From: Hyphococcus sp.
GTDB lineage: Bacteria > Pseudomonadota > Alphaproteobacteria > Caulobacterales > Parvularculaceae
NCBI GenBank assembly: GCA_021776375.1
Contig: JAJFGA010000046.1
Coordinates: 353 to 64,352 of the forward strand
Length of the DNA: 64,000 nt
Reading direction: 5' to 3'
Of the stretch, positions 1-64,000 are shown piece after piece. The position numbers and the translations under genes are program-made. Each line of letters begins with the position of its first letter. Position 1 is the first letter of the stretch. The notes beneath the pieces are model-generated. The model saw only the letters and a program-made list of their open reading frames with translations, was not told the origin of the DNA and searched no databases.

Positions 1-288
1 GAGTGTTTCAACGCCACTCCACGCCCAGAATCGAAGACAATTTACGCACCAGAGTGCAATTGGCCAATGTCTCCTTTTGCGCGCTAATCGGACCAACGGA
101 AGCAAAAAAGACTGGCCGGCTAAAATTCGCCAGAGGCGGTCGAAGGTCGTTGTGATGTGAATGTCGGGTTTCCGGAGTAATTCGTACGAATCGGCGGCAA
201 TTTTCCAATCTCATCCAAGTACCGGCAGGAGATCCGGAAGCAAAAAATCGCAGTGCTACTCGAAGAAGGACGGGCGGAGAGGATAAAT

Positions 289-924
289 TTAGCGGCTCGG
301 CTTGGGGCGAGCCGTTGCTGCGAGCGCAGCCACTGCCGCAAGCTTGTGTTTCGCCTGCCAAGGTGGTCCGACTGTCTTACCCATCTCCAAAAGAAAAATG
401 TTGATGTCTTCGCAGCCGACCACTGACGCGGCTTCGTTAAATACTTTCTCGCGGTCGTACCAATAGACGGACCAGCCACGCGCCGTAGCCGCTGTCGCCA
501 ACGCTTCTCGATACATGACGGAATCGGCGACGGTCTGTGCGCGACTGTCCATGATGCGTTCTTCGATTGTCGGCGGCAGTTTCGGGCATTTGCGGATTGC
601 GATCGTTGAGATGGGAAAATCCGAATCTGCAACCAGCGCCTCAAGACTGGCGCGCGCGCCGTGGGCCGCTGCCTCGTGAACGAGCTCAATTAACTCGATC
701 GCCTCTTCAAGCGAAATCTCACGTGACCACGCGCTGTTTTTGTAGCGACCTACTGCCCAGGCCCCTTCATGATGGTAAGGGTGGGTTGGCAATCCGCCTT
801 CCGTTAAGTCTATGCGGCGGCGATCAATAAGCTCGCCATCAGACGAGACAGTAACAAGGTCCGCCGAATTACCATGTTCGGCGACTCCAACGGCCGCATT
901 TCGCGTTGTTCGTTCTCGTACCAC
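289..924 (-). CDS. Conserved hypothetical protein (N-terminal GVAEHGNSA motif, possibly RNase H-like fold)
   Basis: ORF 289..1032; probable GTG start at 924 after a GGGAGG RBS; co-directional with the DUF1428 gene. Confidence 0.65.
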   Translation of the reverse strand: MVRERTTRNAAVGVAEHGNSADLVTVSSDGELIDRRRIDLTEGGLPTHPYHHEGAWAVGRYKNSAWSREISLEEAIELIELVHEAAAHGARASLEALVADSDFPISTIAIRKCPKLPPTIEERIMDSRAQTVADSVMYREALATAATARGWSVYWYDREKVFNEAASVVGCEDINIFLLEMGKTVGPPWQAKHKLAAVAALAATARPKPSR

Positions 925-1000
925 GCATTCCTCCCGCTTGGGGTTGGTGTCTGAAGAATACTGGGTCTCCATCCTGGGTTCGGGACCATCGGCTTGACAG

Positions 1001-1357
1001 TCAGCTTTTGTGATAGGCAAGCATCGGTTCAAAGCCGCCCATAATCATGCGCTTACCATCGAAGGGCATTTTTGCCAGTTCCGTTATTCTTGGGTCGGTC
1101 CACATGCCTTTATGCGCAACGGCGCCGGTTTTGCGGTCGGGCCAGACGACCCAAGAAAAGACGATCTTCTCGCCAGGCAAGGCTTTTACGGCTCGACGGT
1201 AATCCGTGTGCTCGCCATCGGGAACTTCAAGTTCCCAGTTTTCGAAAATTTCAACCGCTCCAAAATCTTTGGCGACCTCTGCAAACACCTTTGTCATCGC
1301 AGCATAAGCATCTTTGTCAACTTCGGGCACAGGCAGAATATATCCGTTCACATACAT
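1001..1357 (-). CDS. DUF1428 family protein
   Basis: MYVNGYILPVP...DYRRAVKA...VFSWVVWPD...MPFDGKRMIMGGF is typical of DUF1428; AAGGAG RBS. Confidence 0.9.
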   Translation of the reverse strand: MYVNGYILPVPEVDKDAYAAMTKVFAEVAKDFGAVEIFENWELEVPDGEHTDYRRAVKALPGEKIVFSWVVWPDRKTGAVAHKGMWTDPRITELAKMPFDGKRMIMGGFEPMLAYHKS

Positions 1358-1621
1358 GTTCTAAACTCCTTTAGCCTTCGAGGTGATCATTTTACAAGGT
1401 GGAAACAATCGCAACTACGGCGGACCCCGCCGAGATGAAAGGGCGTTATGGTAGTGAATATTTGCCCATTTTCGGCGGACCGGAGCGGGAACTATAGAAC
1501 CGTCGCTCGAATGCGGCACGATTGAATTTTCGATATCGGCGCAAAATGAGTACATCAGCCCGCTTTCACAAGCACGTTAAGTCAACGGCGGAAATAGCGA
1601 ACAACGTTTATGCTTTTTGCC

Positions 1622-2470
1622 TTACTCAAAATATCTCGCCAAGTTTGCAGTGTCGCCCGTACCCCGCACGCTGCGACAGTAATAGCAATCGCCTGTGGCC
1701 TCGGTCATTTTCTTCGAAACCGCGCCTTGATCGCCGCGATATGTCTGAAATGTATAAGGAACATGTATGCCCGTGACGAGTTTCATAAACGCTGTCATTC
1801 CAAGAGACGCCACAACGCCATTGACCGAGACGACCGACGGTCCAGCTTCAGACAGAGAGCTTGTTTTTACTCCGTAGACCGCGTCTTCATTTTCGCGCAT
1901 TTCACGTGAGGCCAAAAACCGACGGACGTCATCCGGATCGAGTAGGTCAAGGCAATGTAAGCAACCATGTTCACCGTTGATGATGGCGATGCGTCCACCA
2001 AACTTCCCCGGTTCCGGCACGTCCGACGCCATGTCGATGAGAGTTTTCTCATACGCCAAACAGGCTTCATTGAGGAAAAAGCGAACTCCGTCGTCATCTA
2101 CGCAACCGAGAACATAATCGGTGCGTTTGATTGCTTCCAATGCAGTGGTTGAAAGCAAATCCGCATGGATCGGTTCAACTGTAATGCTCGGGTCGATTAA
2201 ACCGATTTGGCGACTTGCTAAATCAACTTTTTTAGATCCGGGAATGGGGTCATCGTGCCAGACGCCAAGATACCGATTGCGATTCGAAAGTGAGATTTCT
2301 TGGTTATCTACTGGCGTAATGTAGCCGACGCCAAGCAGCGCGGATTGAACAACCACGTGACTGCCGAGACCACCGGCGCCGGCAATGAGTATTCGTGTTC
2401 GCCTGAGCGCTGTCTGCCCGCCCTTGCCAAAAAGGCGTTCATTTCGATCAAATCGCTGGTTGCTCATCAT
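1622..2470 (-). CDS. ThiF/E1-like ubiquitin-activating enzyme (BilD/BubD-like)
   Basis: GAGGLGS nucleotide loop, SNRNR, GCVDD, Zn-binding CLHC and CYYC pairs; last gene of the Ubl-E2-JAB-E1 operon; start at 2470 or 2467. Confidence 0.9.
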   Translation of the reverse strand: MMSNQRFDRNERLFGKGGQTALRRTRILIAGAGGLGSHVVVQSALLGVGYITPVDNQEISLSNRNRYLGVWHDDPIPGSKKVDLASRQIGLIDPSITVEPIHADLLSTTALEAIKRTDYVLGCVDDDGVRFFLNEACLAYEKTLIDMASDVPEPGKFGGRIAIINGEHGCLHCLDLLDPDDVRRFLASREMRENEDAVYGVKTSSLSEAGPSVVSVNGVVASLGMTAFMKLVTGIHVPYTFQTYRGDQGAVSKKMTEATGDCYYCRSVRGTGDTANLARYFE

Positions 2471-2975
2471 TCCATCCATGTAATGACCGATTAGTTGGAA
2501 CGCTGAGCGCCCCCGCGGTCTCTATGCCCGCTAGCGGTTCAGGAATCTTCGCGTCGTGATGCCAAACTAGCGCGTCATACCCTGTTGGTGAGACGACAAT
2601 TGCGAGATAAGGGCGCATTTTTAGGCGCCACCGCATGTGTGCGACCGTTTCCTTCAATCCCATTCGATCAGCAATCGAAAATCCCGCGGGCCAAGGGCCT
2701 GGGTGCGAATGAAACTCGACGAGCGAACCAGAGGCAAAGTGGGCCCGCTTGATTAAGTTGATACGCGCCTCGTCCGTGAGCTCAATATAATCTGTTTCTT
2801 GCTCACGGAAATCGTGCTGGTTGAGAAAAACAGCATCAATCGGCTTAAACCGCGTGACGCCATTTACATCGACGTCGCAAACGAGAAATGCTGCTTGTTC
2901 CTTTTTCGTATGGCGCGGCAGTAAATGTTCCCATAGACGGTTGCGTAAATCCGCATCAAGATTGAGGATAATCAT
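2448..2975 (-). CDS. JAB/MPN metallopeptidase (Ubl-processing, BilC/BubC-like)
   Basis: N-terminal Glu (KEQAAFL) and EFHSHP...FSIAD (HxH-S-D) JAMM motif; ATG at 2975 just after the E2 stop. Confidence 0.88.
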   Translation of the reverse strand: MIILNLDADLRNRLWEHLLPRHTKKEQAAFLVCDVDVNGVTRFKPIDAVFLNQHDFREQETDYIELTDEARINLIKRAHFASGSLVEFHSHPGPWPAGFSIADRMGLKETVAHMRWRLKMRPYLAIVVSPTGYDALVWHHDAKIPEPLAGIETAGALSVPTNRSLHGWNDEQPAI

Positions 2976-2979
2976 CCTA

Positions 2980-3369
2980 TCAAACTCCCTCGCAAAGTCG
3001 GTGGACAAAAGTACGGACCCACCCCCAGAGATTCGATCCGCTTTTAACGTCTGCGGTCGCACGCCATCCTTGCGGCTGCCAAGATAGAAATCGCCAGCCG
3101 CCTTGAAATGGCGGTTGATGTTGCGCTGACGCGGTTTGCGGCGGCGCGCCGTTTAGCGAGAGCTCGTTGGGCACGAAAAACCCATAAGGCTCCGCGCCCG
3201 GATGACCTTCGGTCACAGCAAACACTGCTGAAAATTCCGCCGGGCTCCACCCTGGAGGGGCTTTGAGGGCGTTGACGCGGAACCAGTGCATGGCTCCGCT
3301 GGCGAGATAGTCAACGTCAGCGTAATGCTGGCGAAGCAGGGCCAGCTCGGAGGCGATCCGATCGTTCAT
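2980..3369 (-). CDS. Prokaryotic E2/UBC-like protein (Prok-E2 family E-like)
   Basis: PPGW...HPGAEPYGFFVP...WRFLSW...W pattern; coupled to the Ubl gene (TAAATG); operon context. Confidence 0.8.
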   Translation of the reverse strand: MNDRIASELALLRQHYADVDYLASGAMHWFRVNALKAPPGWSPAEFSAVFAVTEGHPGAEPYGFFVPNELSLNGAPPQTASAQHQPPFQGGWRFLSWQPQGWRATADVKSGSNLWGWVRTFVHRLCEGV

Positions 3370-4023
3370 TTACGCCCCCCGCTTGAAACAAAGCTTCTTA
3401 CCGTATGAGAGACCTGGACGAAGTTTGATGATCTCGCCCGGCTTGAGCGTTCGCTCGTTCTGATCTTCATCGACCTCGATCACGCCGATCGATACGTCCC
3501 ATCCACCGATCTCCGCGATTTCCTCCGTCGTGATCGTGCCCTTTGGCCAAGGCAGAAAATCGCCCTCAACGCAGATTTTGAATTTCTTGGGTTTGCGCGA
3601 AATGATGCGCTCGACGCCTTCGCGTTTAAGCCGGACGTTCGTTCCTGGTTCAATAACCCGGTCGCCATCTGAATCGAGAAGGAGTTCGTGCTCACTTGGG
3701 ATTTCGCCGAAAGTGCGCAGTTCGACGTCTGAGATCGCCTCATCGCCCCATTCGAAACCGCGTTCGTTTAACGTGCACGTGTAAATCCGATCATTCTCAA
3801 ATGAGCGAAATAAGGGATTAGTTAACGTCCGCAGATCAACCATTTCGTCAAGGCCGATGGACCGGGCACCGCGCCCCTCGATGAGGATTAGGATAAATGC
3901 GCTCGCAGGGCTCAGGCCTGCATCATCGCGAAGTTGACGTCCGGTTGGCGTTACATCGTCAATTTCATAGTTTTGTCCATCGATCGGAATGACGATGGCC
4001 GCGGTTTTTACAACAGCAGTCAT
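3370..4023 (-). CDS. Multi-ubiquitin domain protein (three beta-grasp repeats, C-terminus KRG-A)
   Basis: Repeats IDGQNY..TPTGRQL, LNERGFEW..ISDVEL, VEGDFLPW..ITTEEI; penultimate Gly; GGAGA RBS before ATG 4023. Confidence 0.85.
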   Translation of the reverse strand: MTAVVKTAAIVIPIDGQNYEIDDVTPTGRQLRDDAGLSPASAFILILIEGRGARSIGLDEMVDLRTLTNPLFRSFENDRIYTCTLNERGFEWGDEAISDVELRTFGEIPSEHELLLDSDGDRVIEPGTNVRLKREGVERIISRKPKKFKICVEGDFLPWPKGTITTEEIAEIGGWDVSIGVIEVDEDQNERTLKPGEIIKLRPGLSYGKKLCFKRGA

Positions 4024-4117
4024 TTTGACTTCTCCAAGATTCTCCGCCGAACCCATTCCGGCGGTTCAGACTCTTGAAGCGCCCCACCATTCAGACTAAG
4101 GTGCTGTATGAGTCTCG

Positions 4118-4169
4118 ATATAGACAGTCTATATGGGGACGCATATTGGGGTCAAGTCCAATTATGGAC
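4118..4169. promoter_or_regulatory. Palindromic operator candidates between the Ubl operon and the Xre-RES pair
   Basis: Perfect ATATAGAC-A-GTCTATAT (4118-4134) and GTCCA-ATTA-TGGAC (4156-4169) in the divergent intergenic region. Confidence 0.5.
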
Positions 4170-4189
4170 GAAACGGAGGGTCACAATGT

Positions 4190-4579
4190 ATGTCTGATAG
4201 CAGCCCCGCGGCCCGGGTGGGCGCGGGGGAAATTTCGATTCCCGCCGCAATGGAAGCTTTCTCAAATCTCGCCGACGTTTGGGATATTTCTACCGACGAG
4301 CAAATCAACCTGCTCGGTTCGCCCGGTCGGTCCACTTTCTTCAAATGGAAGAAATCGGGCGGAAACCTGCCGAACGACACGCTGGAGCGGATCTCGCATA
4401 TCCTCGCGATTTTCAAAGCGCTGCAGATCGTGTTGCCCGATGAGACCGCTGCCGACGAGTGGATAAAGAAAAGCAACGATTATTTCGACGGGCGGAGCGC
4501 TCTTGAAGTCATGCTCGATGGCAAGGTCGTCGACATTTACAAAGTGAGACAGTATCTCGATGCGCAACGCGGCGGTTGA
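4190..4579 (+). CDS. Xre/MbcA/ParS family antitoxin
   Basis: LLGSPGRSTFFKWKK HTH, TLERISHILAIFKAL, ADEWIKKSN..FDGRSAL, VRQYLDAQRGG; GGAGGG RBS before ATG 4190. Confidence 0.9.
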   Translation: MSDSSPAARVGAGEISIPAAMEAFSNLADVWDISTDEQINLLGSPGRSTFFKWKKSGGNLPNDTLERISHILAIFKALQIVLPDETAADEWIKKSNDYFDGRSALEVMLDGKVVDIYKVRQYLDAQRGG

Positions 4580-5279
4580 TAGTCCGATCATTGATGTCAA
4601 CGACAAATACTATTTGTTGATTCCGTCACGGTGTCCGCCAATTGCTTTGTTCGAGAGGATCTCAACTGACAATCACGACGAGATTGCCAATGTAGAGTCA
4701 CTGACGAATCCGCGTCTGCAGGAAAAACACCGTCTGATCCGGGCAGATCCGAAATTAGATGATAAGTCGCCTGGCCTGCAAAACTGGAACCATGCCCCTT
4801 TCACCTATGGAAACCCAGAAGGCAGTCGCTTCTTCGGACCCGAATCGCAATGTCTCGAGTTATCTGGCGATATTCAAACAGCACTAGCCGTCTCCGTCGC
4901 CAGGCGGGAGAGATTTCTGTCGCGAACGTCCGAACCGCGAATCAATTTGGATATGCGGGTTATTACCCGACAGGTTCGCGGCAAATTTATCGATGGAAGA
5001 AGATGGCCGCTGGATCTTAAGAACGAAGATTATCGCGGTATGGGCGCGGAAATCAAAACAATGGATAACGTTGACGGTGTTCTCTTTAGATCGCCTGAGC
5101 GCCCAACAGGTGAGCGAATAGGAGTGCTCAACGGGGCGACGCTTGATACCGCCGTGCAAGCTGATCACTATCGTTACGTTTGGGATGGTACTCGGATTGG
5201 ATCGCTCTACGCATTCAATGGCGGTGAGGTAATCGACCCATGTGATCTCATCAATGAAGAAACGATCCTGGCCGCATGA
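4560..5279 (+). CDS. RES-domain protein (MbcT-like, possibly degenerate)
   Basis: LIPSRCPP, ESLTNPRL, APFTY..GSRF, RERFL..TSEP...DMR, GVLFRS; overlaps the antitoxin gene end. Confidence 0.82.
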   Translation: MRNAAVDSPIIDVNDKYYLLIPSRCPPIALFERISTDNHDEIANVESLTNPRLQEKHRLIRADPKLDDKSPGLQNWNHAPFTYGNPEGSRFFGPESQCLELSGDIQTALAVSVARRERFLSRTSEPRINLDMRVITRQVRGKFIDGRRWPLDLKNEDYRGMGAEIKTMDNVDGVLFRSPERPTGERIGVLNGATLDTAVQADHYRYVWDGTRIGSLYAFNGGEVIDPCDLINEETILAA

Positions 5280-5490
5280 CATCTGAAAAAGTTCTCAAAT
5301 TTCGGTGAATTTTCGAGAGATAAACGGGACACTTTTGATATTTCGTGACAGACAAGCCTTTGTTTTTATTGACGTGTGTGGGCATATAGGAGCGCTTCGC
5401 CCGCGCCGTATGAACGCGGCTGAATAGCCGTCGGGTTTCGTCACCATGATCATCTACCCCAATTTTGAAAGAATGCGTGCGTTGTCGCGC

Positions 5491-5521
5491 GAGTTCGAGT
5501 CCTTGTTTAGGACTCGAACTC
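5491..5521. repeat. 12-7-12 palindrome, copy 1 (putative recombination site)
   Basis: GAGTTCGAGTCC-TTGTTTA-GGACTCGAACTC; same motif at 12565-12595 and 18497-18527. Confidence 0.75.
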
Positions 5522-5845
5522 CATAGGCTGGTGCCTGGTTTTGCGCGCCATTCAGACGTACAGACGCATTATGACAACCGTCAATTTCTCGCCATTAACA
5601 GCCGGTGGTGATGAGGCGCTCGAGTGACGGTTTCATCCTCAAACCGGATAACAATTGTATGGTGCAACGATTTAGAAGCCGGTGTGCGTCTGGTCACGAC
5701 CGCCTTACGTCAAATCTGACATCTGGGATGCTGCCAGGCATATGAATATGCGTATGGCTGCAAACACATTTGCCAAGTTAATTGAAACCTGAGACCAATC
5801 AGATTAGTTTCTAATCTGGTAAATATTTGTCGTGGAGGCTCGAAT

Positions 5846-7066
5846 TTGTTGCGGCTGCTTGTCGTCGATAACACCCGAAAACATGGCGGCGCGTTCTTGA
5901 GCTTGCTCGACATCATTGAGAACTTTAGATCGCGCGGTGTGAATGTCACCCTCATCGCAAGTCAAACGACCCCTGAGTATCTTGACCGCGTCAAAACAGA
6001 CCGGTTCATCTATATGAATTTTTACCGCCGTGAGTTCGATAGAACTCCCGAACCATCGAGCAAAGAGAGAAACACCCTTCACGGCTTATGGAAACGCACC
6101 GCCAGATTCGGCCCAACTATCGAGTGCTTTCGTGAGATCTCACGACTTTACAAGGTAACCAGTCGTCTATCATTCGACCTTATCTACCTTAACAATAGTG
6201 CTTCCTCGCAATTTTCGTGTATATTATTTGGAGCACTCAAGAATATTCCGATCGTGGTTCACACTCGCGGATTTGAAGAGATAGGATTTTGTCAGCGTTT
6301 CATTTCCCGGTTCGTAAAAAAATATATCGCGATATCCCGCGCGGTCGAAAGAAATCTAGTACGGGGCGGCATTCCGGCCGAAAAAATCAGTCAAATTTAT
6401 AATCCATTCAATATTGCAAACTACCTGAACAAAGAGCCTGAGCGTTTTGCCTTAAAATCTGAATTTCCAGCGACTAAATTGTTGGGGCACTTCGGAAGAC
6501 TAATTCCCTGGAAGGGTGTTTTCGAACTTGTTCAATCTCTTGCAGTTGACCTTCGGCATAACAAGACTTGGCATCTGTTGCTGGTTGGAGAGACCGCGAA
6601 CCTCGCCCCGGAATACAAATCCCGGATCGAATGTCTGATCGAACAAGAGGGCATTGAGGAAAACGTACACTTTTTAGGGATGCGGGCTGACTACTTGGAG
6701 ATAATGTCAGGATGCGATGTTGTGATACATCATTCTATAGAACCCGAACCGCTCGGGAGAGTGGCAATCGAAGCGTTTGCTGTCCGAACGCCTGTCATAG
6801 CTTCGCATCTTGGCGGCCCGTCTGAAGTAGTGGAAGATGATGTCGATGGACGATTATTCGATCCGTACAGTACGCAATCATTCCGATCTGCATTAAAGGA
6901 TGCTATAAATAATCGAAAGCGATATACCTTGAATGGACAAAAGAAATTTTTGGATATGTTCGGGGCAAGCCAATTCGATGCGCTGTTTTCAATCGTACAG
7001 GAGAATGCAATGCATACGGATAGAGACCGTTCAGCGAGCTTGAGTTTCACGAAGCCAGACAGTTAG
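5846..7066 (+). CDS. Glycosyltransferase family 4 (GT-B)
   Basis: HGGA N-terminal motif, GRLIPWKG, EPLGRVAIEA, GGPSEVV; TTG start after GGAGG. Confidence 0.9.
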   Translation: MLRLLVVDNTRKHGGAFLSLLDIIENFRSRGVNVTLIASQTTPEYLDRVKTDRFIYMNFYRREFDRTPEPSSKERNTLHGLWKRTARFGPTIECFREISRLYKVTSRLSFDLIYLNNSASSQFSCILFGALKNIPIVVHTRGFEEIGFCQRFISRFVKKYIAISRAVERNLVRGGIPAEKISQIYNPFNIANYLNKEPERFALKSEFPATKLLGHFGRLIPWKGVFELVQSLAVDLRHNKTWHLLLVGETANLAPEYKSRIECLIEQEGIEENVHFLGMRADYLEIMSGCDVVIHHSIEPEPLGRVAIEAFAVRTPVIASHLGGPSEVVEDDVDGRLFDPYSTQSFRSALKDAINNRKRYTLNGQKKFLDMFGASQFDALFSIVQENAMHTDRDRSASLSFTKPDS

Positions 7067-7886
7067 GAAAGCGACTATAAAGCTTGTATTTTTCGAATAC
7101 AGCCAGGATTTGAGCGTCATTCCCACCTCCTTCGACATTTGTCAGTCGTAGCTTTTCAAATTGACTTCCATTCACAAATTTTGAGTTGGATGCCAGTTCC
7201 TCAACCGATACCGGAAGTCTTTTACACTTCACGCCATTGAGTAGACTCATTGCTTTAAACCAAACGTCGTCCGCAGTCGGGCATATCGACGAAATAACTG
7301 ACACGTCAAAGGCCTTTCGGTGCAAGCTGTCTGGAAAATATAAAACACCGCCAACACCCGTTGGGAAGATATCAAAATCAGCATCGAACGCTTGCGATTC
7401 ATATTCCCATTCCAGATAGGGCCGGATTACTCCGTTGTCGTCGAACGTCATTCTATGAGCTCGAAAGCAGTGAATAACATCCGGTTCTTGATAATGCGCG
7501 GCTACAAGCTTCTCCAAAACGTCTGTAGAATAAATCATATCGTCATCAAAGGTCGCTATCATATCTCTTGGAAACAACGTCATAGTTGGGATCAATTTTG
7601 TATGCGGCCCAATATCCTCAACAAAATTCACTCTTAAACCGCGCTCCTTTAGCGCGATGATTTCGACAGGCAAGGTGGCCTCGCAAAAGCTATCACGGCA
7701 AACATTCAAGATAACCATGTCAGGCGCGCTCGTTTGTTCGAAAACGCTGATTAGGGCCATATGTGCGAATTCTGCACGCCTACCGTGCGTCGTCATGGAA
7801 GCAATAATTTTGGGTCGGTATCTACTTGCAGTGCTCATTTCCAACAAAACATTACTATTACCTGTCACAGTGCGGCGACCGCGCAT
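7047..7886 (-). CDS. GT-A/GT2-like glycosyltransferase
   Basis: IIASMTT..RR, PHTKLIP, TFDDD, TGVGGVLY, TADDVWF motifs; start uncertain. Confidence 0.7.
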   Translation of the reverse strand: MRGRRTVTGNSNVLLEMSTASRYRPKIIASMTTHGRRAEFAHMALISVFEQTSAPDMVILNVCRDSFCEATLPVEIIALKERGLRVNFVEDIGPHTKLIPTMTLFPRDMIATFDDDMIYSTDVLEKLVAAHYQEPDVIHCFRAHRMTFDDNGVIRPYLEWEYESQAFDADFDIFPTGVGGVLYFPDSLHRKAFDVSVISSICPTADDVWFKAMSLLNGVKCKRLPVSVEELASNSKFVNGSQFEKLRLTNVEGGGNDAQILAVFEKYKLYSRFPNCLAS

Positions 7887-7974
7887 TTCTCATCTATCTT
7901 GTCTACCCAACGCAGCTATTCAGCCTATCTATGTCGACATAATAAAGGGCCAAAAAATAAACCTGTAACACGCA

Positions 7975-8838
7975 TTATTCCTCGAAGTATGTATCCGGAT
8001 CGTCGGTTCCGCTATCTCCTTGATCGATTTCAGAAATCATTTCTAAGTCGATATCGTCGAGCTCAAAATCAAAGACCGAGATATTTTCAAGAAGGCGATC
8101 ATTTCTCCCGGTTTTGGGTATTGGCAAAAGGCCTCTCTGCAAATGCCATCTCAATATAACCTGTGCTGCAGTTTTATAGTGTTTGTCCGCAATTTGAGAG
8201 ATAACGGGATCGAACAAGCATGAGGTAGGCCGACCTTGTCCAATCGGTCCCCATGATTGCGTTAAGATTCCGTGGTCAGAATTATATCGACATATCGCAG
8301 GTCTTGGCCGATGTGGATCCAATTGAATTTGGTTTACAGACGGTAGAACGCCGGTTTCCTGAAATAGACGATCAATATGGTGGGGAAGAAAATTTGAGAC
8401 GCCTATCGATTTGACGAGCCCGTCTTGGCGGAGTTGCACCAATGCCCGCCAAGTTTCGACATACAAATCAAGTTGCGGAAGCGGCCAATGTATGAGGTAA
8501 AGGTCCAGGTAATCCGTACGGAGTCGCTCTAAAGTCGCCTCGAATGCGCGCATCGTCGGTGCAAATCCATGGTCTATCCCGCGGACTTTTGAGGTTACGA
8601 ACAAGTCTTTTCGGTCAATACCAGCGTCTTGCATGCCGTAACCGACATCCTCTTCGTTGCCGTAGCGTGACGCAGTGTCAAATAAGCGGTAGCCCAGCTT
8701 TATTGCTGCACAAACAATTTCACGCGCGGCGGTGTCGTTCAAATGCACGGTTCCCAATCCGATACATGGAACCATGTTTGCGTCGTTTAGCTTATACTTT
8801 TGCACTGCGTTCGGCCTCTTGTGTGCTGTATCGGACAA
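7975..8838 (-). CDS. Aldo/keto reductase
   Basis: GYRLFDTASRYGNE, TSKV, DYLDLYLIHWP, SIGVSNF, PIPKT. Confidence 0.93.
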   Translation of the reverse strand: MSDTAHKRPNAVQKYKLNDANMVPCIGLGTVHLNDTAAREIVCAAIKLGYRLFDTASRYGNEEDVGYGMQDAGIDRKDLFVTSKVRGIDHGFAPTMRAFEATLERLRTDYLDLYLIHWPLPQLDLYVETWRALVQLRQDGLVKSIGVSNFLPHHIDRLFQETGVLPSVNQIQLDPHRPRPAICRYNSDHGILTQSWGPIGQGRPTSCLFDPVISQIADKHYKTAAQVILRWHLQRGLLPIPKTGRNDRLLENISVFDFELDDIDLEMISEIDQGDSGTDDPDTYFEE

Positions 8839-9904
8839 ACCGCGAAAATTCGAGCTCCCGACGGTTTCTGATCAATCTCAAAGATGTTAGCGCGTTATTT
8901 ACCGATTGCGGCGCCTGAATGATCGATTTGTCATTCCCAATCATTCCCCAAACCATTGTGACATGACTTTCGGCGTCAGCTAAGTCAGCCTCAAGTACTG
9001 CTTCTCTAGCAAATGCGAGGCTAGGCGAAGTCTTTACGAGTTCCTCGAACGAAGGTTCATCGTCGTTGATAAGCTCCTTTATCGACATGCGAAACTCTTT
9101 GTACTCCGTGTGCATTTTTCCGCTCAACGCTATCGGAAGCGCCGGCGGTGTAATGCTAGGACGGAGCACGTTTCGATAAAACTCTGGCGGATGACACAGT
9201 GAAAGTCGCCGGGCAGGAGAAAACGCTTCAATGCAACGAGCCGCAGCATTTAAGGCGTCTATCGCATCTTCGAAGTCATTAACTTTGACGCGTGATATTG
9301 CCACATAAATATAAGCCGCAGCGAAATGGTTCAATAACGCATGTATTTGGTGTCCTATTATCCAACGTACGAACCATCCGGTCTGCCGATCAACCGGTTT
9401 GTCGGTCGGAGAGGCGTCATCTTTTTCAAGCGAAAAAGTTTCGTCGAAACCAATGTCTTTGAGTATGCCAGAGATGGCGCGAACCAGATTTTGAAGATCT
9501 AAACCGGAAATCGGCGCTCGTGATAAATCTGAGAGTAAATTGGGGAGCAGTTTCAGGAGACCATTTCCAGCGAGACCTATATTGTCAGGTCGCGCCGCTC
9601 GGATACGAAAGTACTGATGCAAGTCAGAAGGATGGTCCAGATATAACGTTGCATCAGCTTGCGAGTGGATGTTATCGGCCATCTTGGACGCGAACCTTGC
9701 GAGTGAATTTAATTGCAACTTGGATTGTTCAGACTCATTGAAGGCATCGATCTCACCGAGCGCCCTCCAAAGAGTTGCGCCAAGTACAATAGCGCTTTCT
9801 GCGCCCTTACTCTTGGCTGATAGGAGCTTCGTTAGGTCAGCTATTGCTGGAACGTGCACGACGGGGATATCCGCTCGCTTCGCCGCGCTCATTTCGCTAA
9901 GCAT
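8792..9904 (-). CDS. Putative heme-dependent aromatic oxygenase (TyrH/LmbB2/SfmD-like) with N-terminal extension
   Basis: WFVRWIIGHQ, Y..VLRPS, LSG and H....MIG..KSIIQ resemble motifs recalled for L-tyrosine 3-hydroxylases (WFRWITGHQ, IRPSM, FSG, H..A..LV...SLL). Confidence 0.55.
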   Translation of the reverse strand: MLSEMSAAKRADIPVVHVPAIADLTKLLSAKSKGAESAIVLGATLWRALGEIDAFNESEQSKLQLNSLARFASKMADNIHSQADATLYLDHPSDLHQYFRIRAARPDNIGLAGNGLLKLLPNLLSDLSRAPISGLDLQNLVRAISGILKDIGFDETFSLEKDDASPTDKPVDRQTGWFVRWIIGHQIHALLNHFAAAYIYVAISRVKVNDFEDAIDALNAAARCIEAFSPARRLSLCHPPEFYRNVLRPSITPPALPIALSGKMHTEYKEFRMSIKELINDDEPSFEELVKTSPSLAFAREAVLEADLADAESHVTMVWGMIGNDKSIIQAPQSVNNALTSLRLIRNRRELEFSRFVRYSTQEAERSAKV

Positions 9905-9939
9905 GACGAACTCCCATGACTGGGCTCAGGATGCGAAAT

Positions 9940-10443
9940 TTATTTGGACTGAGGACTATCATCACGACGCCTCGCCAAGTCACTTATCTGATCGCCTTCC
10001 AGCCTTTGCATCACCCAGCCTGTCAGCGTTGTGGGCTCAAGATGCTGATAAAATTCAAGCGCTTTCTCGTTCCAGTCGAGCACCCACCAATCGATCCGAG
10101 CAAAATCATTCGCGATGCAATGCTGAGCCAATTTTCGAAGAAGCCCTGTTCCAACCTTATCGCCCCTGTGCGCGGGTTTCACATAAAGGTCCTGAATGAA
10201 AACCCCTGGGCGCGCAGTCCAGGATGAAAACGTCAAGTAAAAAGCAATTAGACCAACCACGGCGCCTTCTTTTTCCGCAACAAATGCACGAAGCAATCGG
10301 TTAGAGCTGAATAGAACTTCGTTAAGCGCATTGTCGTCTAGCTTTGAGCTCGCTCCCTCAAAAGTTGCAAACTCATCCAGTAGTGTTCGCACAACCGAAA
10401 CATCACTTGGGTGTACAGCACGAAAATTTAGCCCGCCATTCAT
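9940..10443 (-). CDS. GNAT N-acetyltransferase (SSAT-like)
   Basis: TFSSWTARPGVFIQDLYVKPAHRGDKVG, WVLDWNEKALEFY. Confidence 0.9.
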   Translation of the reverse strand: MNGGLNFRAVHPSDVSVVRTLLDEFATFEGASSKLDDNALNEVLFSSNRLLRAFVAEKEGAVVGLIAFYLTFSSWTARPGVFIQDLYVKPAHRGDKVGTGLLRKLAQHCIANDFARIDWWVLDWNEKALEFYQHLEPTTLTGWVMQRLEGDQISDLARRRDDSPQSK

Positions 10444-11711
10444 TCTGAGACCACCTTAAGCGTTTGCTCGAGACTATCGCAGATCTGGTCGGCTTCTACT
10501 TCTGACAGAATAAGCGGAGGGCGAAACTTAATTACGCCGCCCCTTCCGAATCGCGAAGAACGAAGAAGCAATCCGAATCGCCGTGCTTTGTCACAGATCT
10601 CCAATGCGAGGTTTGGATCTTCATTTCCTTCTCTGTCGACAACCTCCACGCCATTCATGAGGCCTACTCCTCTAACATCTGCAATGAAATCAAACTTCTG
10701 CTTCAGCTGATTGAGGCCTTCTCGTAGACGCTGACCACTCGTGCGGACATTCTGTAAGAAAATGGGATCATCAATTACACTTAGCGCAGCATTGGCTATA
10801 TGTGCCGCGAGAATATTTGCCCCGTAGGTAAATGAGAGGTCACCGGCGTCTTCAAAAATAAAGTCTTCGGTTGTCAAAACGGCAGCGATTGGCGCGCCGG
10901 CGCCGAGACCCTTCGCTACTGTCAACATATCAGGTCGAATGTCGAATGCATCAGCTGCAAACATGTGACCGGTGCGCCCAATGCCCGTCTGAACTTCATC
11001 GAAAATCAGCGGAATTTTATGTTCATCGCAAAAAAGCCGCACCGCCTCCAGATAACCGCTAGGGGGAACAATGTTTCCCCCGCTTCCCAGAATTGGCTCG
11101 ATTATGAAGGCCGCAGGTTGCGCAACACTCGCATGCTCAAGAAATTCCTCAATTCGCGAAACGCACATTAATCGACAAGCTTGTCGCTCTTGACCATAAA
11201 AACATCGTCGACAATTTGGCTCCGGCACCTTCAACGAAGGAAAAAAAACGGGCGGATATGGTGCGCGCCGGAAACTGTTGCCGGAGATGGCAGTGGTCGC
11301 GAATGTTTGCCCATGATGGGCGCGAAACAAGCTTATGATCTCTGCTCCGCCTGTTTTCCGCATCGCCATTTTAACCGCGGTTTCATTGGCGGCAGATCCG
11401 CTGCTCACTTTGAGGTGCGCGCGCGTAACACCCTCAGGAGCGGCCAAAACCAATCGCTGCGCAAGCTCGTCGATCGCGTCGGTGCGAAACCAAGATGGTA
11501 TGTGCGTCGGCACGTCGGCCGCTTCTTTGATAGCTTTAGTGACGGCTGGGTGTCGATAACCCAAGCTTAAATTGAACGTGCCAGAGGCGCAATCAAGGTA
11601 CCGGTTACCCTCTGAATCTATCGCATACACGCCTTCGCCAGTGACGATACGTGTATCTTCACGCGGATATCCAAAGTATTCGTCAATATTCAAACCGCGC
11701 CCCCAATCCAT
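10440..11711 (-). CDS. Class III PLP-dependent aminotransferase
   Basis: SGSAANETAVK, EPILGSGG, FDEVQTGIGRTG, PDMLTVAKGLG, VRGVGLM. Confidence 0.93.
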   Translation of the reverse strand: MDWGRGLNIDEYFGYPREDTRIVTGEGVYAIDSEGNRYLDCASGTFNLSLGYRHPAVTKAIKEAADVPTHIPSWFRTDAIDELAQRLVLAAPEGVTRAHLKVSSGSAANETAVKMAMRKTGGAEIISLFRAHHGQTFATTAISGNSFRRAPYPPVFFPSLKVPEPNCRRCFYGQERQACRLMCVSRIEEFLEHASVAQPAAFIIEPILGSGGNIVPPSGYLEAVRLFCDEHKIPLIFDEVQTGIGRTGHMFAADAFDIRPDMLTVAKGLGAGAPIAAVLTTEDFIFEDAGDLSFTYGANILAAHIANAALSVIDDPIFLQNVRTSGQRLREGLNQLKQKFDFIADVRGVGLMNGVEVVDREGNEDPNLALEICDKARRFGLLLRSSRFGRGGVIKFRPPLILSEVEADQICDSLEQTLKVVSE

Positions 11712-11744
11712 TCAAGTGAAAAACACCAGCTCTGTATCTTGTTC

Positions 11745-12307
11745 GTGTCCGTCCGGTGACGACCGCTATCAGCTTACCGCCTCGAAGCGCCAGAGCAAGA
11801 GTTCATCGATTTTATTGATCTGGTGATCGCCGATGCGTGCGAGGACGTCGGTGAGCCTGGCCTTTGGGTTGACGCCGTTGAGCTTGGCGGTCTCGATGAG
11901 GGAGTGGATCGCGGCGGCGCGCGTCCCGCCAGCGTCGGATCCGACGAACATATAGTTCTTTCGGCCCAGGGCCATTCCTTTCACGGACCGTTCCGCCGTG
12001 TTGTTATCAAGTTCACAAACGCCGCTCTCAAGATAAGGCCCCATGCGGTTCATACGCGAGATGGCGTAGCGGATCGCTTGCGCCAGCGCCGACTTCCGGG
12101 AAGCCCGAAAGGCACATGCCCTGGCCGTCCCACCACAAAACCTTCAACGGTTCCTGAAATAATATGAATAAGTGACCCATACAAAGGGGGCTGGACAATA
12201 CCGTCCCAACCACGTGGCAGACGGCAGCGATCTATCGGCCGCCGAAGTCCAACAGATCTGTCAAAGTGCAACGGTTGCAGCACTAGAGTGAGCCCGCAGG
12301 GGCTTAC
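11745..12307 (-). mobile_element. Internally deleted IS66-family relic
   Basis: TnpC C-terminus (LDNNTAERSVK..LGRKNYMF..SLIETAKLNG, 11769-12053), a TnpB scrap (KVLWWDGQGMCL, ~12110-12150), a GTAAGC-type end at 12307 and a degenerate end at 11745. Confidence 0.8.
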
Positions 12308-12423
12308 GCGCTCCGTCACTACCGAAAACTTAGTTTGATAAAGGACGTGTCCTACGTTTTGTAATGACCGCTAATGCGTGTATTGCCGTCAATTATTTCG
12401 GGGCTGCGGTACGACAATTCATC

Positions 12424-12728
12424 GCCATTTTGCGAGACCTCCCCACTCCGGCTTTATGTCTATAATGCGCGCCAATTTTGCCATTCGTAATCAGACGAAA
12501 GTGCCTTCCAAACCCAACAGATCTTTCTTCGATTGGCCTAGCGGGCCGATTGAGTTCGGCGTGCGAGTTCGAGTCCCTGTTTCGGACTCGAACTCCCGCC
12601 CCAAAACAGGCCGTAATTTTTGGGTAACAAATTGGCATACATTTTGGATAACATTCCGTACTCGGAATAATGTTAACTGATTGTTTTTGTTATATTTTAT
12701 AAAATCGTTATCTCTGCTTCTCGGGCGT
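12424..12728 (+). repeat. ~300-bp non-coding direct repeat, copy A
   Basis: Aligns nearly without gaps to 18356-18658 (offset 5932); contains the 12-7-12 palindrome (12565-12595) and an arm-like triplet (12617-12655). Confidence 0.9.
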
Positions 12729-12938
12729 CAAAAGGCCAATAGTGACGTAAAAAAGCCAGAATTCAAACATTCAAATCAGACGTATCAATGTCGCATTCGG
12801 GCCAGAAATGCTTATCCAACCCTACGAATCCTGATGTCTGGTTTGCCCGCAATTCCCCCGTTAACGCGCAAATGATTGACCGTCATGTTCTCGCAGAAGC
12901 AGAATTTCGCGACGCCGAAGACGAATGACTGGTATTGA

Positions 12939-13418
12939 TCAGTAAGAGTCTTTCGAAACCTCATTCAGCTGTTCAAGCCAGATTTGGTGAAACTTATGCA
13001 TTCGCCCCGGCATCAAAGCCTTCGCGATACTGGGAATGAAGCCGTTCTGAGTTTCCTCTGTCACGACGTAGCAGCCCTGTGGTTGCGGTGAAATTAACCA
13101 AGCGTGGTACACGGACATACCGAAGGACTCTGATGACCAGGCCAATCGCTCCGTCGGCTGGAATTCCTCAACTGTGCACTCGATTGTCATTCCAAAGGTT
13201 TTCCAGCGAAAACGCGTTCCGAGTTCAAGTGTATCGCTCGCTGCATCCAACAGTCTCACATTCGATGCGTTCGGATACCAGTCCGGCCAATCTGTCGCAC
13301 GAATAAGATAGCTCCATACCGCTTCACTGGACGCATCCATCTGCAAGCTATTGACGACGTGAACAGCACTAGCGTCCGGATAGTATCTTTCTGGCCAATT
13401 GATGTCATTTGAGGCCAT
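12939..13418 (-). CDS. SRPBCC/polyketide cyclase family protein
   Basis: INWPERY, VWSYLIRATDWPDWY, FRWKTFG, VYHAWLI, VTEETQNG; GGAGGG RBS before ATG 13418. Confidence 0.88.
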   Translation of the reverse strand: MASNDINWPERYYPDASAVHVVNSLQMDASSEAVWSYLIRATDWPDWYPNASNVRLLDAASDTLELGTRFRWKTFGMTIECTVEEFQPTERLAWSSESFGMSVYHAWLISPQPQGCYVVTEETQNGFIPSIAKALMPGRMHKFHQIWLEQLNEVSKDSY

Positions 13419-13564
13419 GCACAACTTCCCTCCGTACGCGCCAAGGTCAATGCCCACTTATAACACACCACATTCATTCTTATGTGGCTTACGACTGCAT
13501 CGCTCGTCCGCTTTGACGCCAAAACCGGGCGCTAATTGCCATTGCCGCAGAGTTCACGCAGGCG

Positions 13565-13775
13565 CTGCGGCGTTGGTCTGATATTGCTCACTGTTCCTTC
13601 TGATTTCGTAATCCGTGATTTTGATTTGTCCCCCTTCGCAGACAGGCTAGACGCTTCGGCGATCCGGTTATCAATTTCATACTGCTTCGCGAACGGATCG
13701 TTCACGATCGCTCGCTCCACTCCTTCAAGCCGTTTGATTTCGTCGCGGACGCGGGCGGCGTCTGTAAAACCTCCA
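13565..13775 (-). pseudogene. uvrB: Fragment of a uvrB 3' end (UVR domain and tail)
   Basis: FTDAARVRDEIKRLEGVERAIVNDPFAKQ...[20 protein letters not shown] aligns with this window's UvrB tail [29 protein letters not shown]...[20 protein letters not shown]. Confidence 0.85.
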
Positions 13776-13913
13776 TCGGCGGGACGCAGGTCGTGAAATG
13801 CAGCGTGATTGCGCCGAATAACGCGAGACAGTATTATTCGTTTTGTGGTAGTCGATTCAATACGCATGTTGCGTAACGCAAATCCGAAAAAACAATCCGC
13901 TGGAGGATAGAAA

Positions 13914-14645
13914 ATGTCGACGAAAACGCCTCGAACACGTTTCAAATCAACCGGTCTTGCTGTTTCTTTGGGGGCGATGGTTGCTTCATACGCAGGCTCG
14001 GCGTCCGCAGATCCGCCTTGCAGTTTTTTCAAAGATTTATCGCAAACGCAGCGCAACGCCTATCGGACCGATGCGGCGACTAATGGCGGTTATGTTTTCG
14101 CGTTTCGTCATTCCAACAAGACGAACCAAACCAGCCCGCCGAATGAGGGACTGACGCAAAGCGGCAAAGACGCTGCGACCGCCGCGCATCAAGAGCTTCA
14201 TTTTGCATTAAACCCGCCTGGCGCCGTTGACGTTTGGGAGATGTTATACCCGCCCAACAAACGCGTGACACAAACCCGTGTTGCGGTCATGCGAGGCTGC
14301 GATGTCGACAGATTGCCGTGTACGGCGCGGCGCAATGTTACTTCTTTTCCACGAAATCAAGATTTCCGACCGCATATTGGCAGTGGTCATGCAGCGATTG
14401 GCGACAAGAATATATTTGTATTCGCCAACAGCAGTTCCATGAGCGCGTATGGCTCCGCCCCGCAAATCAGTTGCCTTGAGGGAATTGTCTACAAAGCAGA
14501 CACCGTTTCAGGGACGGGCCCTTTTAAATGCTACCGCTTCTTTCCGGCTGAGTGGGCCGCCGCCGATCCAGCAAACGCGACCTTGCCGGCGTGGGCGCGA
14601 AAACCGAGCGATACGAGCGTCAATCCATCGGCTGAATGCCACTGA
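13914..14645 (+). CDS. Secreted histidine phosphatase-superfamily-like protein
   Basis: Signal peptide (ASA-DP); FRHSNK, GLTQSG and RVTQT motifs; several Cys. Confidence 0.6.
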   Translation: MSTKTPRTRFKSTGLAVSLGAMVASYAGSASADPPCSFFKDLSQTQRNAYRTDAATNGGYVFAFRHSNKTNQTSPPNEGLTQSGKDAATAAHQELHFALNPPGAVDVWEMLYPPNKRVTQTRVAVMRGCDVDRLPCTARRNVTSFPRNQDFRPHIGSGHAAIGDKNIFVFANSSSMSAYGSAPQISCLEGIVYKADTVSGTGPFKCYRFFPAEWAAADPANATLPAWARKPSDTSVNPSAECH

Positions 14646-14969
14646 CAACGGTTGGCTAACGTAACGGTAGTTTTGGGTTGACGCTTGTTTCTCGATACCG
14701 CCGCCGCGGGGCGCAATTCCCAGCGTATGTTGAATGACGTTTTAAGAGATAACAATTGCCGTTCATGGTTCTGGAGTGAAGGGCTTCAAAGGGCCAAAGG
14801 CGGACGTTCAGCCTAGAGATTTTTACGACTGCAACGCGCGCAAGATCGGAAATAGCCGGTCCTAGCGGTCCAAACACTTGTTTCACCTCGCTGAATTCAA
14901 AAACTATTGTCTTAGTTTTTCGTCGTGTTAATGTTTTGACAATGTTGGAGTTTACTGGGGAGACTCTTG

Positions 14970-15524
14970 ATGATCTACCAATACAAAACTACTATTTTTG
15001 CTGCATTCCTGTTTCTGGCAGGGTGTGCGGGCGTGTCGGTAAAAGACGTATCTACTGTCCGCGCTGATAACAAAGCGGACGGTTTTCGATATTACGAGAA
15101 ATCCGCATTTCTAATAATTACCCCTGACGGAAAAGGCGGTCTCGAAACAAAAGTTGAATTTATTTGCGATACAAGCAGGAAGCGGGCGGCTGATCCCTAT
15201 GCAATCCTCGCCAACAACAAATCAACTCTATCCTTCGACAAGGGCTGCCTGACTGGAACTGAAACAACTATCGACGAAACGCCGTTGCCGAAGGCCGTGG
15301 TTGAAGCGGTAAAAACTGTTGCGGGCGCGGCTTTGAACGCTTTTCTGGATAACGCTGAAACGCCGCCCGAAGAAAAGGCGTTCCCGGGGCCGGCTATCTA
15401 TCGATTATCCATTGAAAACGGCGCGGTCGTATTGCGCGGCGATTCCCGCCAAGAACCAATTTACGCCACGATTTCTCAGCCTGTGAAGAAAGAAGAATCA
15501 TCAGCGTCGGGAGTCAGCCAATGA
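14970..15524 (+). CDS. Hypothetical lipoprotein
   Basis: Lipobox LAGC; DGFRYY motif; first gene of a coupled three-gene operon. Confidence 0.75.
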   Translation: MIYQYKTTIFAAFLFLAGCAGVSVKDVSTVRADNKADGFRYYEKSAFLIITPDGKGGLETKVEFICDTSRKRAADPYAILANNKSTLSFDKGCLTGTETTIDETPLPKAVVEAVKTVAGAALNAFLDNAETPPEEKAFPGPAIYRLSIENGAVVLRGDSRQEPIYATISQPVKKEESSASGVSQ

Positions 15525-16669
15525 TCAAGGAATTGCCTCGAAAACTCTTTGTGCTTACTGCCTTAGCATCGCTAATCGGCGGCTGCTCGACATTCGTAAC
15601 CAGCAAGCGCGAGGATGCCAAGAAGACTGGCTTTACGTATTCGCTTCCAATACCGGCTTTGCTTGCGACGCCAAAAAGTGACGGCACAGTTAAAACTGAA
15701 ATTGTTTATCTCCCCGATCCGCAAAACCGCTATTATTATAAGGCGAGGTCTTTTATTTCGAGCTACACGCTCAAAGTCGAACTTGAAAACGGCAATCTAT
15801 TAAAATCGGTATCCCTCGATGCAAAAGGCGGCGACGTGGCCGTTGAGGCGGTAAAAGCATCAGGCGCGATCGGCAAAGCCGCAATTGATGCAGAGGCTGC
15901 TAATCGCGCCGAGTCTGAAAAGGAAGAAAAAGCAATTTTGGAGCGCGTGCGACTTGCACAACTTGCCGTGGAAAAGGCGCAGGCAAAAGCCGATACATTG
16001 AAGGAATTGGCTGGCGAAAACCCGACCGCCGAGCAAACTGCCATGATTCATGCAGCGAAAATCGAGCTTGCCATTGCGAAAGCGGAACGCGACGCTGCCG
16101 TGGAAGGCGCGCCGGCGGTCGCCAACAGCCTTCTAGATGCTCCCGAGACTCCCGATTGCGCTTGGGGACCTGTGCTTTATCGCATTGAGATGAATGAGAA
16201 TTCTGTTTGGCTAGAACGCATGCCATTCATGGACGGTGCAAATACTATTGCTTCGGCCAATTCTGGCTGTGGAAACGTATCAAACAAACAACGTCAATTT
16301 AGTACTTCGCGGGTTGGGATTCCTCCTGACACACCCACGCCGGCAGCGAAGGAACCAAGCTTCGAATTCGACGGCAGCCGCGTATTGACGCAAGGTGATA
16401 ACAGTCGCTATGAATTCACGCTGAAAGTTAAAGATGGTCCTGTTGGATCCATTGACGCACAGTCTTCCGTGCTTTCATTGACGGTTGCTGGCGGAACCAA
16501 TCAGCGGGTTAATTCAATTCCCACATATACACGCCAAACCGATCCGGAACGCCTTACTGTGTCCTTACCTGCGGGCCTAGGGACCGGCAAATACAGCCTC
16601 ACGTTTCAGTATAAATACGCAGGCGACACGAAGGATGCTGTTGCAGAAGTCGAGTTTGAGATTCCCTAG
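15521..16669 (+). CDS. Hypothetical lipoprotein with coiled coil and C-terminal Ig-like domain
   Basis: Lipobox IGGC; N-domain resembles the previous gene (TGFTYSLP..TPKSDG.VKTEIVYL); ATGA overlap. Confidence 0.75.
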   Translation: MIKELPRKLFVLTALASLIGGCSTFVTSKREDAKKTGFTYSLPIPALLATPKSDGTVKTEIVYLPDPQNRYYYKARSFISSYTLKVELENGNLLKSVSLDAKGGDVAVEAVKASGAIGKAAIDAEAANRAESEKEEKAILERVRLAQLAVEKAQAKADTLKELAGENPTAEQTAMIHAAKIELAIAKAERDAAVEGAPAVANSLLDAPETPDCAWGPVLYRIEMNENSVWLERMPFMDGANTIASANSGCGNVSNKQRQFSTSRVGIPPDTPTPAAKEPSFEFDGSRVLTQGDNSRYEFTLKVKDGPVGSIDAQSSVLSLTVAGGTNQRVNSIPTYTRQTDPERLTVSLPAGLGTGKYSLTFQYKYAGDTKDAVAEVEFEIP

Positions 16670-18120
16670 TGCCAAATTTGACCTGCGTGCTGGCGAGGAT
16701 CGACGACAAGCATGACGCACCGCGTTTCTTCGAAAACGTAGCACCGCGAATAAAAAAGACATTCACTGACGCATCAGACGGCGCGATAAACTTGGACATC
16801 GTCGACCGCACCGATGAAGCGCCGACCCATCGCCCGAATTCGCCGCTTGCGGGAAGACATTTTGCGCTAGATCTCCATCGTGAATTACGATTTTACGCGG
16901 CAAATCCACTTGACCAGCCTGTCGAGACAGTCGTCGCACTTTATGGCGGCGTCTATCATCACAATGATAGCCCATATGGAATGATGTTCGACCCAGGATT
17001 TATCCCGGATGCCGGCGAATTGTTTTTGAATAAACCGCACTTGGAAGGTCGGCCCCGGGAAGGCTGCGCGATCTTTCTCGGCGCGATTGAACGCGATCGG
17101 AAAGTGGATCCCGATTTGTTATGGGACCAATTCGAACAACAAACGACATTTACTACAATTCACGAATTGGGCCACGTATTCAATTTGCCGCACAAAAAAC
17201 CGCCGATAAATTATATGAGTCAAAGTGACCGGCGCAGTGTGTACAATCCCAATTTCCACGAATTTATTCCAGAACACGAGACCCGCCTTTCACGAGGAAA
17301 ATCCAGCAAATCTGTGTGGCCGGGCGGCAGCAAATTCGGCGATTCGGGTTTCCTCGACGACCATTCCGATTGCAATTGGAACACTAAATCAAAAATGATC
17401 GATGATTTGAGATTTGAGATTTCGATCTCGCGCGATCATGCCCGATATTTTGAACCGTTCGAGCTTGACATGCGACTGCGGGTTAAACGGGGGTCAACGA
17501 AAACATACCGAATTTCCGACATTGTCGACCCGGGGTATGACCAATTCCGTATTTTCATCGAAGAACCCACCGGCGAACGGCGTTTGTACAAAAGCCCGCG
17601 CCACTATTGCCCGCACGAAAAATTCCTGACCATTGGGCCTAGCAGAGAGTTTCGGCGCGACATAAGTATTTTCGGCGAGTCTGGGGGATACACATTTCGC
17701 CGCGCAGGCGTCCATCGCATTTGGGCGGAGATTCATTTGGGGCGGCGCGGCGTACTCACGTCAAACAAAATTGGGATAGAAATCGAACTTGAGCGATCGG
17801 AGTCCCGAAAAGACCAAGACGTTCGAATTGCTTTGACAAGAATGGCGTCTGCCAACGTGTTGTATCACCGATTGGATCGGCACCATGGCAACGGAACCAA
17901 GACGCTGGTGTCGCTTCTTGAAAGCTATGCCGACATTCCCACCGCCGGCGCGATTCAATATTCGGTGGGTCGCGCCCTATTGGAGCCGAGCGTACGAATT
18001 CAAGAGAAGCGCAAACAACGCGGAATGGCATGTTTTGAAGAAGCATTGAAAAATCCAAATCAATTGAGCGTCAGACAGATAGAAATCGCTGAGAAATGCT
18101 TAGGGGACGCAACAAATTGA
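16669..18120 (+). CDS. Zinc metalloprotease (metzincin-like)
   Basis: TIHELGHVFNLPH zinc motif followed by a NYMS Met-turn; GTG start overlaps the upstream stop. Confidence 0.8.
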   Translation: MPNLTCVLARIDDKHDAPRFFENVAPRIKKTFTDASDGAINLDIVDRTDEAPTHRPNSPLAGRHFALDLHRELRFYAANPLDQPVETVVALYGGVYHHNDSPYGMMFDPGFIPDAGELFLNKPHLEGRPREGCAIFLGAIERDRKVDPDLLWDQFEQQTTFTTIHELGHVFNLPHKKPPINYMSQSDRRSVYNPNFHEFIPEHETRLSRGKSSKSVWPGGSKFGDSGFLDDHSDCNWNTKSKMIDDLRFEISISRDHARYFEPFELDMRLRVKRGSTKTYRISDIVDPGYDQFRIFIEEPTGERRLYKSPRHYCPHEKFLTIGPSREFRRDISIFGESGGYTFRRAGVHRIWAEIHLGRRGVLTSNKIGIEIELERSESRKDQDVRIALTRMASANVLYHRLDRHHGNGTKTLVSLLESYADIPTAGAIQYSVGRALLEPSVRIQEKRKQRGMACFEEALKNPNQLSVRQIEIAEKCLGDATN

Positions 18121-18224
18121 GCATTTCTAATTGAAATTTTTCAATCGCCGCGCGGCATTCTATAGAAAATAGAGTCAATTGGAAAAGAATGTGATTTAAA
18201 ATTACTGCACTCCAAGCCATGCTA

Positions 18225-18346
18225 GGAGCGGATTCTGTGCGATGAACTACCGTTCACAAATTTTTCGCAAAATGTCCGCTATGAGGATGAATCTGCCGTT
18301 TGATCTGCTACCAACGAATGTCCGCAATGTGTTGCGGCGATCAATT
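18225..18346. repeat. Cluster of degenerate ~30-bp palindromic units at 46-bp spacing
   Basis: Units start at 18225, 18271 (AATGTCCGCT-N10-ATCTGCCGTT) and 18317; similar clusters at 66-190, 12787-12862 and 14733-14808. Confidence 0.55.
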
Positions 18347-18355
18347 GAATCCGCA

Positions 18356-18658
18356 GCCAATTTGCGACATCTCCCCACTCTGACTTTCTGGCCATAATGC
18401 GCGCCAATTTTGCCATTCGAATTCAGGCGAAAGCACCTTCCAAACCCACCAGATCGTTCTTCGATTAGCCCTGCCGGCCAATAGGGCTCGGCGCGCGAAT
18501 TCGAGTCCCTATTTCGGACTCACATTCCCGCCCGAGTTGGGCGGCGGAATTTGGGTAACAAATTGGCATACATTTTGGGTAACATTCCGCACCCGGAATA
18601 ACGATAAGTAATTGTTTTTATTATCTTTTCAAAAATCGTTGACTCTTCTCCTGGCGAA
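18356..18658 (+). repeat. ~300-bp non-coding direct repeat, copy B
   Basis: Homologous to 12424-12728; palindrome at 18497-18527, arm-like triplet at 18549-18586. Confidence 0.9.
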
Positions 18659-18766
18659 CAGAGACTCTTCTCAATAGCGCTTGCGCCCTTCCCCACTTGC
18701 TGCGCAGATTGATCAGCGAATCTACTTTTTGTTAGCGACTATACGATCAATTCAGAGGGGCGATCT

Positions 18767-18973
18767 GTGTCACCGGATAGAAAAGTCACAGACAAAGAAA
18801 TTGAAAATGGATTGGACTTGGTAGCGGAGCTAATCGACAAATATGGCGATGTATATTGGCCGGTCTATGAACGACTCGAACGCGAACTCGCCGAAAGAAA
18901 ATCTAGGCGAGCCAAGTTAAAGGAGCGGCTGAAACGGCTAAAGGCCACATCCGCTGGAGAAACCGCGAAATAG
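18767..18973 (+). CDS. Small integrase-associated hypothetical protein, paralog 1
   Basis: TDKEIE..L...IDKYGDVYWPVYERLERELAERKSR; GAGGGG RBS; paralog at 19195. Confidence 0.75.
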   Translation: MSPDRKVTDKEIENGLDLVAELIDKYGDVYWPVYERLERELAERKSRRAKLKERLKRLKATSAGETAK

Positions 18974-19194
18974 CAGCTTTTCCCAATTGCGTTCACCTCT
19001 CAGGAATCCAAAACAAACCGCAACGGGCCCGAAATTTATATCATTTTCTGGACTTATGGAATCCGGGCCTTTCGGTAATATTGGGGTATGGAGAATTGGC
19101 ACCCAAATACCGAAACTCTGTCGTTTCACACGCTAAGCGGTCAGCATCGGACGGCGCAGAACACCAACATTTTTGCATTGGGTTTCTTTTCGTA

Positions 19195-19410
19195 ATGTGC
19201 GCGACGGACAAAGACTTGGAACGCGCACTGAAAAGTGCTGCGCGCATCATTGATCGATATGGGGATGTGTATTGGCCCATATTTGATCGTATTGAAAGGG
19301 AACTCGAACGGCGCCGTTCGCGCCAGACACGGCTGCGCGCTCACCTGTCAAATAACGCACGCCGGACTCGTACTAAAACAGTCCCTCAGGGAACGCGTGC
19401 ACAATTTTAA
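19195..19410 (+). CDS. Small integrase-associated hypothetical protein, paralog 2
   Basis: TDKDLE..L...IDRYGDVYWPIFDRIERELERRRSR; convergent with and overlapping the integrase end. Confidence 0.7.
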   Translation: MCATDKDLERALKSAARIIDRYGDVYWPIFDRIERELERRRSRQTRLRAHLSNNARRTRTKTVPQGTRAQF

Positions 19411-20770
19411 GCAACTCATCCCGGCGATACTCGAGTGAGCCGCCATCTCCATACGCCGGACGATCAGTAGCATGCCCCATCAATAAGCATCGAAGAGCAT
19501 AGTCTAGGCCGGCCTCCTGCATCCGTTTCTCGAACGAATGCCGAAAAGAGTAAATAACGTGCTCCTTGCTTGGCATCAGCCCTCGATTTCGGAAGGCTTT
19601 GTTGAGTGAGGCGGAAAGAAGGTCATTGCGATCGTAGTAATGAGGAAAGCCATCCCGCGCATGTTTCATTGCCTCCAAGGATACGCCAACCAAAGGAATT
19701 TCACGCACAGACGATGCGGTCTTTTTTTCCATATTCTCGTGCGGCCGTATTCGAATATGGGGCACAGCGTGATCAAGACATATATCCTTCCTAGGATCGA
19801 GATTGGCGATCTCACTCGGCCGGCATCCGGTTTCAATCAGTGCATAGGCAATTATTTTTGCCTGTTTGTTGATGCCATCTAGGACGCCCGGTACGAGGAT
19901 TTTTTTGCTGACCCAATCGTCTTCAAAAGACGGCGTTTTCTTCTCTTTGACGGCGTCCCTTTCCCTGAAATTTAAGTTACGAAATGGATTGAGGCGTTCC
20001 TCCTCGCCGACGTGTTTAAAATATTCGCCGTAGAGTTTTCGCAAATTTCCGAGATCGCGATTAGCCGTGTTAGCGCCACGGCGCTTTTCACCTTGTTTCG
20101 CCATGATGCGATCTTTCCACCAATTGTAGAATTTGAGCGCGTCCTCTCGCGAGATATCGACCATCGGCATATCGTCCACGACTTCGACAAAATAATTGAT
20201 CGCTCGAAGTTTGGTTTTACGCCACGTACGTTTTTGATTTTCTGATTTCTTTAAGAGTTCGGTGACGGCGATGTCGCTGCAATAGATTTCAAACGCCTCG
20301 GTGATTGAGACTTTGGGCGCAGCAACACCACCTAATAACGCCTCCGCCTCTATTTGCTCGCCTGCACTCTTTGAACCCTTGTCGTGCCGATCGACTTCTC
20401 TGACGCGAGTTACAACCTCAGCAACTTCAAGTGCCTCAGCGAGGTCAGCCGCAGGGCTATAGACGAATCCTCTCGCCATGGCCCTTGCGCTCGCCCTCCG
20501 GTAGCGATTTACGGCGACCTGGCGCATCGCGGCCTCCGCCGCCTGTGAAAGATCATCGTTCGCCGGCGCCGCGAGGGAAGCCCAAAACAAATCATCGGCC
20601 TCAGCCATCGCGTCACGACGCATACGCGCTGTTTCTAGAGACTTCGTTCTAAGCGAAACACGGATTACGCCACGATCATCGACCGCATCAAACCGCTTTG
20701 GCACCCGCCTCACGTAGTGCCAATATTCATCTCTACACTGAAGGTATCGGTCCGCTTTCAACTCTATCAA
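19373..20770 (-). CDS. Tyrosine recombinase/integrase with DUF6538-like N-terminal domain
   Basis: WHYVRRVP...RVSLRTKS N-domain; ETGCRPSEI, KT, YSFRHSFEKR, LMGH and terminal Y; adjacent to the tRNA 3' end. Confidence 0.93.
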   Translation of the reverse strand: MIELKADRYLQCRDEYWHYVRRVPKRFDAVDDRGVIRVSLRTKSLETARMRRDAMAEADDLFWASLAAPANDDLSQAAEAAMRQVAVNRYRRASARAMARGFVYSPAADLAEALEVAEVVTRVREVDRHDKGSKSAGEQIEAEALLGGVAAPKVSITEAFEIYCSDIAVTELLKKSENQKRTWRKTKLRAINYFVEVVDDMPMVDISREDALKFYNWWKDRIMAKQGEKRRGANTANRDLGNLRKLYGEYFKHVGEEERLNPFRNLNFRERDAVKEKKTPSFEDDWVSKKILVPGVLDGINKQAKIIAYALIETGCRPSEIANLDPRKDICLDHAVPHIRIRPHENMEKKTASSVREIPLVGVSLEAMKHARDGFPHYYDRNDLLSASLNKAFRNRGLMPSKEHVIYSFRHSFEKRMQEAGLDYALRCLLMGHATDRPAYGDGGSLEYRRDELLKIVHAFPEGLF

Positions 20771-20778
20771 GGCCTATA

Positions 20779-20817
20779 ATTGTTACACAAAATGTTGCAC
20801 AATTTGTTACACAAAAA
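20779..20817 (-). promoter_or_regulatory. Triple direct repeat (integrase arm-type site candidate)
   Basis: Minus strand TTTTTGTGTAACAAATTGTGCAACATTTTGTGTAACAAT directly upstream of the integrase; matches triplets in the 300-bp repeats. Confidence 0.65.
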
Positions 20818-20902
20818 TTGCGCGACGTAAAGGTCGGTGCGAGCGATAATTTACATTATCGTTTGTTTACAATGGCTTAATCAATTGAAAGGGAAGGTGT
20901 TC

Positions 20903-20976
20903 TGGAGCGGGTAGCGGGAATCGAACCCGCATATTCAGCTTGGAAGGCTGCTGCACTACCATTGTGCTATACCCGC
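20903..20976 (-). tRNA. tRNA-Gly(TCC)
   Basis: GCGGGTATAGCACAATGGTAGTGCAGCAGCCTTCCAAGCTGAATATGCGGGTTCGATTCCCGCTACCCGCTCCA: cloverleaf, TCC anticodon, CCA end. Confidence 0.97.
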
Positions 20977-21105
20977 CCAAAGAAAGATTTGGGGGCCCTT
21001 GATATCGCAATTACGCCGGCATGCAAGGTTGATGCGCGACATTTTGGGCGCTTGCACCATTGCCGTCCCATGCCCAATCTTTGAAAGAGCAAAATCTCAA
21101 GGAGC

Positions 21106-21351
21106 ATGCCAGTGGCCCATACCCCGCACGAAATTCATGACGACTTCCCCGAATATGCCGAGAAAATTCACGACCTCAAAGTGAATAATTCCCACTTTTC
21201 CCGGCTGGCGGAAGAGTATCATGAAGTCAATCGGAAGATTCACCGGCTGGAAACGCGGGTCGAGGCATCAAGTGAGTTTCGCGAAGAAGACCTTCGCAAA
21301 AAGCGCATGCATCTGAAAGATCAGCTTGCAGCAATGCTCTCCAAGCCATGA
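21106..21351 (+). CDS. YdcH/DUF465 family protein
   Basis: HTPHEIHDDFPE..IHDLK..HF..L.EEYH...LRKKRMHLKD. Confidence 0.88.
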   Translation: MPVAHTPHEIHDDFPEYAEKIHDLKVNNSHFSRLAEEYHEVNRKIHRLETRVEASSEFREEDLRKKRMHLKDQLAAMLSKP

Positions 21352-21367
21352 AGCGCATCTCCGACGG

Positions 21368-22525
21368 CTAAAGCGTTCGGGCAATTAACAGCTTCATAAT
21401 CTCGTTGGTGCCGCCATAGATGCGCTGAACGCGAGCGTCGGCATACATCCGGCTGATCGGGTATTCGTCCATGTAACCGTAGCCTCCGAACAGCTGGAGG
21501 CATTCGTCGATAATCTCGTTTTCGAGATCGGAAAGAAGATATTTCGACATCGACGCCGTCGCCGCATCGAGCTTGCCGGCGATTAGCTGTTCCGTACAGT
21601 AATCAACAAAAACCCGCGCCATGGTCGCTCTCGACTTGCATTCGGCGAGTTTAAATTGGGTGTTTTGAAAACTCAGAATGGGCCGACCGAAGGCCTGGCG
21701 CTCCTTGACGTAAGCAATCGTCAGCTCCAGCGCGCGCTCAATACCCGCGATCGCCTGCACGGCAATTTCCTGGCGCTCCTGGGGTAATTGCTGCATCAGC
21801 TGAAAAAAGCCCTGGCCTTCTTCTGTGCCAAGAAGATTCTCAGTGGGGATTTTCACATCATTGAAAAACAATTCCGACGTATCCTGCGCCTTGTTGCCGA
21901 GTTTTTTGAGATTGCGGCCGCGCTCAAAAAACTCGGCGCCGTCGGTCTCAACAACCATCAGTGAAACGCCCGAGGCGCCCTCGCCGGGGTCGGTCTTAGC
22001 GACAACAATGACAATATTTGCCGTCTGGCCATTGGTGATGAAGGTCTTCTGCCCGTTCACCACATATTGGTTGCCGTCTTTGAGCGCCGTGGTGCGCACC
22101 GCTTGAAGGTCCGATCCGGTTCCGGGCTCGGTCATGGCGATGGCGCCAATAAGCTCGCCGCTGGCCATTTTTGGCAGCCACCGGCGTTTTTGTTCTTCGG
22201 TGCCGTAATGGAGGATGTAGGGCGCGACGATGGTGTTGTGGAGCGGCGCGCCGAAACCTTCAACGCCGGCCTTGATCTGCTGCTCAATGGAAATCTGCTC
22301 ATGGGCGAATGTGCCGCCGAGCCCGCCATATTCCTCCGGCATCGACATGCATAAGAGCCCCTGCTCGCCAGCCTTCTTCCAAGCCCAGCGATCAACAACG
22401 CCCTGATCGCGCCATGTCTCCACATGCGGCGCCAGCTCGCGCGTATAAAACTTCGCAACCTCCTCCTCGAACATCACAAGTTCGTCGGTCTTCCAGGACG
22501 GTGTGGCGGTTTGAATGGCGGGCAT
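21368..22525 (-). CDS. Acyl-CoA dehydrogenase (long-chain type)
   Basis: AIAMTEPGTGSDLQ, GQKTFITNG, CLQLFGGYGYMDEY, RIYGGTNEIMK. Confidence 0.95.
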   Translation of the reverse strand: MPAIQTATPSWKTDELVMFEEEVAKFYTRELAPHVETWRDQGVVDRWAWKKAGEQGLLCMSMPEEYGGLGGTFAHEQISIEQQIKAGVEGFGAPLHNTIVAPYILHYGTEEQKRRWLPKMASGELIGAIAMTEPGTGSDLQAVRTTALKDGNQYVVNGQKTFITNGQTANIVIVVAKTDPGEGASGVSLMVVETDGAEFFERGRNLKKLGNKAQDTSELFFNDVKIPTENLLGTEEGQGFFQLMQQLPQERQEIAVQAIAGIERALELTIAYVKERQAFGRPILSFQNTQFKLAECKSRATMARVFVDYCTEQLIAGKLDAATASMSKYLLSDLENEIIDECLQLFGGYGYMDEYPISRMYADARVQRIYGGTNEIMKLLIARTL

Positions 22526-22619
22526 GGCATAACTCCTCAAACATAAAGTCTCTTACTAATGTGGGATCGCGCATGCGGACTGGCAACAAAATTCGGCAGT
22601 CGTCACTGCTACAAATCTG

Positions 22620-23483
22620 CTAATCAATATCCGTCAAACGCCGCATCAAACTTGACGTGTCCCAACGCCCGCCACCCATGGCCTGAATGTCGGCATAGAA
22701 CTGATCGACCAGCGCCGTTACCGGCAGTCGTGCGCCATTGTCTCGCGCCTCACTCAGTGCGATGCGTAAATCCTTGCGCATCCAATCGACCGCAAAGCCA
22801 AATTCGAACTCGTCTTTGGCCATGGTCGCTGCGCGGTTTTCCATCTGCCAGCTTTGCGCCGCGCCGCCGGAAATCGCCTCCAGCACCTTGTCGATATCGA
22901 GCCCGGAGCGCGCGGCAAAATGCACCCCTTCCGACAATCCTTGAACGACGCCGGCGATGCATATCTGATTGACGGCTTTGCACAGCTGGCCGTGACCGGC
23001 CGGGCCAATATGAACAATCCGCGCCGCATAAGCGTCCATTGCCGGCCGCGCGCGCTCAATATGCGCAGCGTCGCCGCCGCACATAACCGAGAGTTTTCCG
23101 GCTTGCGCCCCCGCCTCGCCGCCCGACACCGGCGCATCAACAAAGCCAACGCCAAGCTCGGCAAGTTCGTCATGGAGACGGCGCGCCAATGTCGGCGACG
23201 CGGTTGTGTGATCGATCAGAATCGCGCCCGATGCAAAACCACCAGCCGCCTTTTCAATCATCGCTGCGACGTCGGGATCATCGCCGAGGCACATGAAGAC
23301 CAGCTCAGCCCCACGCACTGCCTCATCAGGGGATTTAGCGATCCGGCCTTTATAGTCTTGCGCCCATTGTTCGGCTTTTGCCGTGGTGCGGTTGTAAACC
23401 ACAACTTCGAAATCATTCTTTGAGAGCCAGCCGGCCATGGGATAGCCCATGACGCCAAGACCGAGAAACGCCGCCCGCGTCAT
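22620..23483 (-). CDS. NAD(P)-dependent oxidoreductase, 3-hydroxyisobutyrate dehydrogenase family
   Basis: FLGLGVMGYPMA, DAPVSGG, KAVNQ. Confidence 0.93.
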   Translation of the reverse strand: MTRAAFLGLGVMGYPMAGWLSKNDFEVVVYNRTTAKAEQWAQDYKGRIAKSPDEAVRGAELVFMCLGDDPDVAAMIEKAAGGFASGAILIDHTTASPTLARRLHDELAELGVGFVDAPVSGGEAGAQAGKLSVMCGGDAAHIERARPAMDAYAARIVHIGPAGHGQLCKAVNQICIAGVVQGLSEGVHFAARSGLDIDKVLEAISGGAAQSWQMENRAATMAKDEFEFGFAVDWMRKDLRIALSEARDNGARLPVTALVDQFYADIQAMGGGRWDTSSLMRRLTDID

Positions 23484-23962
23484 TTGGCTTCGCCATTGGT
23501 CTGGTAGTTGCTGGCGAAATAAACCAGCGGTGCGCCCTCGCTGCTGTCGAACTTCACCACCTCGCCGACCAACACAACATGATCGCCGGCTTCATGACGG
23601 GCAAAAATTTTACAGTCGAACGCCGCAAGGCGGTTTTTTAATATCGGCGCGCCGGTCTCCCAGAATTCGACCTCGTCTGGACTGACAGGCTCGGGCGCAA
23701 AATTAGCAAATCGATCGGAGAGCGCGCGCTGGTCGGCGCGAAGAATATTCACGCTATAGCCCGTCGCCGCCATGAACGCAGGATAAGACGCCGCCTTGGT
23801 TTCGATACACCACAACACCAGCGCCGGGCTCAACGACACCGAGGTGAAGGAGTTGACCGTCATCGCCGCATAGCCGCCGCCCTCTCTGGCGCAAGTCGCA
23901 ACCGCTACGCCGGTGGCGAAACGGCCAAATGCGTCTTTTAGCGGCCTGAATTTGTCTGGCAT
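23480..23962 (-). CDS. Flavin reductase family protein
   Basis: FGRFATGV, TVNSFTSVSLSPAL, AGDHVVLVGEV. Confidence 0.93.
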   Translation of the reverse strand: MPDKFRPLKDAFGRFATGVAVATCAREGGGYAAMTVNSFTSVSLSPALVLWCIETKAASYPAFMAATGYSVNILRADQRALSDRFANFAPEPVSPDEVEFWETGAPILKNRLAAFDCKIFARHEAGDHVVLVGEVVKFDSSEGAPLVYFASNYQTNGEAK

Positions 23963-24142
23963 GGCGCTGCTTTCGTGGGCTGTCTAACCGTTTCGATAAC
24001 GTATTGAAAAACTTAAACCTTGTGCGCCTAACATCAATTTGGGAAAATACAAAGCACCGGATGCTAAAGGCCGCATTTTGGCTTAATTTCAGTGCCGGCA
24101 TAGCCGTTCACTTTCGGACCGGGTCACGTCAATCTAGAATTT

Positions 24143-25999
24143 ATGGAAACTTTTTTAGAAGCGCCATGGCAGATGTGGGCGACGCTGGGGATAATTAGCG
24201 TCACCATCGTCTTTTACACGCTCGACCGGTTCCCGCTCGAGCTGATCTCGGCCGGCGCTATCGTCACTCTGCTGCTTTTGTTCCTGATCGCGCCGATGAC
24301 GCGCGACGGCGCGAATGTCCTGACCACCGAAACGCTGTTGTCGGGGTTCGCCAGCCCGGCGCTATTCGCCATTCTTGGGCTCTTGATTATCGGCCAGGGG
24401 ATGTTCCAGTCCGGCGCGCTTGAACATCCGACCGAATACCTCCTGCGCGCTTTCGACAAGCGCCCGCGCGTGGTGATCGGCGCGGTGTTTTTCTTCGTCA
24501 TGGTGATCAGCGCGTTTTTGAACAATACGCCCGTGGTCGTCATGTTTATCCCGATCATGGCCGCACTCGCCCAACAGAGCAAAACCCCGGTCGCCCGGTT
24601 TATGATGCCGCTCTCCTTCCTGTCGATTTTCGGCGGCATGACCACAGTCATCGGCTCATCCACCAACCTTCTGGCGCTGCAATCCTACCGCGCCACCACC
24701 GGCGGCGAGATCGGGTTTTTTGAACTGACCCCCATGGGTCTCATTCTCGCCGGCGCCGGCATCATCTATCTGTTGACCGTCGGCCGCTGGCTGATGCCGG
24801 TCCGCAGCAATCCAAACCAGCCTGCAGTCAATGAGCGCGAGGGCAAGCATTTTATCGCGCAAATAGAAATTACGCGCGGCCACCCGCTGATCGGCAAAGG
24901 CCCGGTCGCGGGCCTGTTTGTTGATTTGCCGGACATTACGGTGCGCATGGTTCAGCGCCGCAAAAATGCGATCCTGCCGCCGTTTGACGATTTCGCCTTT
25001 AAGACCGGCGATATGGTTATCGTCGCCGCGACCCGGCCGGCGCTCACCGCATTGCTCAAATCCAATCCGGATATGCTCGAAGGCCTGATGGCCGAAACCT
25101 CTATCGCCGACGAAGAGGACGGCTCGGTCCAGCGCTCGACCCAACTGACCATGATCGAGGCGATTGTCGCCCCGGGCTCGCGTCTTATCGGGCGATCAAT
25201 TGTCCAGATCGGCTTTCACGCGCAGACCGATTGCGTCATTGTCGGTATTGAGCGGCGCAGCCGGATGATCCGAACACAGATGAACACGATCCGGCTTGAA
25301 GCCGGCGACGTTTTATTGATCCTCGGCGACATCAACGACATTCGCAATTTGCGCTCAGACCGCGACATCTTGATGCTTGAATGGTCGATGCAGGGCCTGC
25401 CGGACCAGCGCAACGCACGCATCGCCGCCTTGATCTTCGCTGGCGTGGTCGGCGCAACCGCATCAGGCCTTGCGCCAATTGCAATTTCCGCCATTGCAGG
25501 TGCAACCGCGATGGTCGCCTCGGGCTGTCTCAATGTGCGCCAAGCCGCACGCGCAATTGACCGACGGATATATCTCCTGATCGGCGCCTCGCTCGCCATG
25601 GGCGCAGCGCTGGAGCGCACTGGTGGAGCGGCGCTGATTGGCGAGGGACTGGCGGTTACCGCCGGTCAGTTCGGACCGACCGCCCTGATCTCTGCGTTCT
25701 TCATCCTCTGCGCCGCCCTCACCAATGTTCTGTCCAATAACGCCACCGCGGTTCTGTTCACGCCAATCGCGGTGAGCGCAGCGCGCCTGGTCGGGATTGA
25801 CGAACATATATTGGTCCTGACGGTTATATTTGGCTCCAATTGCTCTTTTGCAACACCTGTCGCCTATCAGACCAATCTCCTGGTGATGACCCCGGGTCAT
25901 TACAAATTTAGCGACTTTACGAAGGTTGGCGGGCCGCTGATCATCCTTATCTGGCTGGTCTACACTGCGGTTGCGCCATTTTATTTCGGTCTGGTTTGA
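24143..25999 (+). CDS. SLC13 family permease with TrkA-C domains
   Basis: SAFLNNTPVV, TVIGSSTN, TNVLSNNATA, TPVAYQTN. Confidence 0.92.
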   Translation: METFLEAPWQMWATLGIISVTIVFYTLDRFPLELISAGAIVTLLLLFLIAPMTRDGANVLTTETLLSGFASPALFAILGLLIIGQGMFQSGALEHPTEYLLRAFDKRPRVVIGAVFFFVMVISAFLNNTPVVVMFIPIMAALAQQSKTPVARFMMPLSFLSIFGGMTTVIGSSTNLLALQSYRATTGGEIGFFELTPMGLILAGAGIIYLLTVGRWLMPVRSNPNQPAVNEREGKHFIAQIEITRGHPLIGKGPVAGLFVDLPDITVRMVQRRKNAILPPFDDFAFKTGDMVIVAATRPALTALLKSNPDMLEGLMAETSIADEEDGSVQRSTQLTMIEAIVAPGSRLIGRSIVQIGFHAQTDCVIVGIERRSRMIRTQMNTIRLEAGDVLLILGDINDIRNLRSDRDILMLEWSMQGLPDQRNARIAALIFAGVVGATASGLAPIAISAIAGATAMVASGCLNVRQAARAIDRRIYLLIGASLAMGAALERTGGAALIGEGLAVTAGQFGPTALISAFFILCAALTNVLSNNATAVLFTPIAVSAARLVGIDEHILVLTVIFGSNCSFATPVAYQTNLLVMTPGHYKFSDFTKVGGPLIILIWLVYTAVAPFYFGLV

Positions 26000-26071
26000 C
26001 ACCATAAAAGAACCGATTCATTGCCGTCATGCTAATCGCCCGCTAAGATTCATGCGTTAAGGTCATGGGTT

Positions 26072-26833
26072 ATGAGTAACGAAGATTTTGCCAGGCGTTT
26101 CGGTCTTGAGGGCGGTGAGTTTTATGTCACCGCGCCGGCAGCATGCCCATATCTGGCGGGCAAGCGCGAGCGCAAGGTGTTTTCCTATCTCAGCGGCGCT
26201 GGCGCCTCATCAACCAATGCACTGTTGACGCGGCGCGGGTTTCGCCGTTCGCAAAACATCATCTATCTGCCAGCCTGTGAAGGATGCAGCGCCTGCGTGC
26301 CGGTCAGGATTGTGAGCGATGATTTCAAAATGTCGAAATCGCGTAAGCGCATCCTCACCCGCAACGCCGACCTCATCCGCCGCGTGAAAGAGCCGCGCGC
26401 GACCGGAGAGCAGTTCTCGGTGCTGCGCGGCTATCTCGACGAGCGTCATGACGATGGCGGCATGGCCGACATGACGGTGCTCGACTATGCGTCCATGGTT
26501 GAGGAAACGGCAGTCGACACCTTGGTGGTTGAATATCGTCTGCGTGATAACATCACCGGCGATGAAAGGCTGATCGCAACGGCCCTCACAGACAAGCTCA
26601 CCGACGGACTTTCCATGGTCTACAGTTTCTTTGAACCGGACGAAGCGACACGCAGTCTTGGGCGGTTCATGATCCTCGATCATATCTCGCTCGCTCGCGA
26701 GCTTGACCTGCCTTACGTCTATCTCGGCTATTGGGTGCAAGGCTCGCCGAAGATGGATTACAAGACCGACTTCCAGCCGCTGGAAAAGCTGGCCGCGACC
26801 GGCTGGGTCCGGATGGACCGCCAGACCTCTTAA
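26072..26833 (+). CDS. ate: ATE1-like aminoacyl-tRNA-protein transferase (Bpt)
   Basis: CPYLAGKRERK, GFRRSQ, DGLSMVYSFF, YVYLGYWVQGSPKMDYK. Confidence 0.92.
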   Translation: MSNEDFARRFGLEGGEFYVTAPAACPYLAGKRERKVFSYLSGAGASSTNALLTRRGFRRSQNIIYLPACEGCSACVPVRIVSDDFKMSKSRKRILTRNADLIRRVKEPRATGEQFSVLRGYLDERHDDGGMADMTVLDYASMVEETAVDTLVVEYRLRDNITGDERLIATALTDKLTDGLSMVYSFFEPDEATRSLGRFMILDHISLARELDLPYVYLGYWVQGSPKMDYKTDFQPLEKLAATGWVRMDRQTS

Positions 26834-27027
26834 ACACCGACCCCTTACATTGCGGAGCGGCAAATCGGCAAATTTTCAGTTTTGCTGGAAGCTCTGACGA
26901 TTAACACGACCCACCCAATGTAGATAGCTTTGTGCAGCGCCGGCAATCGGCTATGCCAGAGGGGCAAAAACGCAGTCGCCGCCGAATCAAGACAAATTCT
27001 CCAATCGGCCAATGAGGGGACAGGTTC

Positions 27028-28134
27028 ATGATCAAGAGACGTCATCTTCTCGCGGGCGGCGTGGCGGGACTTGCTGCGGGCTGCGATTGCGGTGTTCCCG
27101 CCGGGCTTGAAACCATCAGCGGCGACATCCGTTCGCGCGAGTTAAAAATGGTGACCACCTGGCCGAAAGATTTTCCAGGCCTTGGAACCATGGCTGAACG
27201 CACCGCCCAGTTCATCACCGAAATGTCCGGCGGCGCCTTGCGCGTCAAGGTGTTTGCCGCTGGCGAGCTGGTCGGCGCTTTTGAAAGCTTCGATGCGGTC
27301 GCAAGCGGCGCGGCCGACCTCTATCACGGCGCTGAATATTACTGGGTCGGCAAATCGCCGGCTTTCGCTTTCTTCACCGCCGTGCCGTTCGGCATGACCG
27401 CTAATGAAATTTCCGCATGGACGGAGTTTGGCGGCGGCCAACAGCTTTGGGATGAGCTGTCTGCGAAGTTCAACATCAAACCCTTCGCCGCCGGCAATAC
27501 CGGCCACCAGCTCGCCGGCTGGTACAAACGCGAAATCAACTCGCTGGAAGATCTGCGCGGCATGAAAATCCGTATGCCCGGTCTTGGCGGCGAGGTTCTG
27601 CGCCGCATCGGCGCATCGGCGGTCGCGCTACCGGGCGGCGAGATTTATCAGGCGCTGCAATCAGGCGCTATTGACGGCACCGAATGGGTCGGCCCGTGGA
27701 ATGATCTTGCCTTCGGATTTTATGACCAGGCTAAATATTATTACTGGCCCGGCATTCACGAACCCGGCGCGCAGCTAGGCGTCGGCGTCAACCTCAATCT
27801 TTGGGAAGGTATGACCGCTCAGGAACAATCGATCATACAAGGCGCCTGCCAGCGCGCCAACTATCTGTCGATTGCCGAATATATTCATCACAACGCAACC
27901 GCGCTCGACCAATTGATCAACGATCACGAAGTGGAGCTGCGCCGTCTGCCTGACGACGTGTTGGGGGCGCTTGCCCGCGAGTCCAAAACTGTACTGGAAG
28001 AAACCGCCGCCACCGACGACATCTCCGGGCGGATATTTGAAAGTTACAAAACATCGCTGGACCGCAGCCAAGCCTGGAGTGGGATTTCTGACGAAGCCTT
28101 TATGAAGGTGCGACGCGAATTGTTTGAGTTTTAA
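27028..28134 (+). CDS. dctP: TRAP transporter substrate-binding protein (TakP-like)
   Basis: Tat-like RR leader, KMVTTWP, KIRMPGLGG, EWVGPWND, YWPGIHEP. Confidence 0.92.
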   Translation: MIKRRHLLAGGVAGLAAGCDCGVPAGLETISGDIRSRELKMVTTWPKDFPGLGTMAERTAQFITEMSGGALRVKVFAAGELVGAFESFDAVASGAADLYHGAEYYWVGKSPAFAFFTAVPFGMTANEISAWTEFGGGQQLWDELSAKFNIKPFAAGNTGHQLAGWYKREINSLEDLRGMKIRMPGLGGEVLRRIGASAVALPGGEIYQALQSGAIDGTEWVGPWNDLAFGFYDQAKYYYWPGIHEPGAQLGVGVNLNLWEGMTAQEQSIIQGACQRANYLSIAEYIHHNATALDQLINDHEVELRRLPDDVLGALARESKTVLEETAATDDISGRIFESYKTSLDRSQAWSGISDEAFMKVRRELFEF

Positions 28135-28137
28135 GCG

Positions 28138-28917
28138 ATGCTAAGCGTTGCTGGCAATATACTAAACTGGGCGGCGGCGGGCATTGTCTTTCCACTGATG
28201 TTTCTGCCGGCGGCGGCGCTGATCGCACGCGGGCGGGCGCGCTCTACCGCGGTATGGTTTGTGGTTGTCGCCGCGATCATCGCTGCGGGCATTACCTTTG
28301 CCGCATTGGCGCCGGCCCTGAGCACAGCGCCGCCAATGCAGATGCTACTGTTATATTTCGCCATCGTCACGGCGCTAGGCGGCGCCATACTCATCGCTGG
28401 AGGCCCAGCCTGCGTCATTGCACTGCTGTCGCCGCTGCTGGATGGCATTGTCCGCCGGATTGGCCGTGCTGTCATGTGGCTAGTCTTCGTGATGGCCGGA
28501 GTACAGTTCGGCATTGTCGTTTTACGCTACATATTTGGCGTCAATTCTATCTTCATGCAGGAATCGATTACCTACATGCATGGCGCAGTGTTTCTGCTCG
28601 CCGGCGGCTATGCGCTGTTGACCAACGATCATGTACGCGTCGATATTTTCTATCGCGACGCCGCGCCAAAGCGTAAAGCTCTGGCTGATTTCCTCGGAAC
28701 CTATTTTTTGTTATTCCCGGTGTGCCTGCTCTTACTGTGGACCGCCTCGCCCTATGTTGGCGCATCCTGGAGCGTCCTTGAAGGCTCGACGGAGACTTCG
28801 GGTATTCAGGGCGTTTACCTTTTGAAATCTCTAGTCCCGGCTTTCGCCATTCTCCTCGCCATGGCGGGCTTTACCAATGCTGCGCGCGCCGGCGAGATAT
28901 TAAAGGCGGGGGCGTAA
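28138..28917 (+). CDS. dctQ: TRAP transporter small permease
   Basis: VVLRYIF, QE, HVRVDIFY; operon position. Confidence 0.88.
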   Translation: MLSVAGNILNWAAAGIVFPLMFLPAAALIARGRARSTAVWFVVVAAIIAAGITFAALAPALSTAPPMQMLLLYFAIVTALGGAILIAGGPACVIALLSPLLDGIVRRIGRAVMWLVFVMAGVQFGIVVLRYIFGVNSIFMQESITYMHGAVFLLAGGYALLTNDHVRVDIFYRDAAPKRKALADFLGTYFLLFPVCLLLLWTASPYVGASWSVLEGSTETSGIQGVYLLKSLVPAFAILLAMAGFTNAARAGEILKAGA

Positions 28918-30543
28918 ATGGATTTCGTCATCGGCGATATGCATTTTTGTCTTTGCGCCGTTGCCGGCTGGCTCGACATCATCATGATCGTCGCTCTTTG
29001 CGCGATGCTGATGGCCGGGTTTCCGGTGGCTTTTTCTCTCGCCGGAACCGCACTGATATTCGCGGTCCTTGGCCTCACCTTTGGCGTCTTCGATCTCAGC
29101 TTTGTGCGTCCGTTCCCGCAGAGGGTGTTTGGCGCAGTCACCAATACAACACTCATCGCCGTGCCAATGTTCGTGCTGATGGGGGTGATCTTGGAGAAAT
29201 CAAAGATCGCCGAAGAATTGCTCGACGAGATGGCGAAACTATTCGGCTCGCTACGCGGCGGTCTCGGCATTTCGGTGACGATTGTCGGCGCGCTGCTCGC
29301 CGCCTCCACCGGCATTGTCGGCGCCACTGTCGTCACCATGGGGTTGCTCAGCCTGCCGACAATGTTGCGACGCGGCTATGACCCGGCCTTCGCCTGCGGC
29401 TCCATCGCCGCCGCCGGCACGCTTGGTCAGATTATTCCGCCCTCCATAGTGCTCATTCTCCTTGGCGATGTCATCTCGAACGCGTTTCAGCGCGCCCAGC
29501 TTGAACAAGGCAACATGTCGCCGGAAACGGTGTCGGTGGGACATTTGTTTGCCGGCGCGCTTATTCCCGGACTGATGTTAGTCGGGCTTTATCTCCTGTG
29601 GCAGGTTTTTGTCGCCGTTACCCAGCCGCAAAAGGCGCCGGCGATCCCCGCGGCCGAACTTGGCTCACGCCGCGAAGTCTGGATGGCGGCGATGAAGACG
29701 TTGCCGCCGCCACTGCTCCTCATCATCGCCGTCCTCGGCTCGATCCTTGCCGGCGTCGCCACCCCGACAGAAGCCGCCAGCGTCGGCGCGGTTGGCGCCT
29801 TATTGATCGCCGGATCGCGCCTGCGCCATAAGCCCGCCGCTATATTCACCGGGCGCCCCGCGATTTTCGCCGGCGCCGTCGCGATTTTCGGGCTTGTCGT
29901 GCTTACCAGCACGCTCGATCTGCGCTTGGGGCGCGCATCCGTTTCAGCGCTCGAAATGGTCGGCATCGTCGCCGCCTTCGCGCTGTTCGCCGCAGCGATA
30001 TGGTCTGTCCTGGTGGCGCTCGCGCGGCTTCACCATGTCAAAGTTCTCAGCCCCATCGCCGACCAGACCACGCGCGTCACCACCATGGTGTTCACCATCC
30101 TGATTGGCGCGGCGCTATTCTCGCTCGTCTTTCGTGGGCTTGGCGGCGATGATACGGTGCGTTCAGCGCTCGACGCCGCGCCCGGCGGTATTATCGGCGC
30201 CGTCCTCACTGTGATGTTAGTGATGTTCCTGCTCGGGTTCTTTCTCGACTTTATCGAGATCACGCTGGTGGTGGTGCCGCTGGTCGGCCCGCCGCTCCTC
30301 GCCATGGGTCTCGACCCGGTATGGCTCGGCGTGATGATGGCGATTAATCTGCAAACGTCGTTTTTAACCCCGCCCTTCGGCTTCGCCCTGTTTTACCTCC
30401 GCGGTGTCGCCCCGCCGGAAATCTCCACCGCTCAAATCTATCGCGGCGCTGTGCCGTTTATTTTTATTCAAATATTGGCGCTGGGCTTGTTGGCGCTATA
30501 TCCGGGGCTTGCGACGTGGCTGCCGGGTGTTTTGTATCAGTAG
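28918..30543 (+). CDS. dctM: TRAP transporter large permease
   Basis: GFPVAFSL, GTLGQIIPPS, ATPTEA, QTSFLTPPFG. Confidence 0.93.
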   Translation: MDFVIGDMHFCLCAVAGWLDIIMIVALCAMLMAGFPVAFSLAGTALIFAVLGLTFGVFDLSFVRPFPQRVFGAVTNTTLIAVPMFVLMGVILEKSKIAEELLDEMAKLFGSLRGGLGISVTIVGALLAASTGIVGATVVTMGLLSLPTMLRRGYDPAFACGSIAAAGTLGQIIPPSIVLILLGDVISNAFQRAQLEQGNMSPETVSVGHLFAGALIPGLMLVGLYLLWQVFVAVTQPQKAPAIPAAELGSRREVWMAAMKTLPPPLLLIIAVLGSILAGVATPTEAASVGAVGALLIAGSRLRHKPAAIFTGRPAIFAGAVAIFGLVVLTSTLDLRLGRASVSALEMVGIVAAFALFAAAIWSVLVALARLHHVKVLSPIADQTTRVTTMVFTILIGAALFSLVFRGLGGDDTVRSALDAAPGGIIGAVLTVMLVMFLLGFFLDFIEITLVVVPLVGPPLLAMGLDPVWLGVMMAINLQTSFLTPPFGFALFYLRGVAPPEISTAQIYRGAVPFIFIQILALGLLALYPGLATWLPGVLYQ

Positions 30544-30579
30544 GTGACATCATTTTAAGACAATTTATTCGGTGCTTGT

Positions 30580-31179
30580 ATGAATGAACACGATGAGACA
30601 GTTCAAATTCGATTCCAGTGGATGGTAGGCGACCTGAAAGGGCTAGAAAAACACCTGAAAGAAATTCTTAGGCACTCTGCACATCAAGTTATTTCATTTT
30701 CAGCTCGATTAACCGCTCTGTTTTTGACAGCCGGTGTCGCGTATTTTTTGCTTCCAGACGCGTCCCTTTTTATAGTTTTCTTGATCGCCATTGTCGGTTC
30801 AAACGCAACCTGGGTTTCCTGGGGCATGGAGATTTTAGCTTTAAAAAAATTAGAGCGGATGCAAGCCGACGATGCCCGCCGCGTAGGGTGGCATAACGTA
30901 AAATTTGATCGGAGCGGCGTAATTTGGTCTACAGACACGTCTCAAGAATATATTAGCTGGCTGGGCGTGAGTGAAATTATTGCTGACGATGAGGGTATTT
31001 GGATGAAAACTGGGGCGATCAACGGTCTCTACCTACCATCGCGAATATTTGAATCGGAGAAGCAACGTAGAGAAATTGCTAGCAAAATAAAATTTTTTAA
31101 GAAGCATCATACTCTACCTACGCACCAGCTCGATATCCTGCAGACAAGCACTGATGATGGTATCTATCGGCCGAACTAA
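30580..31179 (+). CDS. YcxB-like membrane protein
   Basis: Two TM segments and C-terminal ISW...LYLPSRIF; more AT-rich than neighbours. Confidence 0.6.
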   Translation: MNEHDETVQIRFQWMVGDLKGLEKHLKEILRHSAHQVISFSARLTALFLTAGVAYFLLPDASLFIVFLIAIVGSNATWVSWGMEILALKKLERMQADDARRVGWHNVKFDRSGVIWSTDTSQEYISWLGVSEIIADDEGIWMKTGAINGLYLPSRIFESEKQRREIASKIKFFKKHHTLPTHQLDILQTSTDDGIYRPN

Positions 31180-31191
31180 TCAAAACATCCG

Positions 31192-32157
31192 TTATACCAC
31201 GCCACCCCCAAAATCCACCAACGCCTCAATCCGCTTATCGATCGGCGGATGCGTGGCAAAGACGCCAGCGAAGCGTGCGGTATTTTCAACCATCATCTGT
31301 TGAATGTCGTTGGGGGCGTCGAATTTTGAGTGGCCGGAGATTTTCCGAAGCGCTGAAATCATCGCGTCGGGGTTGCGCGTCAGCTCAACCGAACCGGCGT
31401 CGGCGAGGAACTCGCGTTTGCGCGACAGCGCAAACCTGATCACCAGCGCCAACAAATATGCAATGACGATTAGCGCAACCGCGACCAGAATAAGGACGCC
31501 GCCGCCGCGGCTGTCGCCCTTGCGCGAACGCGTATACCCCCCGGCGCGCAGGCCGGTGCGGAACATGCTGCGAAACACCAGCTCGCCGAAGAATGAAAAT
31601 ATCCCGACAAAGATCACCGAAACAATAAGCAGGCGGACATCGCGGTTCATGATATGGGTCAGCTCATGGGCGAGCACCGCCTCGATTTCGTCCTTGTCCA
31701 ATGTATCAATCAGCCCGCGCGTCACCGTCACTTTGTAACTCTTGTCGGTGAGGCCGCTGGCAAAAGCGTTCAGCGCTGGCGTCTCAACAATATTGAGGCT
31801 TGGCATGGTAATGCCGCGAGCGATGCAAAGGTTTTCAAGCAAGTTATAAAGTTCCGGCGCTTCCTTACGCGACAGCCCGCGCGCGCCGACCGAAAGCTCG
31901 ATGATTTTCTGATAGGAAATCCAGGCGATGAAAAACCAAACGCCCGCGCCAAGAAAAGCAAACGGCCAGATGCGCTTCAGATGGCCGAACGCCAGCGCAA
32001 GCCCTTCGCCAACGCTGTAAATCGGCTGACTTACGGCGACATAGCCCACCGCCAGGCCGTACATCAAAATTAGGAGCAGCACCGGAAAGCCCGCCATCAA
32101 GGCGACGGACTTTAGGTTGTTATTCCAGATATGGGTTTGCAGGCCGAAGGCGCCCAT
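31192..32157 (-). CDS. htpX: M48 zinc protease, HtpX-like
   Basis: NAFASG, AVLAHELTHI, SRKREFLAD, FATHPP. Confidence 0.9.
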   Translation of the reverse strand: MGAFGLQTHIWNNNLKSVALMAGFPVLLLILMYGLAVGYVAVSQPIYSVGEGLALAFGHLKRIWPFAFLGAGVWFFIAWISYQKIIELSVGARGLSRKEAPELYNLLENLCIARGITMPSLNIVETPALNAFASGLTDKSYKVTVTRGLIDTLDKDEIEAVLAHELTHIMNRDVRLLIVSVIFVGIFSFFGELVFRSMFRTGLRAGGYTRSRKGDSRGGGVLILVAVALIVIAYLLALVIRFALSRKREFLADAGSVELTRNPDAMISALRKISGHSKFDAPNDIQQMMVENTARFAGVFATHPPIDKRIEALVDFGGGVV

Positions 32158-32160
32158 GGC

Positions 32161-32850
32161 TCAGCTGCCCTGAAACGCATAGGCGCTGACCGCAGCAGCA
32201 TGCAGCGCGGTCGTATCGAACACCGGCAGGTCAACATACTCCTCGGACAAAATCATGCACAGCTCGGTGCATCCGAGAATAACGCCGTCGCCGCCGTGGC
32301 GGCCAATGATCGCCTGCAAAGCAGCGCGCGAGGGCTCGCGCACTTCGCCATTGACCAGTTCATCAAGAATGATGCGGCCAATCTCTCCTTGTTCCTCCTT
32401 GGTCGGAACAAGCACATCGCCGCCATAACGCTGCGCCAATGCCGGGAGGTAGTGTTCGCCGTTCATGACCACGGGTGTTCCGAGCAGCAGCGGCTTTTTT
32501 GCGCCGGTGCTGTTCAAGGCGTCAGTCAGAGCGTCAAGGACGTGGATAAGCGGAAGCCCGGTCGCTTCTTGCGCCGCGTCTGCTGCAACATGGGTCGTGT
32601 TCGACGAGATCGCCAACGCCTCAACTCCGGCAGCGGCCAGGTGGTTTGCGCCCTTGACCACTTCGGCGATAAAAGAAGGCCAGTCCCTGGCGTCGTAATG
32701 ACGGATCATGGTCCCGTAATCGAGCGCGTAAAGAAGAATATTCGCCGAATGCTCACCGCCAAGGCGCGCCCGCGCCGCTTCATTGAGCAGGCGATAATAA
32801 ATCATGGTCGATTCGGTGCTAACGCCGCCGATGAGGCCGATAAGTTTCAT
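32161..32850 (-). CDS. Aspartate/glutamate racemase family protein
   Basis: IGLIGGVSTEST, SNTTH, ILGCTEL, FDTTALH. Confidence 0.9.
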   Translation of the reverse strand: MKLIGLIGGVSTESTMIYYRLLNEAARARLGGEHSANILLYALDYGTMIRHYDARDWPSFIAEVVKGANHLAAAGVEALAISSNTTHVAADAAQEATGLPLIHVLDALTDALNSTGAKKPLLLGTPVVMNGEHYLPALAQRYGGDVLVPTKEEQGEIGRIILDELVNGEVREPSRAALQAIIGRHGGDGVILGCTELCMILSEEYVDLPVFDTTALHAAAVSAYAFQGS

Positions 32851-33461
32851 TGCATTGCCTCCGCCGGACGCATCATGCCTAACAGCGTCGGCGCGCCCGC
32901 CGGCAATCCGAGCGGCGCTAGCGCTTTAAACCCTAGCCGTTGATACAGCGGCGTGTTTTTGGGATTTGAGTTCTCCAGATAGGCCGGCGCGCCCGCAGCG
33001 TCGGCGAGCGCCAACCCCTCGCGAATGATACGCCCGCCGAGGCCTTTGCCCTTCATCTTCTCGCGCACGCCCACAGCGAACAGATAAAAATGCGGCGTCT
33101 CGGGGTGGCTCGCCTGCATAACTTGATCCGTCACCCACCCCCGCTGCAATGCGCCAAAGCCACCACTTTGAAGAGCGCACCACAACACGCGCAAATCGCT
33201 CATCAGCGATGACTTTGCTTTAACATGCGCCGGCATCCACAACGCAGCCGCGCTATCTTCTACAACATGGCCAAAACCGTGGCGCAGATAAACGCTTTGG
33301 GCTATTTCCAGAAAAGTCGTCCGTTGCGGATGCGTATTGCCATACATCCAGACCATCACCGGATCATGGCTAAACGCCTCGGCAAGAATGTCTGCAACCT
33401 GATCTGCATCACCCATACTGGCGCTGCGAATATCCGGCTGCGAAAATGCATTCTGCTCCAT
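32847..33461 (-). CDS. GNAT N-acetyltransferase
   Basis: HFYLFAVGV..KGKGLG, AYLENSNPKNTPLYQRLGF. Confidence 0.9.
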   Translation of the reverse strand: MEQNAFSQPDIRSASMGDADQVADILAEAFSHDPVMVWMYGNTHPQRTTFLEIAQSVYLRHGFGHVVEDSAAALWMPAHVKAKSSLMSDLRVLWCALQSGGFGALQRGWVTDQVMQASHPETPHFYLFAVGVREKMKGKGLGGRIIREGLALADAAGAPAYLENSNPKNTPLYQRLGFKALAPLGLPAGAPTLLGMMRPAEAMQ

Positions 33462-33467
33462 CGCGTT

Positions 33468-34031
33468 CTAAAACTTCACGTCCGGCGCCGCTTCAATCTG
33501 TGCACGGCTGATTTCCGGCACTTCAAAATATTCTTTCGCAGAGAAACCGCCCAAAGGCGCTACGAGGTTGCCCGGAATTTGCTGAATCGATGTATTAAAT
33601 TCCTGCACCGCATTGTTGAAGAAACGCCGCGCCGCGGCGATCTTGTTTTCAACATCGGAAAGCTCGCGCTGCAGCTCCAGAAAGTTGGTGTTGGCTTTAA
33701 GGTCGGGATAGGCCTCCGCCAGCGCGAACAGCTTGCCAATGGCCGCGCCGAGAACGCCTTCGGCCGCGCCCTGCGCCGCCGGGCCATGGGCGGACTGCGC
33801 GGCGTTGCGCGCCGATATTACCGCATCCAGCGTGTCTTTTTCGTGCGCGGCATATCCCTTCACTGTTTCAACCAGGTTAGGGATCAGGTCGTGGCGCAAT
33901 TTTAACTGCACATCGACATCGGCAAAGGACTGTTCGGTACGCTGGCTAAGAGCAACGATGCGGTTGTAAATCGTAACGACAAAAATAACGATCGCGACAA
34001 TGAGCAGGATAAAAATCAAAAAACCGGACAT
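33468..34031 (-). CDS. lemA: LemA family protein
   Basis: DVQLKLRHDLIPNLVETVKGYA, EAYPDLKAN; AAGGAG RBS before ATG 34031. Confidence 0.95.
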   Translation of the reverse strand: MSGFLIFILLIVAIVIFVVTIYNRIVALSQRTEQSFADVDVQLKLRHDLIPNLVETVKGYAAHEKDTLDAVISARNAAQSAHGPAAQGAAEGVLGAAIGKLFALAEAYPDLKANTNFLELQRELSDVENKIAAARRFFNNAVQEFNTSIQQIPGNLVAPLGGFSAKEYFEVPEISRAQIEAAPDVKF

Positions 34032-34217
34032 GCGATCTCCTTTTTTATTTGGCGCGCCAACGCTGAGTAACAAAACCCTAAATTATTCGAAACCTTGGCG
34101 TGCGCCGAAATTTGCAGAGCAATGGTAGAGTGTTCGCCGCGGCCGGGCAATCACCGAGGCGAACCGTCCATAGCCCTTCGGGACCAGATGGCGCCCGCAT
34201 GATCCGGGTTGACGGCC

Positions 34218-34991
34218 TTATTGCGCGGTGATCCCGCCGTCGATCTTGAATTCAGACGCGGTGACAAAACGCGATTCGTCCGACGCCAGATACAAGATGC
34301 AATAGCCCACATCTTCAGGCTCGCCGAGACGTTGCAAAGGGATCTGCTTGACCAGGCGCCGTTCACCCTCCTCACCGCCGCCGCCGAGTTGGACCAGGGG
34401 ATCGATAATCGGCGTACGGGTGAAAACCGGGTGCACCGAGTTACAGCGAATATCATAGCCTGACCGCGCGCAGTGAAGTGCAATCGACTTCGACATCATC
34501 CAAACTGCGGCCTTGGCGGCGTTGTATGAAAGCATCATACCGTCGGCGATCAATCCGGCGACAGATGAAATATTGATAATCGAGCCCGGCTGATTGTCTT
34601 TCAGATACGGCATGGCGAGCTGGGTGCCGATGAAAATCGAATCGACATCGATTTCCTGGGTGCGCCGCCAGCCTTCCCATGTCTCGGTCTCAATACTGCC
34701 AGCCGTGCCAATACCAGCATTGTTGATAAGAACACTGATCCCACCCATCGCTTCCGCGGCCGTTCCTAGCGCATCAACCCAGTCATCTTTGCTGGTAACG
34801 TCATGCTTGATCGCAATCGCCGCGCCAGGATGCGCTTCATTGATCGCCGCGGCGGTCGCTTTCGCGCCGTCATAATTAATGTCGGTGAGCGCAACTTTCG
34901 CGCCCTCATCGGCAAGCATACGCCCGAAACAGGCGCCGAGCCCCTGCGCGCCACCGGTAATGACTACTTTTTTGCCTGATACGCGCGCCAT
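34218..34991 (-). CDS. SDR oxidoreductase (cyclopentanol/steroid dehydrogenase-like)
   Basis: TGGAQGLG, NNAG, YNAAK. Confidence 0.92.
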   Translation of the reverse strand: MARVSGKKVVITGGAQGLGACFGRMLADEGAKVALTDINYDGAKATAAAINEAHPGAAIAIKHDVTSKDDWVDALGTAAEAMGGISVLINNAGIGTAGSIETETWEGWRRTQEIDVDSIFIGTQLAMPYLKDNQPGSIINISSVAGLIADGMMLSYNAAKAAVWMMSKSIALHCARSGYDIRCNSVHPVFTRTPIIDPLVQLGGGGEEGERRLVKQIPLQRLGEPEDVGYCILYLASDESRFVTASEFKIDGGITAQ

Positions 34992-35117
34992 AAAAGTCTC
35001 CCTGATGAAGCGCGCAGGATAACGTTATCGCCCGTCCGGTAAACCATCGATTACAGCTGACACGTTAGGCTATGTACGAAAATTACGCAGCAACCGGCGA
35101 TGCGCAATCTTCGCCGA

Positions 35118-35441
35118 CTATCCCTCTTCCTGGAGCTGGTTCATCGCCGCCGCCATGAACTCGTCCATGTGGCGGCGGATCTGGTGGTCGGACTGGTCAA
35201 CACTGTTGGCATCAAAATCGGCGCGAATTTTCCTGAAAACATCCTCGTCGCCAGCCTCTTCGAGGTCGGCCTTGATCACTTCGCGGGCATAGGCCTCCGC
35301 GTCCTTGCCGTGCCTACCGAGCAGCTCTGCAGCCCACAGGCCTAGCAACTTGTTGCGGCGCGCCTCGGCCTTGAACCGCAATGTTGCGTCATGGGCGAAT
35401 TTCTTCTCATATTTGTCTTCGCGGTCGTCAAAGGTCGTCAT
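35118..35441 (-). CDS. DUF1476 protein (F1Fo ATPase inhibitor zeta subunit family)
   Basis: MTTFDDRE..YEKKFAHD..FKAEARRNKLLGLWAA. Confidence 0.92.
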   Translation of the reverse strand: MTTFDDREDKYEKKFAHDATLRFKAEARRNKLLGLWAAELLGRHGKDAEAYAREVIKADLEEAGDEDVFRKIRADFDANSVDQSDHQIRRHMDEFMAAAMNQLQEEG

Positions 35442-35705
35442 TCAACACTCTCCAAAACACGGGCGCTTGCTCGTCCCTTAAGGTTACTTATAGGCGGTTT
35501 GGGGCCTTCGCAATGCGGTGGCGCGAGGTGATTTTAACAAAGTCCTTTTCAAGGCGGTCTCGAAGCCCTAAATCCCGCTTCTCCATCCGCCCGAGGCGTG
35601 CTAGCGAGACCTTAGCCGACCCATGCAACCGAGTCGCACCGGGCCGCCGTCTCCGTATCCAGATCGCTAAAAAGACCCGCATAAGACTTTGAAAGGACTA
35701 CCAAA

Positions 35706-36482
35706 ATGGCCCGCCGAAAACAGATTTACGAAGGCAAGGCCAAAATCCTTTTTGAGGGGCCGGAACCGGGCACAATCATCCAATATTTCAAAGACGATGC
35801 GACGGCATTTAACAACAAAAAGCACGCCGTCCTTGAAGGCAAAGGCGTCCTCAACAACCGCATCTCTGAATTCGTCATGGTTGGGCTTGAGCGCATCGGC
35901 ATCCCGACACATTTCATTCGCCGCCTCAATATGCGCGAACAGCTTGTCCGCCAGGTGGAGATTATCCCGCTTGAGGTGGTCGTGCGCAATGTCGCCGCCG
36001 GGTCGCTAGCGAAACGGCTTGGGCTGGAAGATGGCACGCCCCTGCCGCGCTCAATCATCGAGTGTTATTACAAAGACGACAAGCTCGGCGACCCGCTGGT
36101 TGCCGAAGAACACATCACCGCCTTCAACTGGGCCAGCCCCCAGGAGATCGACGACATGATGGCGCTTGGGTTGCGGATCAATGACTTCCTCGCAGGGCTG
36201 TTCGCCGGCGTCGGCATCAAGCTGGTCGATTTCAAAGTCGAATTCGGCCGCCAATATGAAGGCGACCTCATGCGCCTCCTGGTCGCCGACGAAATCAGCC
36301 CCGACTCATGCCGCCTGTGGGACATGGAAACCAACGACATCATGGACAAGGACCGTTTCCGTAAAGACCTCGGCAACGTCACCGACGCTTATCGCGAAGT
36401 CGCACGCCGCCTCGGGGTCCTGCGCGAGAACGAAAACACCGGCGCCCAAGGGCCGGTGCTGGTGAGCGATAACGGGGATTAA
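35706..36482 (+). CDS. purC: SAICAR synthase
   Basis: [43 protein letters not shown]. Confidence 0.97.
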
Positions 36483-36589
36483 TCCCTCTCCCAAAGCCAA
36501 CCGTCGCAACAGTTGCGCTTTTGACTTCACTCAAGCCTAAATAGCGCCCTTGATTGACCTGACGGCTAAATCTTCGGGGGCGCTTAATC

Positions 36590-38014
36590 TCACTCCTCGG
36601 CTTTCGGCCCCGCCAGTTCCTTGATCATGATGATCCAGTGATCGAGCCCGCCGTAAAACGAGCTCACCAGTCGACGCTCATTGAGCCCATGCGCGTGGGA
36701 CGACTCACCGAATTTACCAAACCCTGCCCCGACCCCGTAGGTCGGGACGCCAGCGCGACGGAAATGCATGCCGTCAGTGCCGCCTGAACTCATCGCCGGT
36801 ACAATTTTGATATCCGGATAGCGCGCACTCAGCGCCTTCAAAAGCGCGGCGTTAATATCGTCACGCGGCGTTGACGCTGGGCTTGCTACATAGTCGTCTC
36901 TGGCTGGCTGCACTTCCAGTGCATCATTGCCAATGACTTCGACCAGCGCCTGGCGCACGGTGTCGATCTCAATGCCTGGAAAAATCCGGCAATTGACTTT
37001 CGCCATCGCCGATTGCGGCAAGGCGTTATCGGCGTGACCGGCCTCCAGCATGGTTGCAACGCATGTGGTGTTCAAAATATTGGCGTAGTCCTTGCTCGCG
37101 CGAATGGTTTTGATCGCCTTCTTGCTCGCAGGGTTTTCTGAAAATTTGATCAGCGCCGCACCCAGCTTATCGTCCATCTCTTCGCCATCAGCGCGCGCCG
37201 CCGCGCGGGTGATTTCATTGGACATGACAGGGAATTGATAGGCTTCGATTTTCAACAGCGCCTTGGCGAGATCATAGATGGCGTTGTCGGCGCGGGGGCG
37301 CGAGGAATGCCCACCTGGATTGCGCGCGGTGATATTGAATGTGGCGTAGGTCTTTTCCGCAGCCTGCATATAGAATGGAAGCGTCGTCCCATCTTCCAGG
37401 ATCGCACTGCCGCCCGCATCGGAATTCAATGCATATTCCGCATCGGTTAAATCCTTGCGGTCATAGGCAAGCATGCGCGTGGTCGTCATGCCGGTTTCTT
37501 CGTCGCCGCTAAAGACGAGAATGAGATCGCGCGTCGGCGTAAAGCCCTCTTTTTTCAGACGCATGAACGTTTGCGTGAGATTGACGACGCCCGTTTTATT
37601 GTCAGACGTCCCCCGGCCGAGGAAATACCCGTCTTCTTCACGCAAAGTGAACGGGTCATGCTCCCAGTCGTCGCGGATAGCATCGACCACATCCATATGG
37701 GCGAGGAATAAAATGGGTTTGGCGTTCGCCGATCCGTCGCCGCGATAGCGAACAACCAGCGCCGCTGTTTCTTTCACGGGGATGATATGAATGTCTTCTG
37801 TAGCGAACCCCGCAGATTCAAGCTCGCCCGCCAGATAGGCCGCCATGGCCGGCACATTTCCATGGCCCTCGGCGGTGCGCATGGCGATCACGGTTTGGTA
37901 GATTTCCCGCGCCTTGGCTTGCGCCGGGGTCAGCTCGTGATGGGCAGCCTCGGCGGCGAAGGTGGAAATAAACACGCAGGCGGCAGCGCTTAAAAATGTG
38001 CGAATCATCAACAT
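36590..38014 (-). CDS. Secreted M20/M25/M40 metallopeptidase
   Basis: Signal peptide; AHMDVV, GRGTSDNK, GDEE, GGHSS, HAHGLNER. Confidence 0.9.
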   Translation of the reverse strand: MLMIRTFLSAAACVFISTFAAEAAHHELTPAQAKAREIYQTVIAMRTAEGHGNVPAMAAYLAGELESAGFATEDIHIIPVKETAALVVRYRGDGSANAKPILFLAHMDVVDAIRDDWEHDPFTLREEDGYFLGRGTSDNKTGVVNLTQTFMRLKKEGFTPTRDLILVFSGDEETGMTTTRMLAYDRKDLTDAEYALNSDAGGSAILEDGTTLPFYMQAAEKTYATFNITARNPGGHSSRPRADNAIYDLAKALLKIEAYQFPVMSNEITRAAARADGEEMDDKLGAALIKFSENPASKKAIKTIRASKDYANILNTTCVATMLEAGHADNALPQSAMAKVNCRIFPGIEIDTVRQALVEVIGNDALEVQPARDDYVASPASTPRDDINAALLKALSARYPDIKIVPAMSSGGTDGMHFRRAGVPTYGVGAGFGKFGESSHAHGLNERRLVSSFYGGLDHWIIMIKELAGPKAEE

Positions 38015-38165
38015 CCCCTGTTTCTTCGGTTGGCGCGACCATAGGTCGAAATCTTGGGCTACTGCAATGGTTGGGGCAGTGGTTGGTTTGAACCCAGTTG
38101 CCTGCCGGCGCCGTCCAGCGTATGGCCTGTGGTAAATACATAGACGGCAATGGCGGGAAAGACCG

Positions 38166-38408
38166 ATGAAGGCAAAAATCACCATCACCTTAAAAAATGG
38201 CGTCCTTGATCCACAAGGAAAAGCCATCGAAGGCGCGCTTTCCGGCCTCGGCTTTGAGGGCGCCTCGGATGTACGTCAGGGCAAGGTGATTGAGCTAAAG
38301 CTCGAAGAAAGTGACGAGGCCGCCGCGCGCGCCAAAGCCGAAGAGATGTGCACAAAACTGCTCGCCAATCCGGTGATGGAAAACTACCAGATCGAGATTT
38401 TGGCTTGA
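38166..38408 (+). CDS. purS: FGAM synthase subunit PurS
   Basis: LKNGVLDPQGKA, VRQGK, LLANPVMENY. Confidence 0.96.
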   Translation: MKAKITITLKNGVLDPQGKAIEGALSGLGFEGASDVRQGKVIELKLEESDEAAARAKAEEMCTKLLANPVMENYQIEILA

Positions 38409-38422
38409 GCATTCTCCTCTCC

Positions 38423-38547
38423 CGTCATCCCGGACGCTCCGCAACACAAAGTGTTGCTGTGCAGAGCCGGGATCGGGCAAAGTCAGAAAGCGAAAGATCC
38501 CGTGTCTGCAATGCACCGCTGCGCGCTGTGCTGCGCACGGGATGACG
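38423..38547. repeat. REP/RPE-like palindromic intergenic element
   Basis: Termini CGTCATCCCG...CGGGATGACG with nested hairpins. Confidence 0.7.
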
Positions 38548-38560
38548 AACGGATAGTATT

Positions 38561-39223
38561 ATGAAACCTTCCATCATCGTCTTCCCCGCCTCAAATTGTG
38601 ATCGCGACGCTGCCGCTGCTCTTGAGCAGGCGACAGGCAAACCGCCGGCCATGGTCTGGCATGGCGAAGCCAGCCTTCCGGATACGGATTTTATCGTTCT
38701 GCCAGGCGGTTTTTCCTATGGCGACTATTTACGCTCCGGTGCGATGGCGGCAAAATCACCGATCATGCGCGCGGTGATTGAAAAGGCGAAGACGGGAACG
38801 CCGGTGATCGGCATCTGCAACGGCTTCCAGACTTTGTGCGAGGCGGGGTTGTTGCCGGGCGCGTTGTTGCGCAATGCCGGCCTCAACTTCGTCTGCCGCA
38901 GCGTAACTTTGCGGGTTGAGAACAATAGCTCGATATTTACCGGCGGATTAGAAAAAGGCGCCTTCGTCGATTTCCCAATCGCCCATCATGACGGCAATTA
39001 TTTCGCCGATGATGAAACGCTCAATCGCCTTGAAGGTGATGAGCGCATTGCGTTCCGCTATGTAGACAATCCCAATGGCTCCGCGCGCGACATCGCAGGC
39101 ATATTGAACGAGGCCGGCAATGTTCTCGGCATGATGCCGCATCCCGAGCGGGTTATCTCCCCGCTCCTCGGCGGCGTTGACGGCGCGACGTTCTTCAAAG
39201 CCGTGGTTGAGGCGGCGGCGTAA
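38561..39223 (+). CDS. purQ: FGAM synthase glutaminase subunit PurQ
   Basis: [28 protein letters not shown]. Confidence 0.97.
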
Positions 39224-39298
39224 ACACTGCGCTCCGCTCTTTGGCATTCCCCTGCAATGGCGTATGTTTTCTTTCAAACTTCCGGGAGGGATCGAGCC

Positions 39299-40528
39299 AT
39301 GAAATTTTGGATTATTGCAGCCGCCGCGCTGGCGCTCACGGCATGTGGCGAGAAGGCGACGACTTCAGTGCCGGCCGACGCGTCCTATCAGGAAACCCTG
39401 ATGACGCAGCTCCTGGACGCCCAGCCCGGCGACATCATCGAAATCCCTGCGGGCACATTTTCCTTCGACCGTTCGCTCAGCCTCACCATCGACGGCGTCA
39501 CCATCCGCGGGCAAGGCATGGACAAGTCGGTCCTCACGTTTAAAGACCAGATCGCCGGAGCAGAGGGTCTGATCGTCACCGCTAGTGATTTCACCATCGA
39601 AGATTTGGCGATTGAAGACACCAAAGGCGACGCCTTGAAAATCACCAAGGGCGAAAACATCGTCATCCGCCGTGTACGCACCGAGTGGACCGGCGGCCCG
39701 AAAACATCCAATGGCGCTTACGGGATCTATCCGGTGCAGACCAAGAATGTTCTGATGGAAGAAAACGTTGCGATCGCCGCCGCCGACGCCGGGCTTTATA
39801 TTGGCCAGTCGCAAAATGTCGTCGTGCGCAACAACCGCGCAGAATATAATGTCGCCGGCATTGAAATCGAGAACACGCTTGACGCCGACGTCTATGGCAA
39901 TGTCGCAACCAACAATACCGGCGGCATATTGGTTTTTAATATGCCGAATTTGAAACAACCGGGTGCCCGCACGCGCGTCTTCGACAACGATGTCTTCGAC
40001 AACAACACCAAAAATTTCGGCCATAAGGGAACGCCAGTTGCGTCTATTCCCGCCGGCTCCGGCGTTGTGATCAATTCCAACGATCAGGTCGAGATTTTCG
40101 GCAACCGCATCAGCGGCAACAAGACAGCGAATATCATCGTCGCCAGCGTTTACTCTTCCGGCCTCTCCCAGGACGGCATGAGTGAGGATTTCGATCCCTA
40201 TCCGGAGGGTATTTACATCTATGGCAACGAGATGAACGGCGGCGGCAAAAATCCAGACGGGCTCGACCTGCAGGCGCTGAAAATAGCCATGTTCGGTCCC
40301 ATGGGCGCGCTGCCGGATGTGTTGTGGGACGGATTTGTCAATCCGGACAAGCGCGATGGCGCAGCGCTGCCTTTGACCGAAATCCTTTGCGTTCAAAATG
40401 ATGGCGCTGAAATTATCAATGTCGACGCGCCCAATGGATTTAAAAACCCGCGTCTGGCGGCGGTGGAGCATGATTGCGCGCTGGAAAAACTGACCTCGGT
40501 CGCACTGACAGGGCCGCTGGCTGAATAA
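39299..40528 (+). CDS. Parallel beta-helix lipoprotein (SO2930-associated family)
   Basis: Lipobox LTAC; NGAYGIYPV, NVAGIEIENT, NTGGILVF repeats. Confidence 0.88.
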   Translation: MKFWIIAAAALALTACGEKATTSVPADASYQETLMTQLLDAQPGDIIEIPAGTFSFDRSLSLTIDGVTIRGQGMDKSVLTFKDQIAGAEGLIVTASDFTIEDLAIEDTKGDALKITKGENIVIRRVRTEWTGGPKTSNGAYGIYPVQTKNVLMEENVAIAAADAGLYIGQSQNVVVRNNRAEYNVAGIEIENTLDADVYGNVATNNTGGILVFNMPNLKQPGARTRVFDNDVFDNNTKNFGHKGTPVASIPAGSGVVINSNDQVEIFGNRISGNKTANIIVASVYSSGLSQDGMSEDFDPYPEGIYIYGNEMNGGGKNPDGLDLQALKIAMFGPMGALPDVLWDGFVNPDKRDGAALPLTEILCVQNDGAEIINVDAPNGFKNPRLAAVEHDCALEKLTSVALTGPLAE

Positions 40529-41637
40529 TGCGCATCATTGCGGCATTGTTGGCCTTGCTTATCGTCGCATGCGGCAGTGAAGACACGCCCCCGACCTTCC
40601 ATGGCGACACCAATCCGCAATTGCTCAGCGACTGGGGCATGCTCTCCGCCAGTCAAGACGCATTGCAATTGGGCGATGGCGTGACGCCCTATGACCTCGC
40701 AACACCGTTGTTTTCCGATTACGCCCTCAAACTGCGCACGGTTTGGATAGCCGAGGGCGCAGCGACTTATAACACAAATGACGCCTTCGACTTCCCGGTT
40801 GGAACCGTCCTTACAAAGACCTTTTTCTACCCCATCATAGGCGATGCCTGGACAGGTGCGGTGACCTATGGCGGCGAGCACACTGTTGAAGGCGACATGA
40901 TGACACTGGACGGCTACCGTCTCATGGAGACCCGCCTCCTTGTGCGCCGGGAGGCCGGGTGGGAAGCCCTGCCCTATGTCTGGAACGAAGGCCAGACTGA
41001 TGCGGTTTTAAAACGCACCGGCGCGGTTATGCCGCTAACGCTCCACCGTCCGGATGGGCGCGCAGAAGACTTCGCCTATGTCGTTCCCAACGCCAATCAA
41101 TGCGCCGCCTGCCACGCTGCCAACGCGATCACTAAGGAGATTGCCCCTATCGGCCCGAAGGCGCGCCACCTCAATAAGCGCTCCACCTTCTCGCCGGCCT
41201 TCGACCAGTTGGACTACTGGGTCGCAGCGGGGCTTTTAACCGGCGACCTCTCCGACGACGCGGTGGTTCAACAAAACGCCGACTGGACAGACAAATCCTT
41301 GCCGCTAGAGGCGCGCGCGCGGGCCTATCTCGACATCAATTGCAGCCATTGCCACAACCCTGGCGGCGCGGCGGACACGTCCGGGCTCGACCTTGAACCG
41401 GAGGCGACCGGCCCGGCTATGGGTCACTGCAAGTCGCCGATCGCCGCAGGAAGCGGTTCGGGCGGGCGCCCCTTTGATATCGTCCCCGGCCATCCCGAGC
41501 AATCGATCACTGTCTTCCGTATGGAAACAACAGACCCCGGCGCGATGATGCCGGAGCTCGGCCGCTCCGTCGCTCATGACGAAGGTGTTGCGCTCATCGC
41601 GGAGTGGATCGTCGAAATGGAAGGCGCTTGCGGCTAG
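40528..41637 (+). CDS. SO2930-family diheme c-type cytochrome lipoprotein
   Basis: Lipobox IVAC; PLFSDYALK, FPVGTVLTKTF, CAACH and CSHCH heme motifs, MMPELGR. Confidence 0.9.
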   Translation: MRIIAALLALLIVACGSEDTPPTFHGDTNPQLLSDWGMLSASQDALQLGDGVTPYDLATPLFSDYALKLRTVWIAEGAATYNTNDAFDFPVGTVLTKTFFYPIIGDAWTGAVTYGGEHTVEGDMMTLDGYRLMETRLLVRREAGWEALPYVWNEGQTDAVLKRTGAVMPLTLHRPDGRAEDFAYVVPNANQCAACHAANAITKEIAPIGPKARHLNKRSTFSPAFDQLDYWVAAGLLTGDLSDDAVVQQNADWTDKSLPLEARARAYLDINCSHCHNPGGAADTSGLDLEPEATGPAMGHCKSPIAAGSGSGGRPFDIVPGHPEQSITVFRMETTDPGAMMPELGRSVAHDEGVALIAEWIVEMEGACG

Positions 41638-41649
41638 CGCCAGCGTGAT

Positions 41650-42780
41650 TTGACCTCGGCGTCATTCCGATCTCATATGATTGCTGCGCACATTCAAGAT
41701 AACCAATCCCTTATGCAAACTCTCGAACTGTATTTTCGATTTGCCGGCGTCACCCTCCTGCTTGTTCAGCTTGTGCTGATTATTCGTGATGCATGGGACG
41801 TCCGCCCGGCGCGCTTTGGCGTGTTGCTGGCGCTCTCCCTGATCAAAGTCATCGGCGCAAACGATCCAGCCGATGCGTTTTTCCCCTTAAGCCTCCAATA
41901 CGTGCTGTCGGCGCTGTCCATAAATACAGCTATTTTCATCTGGTGGTTCGCGCTTGCTTTGTTCGACGATGATTTTCGTCTCGGGCGGCTCGAATGGGGC
42001 GGCGCGGCCGTCTGGTTTGCTCTCGGTATTCCCAATTTCAATGATTTCGTTCTTGCGCAGCCGCTTTCCGCGCCCTGGGCGGCCTATGCGCGGTCGGGCA
42101 TGGCGATCGCTATCGTCGCGCATATCGTTTATCGCGCGCTCGCCGGGCGGCGGACCGACCTCGTCGAGGAACGAAGGCGCGTGCGGGTGCTTTTCGCCTT
42201 CGCGATTGCGGCGCTCTTTCTCGTCGACCTTTGGAGCGAGATGGCGTTCGGCTGGCATAAAGAGCCTTTGTGGTTCAGCACGATCGAGCATGGCCTTTTC
42301 TTTGCGGTGATCCTGTGGGGCGTGTTCTGGATGATGCGGCTCGACAAGCGGGTCTTGATGTTCGCCCCCCCGGCCGAACCCGCCGAGGCGCCCAAACAAG
42401 CGTTGTCGCCCAAAGAACAGCTCTTGCATCAAAAGCTGATTGGCGTCGTAGAGACCGAAAAAGCCTATCTTGAGCCGGAACTGTCGATCAGCGCGTTGGC
42501 GTTGCGAATCGGCGCGCCGGAGCATCAGGTTCGCGCCCTCATCAACAAAGCGATGGGCCACCGCAACTTCCGCGCATTTTTGAACGCCTATCGCATGAGC
42601 GAGGCAAAGGCGGCCCTCGCCGATCCGCAAAAGGCGGCGCTGCCAATCCTCACCATCGCCATGGATGCTGGCTTTGCCTCGCTGTCCTCCTTCAATCGTG
42701 CATTCAAGGAAAGCGTCAGACAAACGCCGACCGCCTTCCGTCAGGCGGCTCTGGGCGGCAATGCGGGTTCCCAAAACTGA
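41650..42780 (+). CDS. Membrane-anchored AraC family regulator
   Basis: About six TM helices, then INKAMGHRNF..FLNAYR, IAMDAGFASLSSFNRAFK; start uncertain. Confidence 0.9.
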   Translation: MTSASFRSHMIAAHIQDNQSLMQTLELYFRFAGVTLLLVQLVLIIRDAWDVRPARFGVLLALSLIKVIGANDPADAFFPLSLQYVLSALSINTAIFIWWFALALFDDDFRLGRLEWGGAAVWFALGIPNFNDFVLAQPLSAPWAAYARSGMAIAIVAHIVYRALAGRRTDLVEERRRVRVLFAFAIAALFLVDLWSEMAFGWHKEPLWFSTIEHGLFFAVILWGVFWMMRLDKRVLMFAPPAEPAEAPKQALSPKEQLLHQKLIGVVETEKAYLEPELSISALALRIGAPEHQVRALINKAMGHRNFRAFLNAYRMSEAKAALADPQKAALPILTIAMDAGFASLSSFNRAFKESVRQTPTAFRQAALGGNAGSQN

Positions 42781-42886
42781 AAAACCCTCGCCATTTCCGA
42801 AAATGACCAAGGTTTTTCAGCGTCGCAGAGCCACCTCAGCCGGTTTCTGTCAGCAATGCGCCGATATTGATCATGACGAGGAGTAG

Positions 42887-43711
42887 GTGATGGAGTTTTT
42901 GGATTGGTTCATTGGCGCCGTTGCGCGCCGCGCGCCGACAAGCATCCAGATCGAAAGCATCCGGTACCTCGTTGGGACGATCGGGGTCTTCCTTCTCATC
43001 TGGGTGGTTTTCGAAAAACACCTCCGCTCCCGCAAAATCCGAAAACCCACGCCCCGCACCCGCCAGATCCGGCGAGAGCTGGCTTATTCAGCCCTGACCA
43101 TCTTTATATTCATGTTGATGGGCGTGTTTGTTTACGAAGGCGCGGCCAGCGGCGTGTTTAAGTTTTACTCCGATGTCGGGACAAATGGCTGGGGATATCT
43201 CGCCTTCTCAATCATCCTGCTGGCGCTTTTTCACGACGCCTATTTCTACTGGACCCATCGGCTGATCCACCACCCAAAACTGTTCCGCTTCTTCCATGTG
43301 GTGCATCATCGCTCACACAATCCAACACCTTTCACCGCCTATTCCTTTAATCCGGGCGAGGCTGCGGTGAATTTCATGGTCATTCCGCTATTCGCATTCA
43401 TTGTTCCGGTCCACGACATCGCAACCCTCATCTATATGTGGCTGATGATCGTACGCAACGCGGTCGGCCATTCCGGCTATGAGCTGATGTCTAAGGGGTG
43501 GACCCGCCATCCTGTGTTGGGGCTCTCCACAACCATCACCCATCACGACATGCATCATGAAAAAATGACCGGAAATTACGGGCTCTATTTCACCTGGTGG
43601 GACCGGCTCATGGGCACGGAGCACAGCGACTATTTCGAGCGTTTCGATAAAGCTGTCGGCGCGGAGGCGCCCAAACCATCAAACGTAACTGCGCCCGCGC
43701 CCTCCTTATGA
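42887..43711 (+). CDS. Sterol desaturase/fatty acid hydroxylase family protein
   Basis: His boxes HRLIH, HVVHH, GHSG, HHDMHH; NYGLYFTWWDR. Confidence 0.92.
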   Translation: MMEFLDWFIGAVARRAPTSIQIESIRYLVGTIGVFLLIWVVFEKHLRSRKIRKPTPRTRQIRRELAYSALTIFIFMLMGVFVYEGAASGVFKFYSDVGTNGWGYLAFSIILLALFHDAYFYWTHRLIHHPKLFRFFHVVHHRSHNPTPFTAYSFNPGEAAVNFMVIPLFAFIVPVHDIATLIYMWLMIVRNAVGHSGYELMSKGWTRHPVLGLSTTITHHDMHHEKMTGNYGLYFTWWDRLMGTEHSDYFERFDKAVGAEAPKPSNVTAPAPSL

Positions 43712-43738
43712 CAGGATTACGCTAACCCGGAGCTTGTT

Positions 43739-43802
43739 AAAAAAATCGGCGGTGATTTCTCGTATGTTTGGGGGAAACAAAGACGAACGTGAAACCACCG
43801 CC
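43739..43802 (-). terminator. Long stem-loop followed by a U-run on the minus strand (terminator, possibly the 3' end of an sRNA)
   Basis: GGCGGTGATTTC (43748-59) pairs with GAAACCACCGCC (43791-802); A-run at 43739-45. Confidence 0.55.
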
Positions 43803-43984
43803 TTGACGCGAACCCAGGGAGTTACTGGTTAGACGCCAAATACCCTCCCACCAGCGATGCAAACAAAATCGGCGTTTCCTGCATCAGCTAGCGCCCGACG
43901 TTTTCACTATAGGCGAACGTCACATTGCCGAGCCAATTCGCAATGGTGTCGGCGTAATAACTTTCCTGAAAACCGACAGGTCGG

Positions 43985-44206
43985 GTCGCCCCCGATCACA
44001 AGCACCGGCGTTTTGATTTCCACCACGTATAACGCATGTTGAAATTCGAAATCGCAACATCAAGCCTGATTGCGGTGCGTCAAATCGGAAAGTCGATCTC
44101 GGTGATGGTCACGCTTTCAACGCCTGATCACATCCTAGACCCACCCGAAAGACGGCATGAAAGCAAGGCTCAAGGCCAGTACAAGGATGATAATAAACAC
44201 TCGCAT
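43985..44206 (-). pseudogene. Probable remnant of a secreted alpha/beta hydrolase
   Basis: TAAGGAGG RBS and a 23-codon signal-like ORF (MRVFIIILVLALSLAFMPSFGWV*), followed by out-of-frame scraps LDVAI and EIKTPVLVIGA. Confidence 0.4.
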
Positions 44207-44384
44207 CGGATCCCTCCTTAAGAGTGATTGCAATGTGATATTATCCTGAGTCGGAGCGCTGTGAATCAGCGCAGAAAAATTTATTTTTGGCTATTTAACT
44301 TAGGCTTACACCCGCCCTTAGCAGAAAATAGCGCATAAAGAGCAAATCATTTCCAGCTTGAATAATGGCTTTAGCGCCATCCAT

Positions 44385-44927
44385 TCATGACGTCGCAATC
44401 TGCTTCACGGCTTTTTCAAACGCATCCGGGTCTTTTAAAGTCCGAGCCAAGATCATTGCGCCTTCGACCGTCGCCATGGCGCCATAGGCGCGGCCAAGCG
44501 CGCCGGCAGCACCGACATTGGCCATACGCGCATAGACTTTCGCCAACCATGCAATGTTTTTTTCAAAAAAAACTTTCGTCTCGCGCGCCACCTCGTCCGG
44601 CAGCACCGCAACTTCCGCCCCTAACATTCCGCAAAGACACATCTTGCGCTGTGTGACGACCGCATATCGACAAGCTTCAATATACCGCTCGATCAGCTTT
44701 TTCGGCGTAACCTTCTCCACTTCCGGGTCGCCAAGCGCCAACAGGAATTTTTCCGTATAGGCGCGCGCGACCACCGCGCCAAGATCGCCCTTGGTCGGAA
44801 AATGATAATGGACGCTGGCGCTCTTGACCCCGACCACATCGGCAATTTCGCGAAAGCTGAACCCATTATAGCCGCGCTCGCGGATCATCGTTTCCGCTGT
44901 TTCAATGATCTCTTCCAGTTTCGACAT
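44385..44927 (-). CDS. TetR family regulator (NemR-like)
   Basis: GYNGFSFREIA..VGVKSASVHYHFPTK, MCLCG. Confidence 0.93.
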   Translation of the reverse strand: MSKLEEIIETAETMIRERGYNGFSFREIADVVGVKSASVHYHFPTKGDLGAVVARAYTEKFLLALGDPEVEKVTPKKLIERYIEACRYAVVTQRKMCLCGMLGAEVAVLPDEVARETKVFFEKNIAWLAKVYARMANVGAAGALGRAYGAMATVEGAMILARTLKDPDAFEKAVKQIATS

Positions 44928-44998
44928 CTCCCAAGCCTCACCATCTTGTGATGGATTTTCGATTACCTATCCAGAGATAGGGATTGATTGGCATTCTG

Positions 44999-45038
44999 TC
45001 TACCGCTAGGTAGTGTTATCTACCTATCGATAGATAGA
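44999..45038. promoter_or_regulatory. TetR operator candidates
   Basis: Imperfect palindromes TCTACCTATCGATAGATAGA (45019-38) and CTACCGCTAGGTAG between the divergent TetR and SDR genes. Confidence 0.55.
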
Positions 45039-45060
45039 CAACAGCAAAAAGGGACTGAAT

Positions 45061-45837
45061 ATGTCAAACTCATCGAACAATCGGGCGCTGATCGTCGGCG
45101 GCTCGTCCGGAATGGGCAAAGCAACTGCGTTGCGGCTCGCAAAACGTGGGATCGACCTCATCCTCGTTGCCCGCGACGCCGAAAAACTCCGCGCTGCAAA
45201 GGAAGAAGTGCGCAGTATCTCCGACGTTGACGTAAAGACGGCCTCCGTCGATCTTTACGACGAGGCGGAGGTCGACGCATTCATCGCGCGCATCAACGAC
45301 GACACGCGCAAGATCGATTACCTCGTCAACGCCGCCGGATATTTCGCACCGGCGCCGTTCTTTGAACACAGCAAAGACACCTATGATCAATATAACGACC
45401 TAAACAAAAGCCTATTTTTTATCACCCAGGCCGTTGCACAGAACATGCGCGCCCATGGCGGCGGATCGATTGTCTCCATCGGATCGATGTGGGCGAAGCA
45501 AGCGATCAAGGCGACCCCGTCATCAGCCTATTCCATGGCCAAGGCCGGCATCCACTCGCTGACCCAAACGCTGGCGCTGGAGCTGGCTGATTTCGGCATT
45601 CGCGTAAACGCTATTTCGCCGGCCATCGTCGTCACGCCGATATTCGGGTCATTTATAGATAAGAACAAAATCGAGGAAACGCTGACAGAAAACTTCGACA
45701 GCTTCCACCCCATCGGCCGCGTCGGACGCGTCGAAGACATTGCCGCGGCGATTGAGTTTCTGCTCTCCGATGACGCAAGCTGGATCACCGGTACGATCAT
45801 GGACGTCGACGGCGGCGTTATGGCGGGCCGGAACTAA
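45061..45837 (+). CDS. SDR oxidoreductase
   Basis: [30 protein letters not shown]. Confidence 0.92.
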
Positions 45838-45871
45838 GGACCGCTTCCATTCGGCGTTGTGTCTGCCGCCA

Positions 45872-45991
45872 ATCCTGCGAGACGCCTTGACGGCTATCGC
45901 CGCCAAGGCTCCTCAGGATGAGGGTTTGCTCTATTGAAACAATTCTCCCCTCATCCTGAGGAGCAGACCGAAGGTCTGCGTCGCAAAGGAT
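45872..45991. repeat. Inverted pair of REP-like elements
   Basis: GCTCCTCAGGATGAGGG / CCCTCATCCTGAGGAGC between convergent genes. Confidence 0.75.
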
Positions 45992-46019
45992 AAGCGACAT
46001 GCGAAAACATCACGGCAAA

Positions 46020-48038
46020 TCAAGCTAACATCTTCCGCACCCGCCCCATCGCCATGAGCGGGAAATAGTGGCGGTAGAGATTGTAGTTGATCATAAAGGC
46101 GCGCGACAGCTCCGGGCCTTGCTTCAGGCGTTCGGCCAACAATGGATCACCGAGCTTGATGGTCGCGCCGACGCCGTATCCCGGAAAGCCCGTGCCGGTA
46201 TATTCCAGCTCCAGCCAGGTTCCGTCTTTCTGGCGCTCCATCAAAAAGGCGACGCCGCGTTCAATCGCCTCGCGGTCTTCGCACCGGTTCGCCGCCGCAA
46301 GGCCCATCAGCGCCCAGGCGGTTTGCGATGCGGTGGTCGGCCCGCGCCCGGCCATTGCCGGGTCCATGTAAGACGCGCAGCTCTCGCCCCAGCCGCCGTC
46401 GGCCTGTTGTTTGGAGCCCAGCCAGTCGCAGGCGCGCGCAACGTATGGCAGCGTCATATCCTCGCCAATCGCCTCCAGCGCCGGCAACACCGCACCGGTT
46501 CCGTAAATATAGTTGACGCCCCAGCGCCCGAACCAGGAGCCATCCGCCTCCTGTTCGTTTTTGATATAATCCATCGCCCGTTTGACATTCGGGTGATCGC
46601 CGCGAAAGCCTAGCTTGCCAAACGCTTCGACAATATGCGCGGTGACGTCCACCGAAGGTGGATCGAGCGCCTCGCCAAAATCGCAGAACGGAATGCGCGT
46701 CAGATAGGTCTTGTCATTGTCCTTATCGAACGCCCCCCAGCCCCCGCCTTTGCATTGCATCGCCAAGAGCCAGTTGACCCCGCGCTCAATTGCCTTGTCG
46801 ATGCCTTTGGCCTTCCACTTCGCATCACCGCGAAACTGCGACAACACAATCAGCGCCACCGCCGTATCATCTGTATCGGGATAAAAGTAATTCTTATATT
46901 CAAACGCCCAGCCACCGGGCTCCACATGGGGAGCTTTGACCTGCCAGTCTCCGGGCTTGAGGACTTGCTGATCCAAAACCCAATCGACCGCTTTTTCAAC
47001 CTCTTCAGGATTGATCTCATTCAGCCCGCAATCATCAAAGGCAAGCAACGCCAGCAGCGTATCCCAGACCGGGCTGGTCGATGCTTGTATCCACGTCGCC
47101 TCACCAACATCAACGCGCCAGCGCGGATCATCGAGAGCGCCGAGCGCAGCGGCGACATTGGGGTGGTCATGGGCGTAGCCTTCATTATAGAGCGCCATCA
47201 TCGAATAGATCCACGGCGGCTGAATACCGCCCCAAACGCCGTCGCCGTCCTGATGTTGAATGATCCATTCAAGCGCGCGTTTCACCGCGCCCTTTCGGAT
47301 CGGCGTGATCCCCGCCGACTGGCCCCAATGCAGCGCCCGATCAATCCATAAAAACGCTTTATCGATAATATCGGCGCCGGGTTTGGCCGGGTAGGAATAA
47401 TCGAAGTTGCTGCGGCCTTCGGGGAACAACTCATCGAGGCGGTTTTCCGCCGCCAGAGGCCGCGATGGACGGCGCGCAGAAAGCACTGCAATCGGCATGA
47501 GTGTCGCGCGCGCCCATTGCGCGAAATTATAGATCGAAAACGGAAACCAGTTCGGAAAGTAAATCACTTCCGGCGGCAGGTTCGGCGTTTTCTCCCACGG
47601 ATATTCGCCGATCAGCGCCAGCCAGTAGCGGGTGAAGACGCGAATGTTTTTAAGCCCGCCCTTGGACAGGATCCATACGCGGGCTTTTTCCATCGCCGGA
47701 TCGTCCGCCGGCGTTCCCATAGAGCGCAACGCCGCATAGGCCTCAACCGTGGTGTTGATGTCGCCGGCGGGCGCATCATGATAGATCTGCCAGGCGCCGT
47801 CCTCGCGCTGCGCCTGCTTCAACGACGCCGCCAGGCGTGGTCGGAGGTGGTGGTCTTCCAGCCCGACAAACCACAGCGCCAAAATCCACTGCGCCTCCAT
47901 GCAGGCGTTGGATTCCAGTCGCCCGACCCAATATCCTTCCGGTTTCTGGCGCGCGACCAGCCATTGCGCCGCTGCATCTATCGACCCGCCAAGCTGGCGG
48001 TCGAAATTCGAATTGGCGCTATTTTCTTCGTCAAACAT
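46020..48038 (-). CDS. shc: Squalene-hopene cyclase
   Basis: YPDTDDTA (DxDD), QW repeats, SPVWDT, GRWGVNYIYG, GWGESC, TGTGFP. Confidence 0.95.
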   Translation of the reverse strand: MFDEENSANSNFDRQLGGSIDAAAQWLVARQKPEGYWVGRLESNACMEAQWILALWFVGLEDHHLRPRLAASLKQAQREDGAWQIYHDAPAGDINTTVEAYAALRSMGTPADDPAMEKARVWILSKGGLKNIRVFTRYWLALIGEYPWEKTPNLPPEVIYFPNWFPFSIYNFAQWARATLMPIAVLSARRPSRPLAAENRLDELFPEGRSNFDYSYPAKPGADIIDKAFLWIDRALHWGQSAGITPIRKGAVKRALEWIIQHQDGDGVWGGIQPPWIYSMMALYNEGYAHDHPNVAAALGALDDPRWRVDVGEATWIQASTSPVWDTLLALLAFDDCGLNEINPEEVEKAVDWVLDQQVLKPGDWQVKAPHVEPGGWAFEYKNYFYPDTDDTAVALIVLSQFRGDAKWKAKGIDKAIERGVNWLLAMQCKGGGWGAFDKDNDKTYLTRIPFCDFGEALDPPSVDVTAHIVEAFGKLGFRGDHPNVKRAMDYIKNEQEADGSWFGRWGVNYIYGTGAVLPALEAIGEDMTLPYVARACDWLGSKQQADGGWGESCASYMDPAMAGRGPTTASQTAWALMGLAAANRCEDREAIERGVAFLMERQKDGTWLELEYTGTGFPGYGVGATIKLGDPLLAERLKQGPELSRAFMINYNLYRHYFPLMAMGRVRKMLA

Positions 48039-48247
48039 GGTCGCATCTCCCGGAGGCTCGCGTTTTAGCCCAGCCACGCGCCGTGGGCTAGATGTTCTGG
48101 CCAGGGCGGCATGGCGCCCATATCAACCACTTAGCAGGGGCAAGCCTGAGCTATGGGTCTGGGGGGCGGCCCGTTGTCGCGGCTAGCGGCCGGCGCCCAA
48201 AAATGTCTATTACCGTATCACTGATCCACCGCAAAAGGAGGAAGACG

Positions 48248-49111
48248 ATGGAACCGGAAATCATCACGTTTTTTGACGAGACCACATTTACCGCCAGCCA
48301 TCTGGTGGTAGATCGTCAAACAAGCACAGCCGCGATTATCGATTCCGTGCTCGACTATGATCAAGCCAGCGGCAGAAGCAACACAACCTCCGCCGACGAG
48401 GTTATCGATTATATCACCGAACATAGCCTCACGCTTGAGTGGATTTTAGAAACTCATGTGCATGCAGATCACTTATCCGCTGCGCCTTATCTGAAAGAAA
48501 GACTTGGCGGCAAGGTCGGTATTGGTGATCAGGTTCCGCTCATTCAAAATACCTTTGGCGATATCTTCAACGCTGAGAAAGATTTCAACCGCGATGGGCG
48601 CCAGTTCGATGTGCTGTTCGCCGATGGGGAAACTTTCCAGATCGGCAATCTGGGTGTGCAGGTTTTGCATACGCCGGGACACACGCCAGCCTGCGTCACC
48701 TACGGGATTGGCGACGCCGCCTTTGTCGGTGACACATTGTTTATGCCCGATTACGGCACCGCGCGCTGTGACTTCCCCGGCGGCGATGCGCGCGCGCTTT
48801 ACCGGTCCATTCAAAAAATCCTCGCCCTGCCCGATGCGACCCGCATCCTCACCTGCCATGACTATAAGGCCCCGGGACGAGACAAGTTTGCATGGCAATC
48901 GACCGTCGCCGAGCAGCGCTCGGGCAACTTGCATATTGGCGGCGATGTCAGCGAGGACGAATTTGTGAAGATGCGCGAAAAGCGCGATGCGCTGCTCTCC
49001 ATGCCGCGGCTGATCCTGCCTTCAGTACAGGTGAATATGCGCGCCGGGCACTTTCCGCCGCCTGAAGATAATGGCGTAAGCTACTTGAAAATACCCGTAA
49101 ATACGCTTTGA
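48248..49111 (+). CDS. MBL-fold persulfide dioxygenase (Blh/ETHE1-like)
   Basis: ETHVHADHLS, TPGHTPAC, GTARCDFPGG, CHDY; AGGAGG RBS. Confidence 0.92.
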   Translation: MEPEIITFFDETTFTASHLVVDRQTSTAAIIDSVLDYDQASGRSNTTSADEVIDYITEHSLTLEWILETHVHADHLSAAPYLKERLGGKVGIGDQVPLIQNTFGDIFNAEKDFNRDGRQFDVLFADGETFQIGNLGVQVLHTPGHTPACVTYGIGDAAFVGDTLFMPDYGTARCDFPGGDARALYRSIQKILALPDATRILTCHDYKAPGRDKFAWQSTVAEQRSGNLHIGGDVSEDEFVKMREKRDALLSMPRLILPSVQVNMRAGHFPPPEDNGVSYLKIPVNTL

Positions 49112-49118
49112 TCGGGCT

Positions 49119-50633
49119 ATGGGCCTCGATAATTTCTACGCAACACTGAAGCGCCGTTTCGACGGCGCCCGCACCAAACCGTTCTTAACCTTACCGGGTG
49201 CGCAGCACAGCTATGGCGAGATTGATGCGCGCTCAGAGTACATCGCCGGGGCGCTTATTGAGGTCGGCGCGCGGCCCGGCGACCGTATTGTCGTGCAGGC
49301 CGAGAAATCGCCTGAAAACGTCGCGCTCTATCTTGCCGCTCTGCGGACGGGCCTTGTCTACCTGCCGTTGAACACCGCCTATACGCCGGGTGAGGTCGGA
49401 TATTTTCTGAACGACGCCGAGCCGTCGGTGTTTGTCTGCGATCCGAATAAGCATGACGTTCTGGCGCCAATTGCCAAGACTGCCGGCGTTCAAACGATCT
49501 TCACGCTCGCTGCCGATGGCGCCGGAACGTTGAGCGACGCCGCTGACGCTGCCGCGCCGTTCAACCACATTCAACCGCGCCACGAAGACGACCTTGCGTC
49601 GATCCTCTACACCTCCGGGACGACCGGTCGCTCAAAAGGCGCGATGCTCAGCCATGGCAATCTCGCCTCCAACGCAATCACGTTGAACACGCTTTGGGGA
49701 ATCTCGCCCGACGACGTGCTCATCCATGCGCTGCCGATGTTTCACATTCACGGATTATTTGTCGCGCTACACACGGCGATGCTGTCGGCTTGCGAAATTC
49801 TCTTTCTGCCGAAATTTGATGTGGCGGAAATCCGCCGCCAGCTGCCGCGCGCCAGCATGATGATGGGCGTGCCGACCTTCTATACGCGCCTCCTCGCCGA
49901 GGCGGATTTCGGCAAGGGCGAGACCGCCCATATGCGCCTTTTCATCTCCGGATCGGCGCCGCTGACCGATGAGACCTTCAACGCTTTCGAGGCGCGTACA
50001 GGTCATCGGATATTGGAGCGATACGGCATGTCCGAAGCCGGCATGATCGCCTCCAATCCGCTGGACGGGACGCGCCTTGCGGGCACGGTGGGGTTCGCCT
50101 TGCCCGGCGTTTCGCTGCGCATCGCCGATGATGCAGGGATCGCCCTGCCGCCCGGGGAGCCTGGCAATGTCGAGGTAAAAGGTCCCAATATTTTCAAGGG
50201 CTACTGGCGCATGCCTCAGAAGACAAAACAAGAGTTTCGCAGCGATGGTTTCTTCATTACCGGCGATATTGGCGCGCTCGACGCTGAAGGCCGGTTAAGC
50301 CTCATTGGTCGCGCCAAGGACCTCATCATCGCAGGCGGCTACAACATCTATCCGAAGGAAATCGAGGCCGTGCTGGACGCGATTCCCGGCATTAATGAGA
50401 GCGCCGTTATCGGCCTGCCCCACGCCGATATGGGCGAAGGCGTCGCCGCAGTTTTGGTCGCAAAAGAGAGCGCTGTTGACGAGCAAACCATCGAGACGGC
50501 GCTGGCTGCGCTAGCCAAATTCAAGCGCCCGAGAAGGCTTTTCTGGGTCGAGGCCCTGCCCCGCAACGCCATGGGCAAAGTACAAAAGCAGGTCTTACGC
50601 GAGCAGTATAAAGACGTGTTCGCCGCCACCTAA
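49119..50633 (+). CDS. matB: Malonyl-CoA synthetase
   Basis: YTSGTTGRSKGAMLSH, MGVPTFYTRL, LERYGMSE, LPRNAMGKVQK. Confidence 0.88.
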   Translation: MGLDNFYATLKRRFDGARTKPFLTLPGAQHSYGEIDARSEYIAGALIEVGARPGDRIVVQAEKSPENVALYLAALRTGLVYLPLNTAYTPGEVGYFLNDAEPSVFVCDPNKHDVLAPIAKTAGVQTIFTLAADGAGTLSDAADAAAPFNHIQPRHEDDLASILYTSGTTGRSKGAMLSHGNLASNAITLNTLWGISPDDVLIHALPMFHIHGLFVALHTAMLSACEILFLPKFDVAEIRRQLPRASMMMGVPTFYTRLLAEADFGKGETAHMRLFISGSAPLTDETFNAFEARTGHRILERYGMSEAGMIASNPLDGTRLAGTVGFALPGVSLRIADDAGIALPPGEPGNVEVKGPNIFKGYWRMPQKTKQEFRSDGFFITGDIGALDAEGRLSLIGRAKDLIIAGGYNIYPKEIEAVLDAIPGINESAVIGLPHADMGEGVAAVLVAKESAVDEQTIETALAALAKFKRPRRLFWVEALPRNAMGKVQKQVLREQYKDVFAAT

Positions 50634-50644
50634 CGCAACAGTGC

Positions 50645-51541
50645 TCAGCGCCGCATGTGGGACGGAAACGCGCCTAATTTTTCCGGATTGCGCACCGAAT
50701 AGATCGCCGCGATTTTGCCGTCTTGAACATCAATGCCCATTGCATTGTCGAGTTCGTCATTCGCGTAGATCAACAATCCCGGCAATCCGTTCAGTTCCGT
50801 CGGAACGGCTTCAACCTTGTCGTTGCGCGCGACGCCTTTGCGAACCACACCGATAAAAAAGCGTGCAACTTTATCGGCGCCAATGACCGGTTTAAGCGCG
50901 GCGATCCGAACACCGCCGCCATCGGAATAAGCGACCGCGTCATCGGTCAGCAATGACTGCAAGCGATCCGCATCTCCGCTCGCCGCCGCTTCAATAAAAC
51001 GTTGCAAAAGCTCCTGATGCTGATCAGGCGCGGCGGAACGTCCTGCACGCTCCTGGCGAACGGCTTTGCGCGCACGCGCCGCGAGCTGCCGGCACGCCGC
51101 CTCGCTTTTGCCGAGCGCCGCTGAAATTTCCGCAAACGGCGTGTCAAAAACATCATGCAGCAAAAACGCGGCGCGCTCAGGCCCTGAAAGGCGTTCCAGG
51201 GTTAACAGGAGCGCAAAAGAAAGATCGTCGGCAAGCTCAAGCGCGGTTTGCGGCGACAGGGCGTCCGCTTCCGGCGCGGGCTCCGGCAGCCATGGGCCGA
51301 CATAGACCTCGCGCTTCGCCCGGGCCGATTTCAGCCGGTCGAGGCAAAGCCGCGTCACCATGGTGACCAGAAACGCCTCCTCGGAACGGATATCGGCGCG
51401 CTCAGCGCCCGCAAAGCGCAGATACGCATCCTGCAAAACGTCTTCCGCATCCGCCATCGAGCCGAGCATGCGATAGGCGAGCCCCATCAACCGCCCGCGA
51501 TGGGCGGCGATGGGATCGTCAGTGATCTTGTCCGTGGTCAC
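50645..51541 (-). CDS. sigJ: ECF41 (SigJ-like) sigma factor with SnoaL-like tail
   Basis: AYRMLGS..AED, YVGPWLPEP, DGGG, RNPEKL; GTG start overlaps the upstream TGA. Confidence 0.9.
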   Translation of the reverse strand: MTTDKITDDPIAAHRGRLMGLAYRMLGSMADAEDVLQDAYLRFAGAERADIRSEEAFLVTMVTRLCLDRLKSARAKREVYVGPWLPEPAPEADALSPQTALELADDLSFALLLTLERLSGPERAAFLLHDVFDTPFAEISAALGKSEAACRQLAARARKAVRQERAGRSAAPDQHQELLQRFIEAAASGDADRLQSLLTDDAVAYSDGGGVRIAALKPVIGADKVARFFIGVVRKGVARNDKVEAVPTELNGLPGLLIYANDELDNAMGIDVQDGKIAAIYSVRNPEKLGAFPSHMRR

Positions 51542-52083
51542 GCCGCCTCTTTTACAACATCCACGGGCGCGTCGTCGATGCTCACCCGCCCGCATGTTTT
51601 CGCAAAACCGAGCCCGGCTTTCACCATCGGATAGACGCGCCCGATCTGGACCGCGAGGGTAAGGTCGATCACCGCCGCCTCGCCCCATTGCGCGCGGACC
51701 GCATCGCGCACTTCATCTTCGGAGTGGGCGCGGCGCACCACGGCATCGGCGAACTGAAAGCCGAGCGCTGCATCTTCGTTCATCGCGGCGCGGTCGCGTT
51801 TTAAAACCGCTTCGATCTGCGCGGGATCAACGCCCGCCTCGCGCGCCATGTTGACGGCGATCTGCACGCAGGGCCCGCAATCCTCGGCAACGGCGCCGAC
51901 AAGTTTTGCGGCGAAGAGCGCGTCTTTCGGCGCCGCCTCGCAATGTTGGGAGAGCTCGGTCAGCTTGGCGAATTTGAAAAACGCCGACGGCGAGACCGTC
52001 AACATATGGCGCATATAAGAAACGTCATACGCATAGCGTTCAGAAAAAGCCTTAAGGCCGCGTTCGGCAAAAAATCTAAGCAT
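51538..52083 (-). CDS. AhpD/carboxymuconolactone decarboxylase-like protein
   Basis: EDCGPCVQ motif; typical ECF41 partner. Confidence 0.75.
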   Translation of the reverse strand: MLRFFAERGLKAFSERYAYDVSYMRHMLTVSPSAFFKFAKLTELSQHCEAAPKDALFAAKLVGAVAEDCGPCVQIAVNMAREAGVDPAQIEAVLKRDRAAMNEDAALGFQFADAVVRRAHSEDEVRDAVRAQWGEAAVIDLTLAVQIGRVYPMVKAGLGFAKTCGRVSIDDAPVDVVKEAA

Positions 52084-52456
52084 GGTTTTCTCCTTTTGCA
52101 GGCAAGGCCACCCACAGCGATAGCGCCGCGGGCAGAACGATGCCGGTCCATTCCATGATGACGTAATGGGCATGCCCGCCGAGCAATCCGGCGACATGAA
52201 TGAGCCCGTGGCCGAATAAAAACGCCGCCCCGGTGAGCGCCGCCGGCCAGTATTGCGGCCGCCAGGCGCGCGCGGCGAGCCCCGCCCCCGCAACAAGAAA
52301 GCCGACGCCGATATCCGCCACAAAATGAAAATTATAAGGCCCGGTGTCGCTGGCGCCGGGCGCCGTCAAATACCATTGCTTACCGGCGATCAGCATAAAA
52401 AGACCGTTCCCGATCGCCATCGCCGCGAGCAATCCGGAAATCCATCGTTTGACCAT
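52076..52456 (-). CDS. Hypothetical membrane protein
   Basis: Four hydrophobic segments, TGPYNFHFVADIG; AGGAGG RBS. Confidence 0.8.
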   Translation of the reverse strand: MVKRWISGLLAAMAIGNGLFMLIAGKQWYLTAPGASDTGPYNFHFVADIGVGFLVAGAGLAARAWRPQYWPAALTGAAFLFGHGLIHVAGLLGGHAHYVIMEWTGIVLPAALSLWVALPAKGENHA

Positions 52457-52478
52457 GTCGTCCTCCTGTCAGGCCCTA

Positions 52479-52505
52479 GACGAGACAGGAGGATCGGTTG
52501 TGACA
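52479..52505 (-). promoter_or_regulatory. ECF41 target promoter
   Basis: Minus strand TGTCACA-N16-CGTC, the established ECF41 consensus, upstream of the operon containing the sigma factor. Confidence 0.8.
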
Positions 52506-52525
52506 AACCGCGAAGAAAAATGTTG

Positions 52526-53050
52526 CTAACGCGCGTCCATGATCGCCGTATGGGCGATTTTCCAACTATCCGCCTGGTTCTCAAGCACCAGATGGATATG
52601 CGTTCGGCGTAAGTGCTCGCCCGCAACCCGGGATTCGCCGCGATTGCCGTCTGTGTACATGTGAATAACCGCGGCGTCATCGCCGAGATACCGGATCGAG
52701 ATTGTCGTCATGTTTTCCGCCTCCATCTTCGATACTGACGGATCGAAGGCCGGAAAAAGACGTTTCTCAAGAAAGGTCCCCAGCGTTTCGCTCTCGCGAA
52801 AGATGCGCGCGTAAGCGTTAATCCATTCAACATCTGCGGCGTGCATCGCCATTAGAGCGGTCGTGTCCTGCTCGCCCCAGGCCGATTTGAACTCGGCGAG
52901 AAATCGATCAACGCCTTGGGCGTGCGCCTTGTAAACCGGTTCGCCGAAAGTGCGGAACTCCGGTATCTCGCGGCGTTCCTGAGCAAATGCGGCGGCGCTG
53001 AGGAAAACGCCCCCGGCGCAGATAAGGGCGGCTGTGAAAAGGTGTTTCAT
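52526..53050 (-). CDS. Secreted NTF2/SnoaL-like (SgcJ/EcaC-type) protein
   Basis: Signal peptide; AW...D..DVEWINAYA, IRYLGDDAAV, WKIAH. Confidence 0.8.
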   Translation of the reverse strand: MKHLFTAALICAGGVFLSAAAFAQERREIPEFRTFGEPVYKAHAQGVDRFLAEFKSAWGEQDTTALMAMHAADVEWINAYARIFRESETLGTFLEKRLFPAFDPSVSKMEAENMTTISIRYLGDDAAVIHMYTDGNRGESRVAGEHLRRTHIHLVLENQADSWKIAHTAIMDAR

Positions 53051-53155
53051 CGGTTATAATGTCCCTTGTTACGGTATTGGATAGATTGGCCCTGAATGAG
53101 GTTGTGAGCGCTCTTCGAAGGCCGGTCACCCCTATCTGTAAGCGGCTGGGCGGGA

Positions 53156-53980
53156 TTGAAATGGGAAATTCGTGAAGTGTCATTTGGTGTCGCGAACAGT
53201 CCTGAACCGGACATTTCAGCGCGAATTGTCGGGAAAATCTCGGCGGGATGCGGCTGGCTTTTGTATGTCATTGGAATGCTTGGCATTGCCTTGGTTTTCT
53301 CTGCGGCCGGCGCTTACGACACAGATGAGCTGGGCGTCGCCCACCGATTCATCCTCTGGCTGACGGTTAGCTCTCTCATTGTCGGCCAGGCGTTCGTTTT
53401 TCATATATGGTTTTCGCGGCTCCGGTGGTTTCATAAAAAGCATGCGCTTGCGGCGGGCGCGGCGGTTTTCGTGACACTCATCCTCGTCGCCCTCGAATTG
53501 CATGGTCTGAAATACACGCCCCTCCTGCCAAAGGAGCCGGACCCGATTTTTGGATTCATCATCTTCCTCTCGCCGACGGTCGTTCCTATCGCGGGAGCCG
53601 TTGTGACCGCGCGCATATTTTTATCCGCACGGCGGGTCCAGCAGTCTGGCGACCCCATCGATATGAAGGACACAGCGGCGGGTCCGATCACCGATGAATG
53701 GCCGCACTCGCCGGTCTCAACGGTGAAATCCACCGATCACTATCTTGAAGTGAACTGCGATGGCGCAGTCTCCTTCGTGCGCGGCAGGATGAAGGACGCC
53801 GTTTCTCACCTGGCGGATGCCGACGGGCTGCAGGTTCATCGCTCCTGGTGGGTGGCGCGAGGCTCCGTTGACCGCGTCGAGACGAGAGGGCGCGACAAAG
53901 TCATCGTGCTCCATGACGGGCGGCAAATACCGGTTGCGAGATCGCGCGTTCAAGCGCTGCGCGACAGGCGCTGGATGTGA
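53156..53980 (+). CDS. Membrane-bound LytTR regulator
   Basis: TM segments then DHYLEV, GLQVHRSWWVA, IPVARS; start uncertain. Confidence 0.88.
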   Translation: MKWEIREVSFGVANSPEPDISARIVGKISAGCGWLLYVIGMLGIALVFSAAGAYDTDELGVAHRFILWLTVSSLIVGQAFVFHIWFSRLRWFHKKHALAAGAAVFVTLILVALELHGLKYTPLLPKEPDPIFGFIIFLSPTVVPIAGAVVTARIFLSARRVQQSGDPIDMKDTAAGPITDEWPHSPVSTVKSTDHYLEVNCDGAVSFVRGRMKDAVSHLADADGLQVHRSWWVARGSVDRVETRGRDKVIVLHDGRQIPVARSRVQALRDRRWM

Positions 53981-53996
53981 TCCTGATAGAAGAGAA

Positions 53997-54518
53997 CTAT
54001 CGGTGCAACACGATAATCTCTTCGCCGCCATAGCGGGTGCGCGCGGTTTCTTTAAACCCACATTTTTCCGCGACGCGGATCGAGGCTGTATTGGGCGGGT
54101 CGATGATGCACGACATCCGCGCGCCGCCAAAATGCTCGTCGCCCCAGCGCACCGCCGCCTGTGCGGCTTCCGTCGCATAGCCCTTGCCGAAACCTGCCGG
54201 CGCCAGCACCCAGCCGATTTCCGGCTCGTCCTTGAGCGACGGCGTGATCGGGCGTTTGTAATCGACAAAGCCAACCTCACCGATGAGCGCGCCGGAGGTT
54301 TTTTCTTCAACCGCCCAATAGCCGTATCCCATCACCGACCAGTGGCCGATCATTTTCAGGAATGTGGTCCAGGACTGTTCTTCACTCTTGGGCTTGCCGC
54401 CGATGAAGCGGGTTACCTCCACATCGGCCCACATCGCGCGAAAAAACGGATAATCATTCCCGGAAAATGCGCGCATGCGCAAGCGTTCGGTCTCCAAGGT
54501 TGGGACAGCTTTCGTCAT
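53997..54518 (-). CDS. GNAT (RimJ/RimL-like) acetyltransferase
   Basis: LETERLRMR, PEIGW, GKGYATEA, NTASIRVAEKCGF. Confidence 0.92.
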   Translation of the reverse strand: MTKAVPTLETERLRMRAFSGNDYPFFRAMWADVEVTRFIGGKPKSEEQSWTTFLKMIGHWSVMGYGYWAVEEKTSGALIGEVGFVDYKRPITPSLKDEPEIGWVLAPAGFGKGYATEAAQAAVRWGDEHFGGARMSCIIDPPNTASIRVAEKCGFKETARTRYGGEEIIVLHR

Positions 54519-54520
54519 GA

Positions 54521-56287
54521 TTATTTCTTTTCCAGCTTCGCCTCAGCGATATAAGTATCAATCTGCGTGCGCAAGACCTCCAGCGGTAATCCGCCGCCGT
54601 TCAAAACGGCATCGTGAAACGCGCGAATGTCAAATTTGTCGCCGAGTTCTTTTTCAGCCTTTGCGCGCAACTCCCAGATTGTCAACTCGCCCATCTTGTA
54701 GGCAAGCGCCTGACCCGGCCAGGCGATATAGCGATCGACTTCGGTGTTCACATTATGAAGCGACAGCGCGGTGTTGGAGGCGAGATAGTCGACCGCCTGA
54801 TCGCGCGTCCAGCCTTTGGCGTGCAGCCCGGTATCGATTACCAGCCGCGCAGCGCGCCACATCTCCCAGGTGAGCCGGCCGAAATGATCATACGGCGTTT
54901 GATAAACGCCCATCTCAACGCCGAGCTTTTCTGAATAAAGCCCCCAGCCTTCGCCAAAGGCGTGCGGGTAGAAATCTTTTCGAAAGTCCGGCGCGTTTTC
55001 GATCTCCAGCGACAGGGCGCTTTGCAGATGGTGGCCGGGAACGGCTTCATGGAGCGCCATCGCCGCTAGCTGATAGAGCGGACGGTTTTCGTGGTTATAG
55101 GTGTTAACCCAAAACTGCCCGCCGCGAGCGGCGTCTTTCGACGCGCCGATATAGCGTGCGGTGGTGTAATTCGGCGCGATCTCCGCCGGCACCGGTTCGA
55201 CCGAATAGGGCTGGCGCGGCAGCTTGCCGAAATAGGCGGGCAGGCGCCCGTCGATATCCTTAGCTATCCATGCCGCGCGTTCCAGAAGCGCTTCTGGAGA
55301 TTTTGCATAGAACTGTTTATCCGTACGCAGAAATTCCAGAAATTCCGCAAAGCTTCCCTCAAATCCGGTCTCTTTAATGACGCCCGCCATCTCGGCGCGG
55401 ATCCGCGCAACTTCCTTAAGGCCAAGCTCGTGGATATCCTCAGCTGTCGCATCGTCAAGCGTCGTATAAAAGCGCAGACGCGCGGTATAATAGGCTTTGC
55501 CATCGGGCAGATCATAAGCACCAAGCGTATCTCGGGCGGCAGGCAGATAGCCGTCTTTCATGAACGCATAGAGCCGTTCAAATGCCGGGATTACCGCCTG
55601 TTCAAGAGTTTTTTGCGCCTGCTTGCGTAACGCCTTCTGCCGGCGCTTTGAAATCCCCTTCGGCATAGTTTGAAACGGCGCAAAATAAGGGTGCGCCTCA
55701 GCACCGTCAGTGATTTGCGCTTTAAACGACGGCAAAATCTTCGGCAAGATTTCTTTTGGCTGCGTGAAACCATCGGCAAGGCCCTGGCGCATATTGGCAA
55801 TATTCTGATCAATATAGGCGGGAAAACCAGCGAGGCGCGCCAGGTAGTTTTCGTAATCCTTCTCTGTACGGAACGGCGTTGAACTGACCACATAGCCGAA
55901 ATTGGTGTGAAATCCAGTATCAGCCAAAAACGGAATGCGCCAGTCGTCAAACGCCGCCAGCGTGATGTCGTGTTTTAAAATAAACCCCAACAATTCGGCG
56001 TTGAGCCGGTCGTCGGCGCCAAGGCCGGCTTTGTCGATCGCCTCAAGCCGCGCAGCGAAAGCGGCGGCCTCCCCGGCGCGGCGCTGATAGTCGCCAGGCG
56101 CTACCGCCGGCATGCGGTCATTATAGTCGGCATTACCCGAGCCGGTTGCAGAGAGCGGATGCTCGGCCATCTCATTGGCCCAATACTCGTCGATCAACAC
56201 ACCCAGATCATCAGCCGGTGCGGCAGCCGCCACAGACGCGAGCACAGCGACCAGAAAACTAAAAAACAAGGCAAAAACTCTCAGCAT
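54521..56287 (-). CDS. DUF885 family protein
   Basis: Signal peptide; HEAVPGHHLQ, EGWGLYSE, RLVIDTGLH, PGQALAYKMG. Confidence 0.93.
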   Translation of the reverse strand: MLRVFALFFSFLVAVLASVAAAAPADDLGVLIDEYWANEMAEHPLSATGSGNADYNDRMPAVAPGDYQRRAGEAAAFAARLEAIDKAGLGADDRLNAELLGFILKHDITLAAFDDWRIPFLADTGFHTNFGYVVSSTPFRTEKDYENYLARLAGFPAYIDQNIANMRQGLADGFTQPKEILPKILPSFKAQITDGAEAHPYFAPFQTMPKGISKRRQKALRKQAQKTLEQAVIPAFERLYAFMKDGYLPAARDTLGAYDLPDGKAYYTARLRFYTTLDDATAEDIHELGLKEVARIRAEMAGVIKETGFEGSFAEFLEFLRTDKQFYAKSPEALLERAAWIAKDIDGRLPAYFGKLPRQPYSVEPVPAEIAPNYTTARYIGASKDAARGGQFWVNTYNHENRPLYQLAAMALHEAVPGHHLQSALSLEIENAPDFRKDFYPHAFGEGWGLYSEKLGVEMGVYQTPYDHFGRLTWEMWRAARLVIDTGLHAKGWTRDQAVDYLASNTALSLHNVNTEVDRYIAWPGQALAYKMGELTIWELRAKAEKELGDKFDIRAFHDAVLNGGGLPLEVLRTQIDTYIAEAKLEKK

Positions 56288-56449
56288 CGACCGTCTCCTG
56301 TAAAAGTGGGCCCGCGCAAGCCCGCCACCAGCGTTGCCGGAGAATAGCACGATGCGCGGGGAAAGGAATCGTGGATTTTCGCCCGAAAAAAGTAATGGCT
56401 ACGTGCTATGCCGAGGTCACTGACTATTAACCGGTGCGCTAGCGACTGG

Positions 56450-56674
56450 CTAATCCTCCGACGAAACCTCCGCCGGAATATGCTCCAGTATCTCTCCCGG
56501 TTGGCATTTTAAAACCTCACAGATTTTGTCGAGCGTGTCGAATTTAACGCCCTTCATGTTACCGGACTTCAGCTTCGACAGATTGGCTTCAGTCACGCCG
56601 ATTGCTGCGGCGAGTTCTTTCGACTTCATTTTTCTCAAGGCCAGCATAACATCCAGCCTGATGACAACGGCCAT
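56450..56674 (-). CDS. YozG-like Cro/Xre HTH regulator
   Basis: RLDVMLA.RKM, ANLSKLKSG, LKCQPGEIL. Confidence 0.92.
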   Translation of the reverse strand: MAVVIRLDVMLALRKMKSKELAAAIGVTEANLSKLKSGNMKGVKFDTLDKICEVLKCQPGEILEHIPAEVSSED

Positions 56675-56683
56675 GCGACACGC

Positions 56684-57214
56684 CTAAAGATATTGTTCTG
56701 TTTCGGTCTTGTAGCGTTCTCCCTCAAGCAAAACAAACGATACAATGAGAAAAATCACGGCAGTGAAGATATGTGAGAGATGAGCGGCGTTGATGTTGAT
56801 GTGAGTCCATAAAGGCGCGTTATCAAACACGCCTTGCGCCCATCGGCGCGCACCGCTGGTGACAATGTCAAAAATGACAGCGATGATCGTAAAGAGTGAA
56901 AAAGCGCGGAGGTCGAGCGCGGCGGCCCGGTCTACAAAAAGCTCGTGCGAAAATCGAAGGAACATCCGCCGCAATCTGTAAAGCGCATATAGCCAAGCCA
57001 GTAACGAGGGCAGCGCCACGGCAAAACCCAACAACCGCGCACCGGGCCGCGGCGGCGTATCGAACAGCACCAGCGTGTTATTGCCGATATTGTTTAACCC
57101 CAAGCCCCAATACACCAACAGAATCGCCGCTGCGATGAGCACGATCACCGGGATAAACCAAAGCATGGCTATGCTGGTCCGGCGGAGCCATAAGCGGGTT
57201 CTTGACGATTTCAT
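56684..57214 (-). CDS. DUF2975-like membrane protein
   Basis: Four TM segments directly upstream of the YozG-type HTH, the usual pairing. Confidence 0.75.
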   Translation of the reverse strand: MKSSRTRLWLRRTSIAMLWFIPVIVLIAAAILLVYWGLGLNNIGNNTLVLFDTPPRPGARLLGFAVALPSLLAWLYALYRLRRMFLRFSHELFVDRAAALDLRAFSLFTIIAVIFDIVTSGARRWAQGVFDNAPLWTHININAAHLSHIFTAVIFLIVSFVLLEGERYKTETEQYL

Positions 57215-57227
57215 TTTATTTCCATAT

Positions 57228-57256
57228 TAGATAATAAATTATCTATTTTAGATAAT
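57228..57256. promoter_or_regulatory. AT-rich overlapping palindromes, probable operator of the HTH regulator
   Basis: TAGATAATAAATTATCTA and ATTATCTATTTTAGATAAT. Confidence 0.5.
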
Positions 57257-57342
57257 TTCATGGCGAATTTAGATATTCGCCCATAGTGGCCGCATTGGCA
57301 ACTCCCTGTTGCGCATTAACGGCAGATGGATGGAGTAAGTCG

Positions 57343-58086
57343 ATGGATATGGTTTTGACATTCGCCCTATGGTGGGCGCCAGTTCTGGCGATAGCGTTCA
57401 TGTTAAGCGCCTTTGGCGCTGTTAAACTGCGGACGGCATGGTTCGGCATCGCGCTTATTCTCTACGCGGTATATTTCGCAACGATTTCCGTTGGCGGTCA
57501 GCTTATTCCACTTGAGAAGTTTTTCGGCGAGCTAGACTGGAACTGGTCCGGGAAAATAGTCTCGATTCTGGCGACGGTTGTCTTGTTCTGCGTCCTTGCG
57601 ATAACGACAAAGTCCATCACACCAGCATCCGCCGGGTTCGTTTTGCGCCAACGGTCTGGATCCATTACGCCAGCGCTCATTGTACTTGCATTACTTGTAA
57701 CCTCTGTTGTCGCCATGGAAATTCTCGCAGCAGATGGCAGCGATACCGGCGCCGAGCGCTTGTTGTTTCAGTTGACAATGCCGGGCCTCGATGAGGAACT
57801 CTTCTTTCGCGGACTATTTCTTGCCGCACTTGCAGCGGCCATCCCCACCAATGGCGTCAAATTATTAGGCGCACGAATAACCCTCGCCGGCCTTCTCATG
57901 ACCTTGATGTTTGGCTTTGGGCATGGCGCTTTCGTTCAAGACCAACAGTTAGTGATCAGTTGGCCGGCCGTCATCGTTACCGCCTATCTTGGGTTTGGGC
58001 TTTTATGGATCCGAGAGCGAACCGGCAGCGTCCTGATCCCAATACTCAGCCATAACCTCATCAACTTTGCAGGGTCCTTTTTTTAA
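57343..58086 (+). CDS. CPBP/CAAX intramembrane protease
   Basis: DEELFFRG, FGFGH, RERTGS, HNLIN. Confidence 0.9.
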   Translation: MDMVLTFALWWAPVLAIAFMLSAFGAVKLRTAWFGIALILYAVYFATISVGGQLIPLEKFFGELDWNWSGKIVSILATVVLFCVLAITTKSITPASAGFVLRQRSGSITPALIVLALLVTSVVAMEILAADGSDTGAERLLFQLTMPGLDEELFFRGLFLAALAAAIPTNGVKLLGARITLAGLLMTLMFGFGHGAFVQDQQLVISWPAVIVTAYLGFGLLWIRERTGSVLIPILSHNLINFAGSFF

Positions 58087-58152
58087 GGAGCGATCCACGC
58101 ATGCCGCCCCCAAAGCTGACAAACGCCTCTTCCATTTCCCGGCGTTCGCATT

Positions 58153-60570
58153 ATGTTCGCCTGCATGCCTGTCGAAAAAAAACATAGAGCCGGATACGAC
58201 CCCAAGGCCAAGAGGCCGAAAACCCAGCCGACGACGCCGAAGGCCGACGTCAAGCGTGGCGGGTTTTCCGAAGCTGTGGCGCTTTATCATGACCGGCTGG
58301 CAACGCCGCTTGATGAGTGGACGCCGCATCGCCCGGAGCGCCCGAAACATTCAGGCCTTGCCAACCCCTTGCGGGTGGTCGCCGACTATCAGCCGGCGGG
58401 CGACCAACCGGCGGCAATCCATGAGCTGACGGAGGGCCTGCGCAACGACGAATTTGACCAGGTCCTGCTTGGCGCCACCGCCACCGGCAAGACTTTTACC
58501 ATGGCCAAGATCATCGAGGCGACGCAGCGCCCGGCGCTTATCCTTGCGCCCAACAAGACGCTTGCCGCCCAGCTCTATGGCGAGTTCAAGGCGTTCTTTC
58601 CCGACAATGCGGTTGAATATTTTGTTTCCTATTACGACTACTACCAACCCGAGGCCTATGTTCCGCGTACGGACACCTATATCGAAAAAGAAAGCTCTAT
58701 CAACGAACAGATTGACCGTATGCGCCATGCGGCGACGCGCGCGCTGCTGGAACGCGACGATGTGGTGATTGTCGCCTCGGTCAGTTGCATTTACGGCATC
58801 GGTTCGGTCGAGACCTATACGGCGTTGACATTCAAGCTGAAAACCGGCGAGACGATTGAGCGCAAAAAACTCCTAGCCGACCTTGTCGCCCTGCAATATC
58901 GCCGCAATGACAATGCGTTTGCGCGCGGTTGTTTTCGCGCGCGCGGTGATATGATTGAGGTGTTTCCGGCGCACTACGAAGACCGCGCCTGGCGTATTTC
59001 TCTGTTCGGCGACGAGATTGAAGAGATCACCGAGTTCGATCCGCTCACGGGGCAGAAAACCGGCGACCTTGAACAGGTCACGCTCTACGCCAATTCTCAC
59101 TATGTAACGCCGCGCCCGACGCTGAACCAGGCGATGATTGGCATCAAGCAGGAGCTGCAGACGACCTTGCCGATCATGCGCGAGGAAGGTCGCCTGCTTG
59201 AAGCGCAGCGCCTTGAGCAGCGCGTGCAGTTTGATCTTGAGATGATGGCGGCGACGGGCGCCTGCGCCGGGATTGAAAATTATTCCCGCTACCTCACGGG
59301 CCGCAAACCCGGCGAGCCGCCGCCGACGCTGTTTGAATATCTCCCCGAAAACGCGCTGGTGTTTTGCGACGAAAGCCACGTCACCGTGCCGCAGATCGGG
59401 GCGATGTTTCGCGGCGACTTTAACCGCAAGCGCACGCTCGCCGAATATGGCTTCCGCCTGCCCTCCTGCATGGACAACCGGCCGCTTAAATTTGAAGAGT
59501 GGGAAAAGATGCGCCCACAGACGGTGCATTTTTCCGCCACGCCCGGCGCATGGGAGCTAAACCAGACCGGCGGCGTCTTCACTGAACAGGTGATCCGCCC
59601 CACCGGCCTGGTCGACCCGGAAGTTGAAATCCGCCCGGTGACGGGGGACAAACAAAACCAGGTCGATGATGTGATCGCCGAATGCAAGGCGATTGCGAAA
59701 GAGGGCGGACGGGTTTTGGTCACCACGCTCACCAAGCGCATGGCCGAGGACCTTACCGAATATATGCACGAACAGGGCGTTAAGGTGCGCTACATGCATT
59801 CCGACATTGACACGCTGGAGCGCATCGAGATCATCCGCGACTTGCGTCTTGGCGCGTTTGACGTGCTGGTGGGGATCAACCTCCTGCGCGAGGGGCTCGA
59901 CATTCCTGAATGCCGTCTGGTCGCCATCCTCGACGCTGACAAGGAAGGCTTCCTGCGCTCGGAGACCTCACTGATCCAGACCATCGGCCGCGCCGCACGC
60001 AATGTTGACGGCCGGGTTATTCTCTATGCGGATCGCATCACCGGATCCATGGAGCGGGCGATCGGCGAGACCGACCGGCGGCGCGAGAAACAACTCGCCC
60101 ACAACAAAGCCCATAACATCACGCCCGAAAGCACCAAGGCCGCCATCGCCGACATCGCCAGCTCAAACGACGAAGGCAAAAAAGCCGCCGCCGGGCAGAC
60201 CTTTGTTGGTCACAGAGGGGTGCGGGCGGCGAAACCGGGCGCGGCTGGCTTCGCCGAAGACGTCGCCGAGTTTATGGAGCCCGGCCACAACCTCAAAAAA
60301 CACCTCGACGCCCTCGAAAAACAAATGCGCGACGCCGCCGCGAACCTGGAGTTCGAAGAAGCCGGGCGGATTCGCGATGAGATCAGAAGGCTGCAAGAGG
60401 TCGAGCTGGCGGTGGCGGATGACCCGCTGGCAAGGCAGTCGGTGATTGATGCGCGGGTTGAGGTGGCGAGCAGCCCGTCCGCGAAGGCGGGCAAATCAAA
60501 CAACCCCCGGATTAAAAAGAGCGAGGGGACGGTAAGTAATGTGCGGAGTAAGCCGAAACGGAAGAAATAG
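58153..60570 (+). CDS. uvrB: Excinuclease ABC subunit B
   Basis: [48 protein letters not shown] domain. Confidence 0.98.
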
Positions 60571-60611
60571 CGGAAACGACGCGAGTGATCCGCTGCGGAA
60601 AGGACCTCACC

Positions 60612-61247
60612 ATGAAAAATAATCACGACGCGATTAGTCTTGAACGTAATAGCGAGTTTGTCGATCCCGACCCCGTGACGTGGTTCATGGCCGTTTGTAC
60701 GGGAATCAGTGCGATGGGCGCCCTCCATCAAATGATCACAGAACGACGATCCTCCGCACCCACGCGAAGTACTTTGGTCGGCGGCAATGCGGACCTGGCT
60801 CTCACACAACTACGCCAACTAGAAGATGCGGTAACAGACATACTTGTCTCGACGCGGCGAATAAGAGAGTTGATGGATCAAGCTGATTTTAGGATGGAGC
60901 AGAATCAACGAGATATTATCCCTTTTCGGTTTGGTCAAATGGTAGATGGCTTCACTCCATCAGATCTAACCTATCTGAAGGACCAGATTTCAAGCATTTT
61001 GAAACGCGTTACTGAAATCAATATCCGATCAAAAGTCCTGGCGGAATCGTTCGCCTCCTCCGAAATCCCGCAAGAAGCCGAATTCCTTGAATCACTGGGG
61101 GGCACTTTTGGTGAACTAAATGACATATTCTTTTCGGGTGAGTATTCGATTCAGGCTGCTGAATATAGAGTGATTGAAATTTTGGAGCGGATCATTCGAA
61201 GCATCGAGGGCATGAGAAAAGCAATACAACAACGTGGTGGGAAATAA
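60612..61247 (+). CDS. Hypothetical helical protein (orphan, AT-richer)
   Basis: Long ORF with an AAGGA RBS; N-terminal DPVTWF..hydrophobic helix. Confidence 0.65.
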   Translation: MKNNHDAISLERNSEFVDPDPVTWFMAVCTGISAMGALHQMITERRSSAPTRSTLVGGNADLALTQLRQLEDAVTDILVSTRRIRELMDQADFRMEQNQRDIIPFRFGQMVDGFTPSDLTYLKDQISSILKRVTEINIRSKVLAESFASSEIPQEAEFLESLGGTFGELNDIFFSGEYSIQAAEYRVIEILERIIRSIEGMRKAIQQRGGK

Positions 61248-61323
61248 GAAGCAAGTAGGGTGAATTAAGCGAAGCGCAATGCACCGCTTGACTAGACACT
61301 CAACCATCATTTCCCACAGAGAA

Positions 61324-61469
61324 CCCCCTCCGGCGGCTTCGCCGCCACCTCCCCCGTGAACGGGGGAGGAATAGGTTGAGCTTGTGGCTGGCTTTTTCTT
61401 CCCCAAATATTTCAGTTTGCGCGCCTTCGCGCGCTTGCGGGGGAAGTAGCTGCGTAGCGGTCGATGGGG
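61324..61469. repeat. REP doublet (REPIN-like), left copy
   Basis: CCCCCTCCGGC..GCCACCTCCCCCGTGAACGGGGGAGGAA...GCGGGGGAAGT..GCGGTCGATGGGG. Confidence 0.8.
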
Positions 61470-61847
61470 CTACTGCTGGGAGCTCTCCACTTGCTTGGCG
61501 CGCACCGAATTCATCGCGGCATCGAGAATGGCTTCTAATACGCCATCAATATTCTCATACACCTCATTGTTCCAAAATCGCAGAACCTCAAACCCTTCCG
61601 CAATTAAATACGCATCGCGTTTCTCATCCCGTTTGGGCGCATCGCCGAGTGCGTGCTGATCACCGTCAAGCTCAATCACAAGCTTGGCTTCAAGACATGC
61701 AAAATCAGCAATGTAAGGACCTATCGTGTGCTGACGACGAAAGCGGAAACCACCGAGCTCGCTACGGCGAATGAAATACCATAAGCGTTGCTCCGCTTCC
61801 GGCATGTCCTTGCGGAGCTTGCGCGCACTGGGATGAGGTTTTCTCAT
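61470..61847 (-). CDS. DUF559 (Vsr-like) endonuclease domain protein
   Basis: ARKLRK..PEAEQRLW, FRRQH.IGPYIADF, LVIELDGDQH, RD..L...GFEVLRFWN. Confidence 0.93.
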   Translation of the reverse strand: MRKPHPSARKLRKDMPEAEQRLWYFIRRSELGGFRFRRQHTIGPYIADFACLEAKLVIELDGDQHALGDAPKRDEKRDAYLIAEGFEVLRFWNNEVYENIDGVLEAILDAAMNSVRAKQVESSQQ

Positions 61848-61860
61848 ACGCTGAGGGTAG

Positions 61861-61978
61861 CCCCCTCCGGCCCTTCGGGCCACCTCCCCCGTAAACGGAG
61901 GAGGAAAAGGTTGAGCTTATTGCAAGTTTGTACTTCCCCCGCTTGCGGGGGAAGTGGCCGCGAAGCGGTCGATGGGGG
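61861..61978. repeat. REP doublet (REPIN-like), right copy
   Basis: Direct-repeat homolog of 61324-61469. Confidence 0.8.
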
Positions 61979-62023
61979 CCTTCCAACCCAAAAACATGCG
62001 TTGCGCTGAACTTAGCCCCCCCC

Positions 62024-62395
62024 TCAAACAGCCCCAACCACCAACGCAACCGCAGCAATCGTCAGCAACACATTGCCCACATGCACACGGCGCAGGCCCC
62101 ATAGGTTGCCCACGGCCGAGAGGCCGTATAGCGCTGCGCCGTAAACAGTGAAGAACATTGGCGGGGTGGTTCCATGATAGACGAAGCCGAAGGTCATGAT
62201 TGCGGTCAGCGCCCAGGCGAGCGATGGCAGGTGAAAGACTGCGCGCAGGACCCGGCGGGTTGCGGCTGGCGCGAGCACGCCCTCGTCTTTGCGCTCGAGG
62301 ATGAGCGGGCGCAAAATTATTGTCTCGCCTAGCCAGCTATGGCCGAAGGCGGTGGCGACGCCGGCGAGCGACGATATCAGGAGGGCTGTGTTCAT
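62024..62395 (-). CDS. Hypothetical membrane protein
   Basis: Four hydrophobic segments, GHSWLGE motif. Confidence 0.7.
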   Translation of the reverse strand: MNTALLISSLAGVATAFGHSWLGETIILRPLILERKDEGVLAPAATRRVLRAVFHLPSLAWALTAIMTFGFVYHGTTPPMFFTVYGAALYGLSAVGNLWGLRRVHVGNVLLTIAAVALVVGAV

Positions 62396-62573
62396 GCTGG
62401 CGATGATGGCCCGGCGGCGGCGTTAGCGGCTATTCTTTTGAGCGCGACATTTCGCCTAGTCTCGCCGAGCCGTTTAATCACCGGGCGACGCCGAGCGAAC
62501 AATCGCCTACGCCCACGTGCATTTTGTGCGTTGACGTACTATATTTCACCCAACCGGATTTCCTTCCGCAACC

Positions 62574-63098
62574 ATGGAGCGGGCGATGGCTTATGTGAAC
62601 AAGACGCTGGCGCCGGACGAGGATTATCTCTACCGCGCGCATTTCAACTGGACCTATGATTTCCGAAGCTGGTTTTGGTTGGCGCTGGGCGCTCTACCCG
62701 CAGCATTTTGGCTTGGTGCGTTGATCGCCGGCGGTCAGCCGCCGGCGTTTGGCAAGAGCTTCGCCATCCTTGGCGGCGTAGCGTTCGCCTCCGGTCTGAT
62801 CATTTTTACCCTGCGTTACGTTCATCGCTGGACCACGGTTATCGCCGTGACTTCCGTGCGCCTGATCTTGAAGACCGGGCTTATCTCTCGCAACGCTCAT
62901 GAAGTCAGCCTCGACAAGATCGAGGAAATTCTGGTGCATCAGAGCTTTCTCGGCCGAATACTCGGCTATGGCGCGCTGACCATTCGCGGCACCGGGATCG
63001 CCGTCATCAGCTTTCCGATCCTTGGCGAGCCGCTGCATGTGCGCCGTGAGATCGAGACCGCGATTGTGCGGGCCCGATCGGGAAAAGTTTCGGGATAG
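62574..63098 (+). CDS. Bacterial PH domain membrane protein
   Basis: YVNKTL..DE, AVTSVRLI.KTGLI, QSFLGRILGYG. Confidence 0.85.
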   Translation: MERAMAYVNKTLAPDEDYLYRAHFNWTYDFRSWFWLALGALPAAFWLGALIAGGQPPAFGKSFAILGGVAFASGLIIFTLRYVHRWTTVIAVTSVRLILKTGLISRNAHEVSLDKIEEILVHQSFLGRILGYGALTIRGTGIAVISFPILGEPLHVRREIETAIVRARSGKVSG

Positions 63099-63131
63099 AC
63101 GCCGCGCGCAAGCCGCGTTAGATGAGCGCCC

Positions 63132-64000
63132 ATGACTACACTAACTGCTTTTTGGGATCAGGTCGTCGCCGTATGGCAGATGAGCCTTATGGGCGTGCGC
63201 GTTGACCGGGTGGTTATCGCCGCTGGAATTTTGGCCGTCTTCATCTTGCTGCGCGGCGTCGTCGCGCATGTGATTGTCGGCTCGCTGAAGCGGCTCGCCA
63301 AACGCACATCGACACAGATGGACGACCTTGTGCTCGACGCGCTGGAGCAACCTTTAACCTTCGTGCCAATTGCGTTCGGCGTCTTTCTCGCCGCGCGCAT
63401 GCTGGGGCTGGAGGGAACGGCAGCGACTGCAGCAACCAAGCTCAATCAGACCCTCATCGCCTTGACGATTTTCTGGGGGCTTTACCGCCTCGTCGATCCG
63501 TTCGGCTACGTGTTGCGGCCTTTGGAGCAGGTCTTCACCAACACGCTGATCGAGTGGGTGCGCAAGGCGTTGAAAGGGTTTTTCGTCTTTGTCGGCGCGG
63601 TCGCTGTGCTCACGATCTGGGGCATTCCGGTGATGCCCGTGCTGGCCAGCCTGTCGCTGTTATCGGTCGCGGTGGCGCTGGGCGCGCAGGATTTTTTCAA
63701 AAACCTGATTGGCGGCTTGCTGATTATCGCCGAGCGGCGGTTCAAACCCGGCGACTGGATTTTGGTTGACGGCGTGGTTGAGGGAACGGTGCAGACAATA
63801 AACTTTCGCTCAACTTCTGTGCGCCGGTTTGACAAGGCGCTGGTCAATGTACCGAACGCAAAACTTTCCGACAGCGCCGTCACTAACTATTCCGAAATGA
63901 CGCATCGGCGGATATATTGGAAGATCGGCGTTGAATATCGCACCAGCGCGGACCAGCTGCGCCAGATCCGCGACGGGATTGAGGCCTATATTCTGGGTAG
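63132..64000 (+). CDS. MscS family mechanosensitive channel (partial, runs off the window)
   Basis: Translated by eye: ALGAQDFFKNLIGG, RRFKPGDWI, EGTVQTINFRSTSVRRFDKALVNVPN. Confidence 0.9.
   Translation, partial: MTTLTAFWDQVVAVWQMSLMGVRVDRVVIAAGILAVFILLRGVVAHVIVGSLKRLAKRTSTQMDDLVLDALEQPLTFVPIAFGVFLAARMLGLEGTAATAATKLNQTLIALTIFWGLYRLVDPFGYVLRPLEQVFTNTLIEWVRKALKGFFVFVGAVAVLTIWGIPVMPVLASLSLLSVAVALGAQDFFKNLIGGLLIIAERRFKPGDWILVDGVVEGTVQTINFRSTSVRRFDKALVNVPNAKLSDSAVTNYSEMTHRRIYWKIGVEYRTSADQLRQIRDGIEAYILG

What the first reader, a model, noticed from the sequence alone, without database searches (positions are those of the whole stretch)
66..18346. Island cargo is divided by degenerate ~30-bp palindromes, often at ~46-bp spacing: possible integron-like cassette system
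Seen: almost every junction between unrelated modules carries a unit resembling AAYGNCNGNT-N10/11-ANCNGNCRTT. Examples: 18271 AATGTCCGCT-ATGAGGATGA-ATCTGCCGTT; 14779 AAGGGCTTCA-N10-GGCGGACGTT; 14733 AATGACGTTT-N11-AATTGCCGTT; 12833 GATGTCTGGT-N10-TTCCCCCGTT; weaker units at 66, 160, 1584, 5623, 12363, 13503 and 14663. Units recur in phase: 18225/18271/18317, 14733/14779 and 12787/12833 (all 46 bp apart) and about 66/112/160. The 5623 spacer (TCATCCTCAA) is a 9/10 match to the reverse complement of the 18271 spacer. I noticed none in the 43 kb of core sequence. Established: tyrosine recombinases act on ~30-bp inverted-arm/spacer sites. Inference: these are recombination sites or scars of a gene-capture system that stacks cassettes; they are not attC sites and I know of no description of them.
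Basis: partly seen in the sequence, partly recalled or inferred. Interest (0 to 1): 0.85.

Follow-up and report, generated by a model that had tools for sequence, protein, structure and literature searches.

The report
Worn gene-cassette recombination sites in island
The short palindromes between the genes of this genomic island are worn copies of a widespread family of 30-base DNA sites at which gene blocks are found swapped between bacterial genomes, plasmids and phage P2, likely cut and rejoined by a very small recombinase that was not found in this genome, which points to an integron-like gene-shuffling system whose enzyme and site layout I could not find described.

Summary
The units are real: a profile trained only on relatives finds 11 strong sites in the island (0.5 expected) and none in the core, in 45-47-bp phase. 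They are worn members of a family found across Proteobacteria: 12-bp arms around a 6-bp core (or 7-bp), in doublets and triplets between genes. Shared modules in other genomes and plasmids end inside these sites, and arms do not covary, so they behave as double-stranded recombination sites, not attC hairpins. The island's own DUF6538 integrase is probably not the enzyme (4 of 40 relatives' islands have arrays). The best candidate is a ~210-aa tyrosine recombinase lacking a core-binding domain, whose gene is itself flanked by sites with the window's core sequences; it was not found in this 84%-complete genome, nor in one complete relative with fresh arrays. The same sites flank fun(Z) of phage P2, a locus with a 2004 report of site-specific recombination (not held). 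It works like Acinetobacter pdif modules but fails membership. This scan reported the system before on other DNA. Enzyme assignment is untested.

The parts
66..190 (.). Site cluster 1: 7-bp-core unit 66-96 (core TGCGCGC), very worn 6-bp-core unit about 115-144 (TCGCCA), 7-bp-core unit 160-190
   Evidence: 14.1 and 8.7 bits for the outer units; middle unit below background as a whole
289..1357 (-). Two cargo genes (about 210-aa unknown; DUF1428). Relatives' copies of the first lie between two units in G072 and next to a unit in G075 and G093, in other gene contexts; 3 other relatives' copies have no adjacent unit
5530..5652 (.). Site cluster 2: 5530 (TGCGCGC), 5577 (TCGCCA), 5623 (GAGGAT on minus strand); spacing 47 and 46. 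5601-5647 is 89% identical to an intergenic stretch of G071
   Evidence: 8.4, 6.9, 9.3 bits
5700..12330 (.). 6.6-kb block (glycosyltransferase, aldo-keto reductase, GNAT, aminotransferase III) with an IS66 remnant at 11769-12330 and a probable IS66 end at 5700-5759, lying between directly repeated TCGCCA cores at 5577 and 12410
   Evidence: Pfam; blast; IS66 label of the 5700 end is recalled, not tested
12363..12485 (.). Site cluster 3: 12363 (7-bp core), worn 12410 (TCGCCA), 12455 (7-bp core)
   Evidence: 18.0, -8.7, 13.4 bits
12424..12721 (.). Copy of a 300-bp direct repeat (82% identical to 18356-18652): last units, a hairpin (third copy 5486-5522) and arm-like repeats inverted to 20781-20822; the part from 12567 on is the end of the DUF6538 element
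12741..12953 (.). Site cluster 4: worn 12741, 12787 (GGGCCA), 12833, 12924; spacing 46, 46, 91
   Evidence: 0.3, 6.2, 14.3, 16.3 bits
12939..13457 (-). Single-gene module, polyketide cyclase/START-like; relatives' best matches lie in a core operon without units
13449..13533 (.). Site cluster 5: 13449 and 13503 (54 apart, out of phase)
   Evidence: 9.1 and 15.4 bits
13914..14645 (+). Single-gene module, 243 aa, no family found
14733..14854 (.). Site cluster 6: 14733 (7-bp core), 14779 (GGGCCA), 14824 (7-bp core); spacing 46, 45
   Evidence: 9.8, 10.4, 10.7 bits
14967..18120 (+). Three-gene module (two predicted lipoproteins, 483-aa protein with an HExxH motif); no homologue of the last in 151 family genomes or the plasmid set
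18224..18417 (.). Site cluster 7: worn 18224, 18271 (GAGGAT, best unit), left arm at 18317, right half-unit 18357-18371, 18387 (7-bp core)
   Evidence: 24.1 bits for 18271; left arm 14.0 bits at 18317
18326..18356 (+). End of an IS30-type element left inside a unit core; same end follows a transposase on contigs C44 and C27
   Evidence: IS30 label from plasmid hits H17, H19
18356..18652 (.). Second copy of the 300-bp repeat
19373..20770 (-). DUF6538 tyrosine integrase (465 aa), tRNA-linked; relatives in 48 of 152 family genomes; probably the island platform, not the cassette enzyme
20903..20976 (-). tRNA-Gly(TCC), island attachment site; 50-bp duplicate of its 3' end on contig C83 beside another integrase

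Best explanation
The units are worn members of a widespread family of 30-bp sites (12-bp inverted arms around a 6-bp core) at which gene modules are found exchanged between genomes, and they were likely recombined as double-stranded DNA by a ~210-residue tyrosine recombinase acting in trans, whose gene was not found in this assembly. Shown: site anatomy, 45-47-bp doublets and triplets, a few core classes, module ends inside the cores, and the recombinase gene sitting between such sites. Inferred: two subunits bind the arms and exchange strands across the 6-bp core; identical cores in direct orientation excise a module; two alternating core classes let modules be swapped through cointegrates, as for pdif modules; the 7-bp-core units are accessory binding sites. 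In this island matched cores are GGGCCA (12787, 14779, direct), TCGCCA (115, 5577, 12410, probably 18342, direct) and GAGGAT (5623, 18271, inverted). The tRNA-Gly island served as landing ground; the array now looks decayed and is likely inert.
For: Family and geometry: 119 loci in genome contigs; with a free 12-20-bp gap 86 of 88 seed matches have period 45-47; spacer 10 or 11 in 436 of 464 units. Order: 38 of 68 triplets are GGGTCA-7-GTGCCA and 62 of 171 inter-array segments run GTGCCA...gene...GGGTCA against 1 the other way. A congener (G104) has about 25 sites punctuating single genes over 12 kb behind a tRNA with the window's cores; in 20 family regions 112 of 125 sites lie outside ORFs that cover 72% of the DNA. 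Breakpoints: on an E. coli plasmid (L409) five units bound every module; two other plasmids match up to the end of the GTGCCA core and then carry other cassettes; the recombinase module matches unit-to-unit in Klebsiella and three Pantoea plasmids, the next gene core-to-unit in E. coli; 26 of 159 alignment ends among fetched loci fall in a unit vs 4.0 at random. No arm covariation (85 vs 72+/-7; 125 vs 121+/-10). Enzyme: 23 hits in the first 100 bp behind the stop in 109 loci vs 0-3 in each later bin; 25 of 107 vs 1 of 42 for other tyrosine recombinases (p 0.0014); a 97.9%-identical pair of recombinase modules diverges at GGGCC(A/G) and (T/G)CGCCA cores; five family copies have a GAGGAT-core unit behind the stop. 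R66, K94, H163, R166, H189, Y198 in >=99% of 96 ORFs of 203-231 aa; model matches Cre/XerA catalytic fold with no N-terminal domain.
Against: No recombination was shown. The recombinase was not found in G000 (84% complete), nor in complete G104 which has well-kept arrays, nor in G168, G374, G201; G242 has only a 45-aa remnant beside a unit pair. Only 3 of 12 motif-positive class genomes have it (20 of 400 overall, p 0.018). About three quarters of recombinase genes have no scoring unit beside the stop, and the upstream excess over controls is not significant (24 of 101 vs 4 of 35, p 0.15). Only 1 of the 119 array loci held the gene (39 of them were short). 133 of 159 alignment ends are not in units. 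For the window's own modules no near-identical copy with other neighbours was found, and no contig joint at a unit in 6 runs.
Confidence: 0.68

Rival explanations
1. The sites are recombined by a host chromosome-dimer recombinase (XerC/D or a single XerL-like enzyme), as pdif sites are; the small recombinase is a passenger cassette.
For: G104, G082 and G047 carry a 420-438-aa recombinase 51% identical to the Coxiella plasmid recombinase, with an upstream 12-6-12 palindrome whose arm differs from the unit arm at 4 of 12 positions; G104 has fresh arrays and no small recombinase.
Against: G000, G071, G503 list XerC/D-like hits and no such enzyme, and the same site family is in E. coli plasmids and P2; unit arms are symmetric whereas pdif sites have distinct XerC and XerD arms (PMC13141974 introduction); enrichment is specific to the small recombinase gene.
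Confidence: 0.13
2. The units are REP/REPIN-like dispersed repeats or protein-binding boundary elements; module ends fall there through short-homology recombination or IS30 activity, not a dedicated recombinase.
For: Up to 72 copies scattered over one genome; fixed-distance doublets; IS30-type ends sit in the cores; weak genome-level co-occurrence with the enzyme.
Against: Linkers between units are unrelated in sequence while arms, cores, order and spacing are fixed; breakpoints map to the core edge; strict head-to-tail polarity of modules; no GTAG/CGTC tag seen (REP feature recalled).
Confidence: 0.1
3. The island's own DUF6538 integrase uses the units to stack cassettes behind tRNA-Gly, as an integron integrase does.
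For: Adjacent to the array; units abut three copies of the element's end; a GAGGAT-core unit also lies at the related tRNA-Leu island of G000.
Against: 3 strict matches in 663 kb downstream of 40 related integrases; 4 of 40 loci have arrays; sites are common where this integrase plays no visible part (plasmids, P2).
Confidence: 0.05
4. The units are degenerate attC sites (a CALIN).
For: One site cluster per module, head-to-tail modules.
Against: 30 bp only; arms follow a fixed consensus without compensatory change; no integron integrase (TIGR02249 18.9 bits vs cut-off 265 for the small enzyme, no hit for the island integrase).
Confidence: 0.02

Closest known systems
pdif (dif) modules of Acinetobacter plasmids, XerC/XerD (PMC13141974, introduction read)
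   Same: Accessory modules separated by short two-arm sites with a 6-bp spacer; two alternating module types; identical spacers pair up; insertion sequences hunt the sites (PMC10132070, abstract read).
   Different: Symmetric 12-bp arms unlike dif; extra 7-bp-core units at 45-47 bp; own small recombinase rather than host XerC/D (inferred); on chromosomes, plasmids and a phage across Proteobacteria.
Repeats flanking the Z/fun locus of P2-like coliphages (Nilsson, Karlsson and Haggard-Ljungquist 2004, Mol Biol Evol 21:1; not held; seen as citation; content recalled)
   Same: P2 fun(Z) lies between two units of this family at 15332 (GTGCCA) and 17429 (TCGCTC), the same two cores as on the E. coli plasmid. 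Probably the same sites.
   Different: As recalled, that paper described an inverted repeat in enterobacteria without an enzyme; I could not check its sequence. Core classes, phased accessory units, the small recombinase and the alphaproteobacterial arrays were not found in the papers searched; the passages of a 2026 P2/P4 hotspot study matching my terms do not mention such sites.
Integrons and CALINs (PMC4889954, passages read)
   Same: Arrays of mostly single-gene modules, one site cluster per junction, persisting without the enzyme.
   Different: No attC fold, no IntI, no attI/Pc found; genes in both orientations; that study found no integron, In0 or CALIN in Alphaproteobacteria, where this system is common.
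Cre/loxP and Xer-type simple tyrosine recombinases (PMC8138268, passages read); FimB/FimE (recalled)
   Same: Catalytic fold and RKHRHY set; arm-core-arm site.
   Different: About 210 aa with no room for the core-binding domain that the classification gives all simple recombinases; FimB/E are as small but invert one switch (recalled; weak NCBIfam hit 24.7 bits vs 222).
dif/XerL of Legionellales (PMC9765430, passages read)
   Same: Fully symmetric 10-12-bp arms; a XerL-like gene with a look-alike site occurs in three family genomes.
   Different: One chromosomal site for dimer resolution, not many sites between cargo genes.

Membership tests
Integron / CALIN | attC sites that work as folded single strands (structure kept, sequence free) | tested here: not met
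   30-31-bp units; no excess of compensated changes in 161 and 496 units. IntegronFinder itself not available.
Integron / CALIN | Integron integrase IntI | tested here: not met
   TIGR02249: 18.9 bits vs 265 for the small enzyme; no hit for the island integrase
Integron / CALIN | Array of gene modules each bounded by a site | tested here: met
Integron / CALIN | attI and Pc next to the integrase | not tested
   no promoter scan run
pdif modules | Site made of distinct XerC and XerD arms | tested here: not met
   one symmetric arm consensus fits both halves; not compared with a dif profile
pdif modules | 6-bp spacer | tested here: met
   6-bp cores in few classes; breakpoints at the core edge
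pdif modules | Two alternating module types | tested here: met
   62 vs 1 polarity; alternating cores on L409
pdif modules | Recombination by host XerC/XerD | not testable with these tools
   needs xer mutants
pdif modules | Rep_3/OrfX Acinetobacter plasmid backbone | tested here: not met
   chromosomal tRNA island
P2 Z/fun flanking repeat | Sites flank fun(Z) in P2 | tested here: met
   units at 15332 (18.7/22.8 bits) and 17429 (8.7 bits, one profile only)
P2 Z/fun flanking repeat | Identity with the repeat published in 2004 | not testable with these tools
   paper not held
Tyrosine recombinase (candidate enzyme) | RKHRH pentad plus tyrosine; catalytic fold | tested here: met
Simple YR (CB + CAT domains) | N-terminal core-binding domain | tested here: not met
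   first helix at residue 35 of 215; residues 1-30 low confidence, no secondary structure
Structured RNA family | Rfam match | tested here: not met

The most novel reading that the evidence does not exclude
This is a decayed array of a third bacterial gene-cassette system, next to integrons and pdif modules: a self-mobile, catalytic-domain-only tyrosine recombinase visits genomes and swaps modules at 12-6-12 sites of two core classes, building arrays in alphaproteobacterial islands (where integrons are reported missing), enterobacterial plasmids and the P2 fun(Z) defence slot, with an IS30 subgroup hunting the cores.
Probability: 0.55. Interest if true: 0.85.

Novelty: new variant of a known kind. 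Interest (0 to 1): 0.7.

Why it matters
If the enzyme assignment holds, a common, unannotated site family explains how accessory genes are stacked and exchanged across Proteobacteria without integrons, offers an answer to the reported absence of integrons in Alphaproteobacteria (PMC4889954), and names a candidate enzyme for the variable P2 Z/fun locus, making that 20-year-old question a one-plasmid experiment. A 210-aa recombinase with symmetric arms and natural non-cross-reacting cores would also be an unusually compact cassette-exchange tool. This window is a worn, enzyme-less example, so it adds an instance rather than the best model locus.

Tried and rejected
First profile, from Hyphomicrobiales-rich loci, too narrow for the window (4 hits at >=12 bits). 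DUF6538 integrase as enzyme: rejected. Clustering of ORFs around 167 array loci gave cargo families, no recombinase. Units next to 30 tyrosine recombinases of five motif-rich genomes: 2 loci only. Rfam: nothing but tRNA. Contigs of 6 runs (one probably the source): no joint at any unit; contigs drop rare variants, so this shows nothing about excision. Plasmid blastn of 18120-18370: chance hits and IS30 ends only. A recalled name 'SPIDR' led nowhere. Ten literature searches found no description of the site family or enzyme; PMC3414803 and PMC11551731 passages had nothing on it; subscription papers are not searched and no supplements were read (Smyshlyaev 2021 datasets may class the enzyme). Rows dropped: 23 of 138 recombinase loci (partial, <50% identical or redundant); window-derived L284 excluded from training; breakpoint test kept alignments >=300 bp, >=80% identity, ends >60 bp from a locus end.


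Full report
Setting. The window is contig C41 of a 3.1-Mb, 84%-complete genome, probably an alphaproteobacterium (two-piece tmRNA; inference). Bases 1 to about 20,900 are a lower-GC island behind tRNA-Gly(TCC) at 20903-20976 with a DUF6538 tyrosine integrase. A 50-bp copy of the tRNA 3' end on contig C83, beside another integrase, may be the far end. Cargo: ThiF-JAB-multiubiquitin cluster, Xre-RES pair, glycosyltransferase block with IS66 remnants, and several orphans.

Observation. A stricter palindrome occurs in 16 of 152 family genomes and 12 of 401 class genomes, up to 38 times per genome, with the reversed-pattern control near zero. From such loci, none from the window, I trained a symmetric arm profile (144 units). 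It finds 11 island hits at >=12 bits against 0.52 in shuffles, and none in the core; 10 of the 15 named positions hold, five do not as whole units; seven more units appear. Five distinct pairs lie 45-47 bp apart against 0.06 expected; 13 of 19 hits are intergenic; 8 of the 50 best hits in the genome are in this 0.7% of it. 18326-18356 is an IS30-type end, not part of a unit.

The family. A scan of 185,579 genomes for a perfect unit followed after 12-20 free bases by another arm gave 119 loci, mostly Hyphomicrobiales and other Alphaproteobacteria by record title. In the 80 loci with flanks, 86 of 88 seeds have period 45-47, and 436 of 464 units have spacer 10 or 11. The unit reads as 12-bp arms around a 6-bp or 7-bp core. 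Cores fall in few classes and in fixed order: 38 of 68 triplets are GGGTCA, 7-bp core, GTGCCA, and 62 of 171 segments between arrays run GTGCCA-gene-GGGTCA against one the other way; linkers are unrelated. In the host family the cores are TCGCCA (43 of 161 units), GGGCCA (34) and rarer GAGGAT and GCGCGC types, which are the cores of the window's units. Congeners G071 and G104 have clean arrays, with 59-bp and 38-39-bp doublets as local variants; G104 has about 25 sites between single genes behind a tRNA.

Do modules change at the sites? On E. coli plasmid pERB9a1 five units bound every module. Two other plasmids match it (one mismatch in the 60 bp shown) up to the last base of the GTGCCA core and then carry different right arms and genes. 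The recombinase module aligns unit to unit with Klebsiella and Pantoea plasmids, the next gene from core to unit with another E. coli plasmid, and 24 of 60 listed rows start at the first base of the last core (these rows are related plasmids, not independent events). Among fetched alpha and metagenome loci 26 of 159 alignment ends are in a unit against 4.0 at random; 133 are not. For the window itself the evidence is weaker: the 289-960 gene is a unit-flanked single cassette in G072 and next to units in G075 and G093, but not in three others, and no contig joint was seen at a unit. Arms match a consensus, not each other, as expected for protein-bound duplex sites.

Which enzyme? Not likely the island integrase: 3 strict matches in 663 kb and arrays in 4 of 40 related islands. 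An earlier finding of this scan (e1-9997182) pointed to a tiny recombinase; I then found a remnant beside a unit pair in G242 and a full 215-aa gene followed by a unit in G071. Over 115 non-redundant loci, units pile up within 100 bp behind its stop (23 in 109 loci, 0-3 in later bins) and 100-200 bp before its conserved start (19 in 104); downstream 25 of 107 vs 1 of 42 for other tyrosine recombinases (p 0.0014), upstream 24 of 101 vs 4 of 35 (p 0.15). Near-identical copies of the 750-900-bp module change neighbours at cores, in one clear pair at GGGCC(A/G) and (T/G)CGCCA, and five family copies have a GAGGAT unit behind the stop like 18271. The protein has all six catalytic residues, a confident catalytic-domain model with nothing folded before residue 35, and Cre and XerA as best structural matches; 339 plasmids from many genera encode it. 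Against: it was not found in G000, in complete G104, or in G168, G374, G201; co-occurrence is modest (3 of 12 vs 20 of 400); most copies have no unit that my profile scores. A hit-and-run enzyme fits, but so does a second enzyme, such as the XerL-like recombinase with a look-alike site in G104.

Mechanism. Shown: anatomy, phase, core classes, breakpoints, linkage. From established tyrosine recombinase chemistry: arms bind subunits, strands are exchanged across the core, core identity and orientation decide excision, inversion or fusion. Inferred: the small enzyme is the catalyst; 7-bp-core units are accessory sites that may make up for the missing core-binding domain; two core classes allow pdif-like swaps through cointegrates. 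In this island matched cores could have excised 12787-14779 or 5577-12410, or inverted 5623-18271; the low scores suggest decay. IS30-type elements insert in mid-core: 8 of 10 ends are followed by three bases and an arm of >=0 bits (1.9% background), and ISCfr4 splits a TCGCTC core on a Leclercia plasmid.

What is known. Closest in working is the pdif system, whose defining XerC/XerD arms are absent; integron tests fail. Following a second earlier finding (e1-173288), P2 fun(Z) proved to lie between two units with the plasmid's two cores. Nilsson et al. 2004 reported site-specific recombination at that locus (citation only; not held), so the sites were probably seen once in enterobacteria. Ten searches found no account of the enzyme or site layout; subscription papers and supplements were not seen. 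This scan has reported the system in several other genomes; those notes are leads, not support.

Verdict. Real feature, partly mis-listed; a worn array of a cassette system that works like pdif modules, with a probable small dedicated recombinase. New variant of a known kind; interest 0.7; best explanation 0.68.

Noticed in passing
L313:700-2106, L314:718-2070, L319 (G047, G082, G104): A XerL-like recombinase (51% identical to the Coxiella plasmid enzyme) with an upstream 12-6-12 palindrome, in three family genomes where the Pfam search listed no strong XerC/D hit: possible replacement of XerC/D by a single-recombinase dif system in an alphaproteobacterial family.
   Followed up: partly
window 18326-18371; G000 C16, C17, C27, C44, C51, C83; L226, L525: IS30-type elements insert in the middle of the 6-bp cores, a parallel to IS1202 elements at pdif sites.
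   Followed up: partly
window 1622-4056 (-): Multiubiquitin, 129-aa unknown (E2-like position), JAB and ThiF/E1 cluster, likely a bacterial ubiquitin-like defence system; similar cluster in G001 without units.
   Followed up: partly
window 5486-5522, 12424-12721, 18356-18652, 1444-1542: Three copies of a hairpin and two of a 300-bp end of the DUF6538 element, plus a remnant of its small downstream ORF at 1444-1542: repeated accretion of a minimal 2.5-kb integrase element; also seen in G073 and G077.
   Followed up: partly
window 18767-18973 and about 19200-19350: Two related small ORFs (DxYGDVYWP motif) behind the DUF6538 integrase, also at the C71 island; no family found; candidate directionality factor.
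   Followed up: no
window 4133-5279 (+): Xre-RES toxin-antitoxin pair divergent from the ubiquitin-like cluster.
   Followed up: no
L158-L237: In Hyphomicrobiales the commonest cargo beside arrays is one family of about 325 aa (21 of 167 loci; looks like the expanded ABC substrate-binding family, recalled); cassette traffic may explain its expansion. Arrays also create spurious 'MSALGQKRT'-type ORFs.
   Followed up: no
window 12939-13457 vs L512, L517: The island's cyclase-like gene is 66% identical to a gene in a core operon of relatives and to a copy on G000 C44: possible capture of a chromosomal gene into a cassette.
   Followed up: partly
G000 C14:1457/1503, C43:20402/20448, C76:791/838, C37:109714/109760, C47:9923/9969: Further phased unit pairs elsewhere in the same genome.
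   Followed up: no
L090:1501, L094:1501: Single units directly behind the stop of two unrelated long tyrosine integrases.
   Followed up: no
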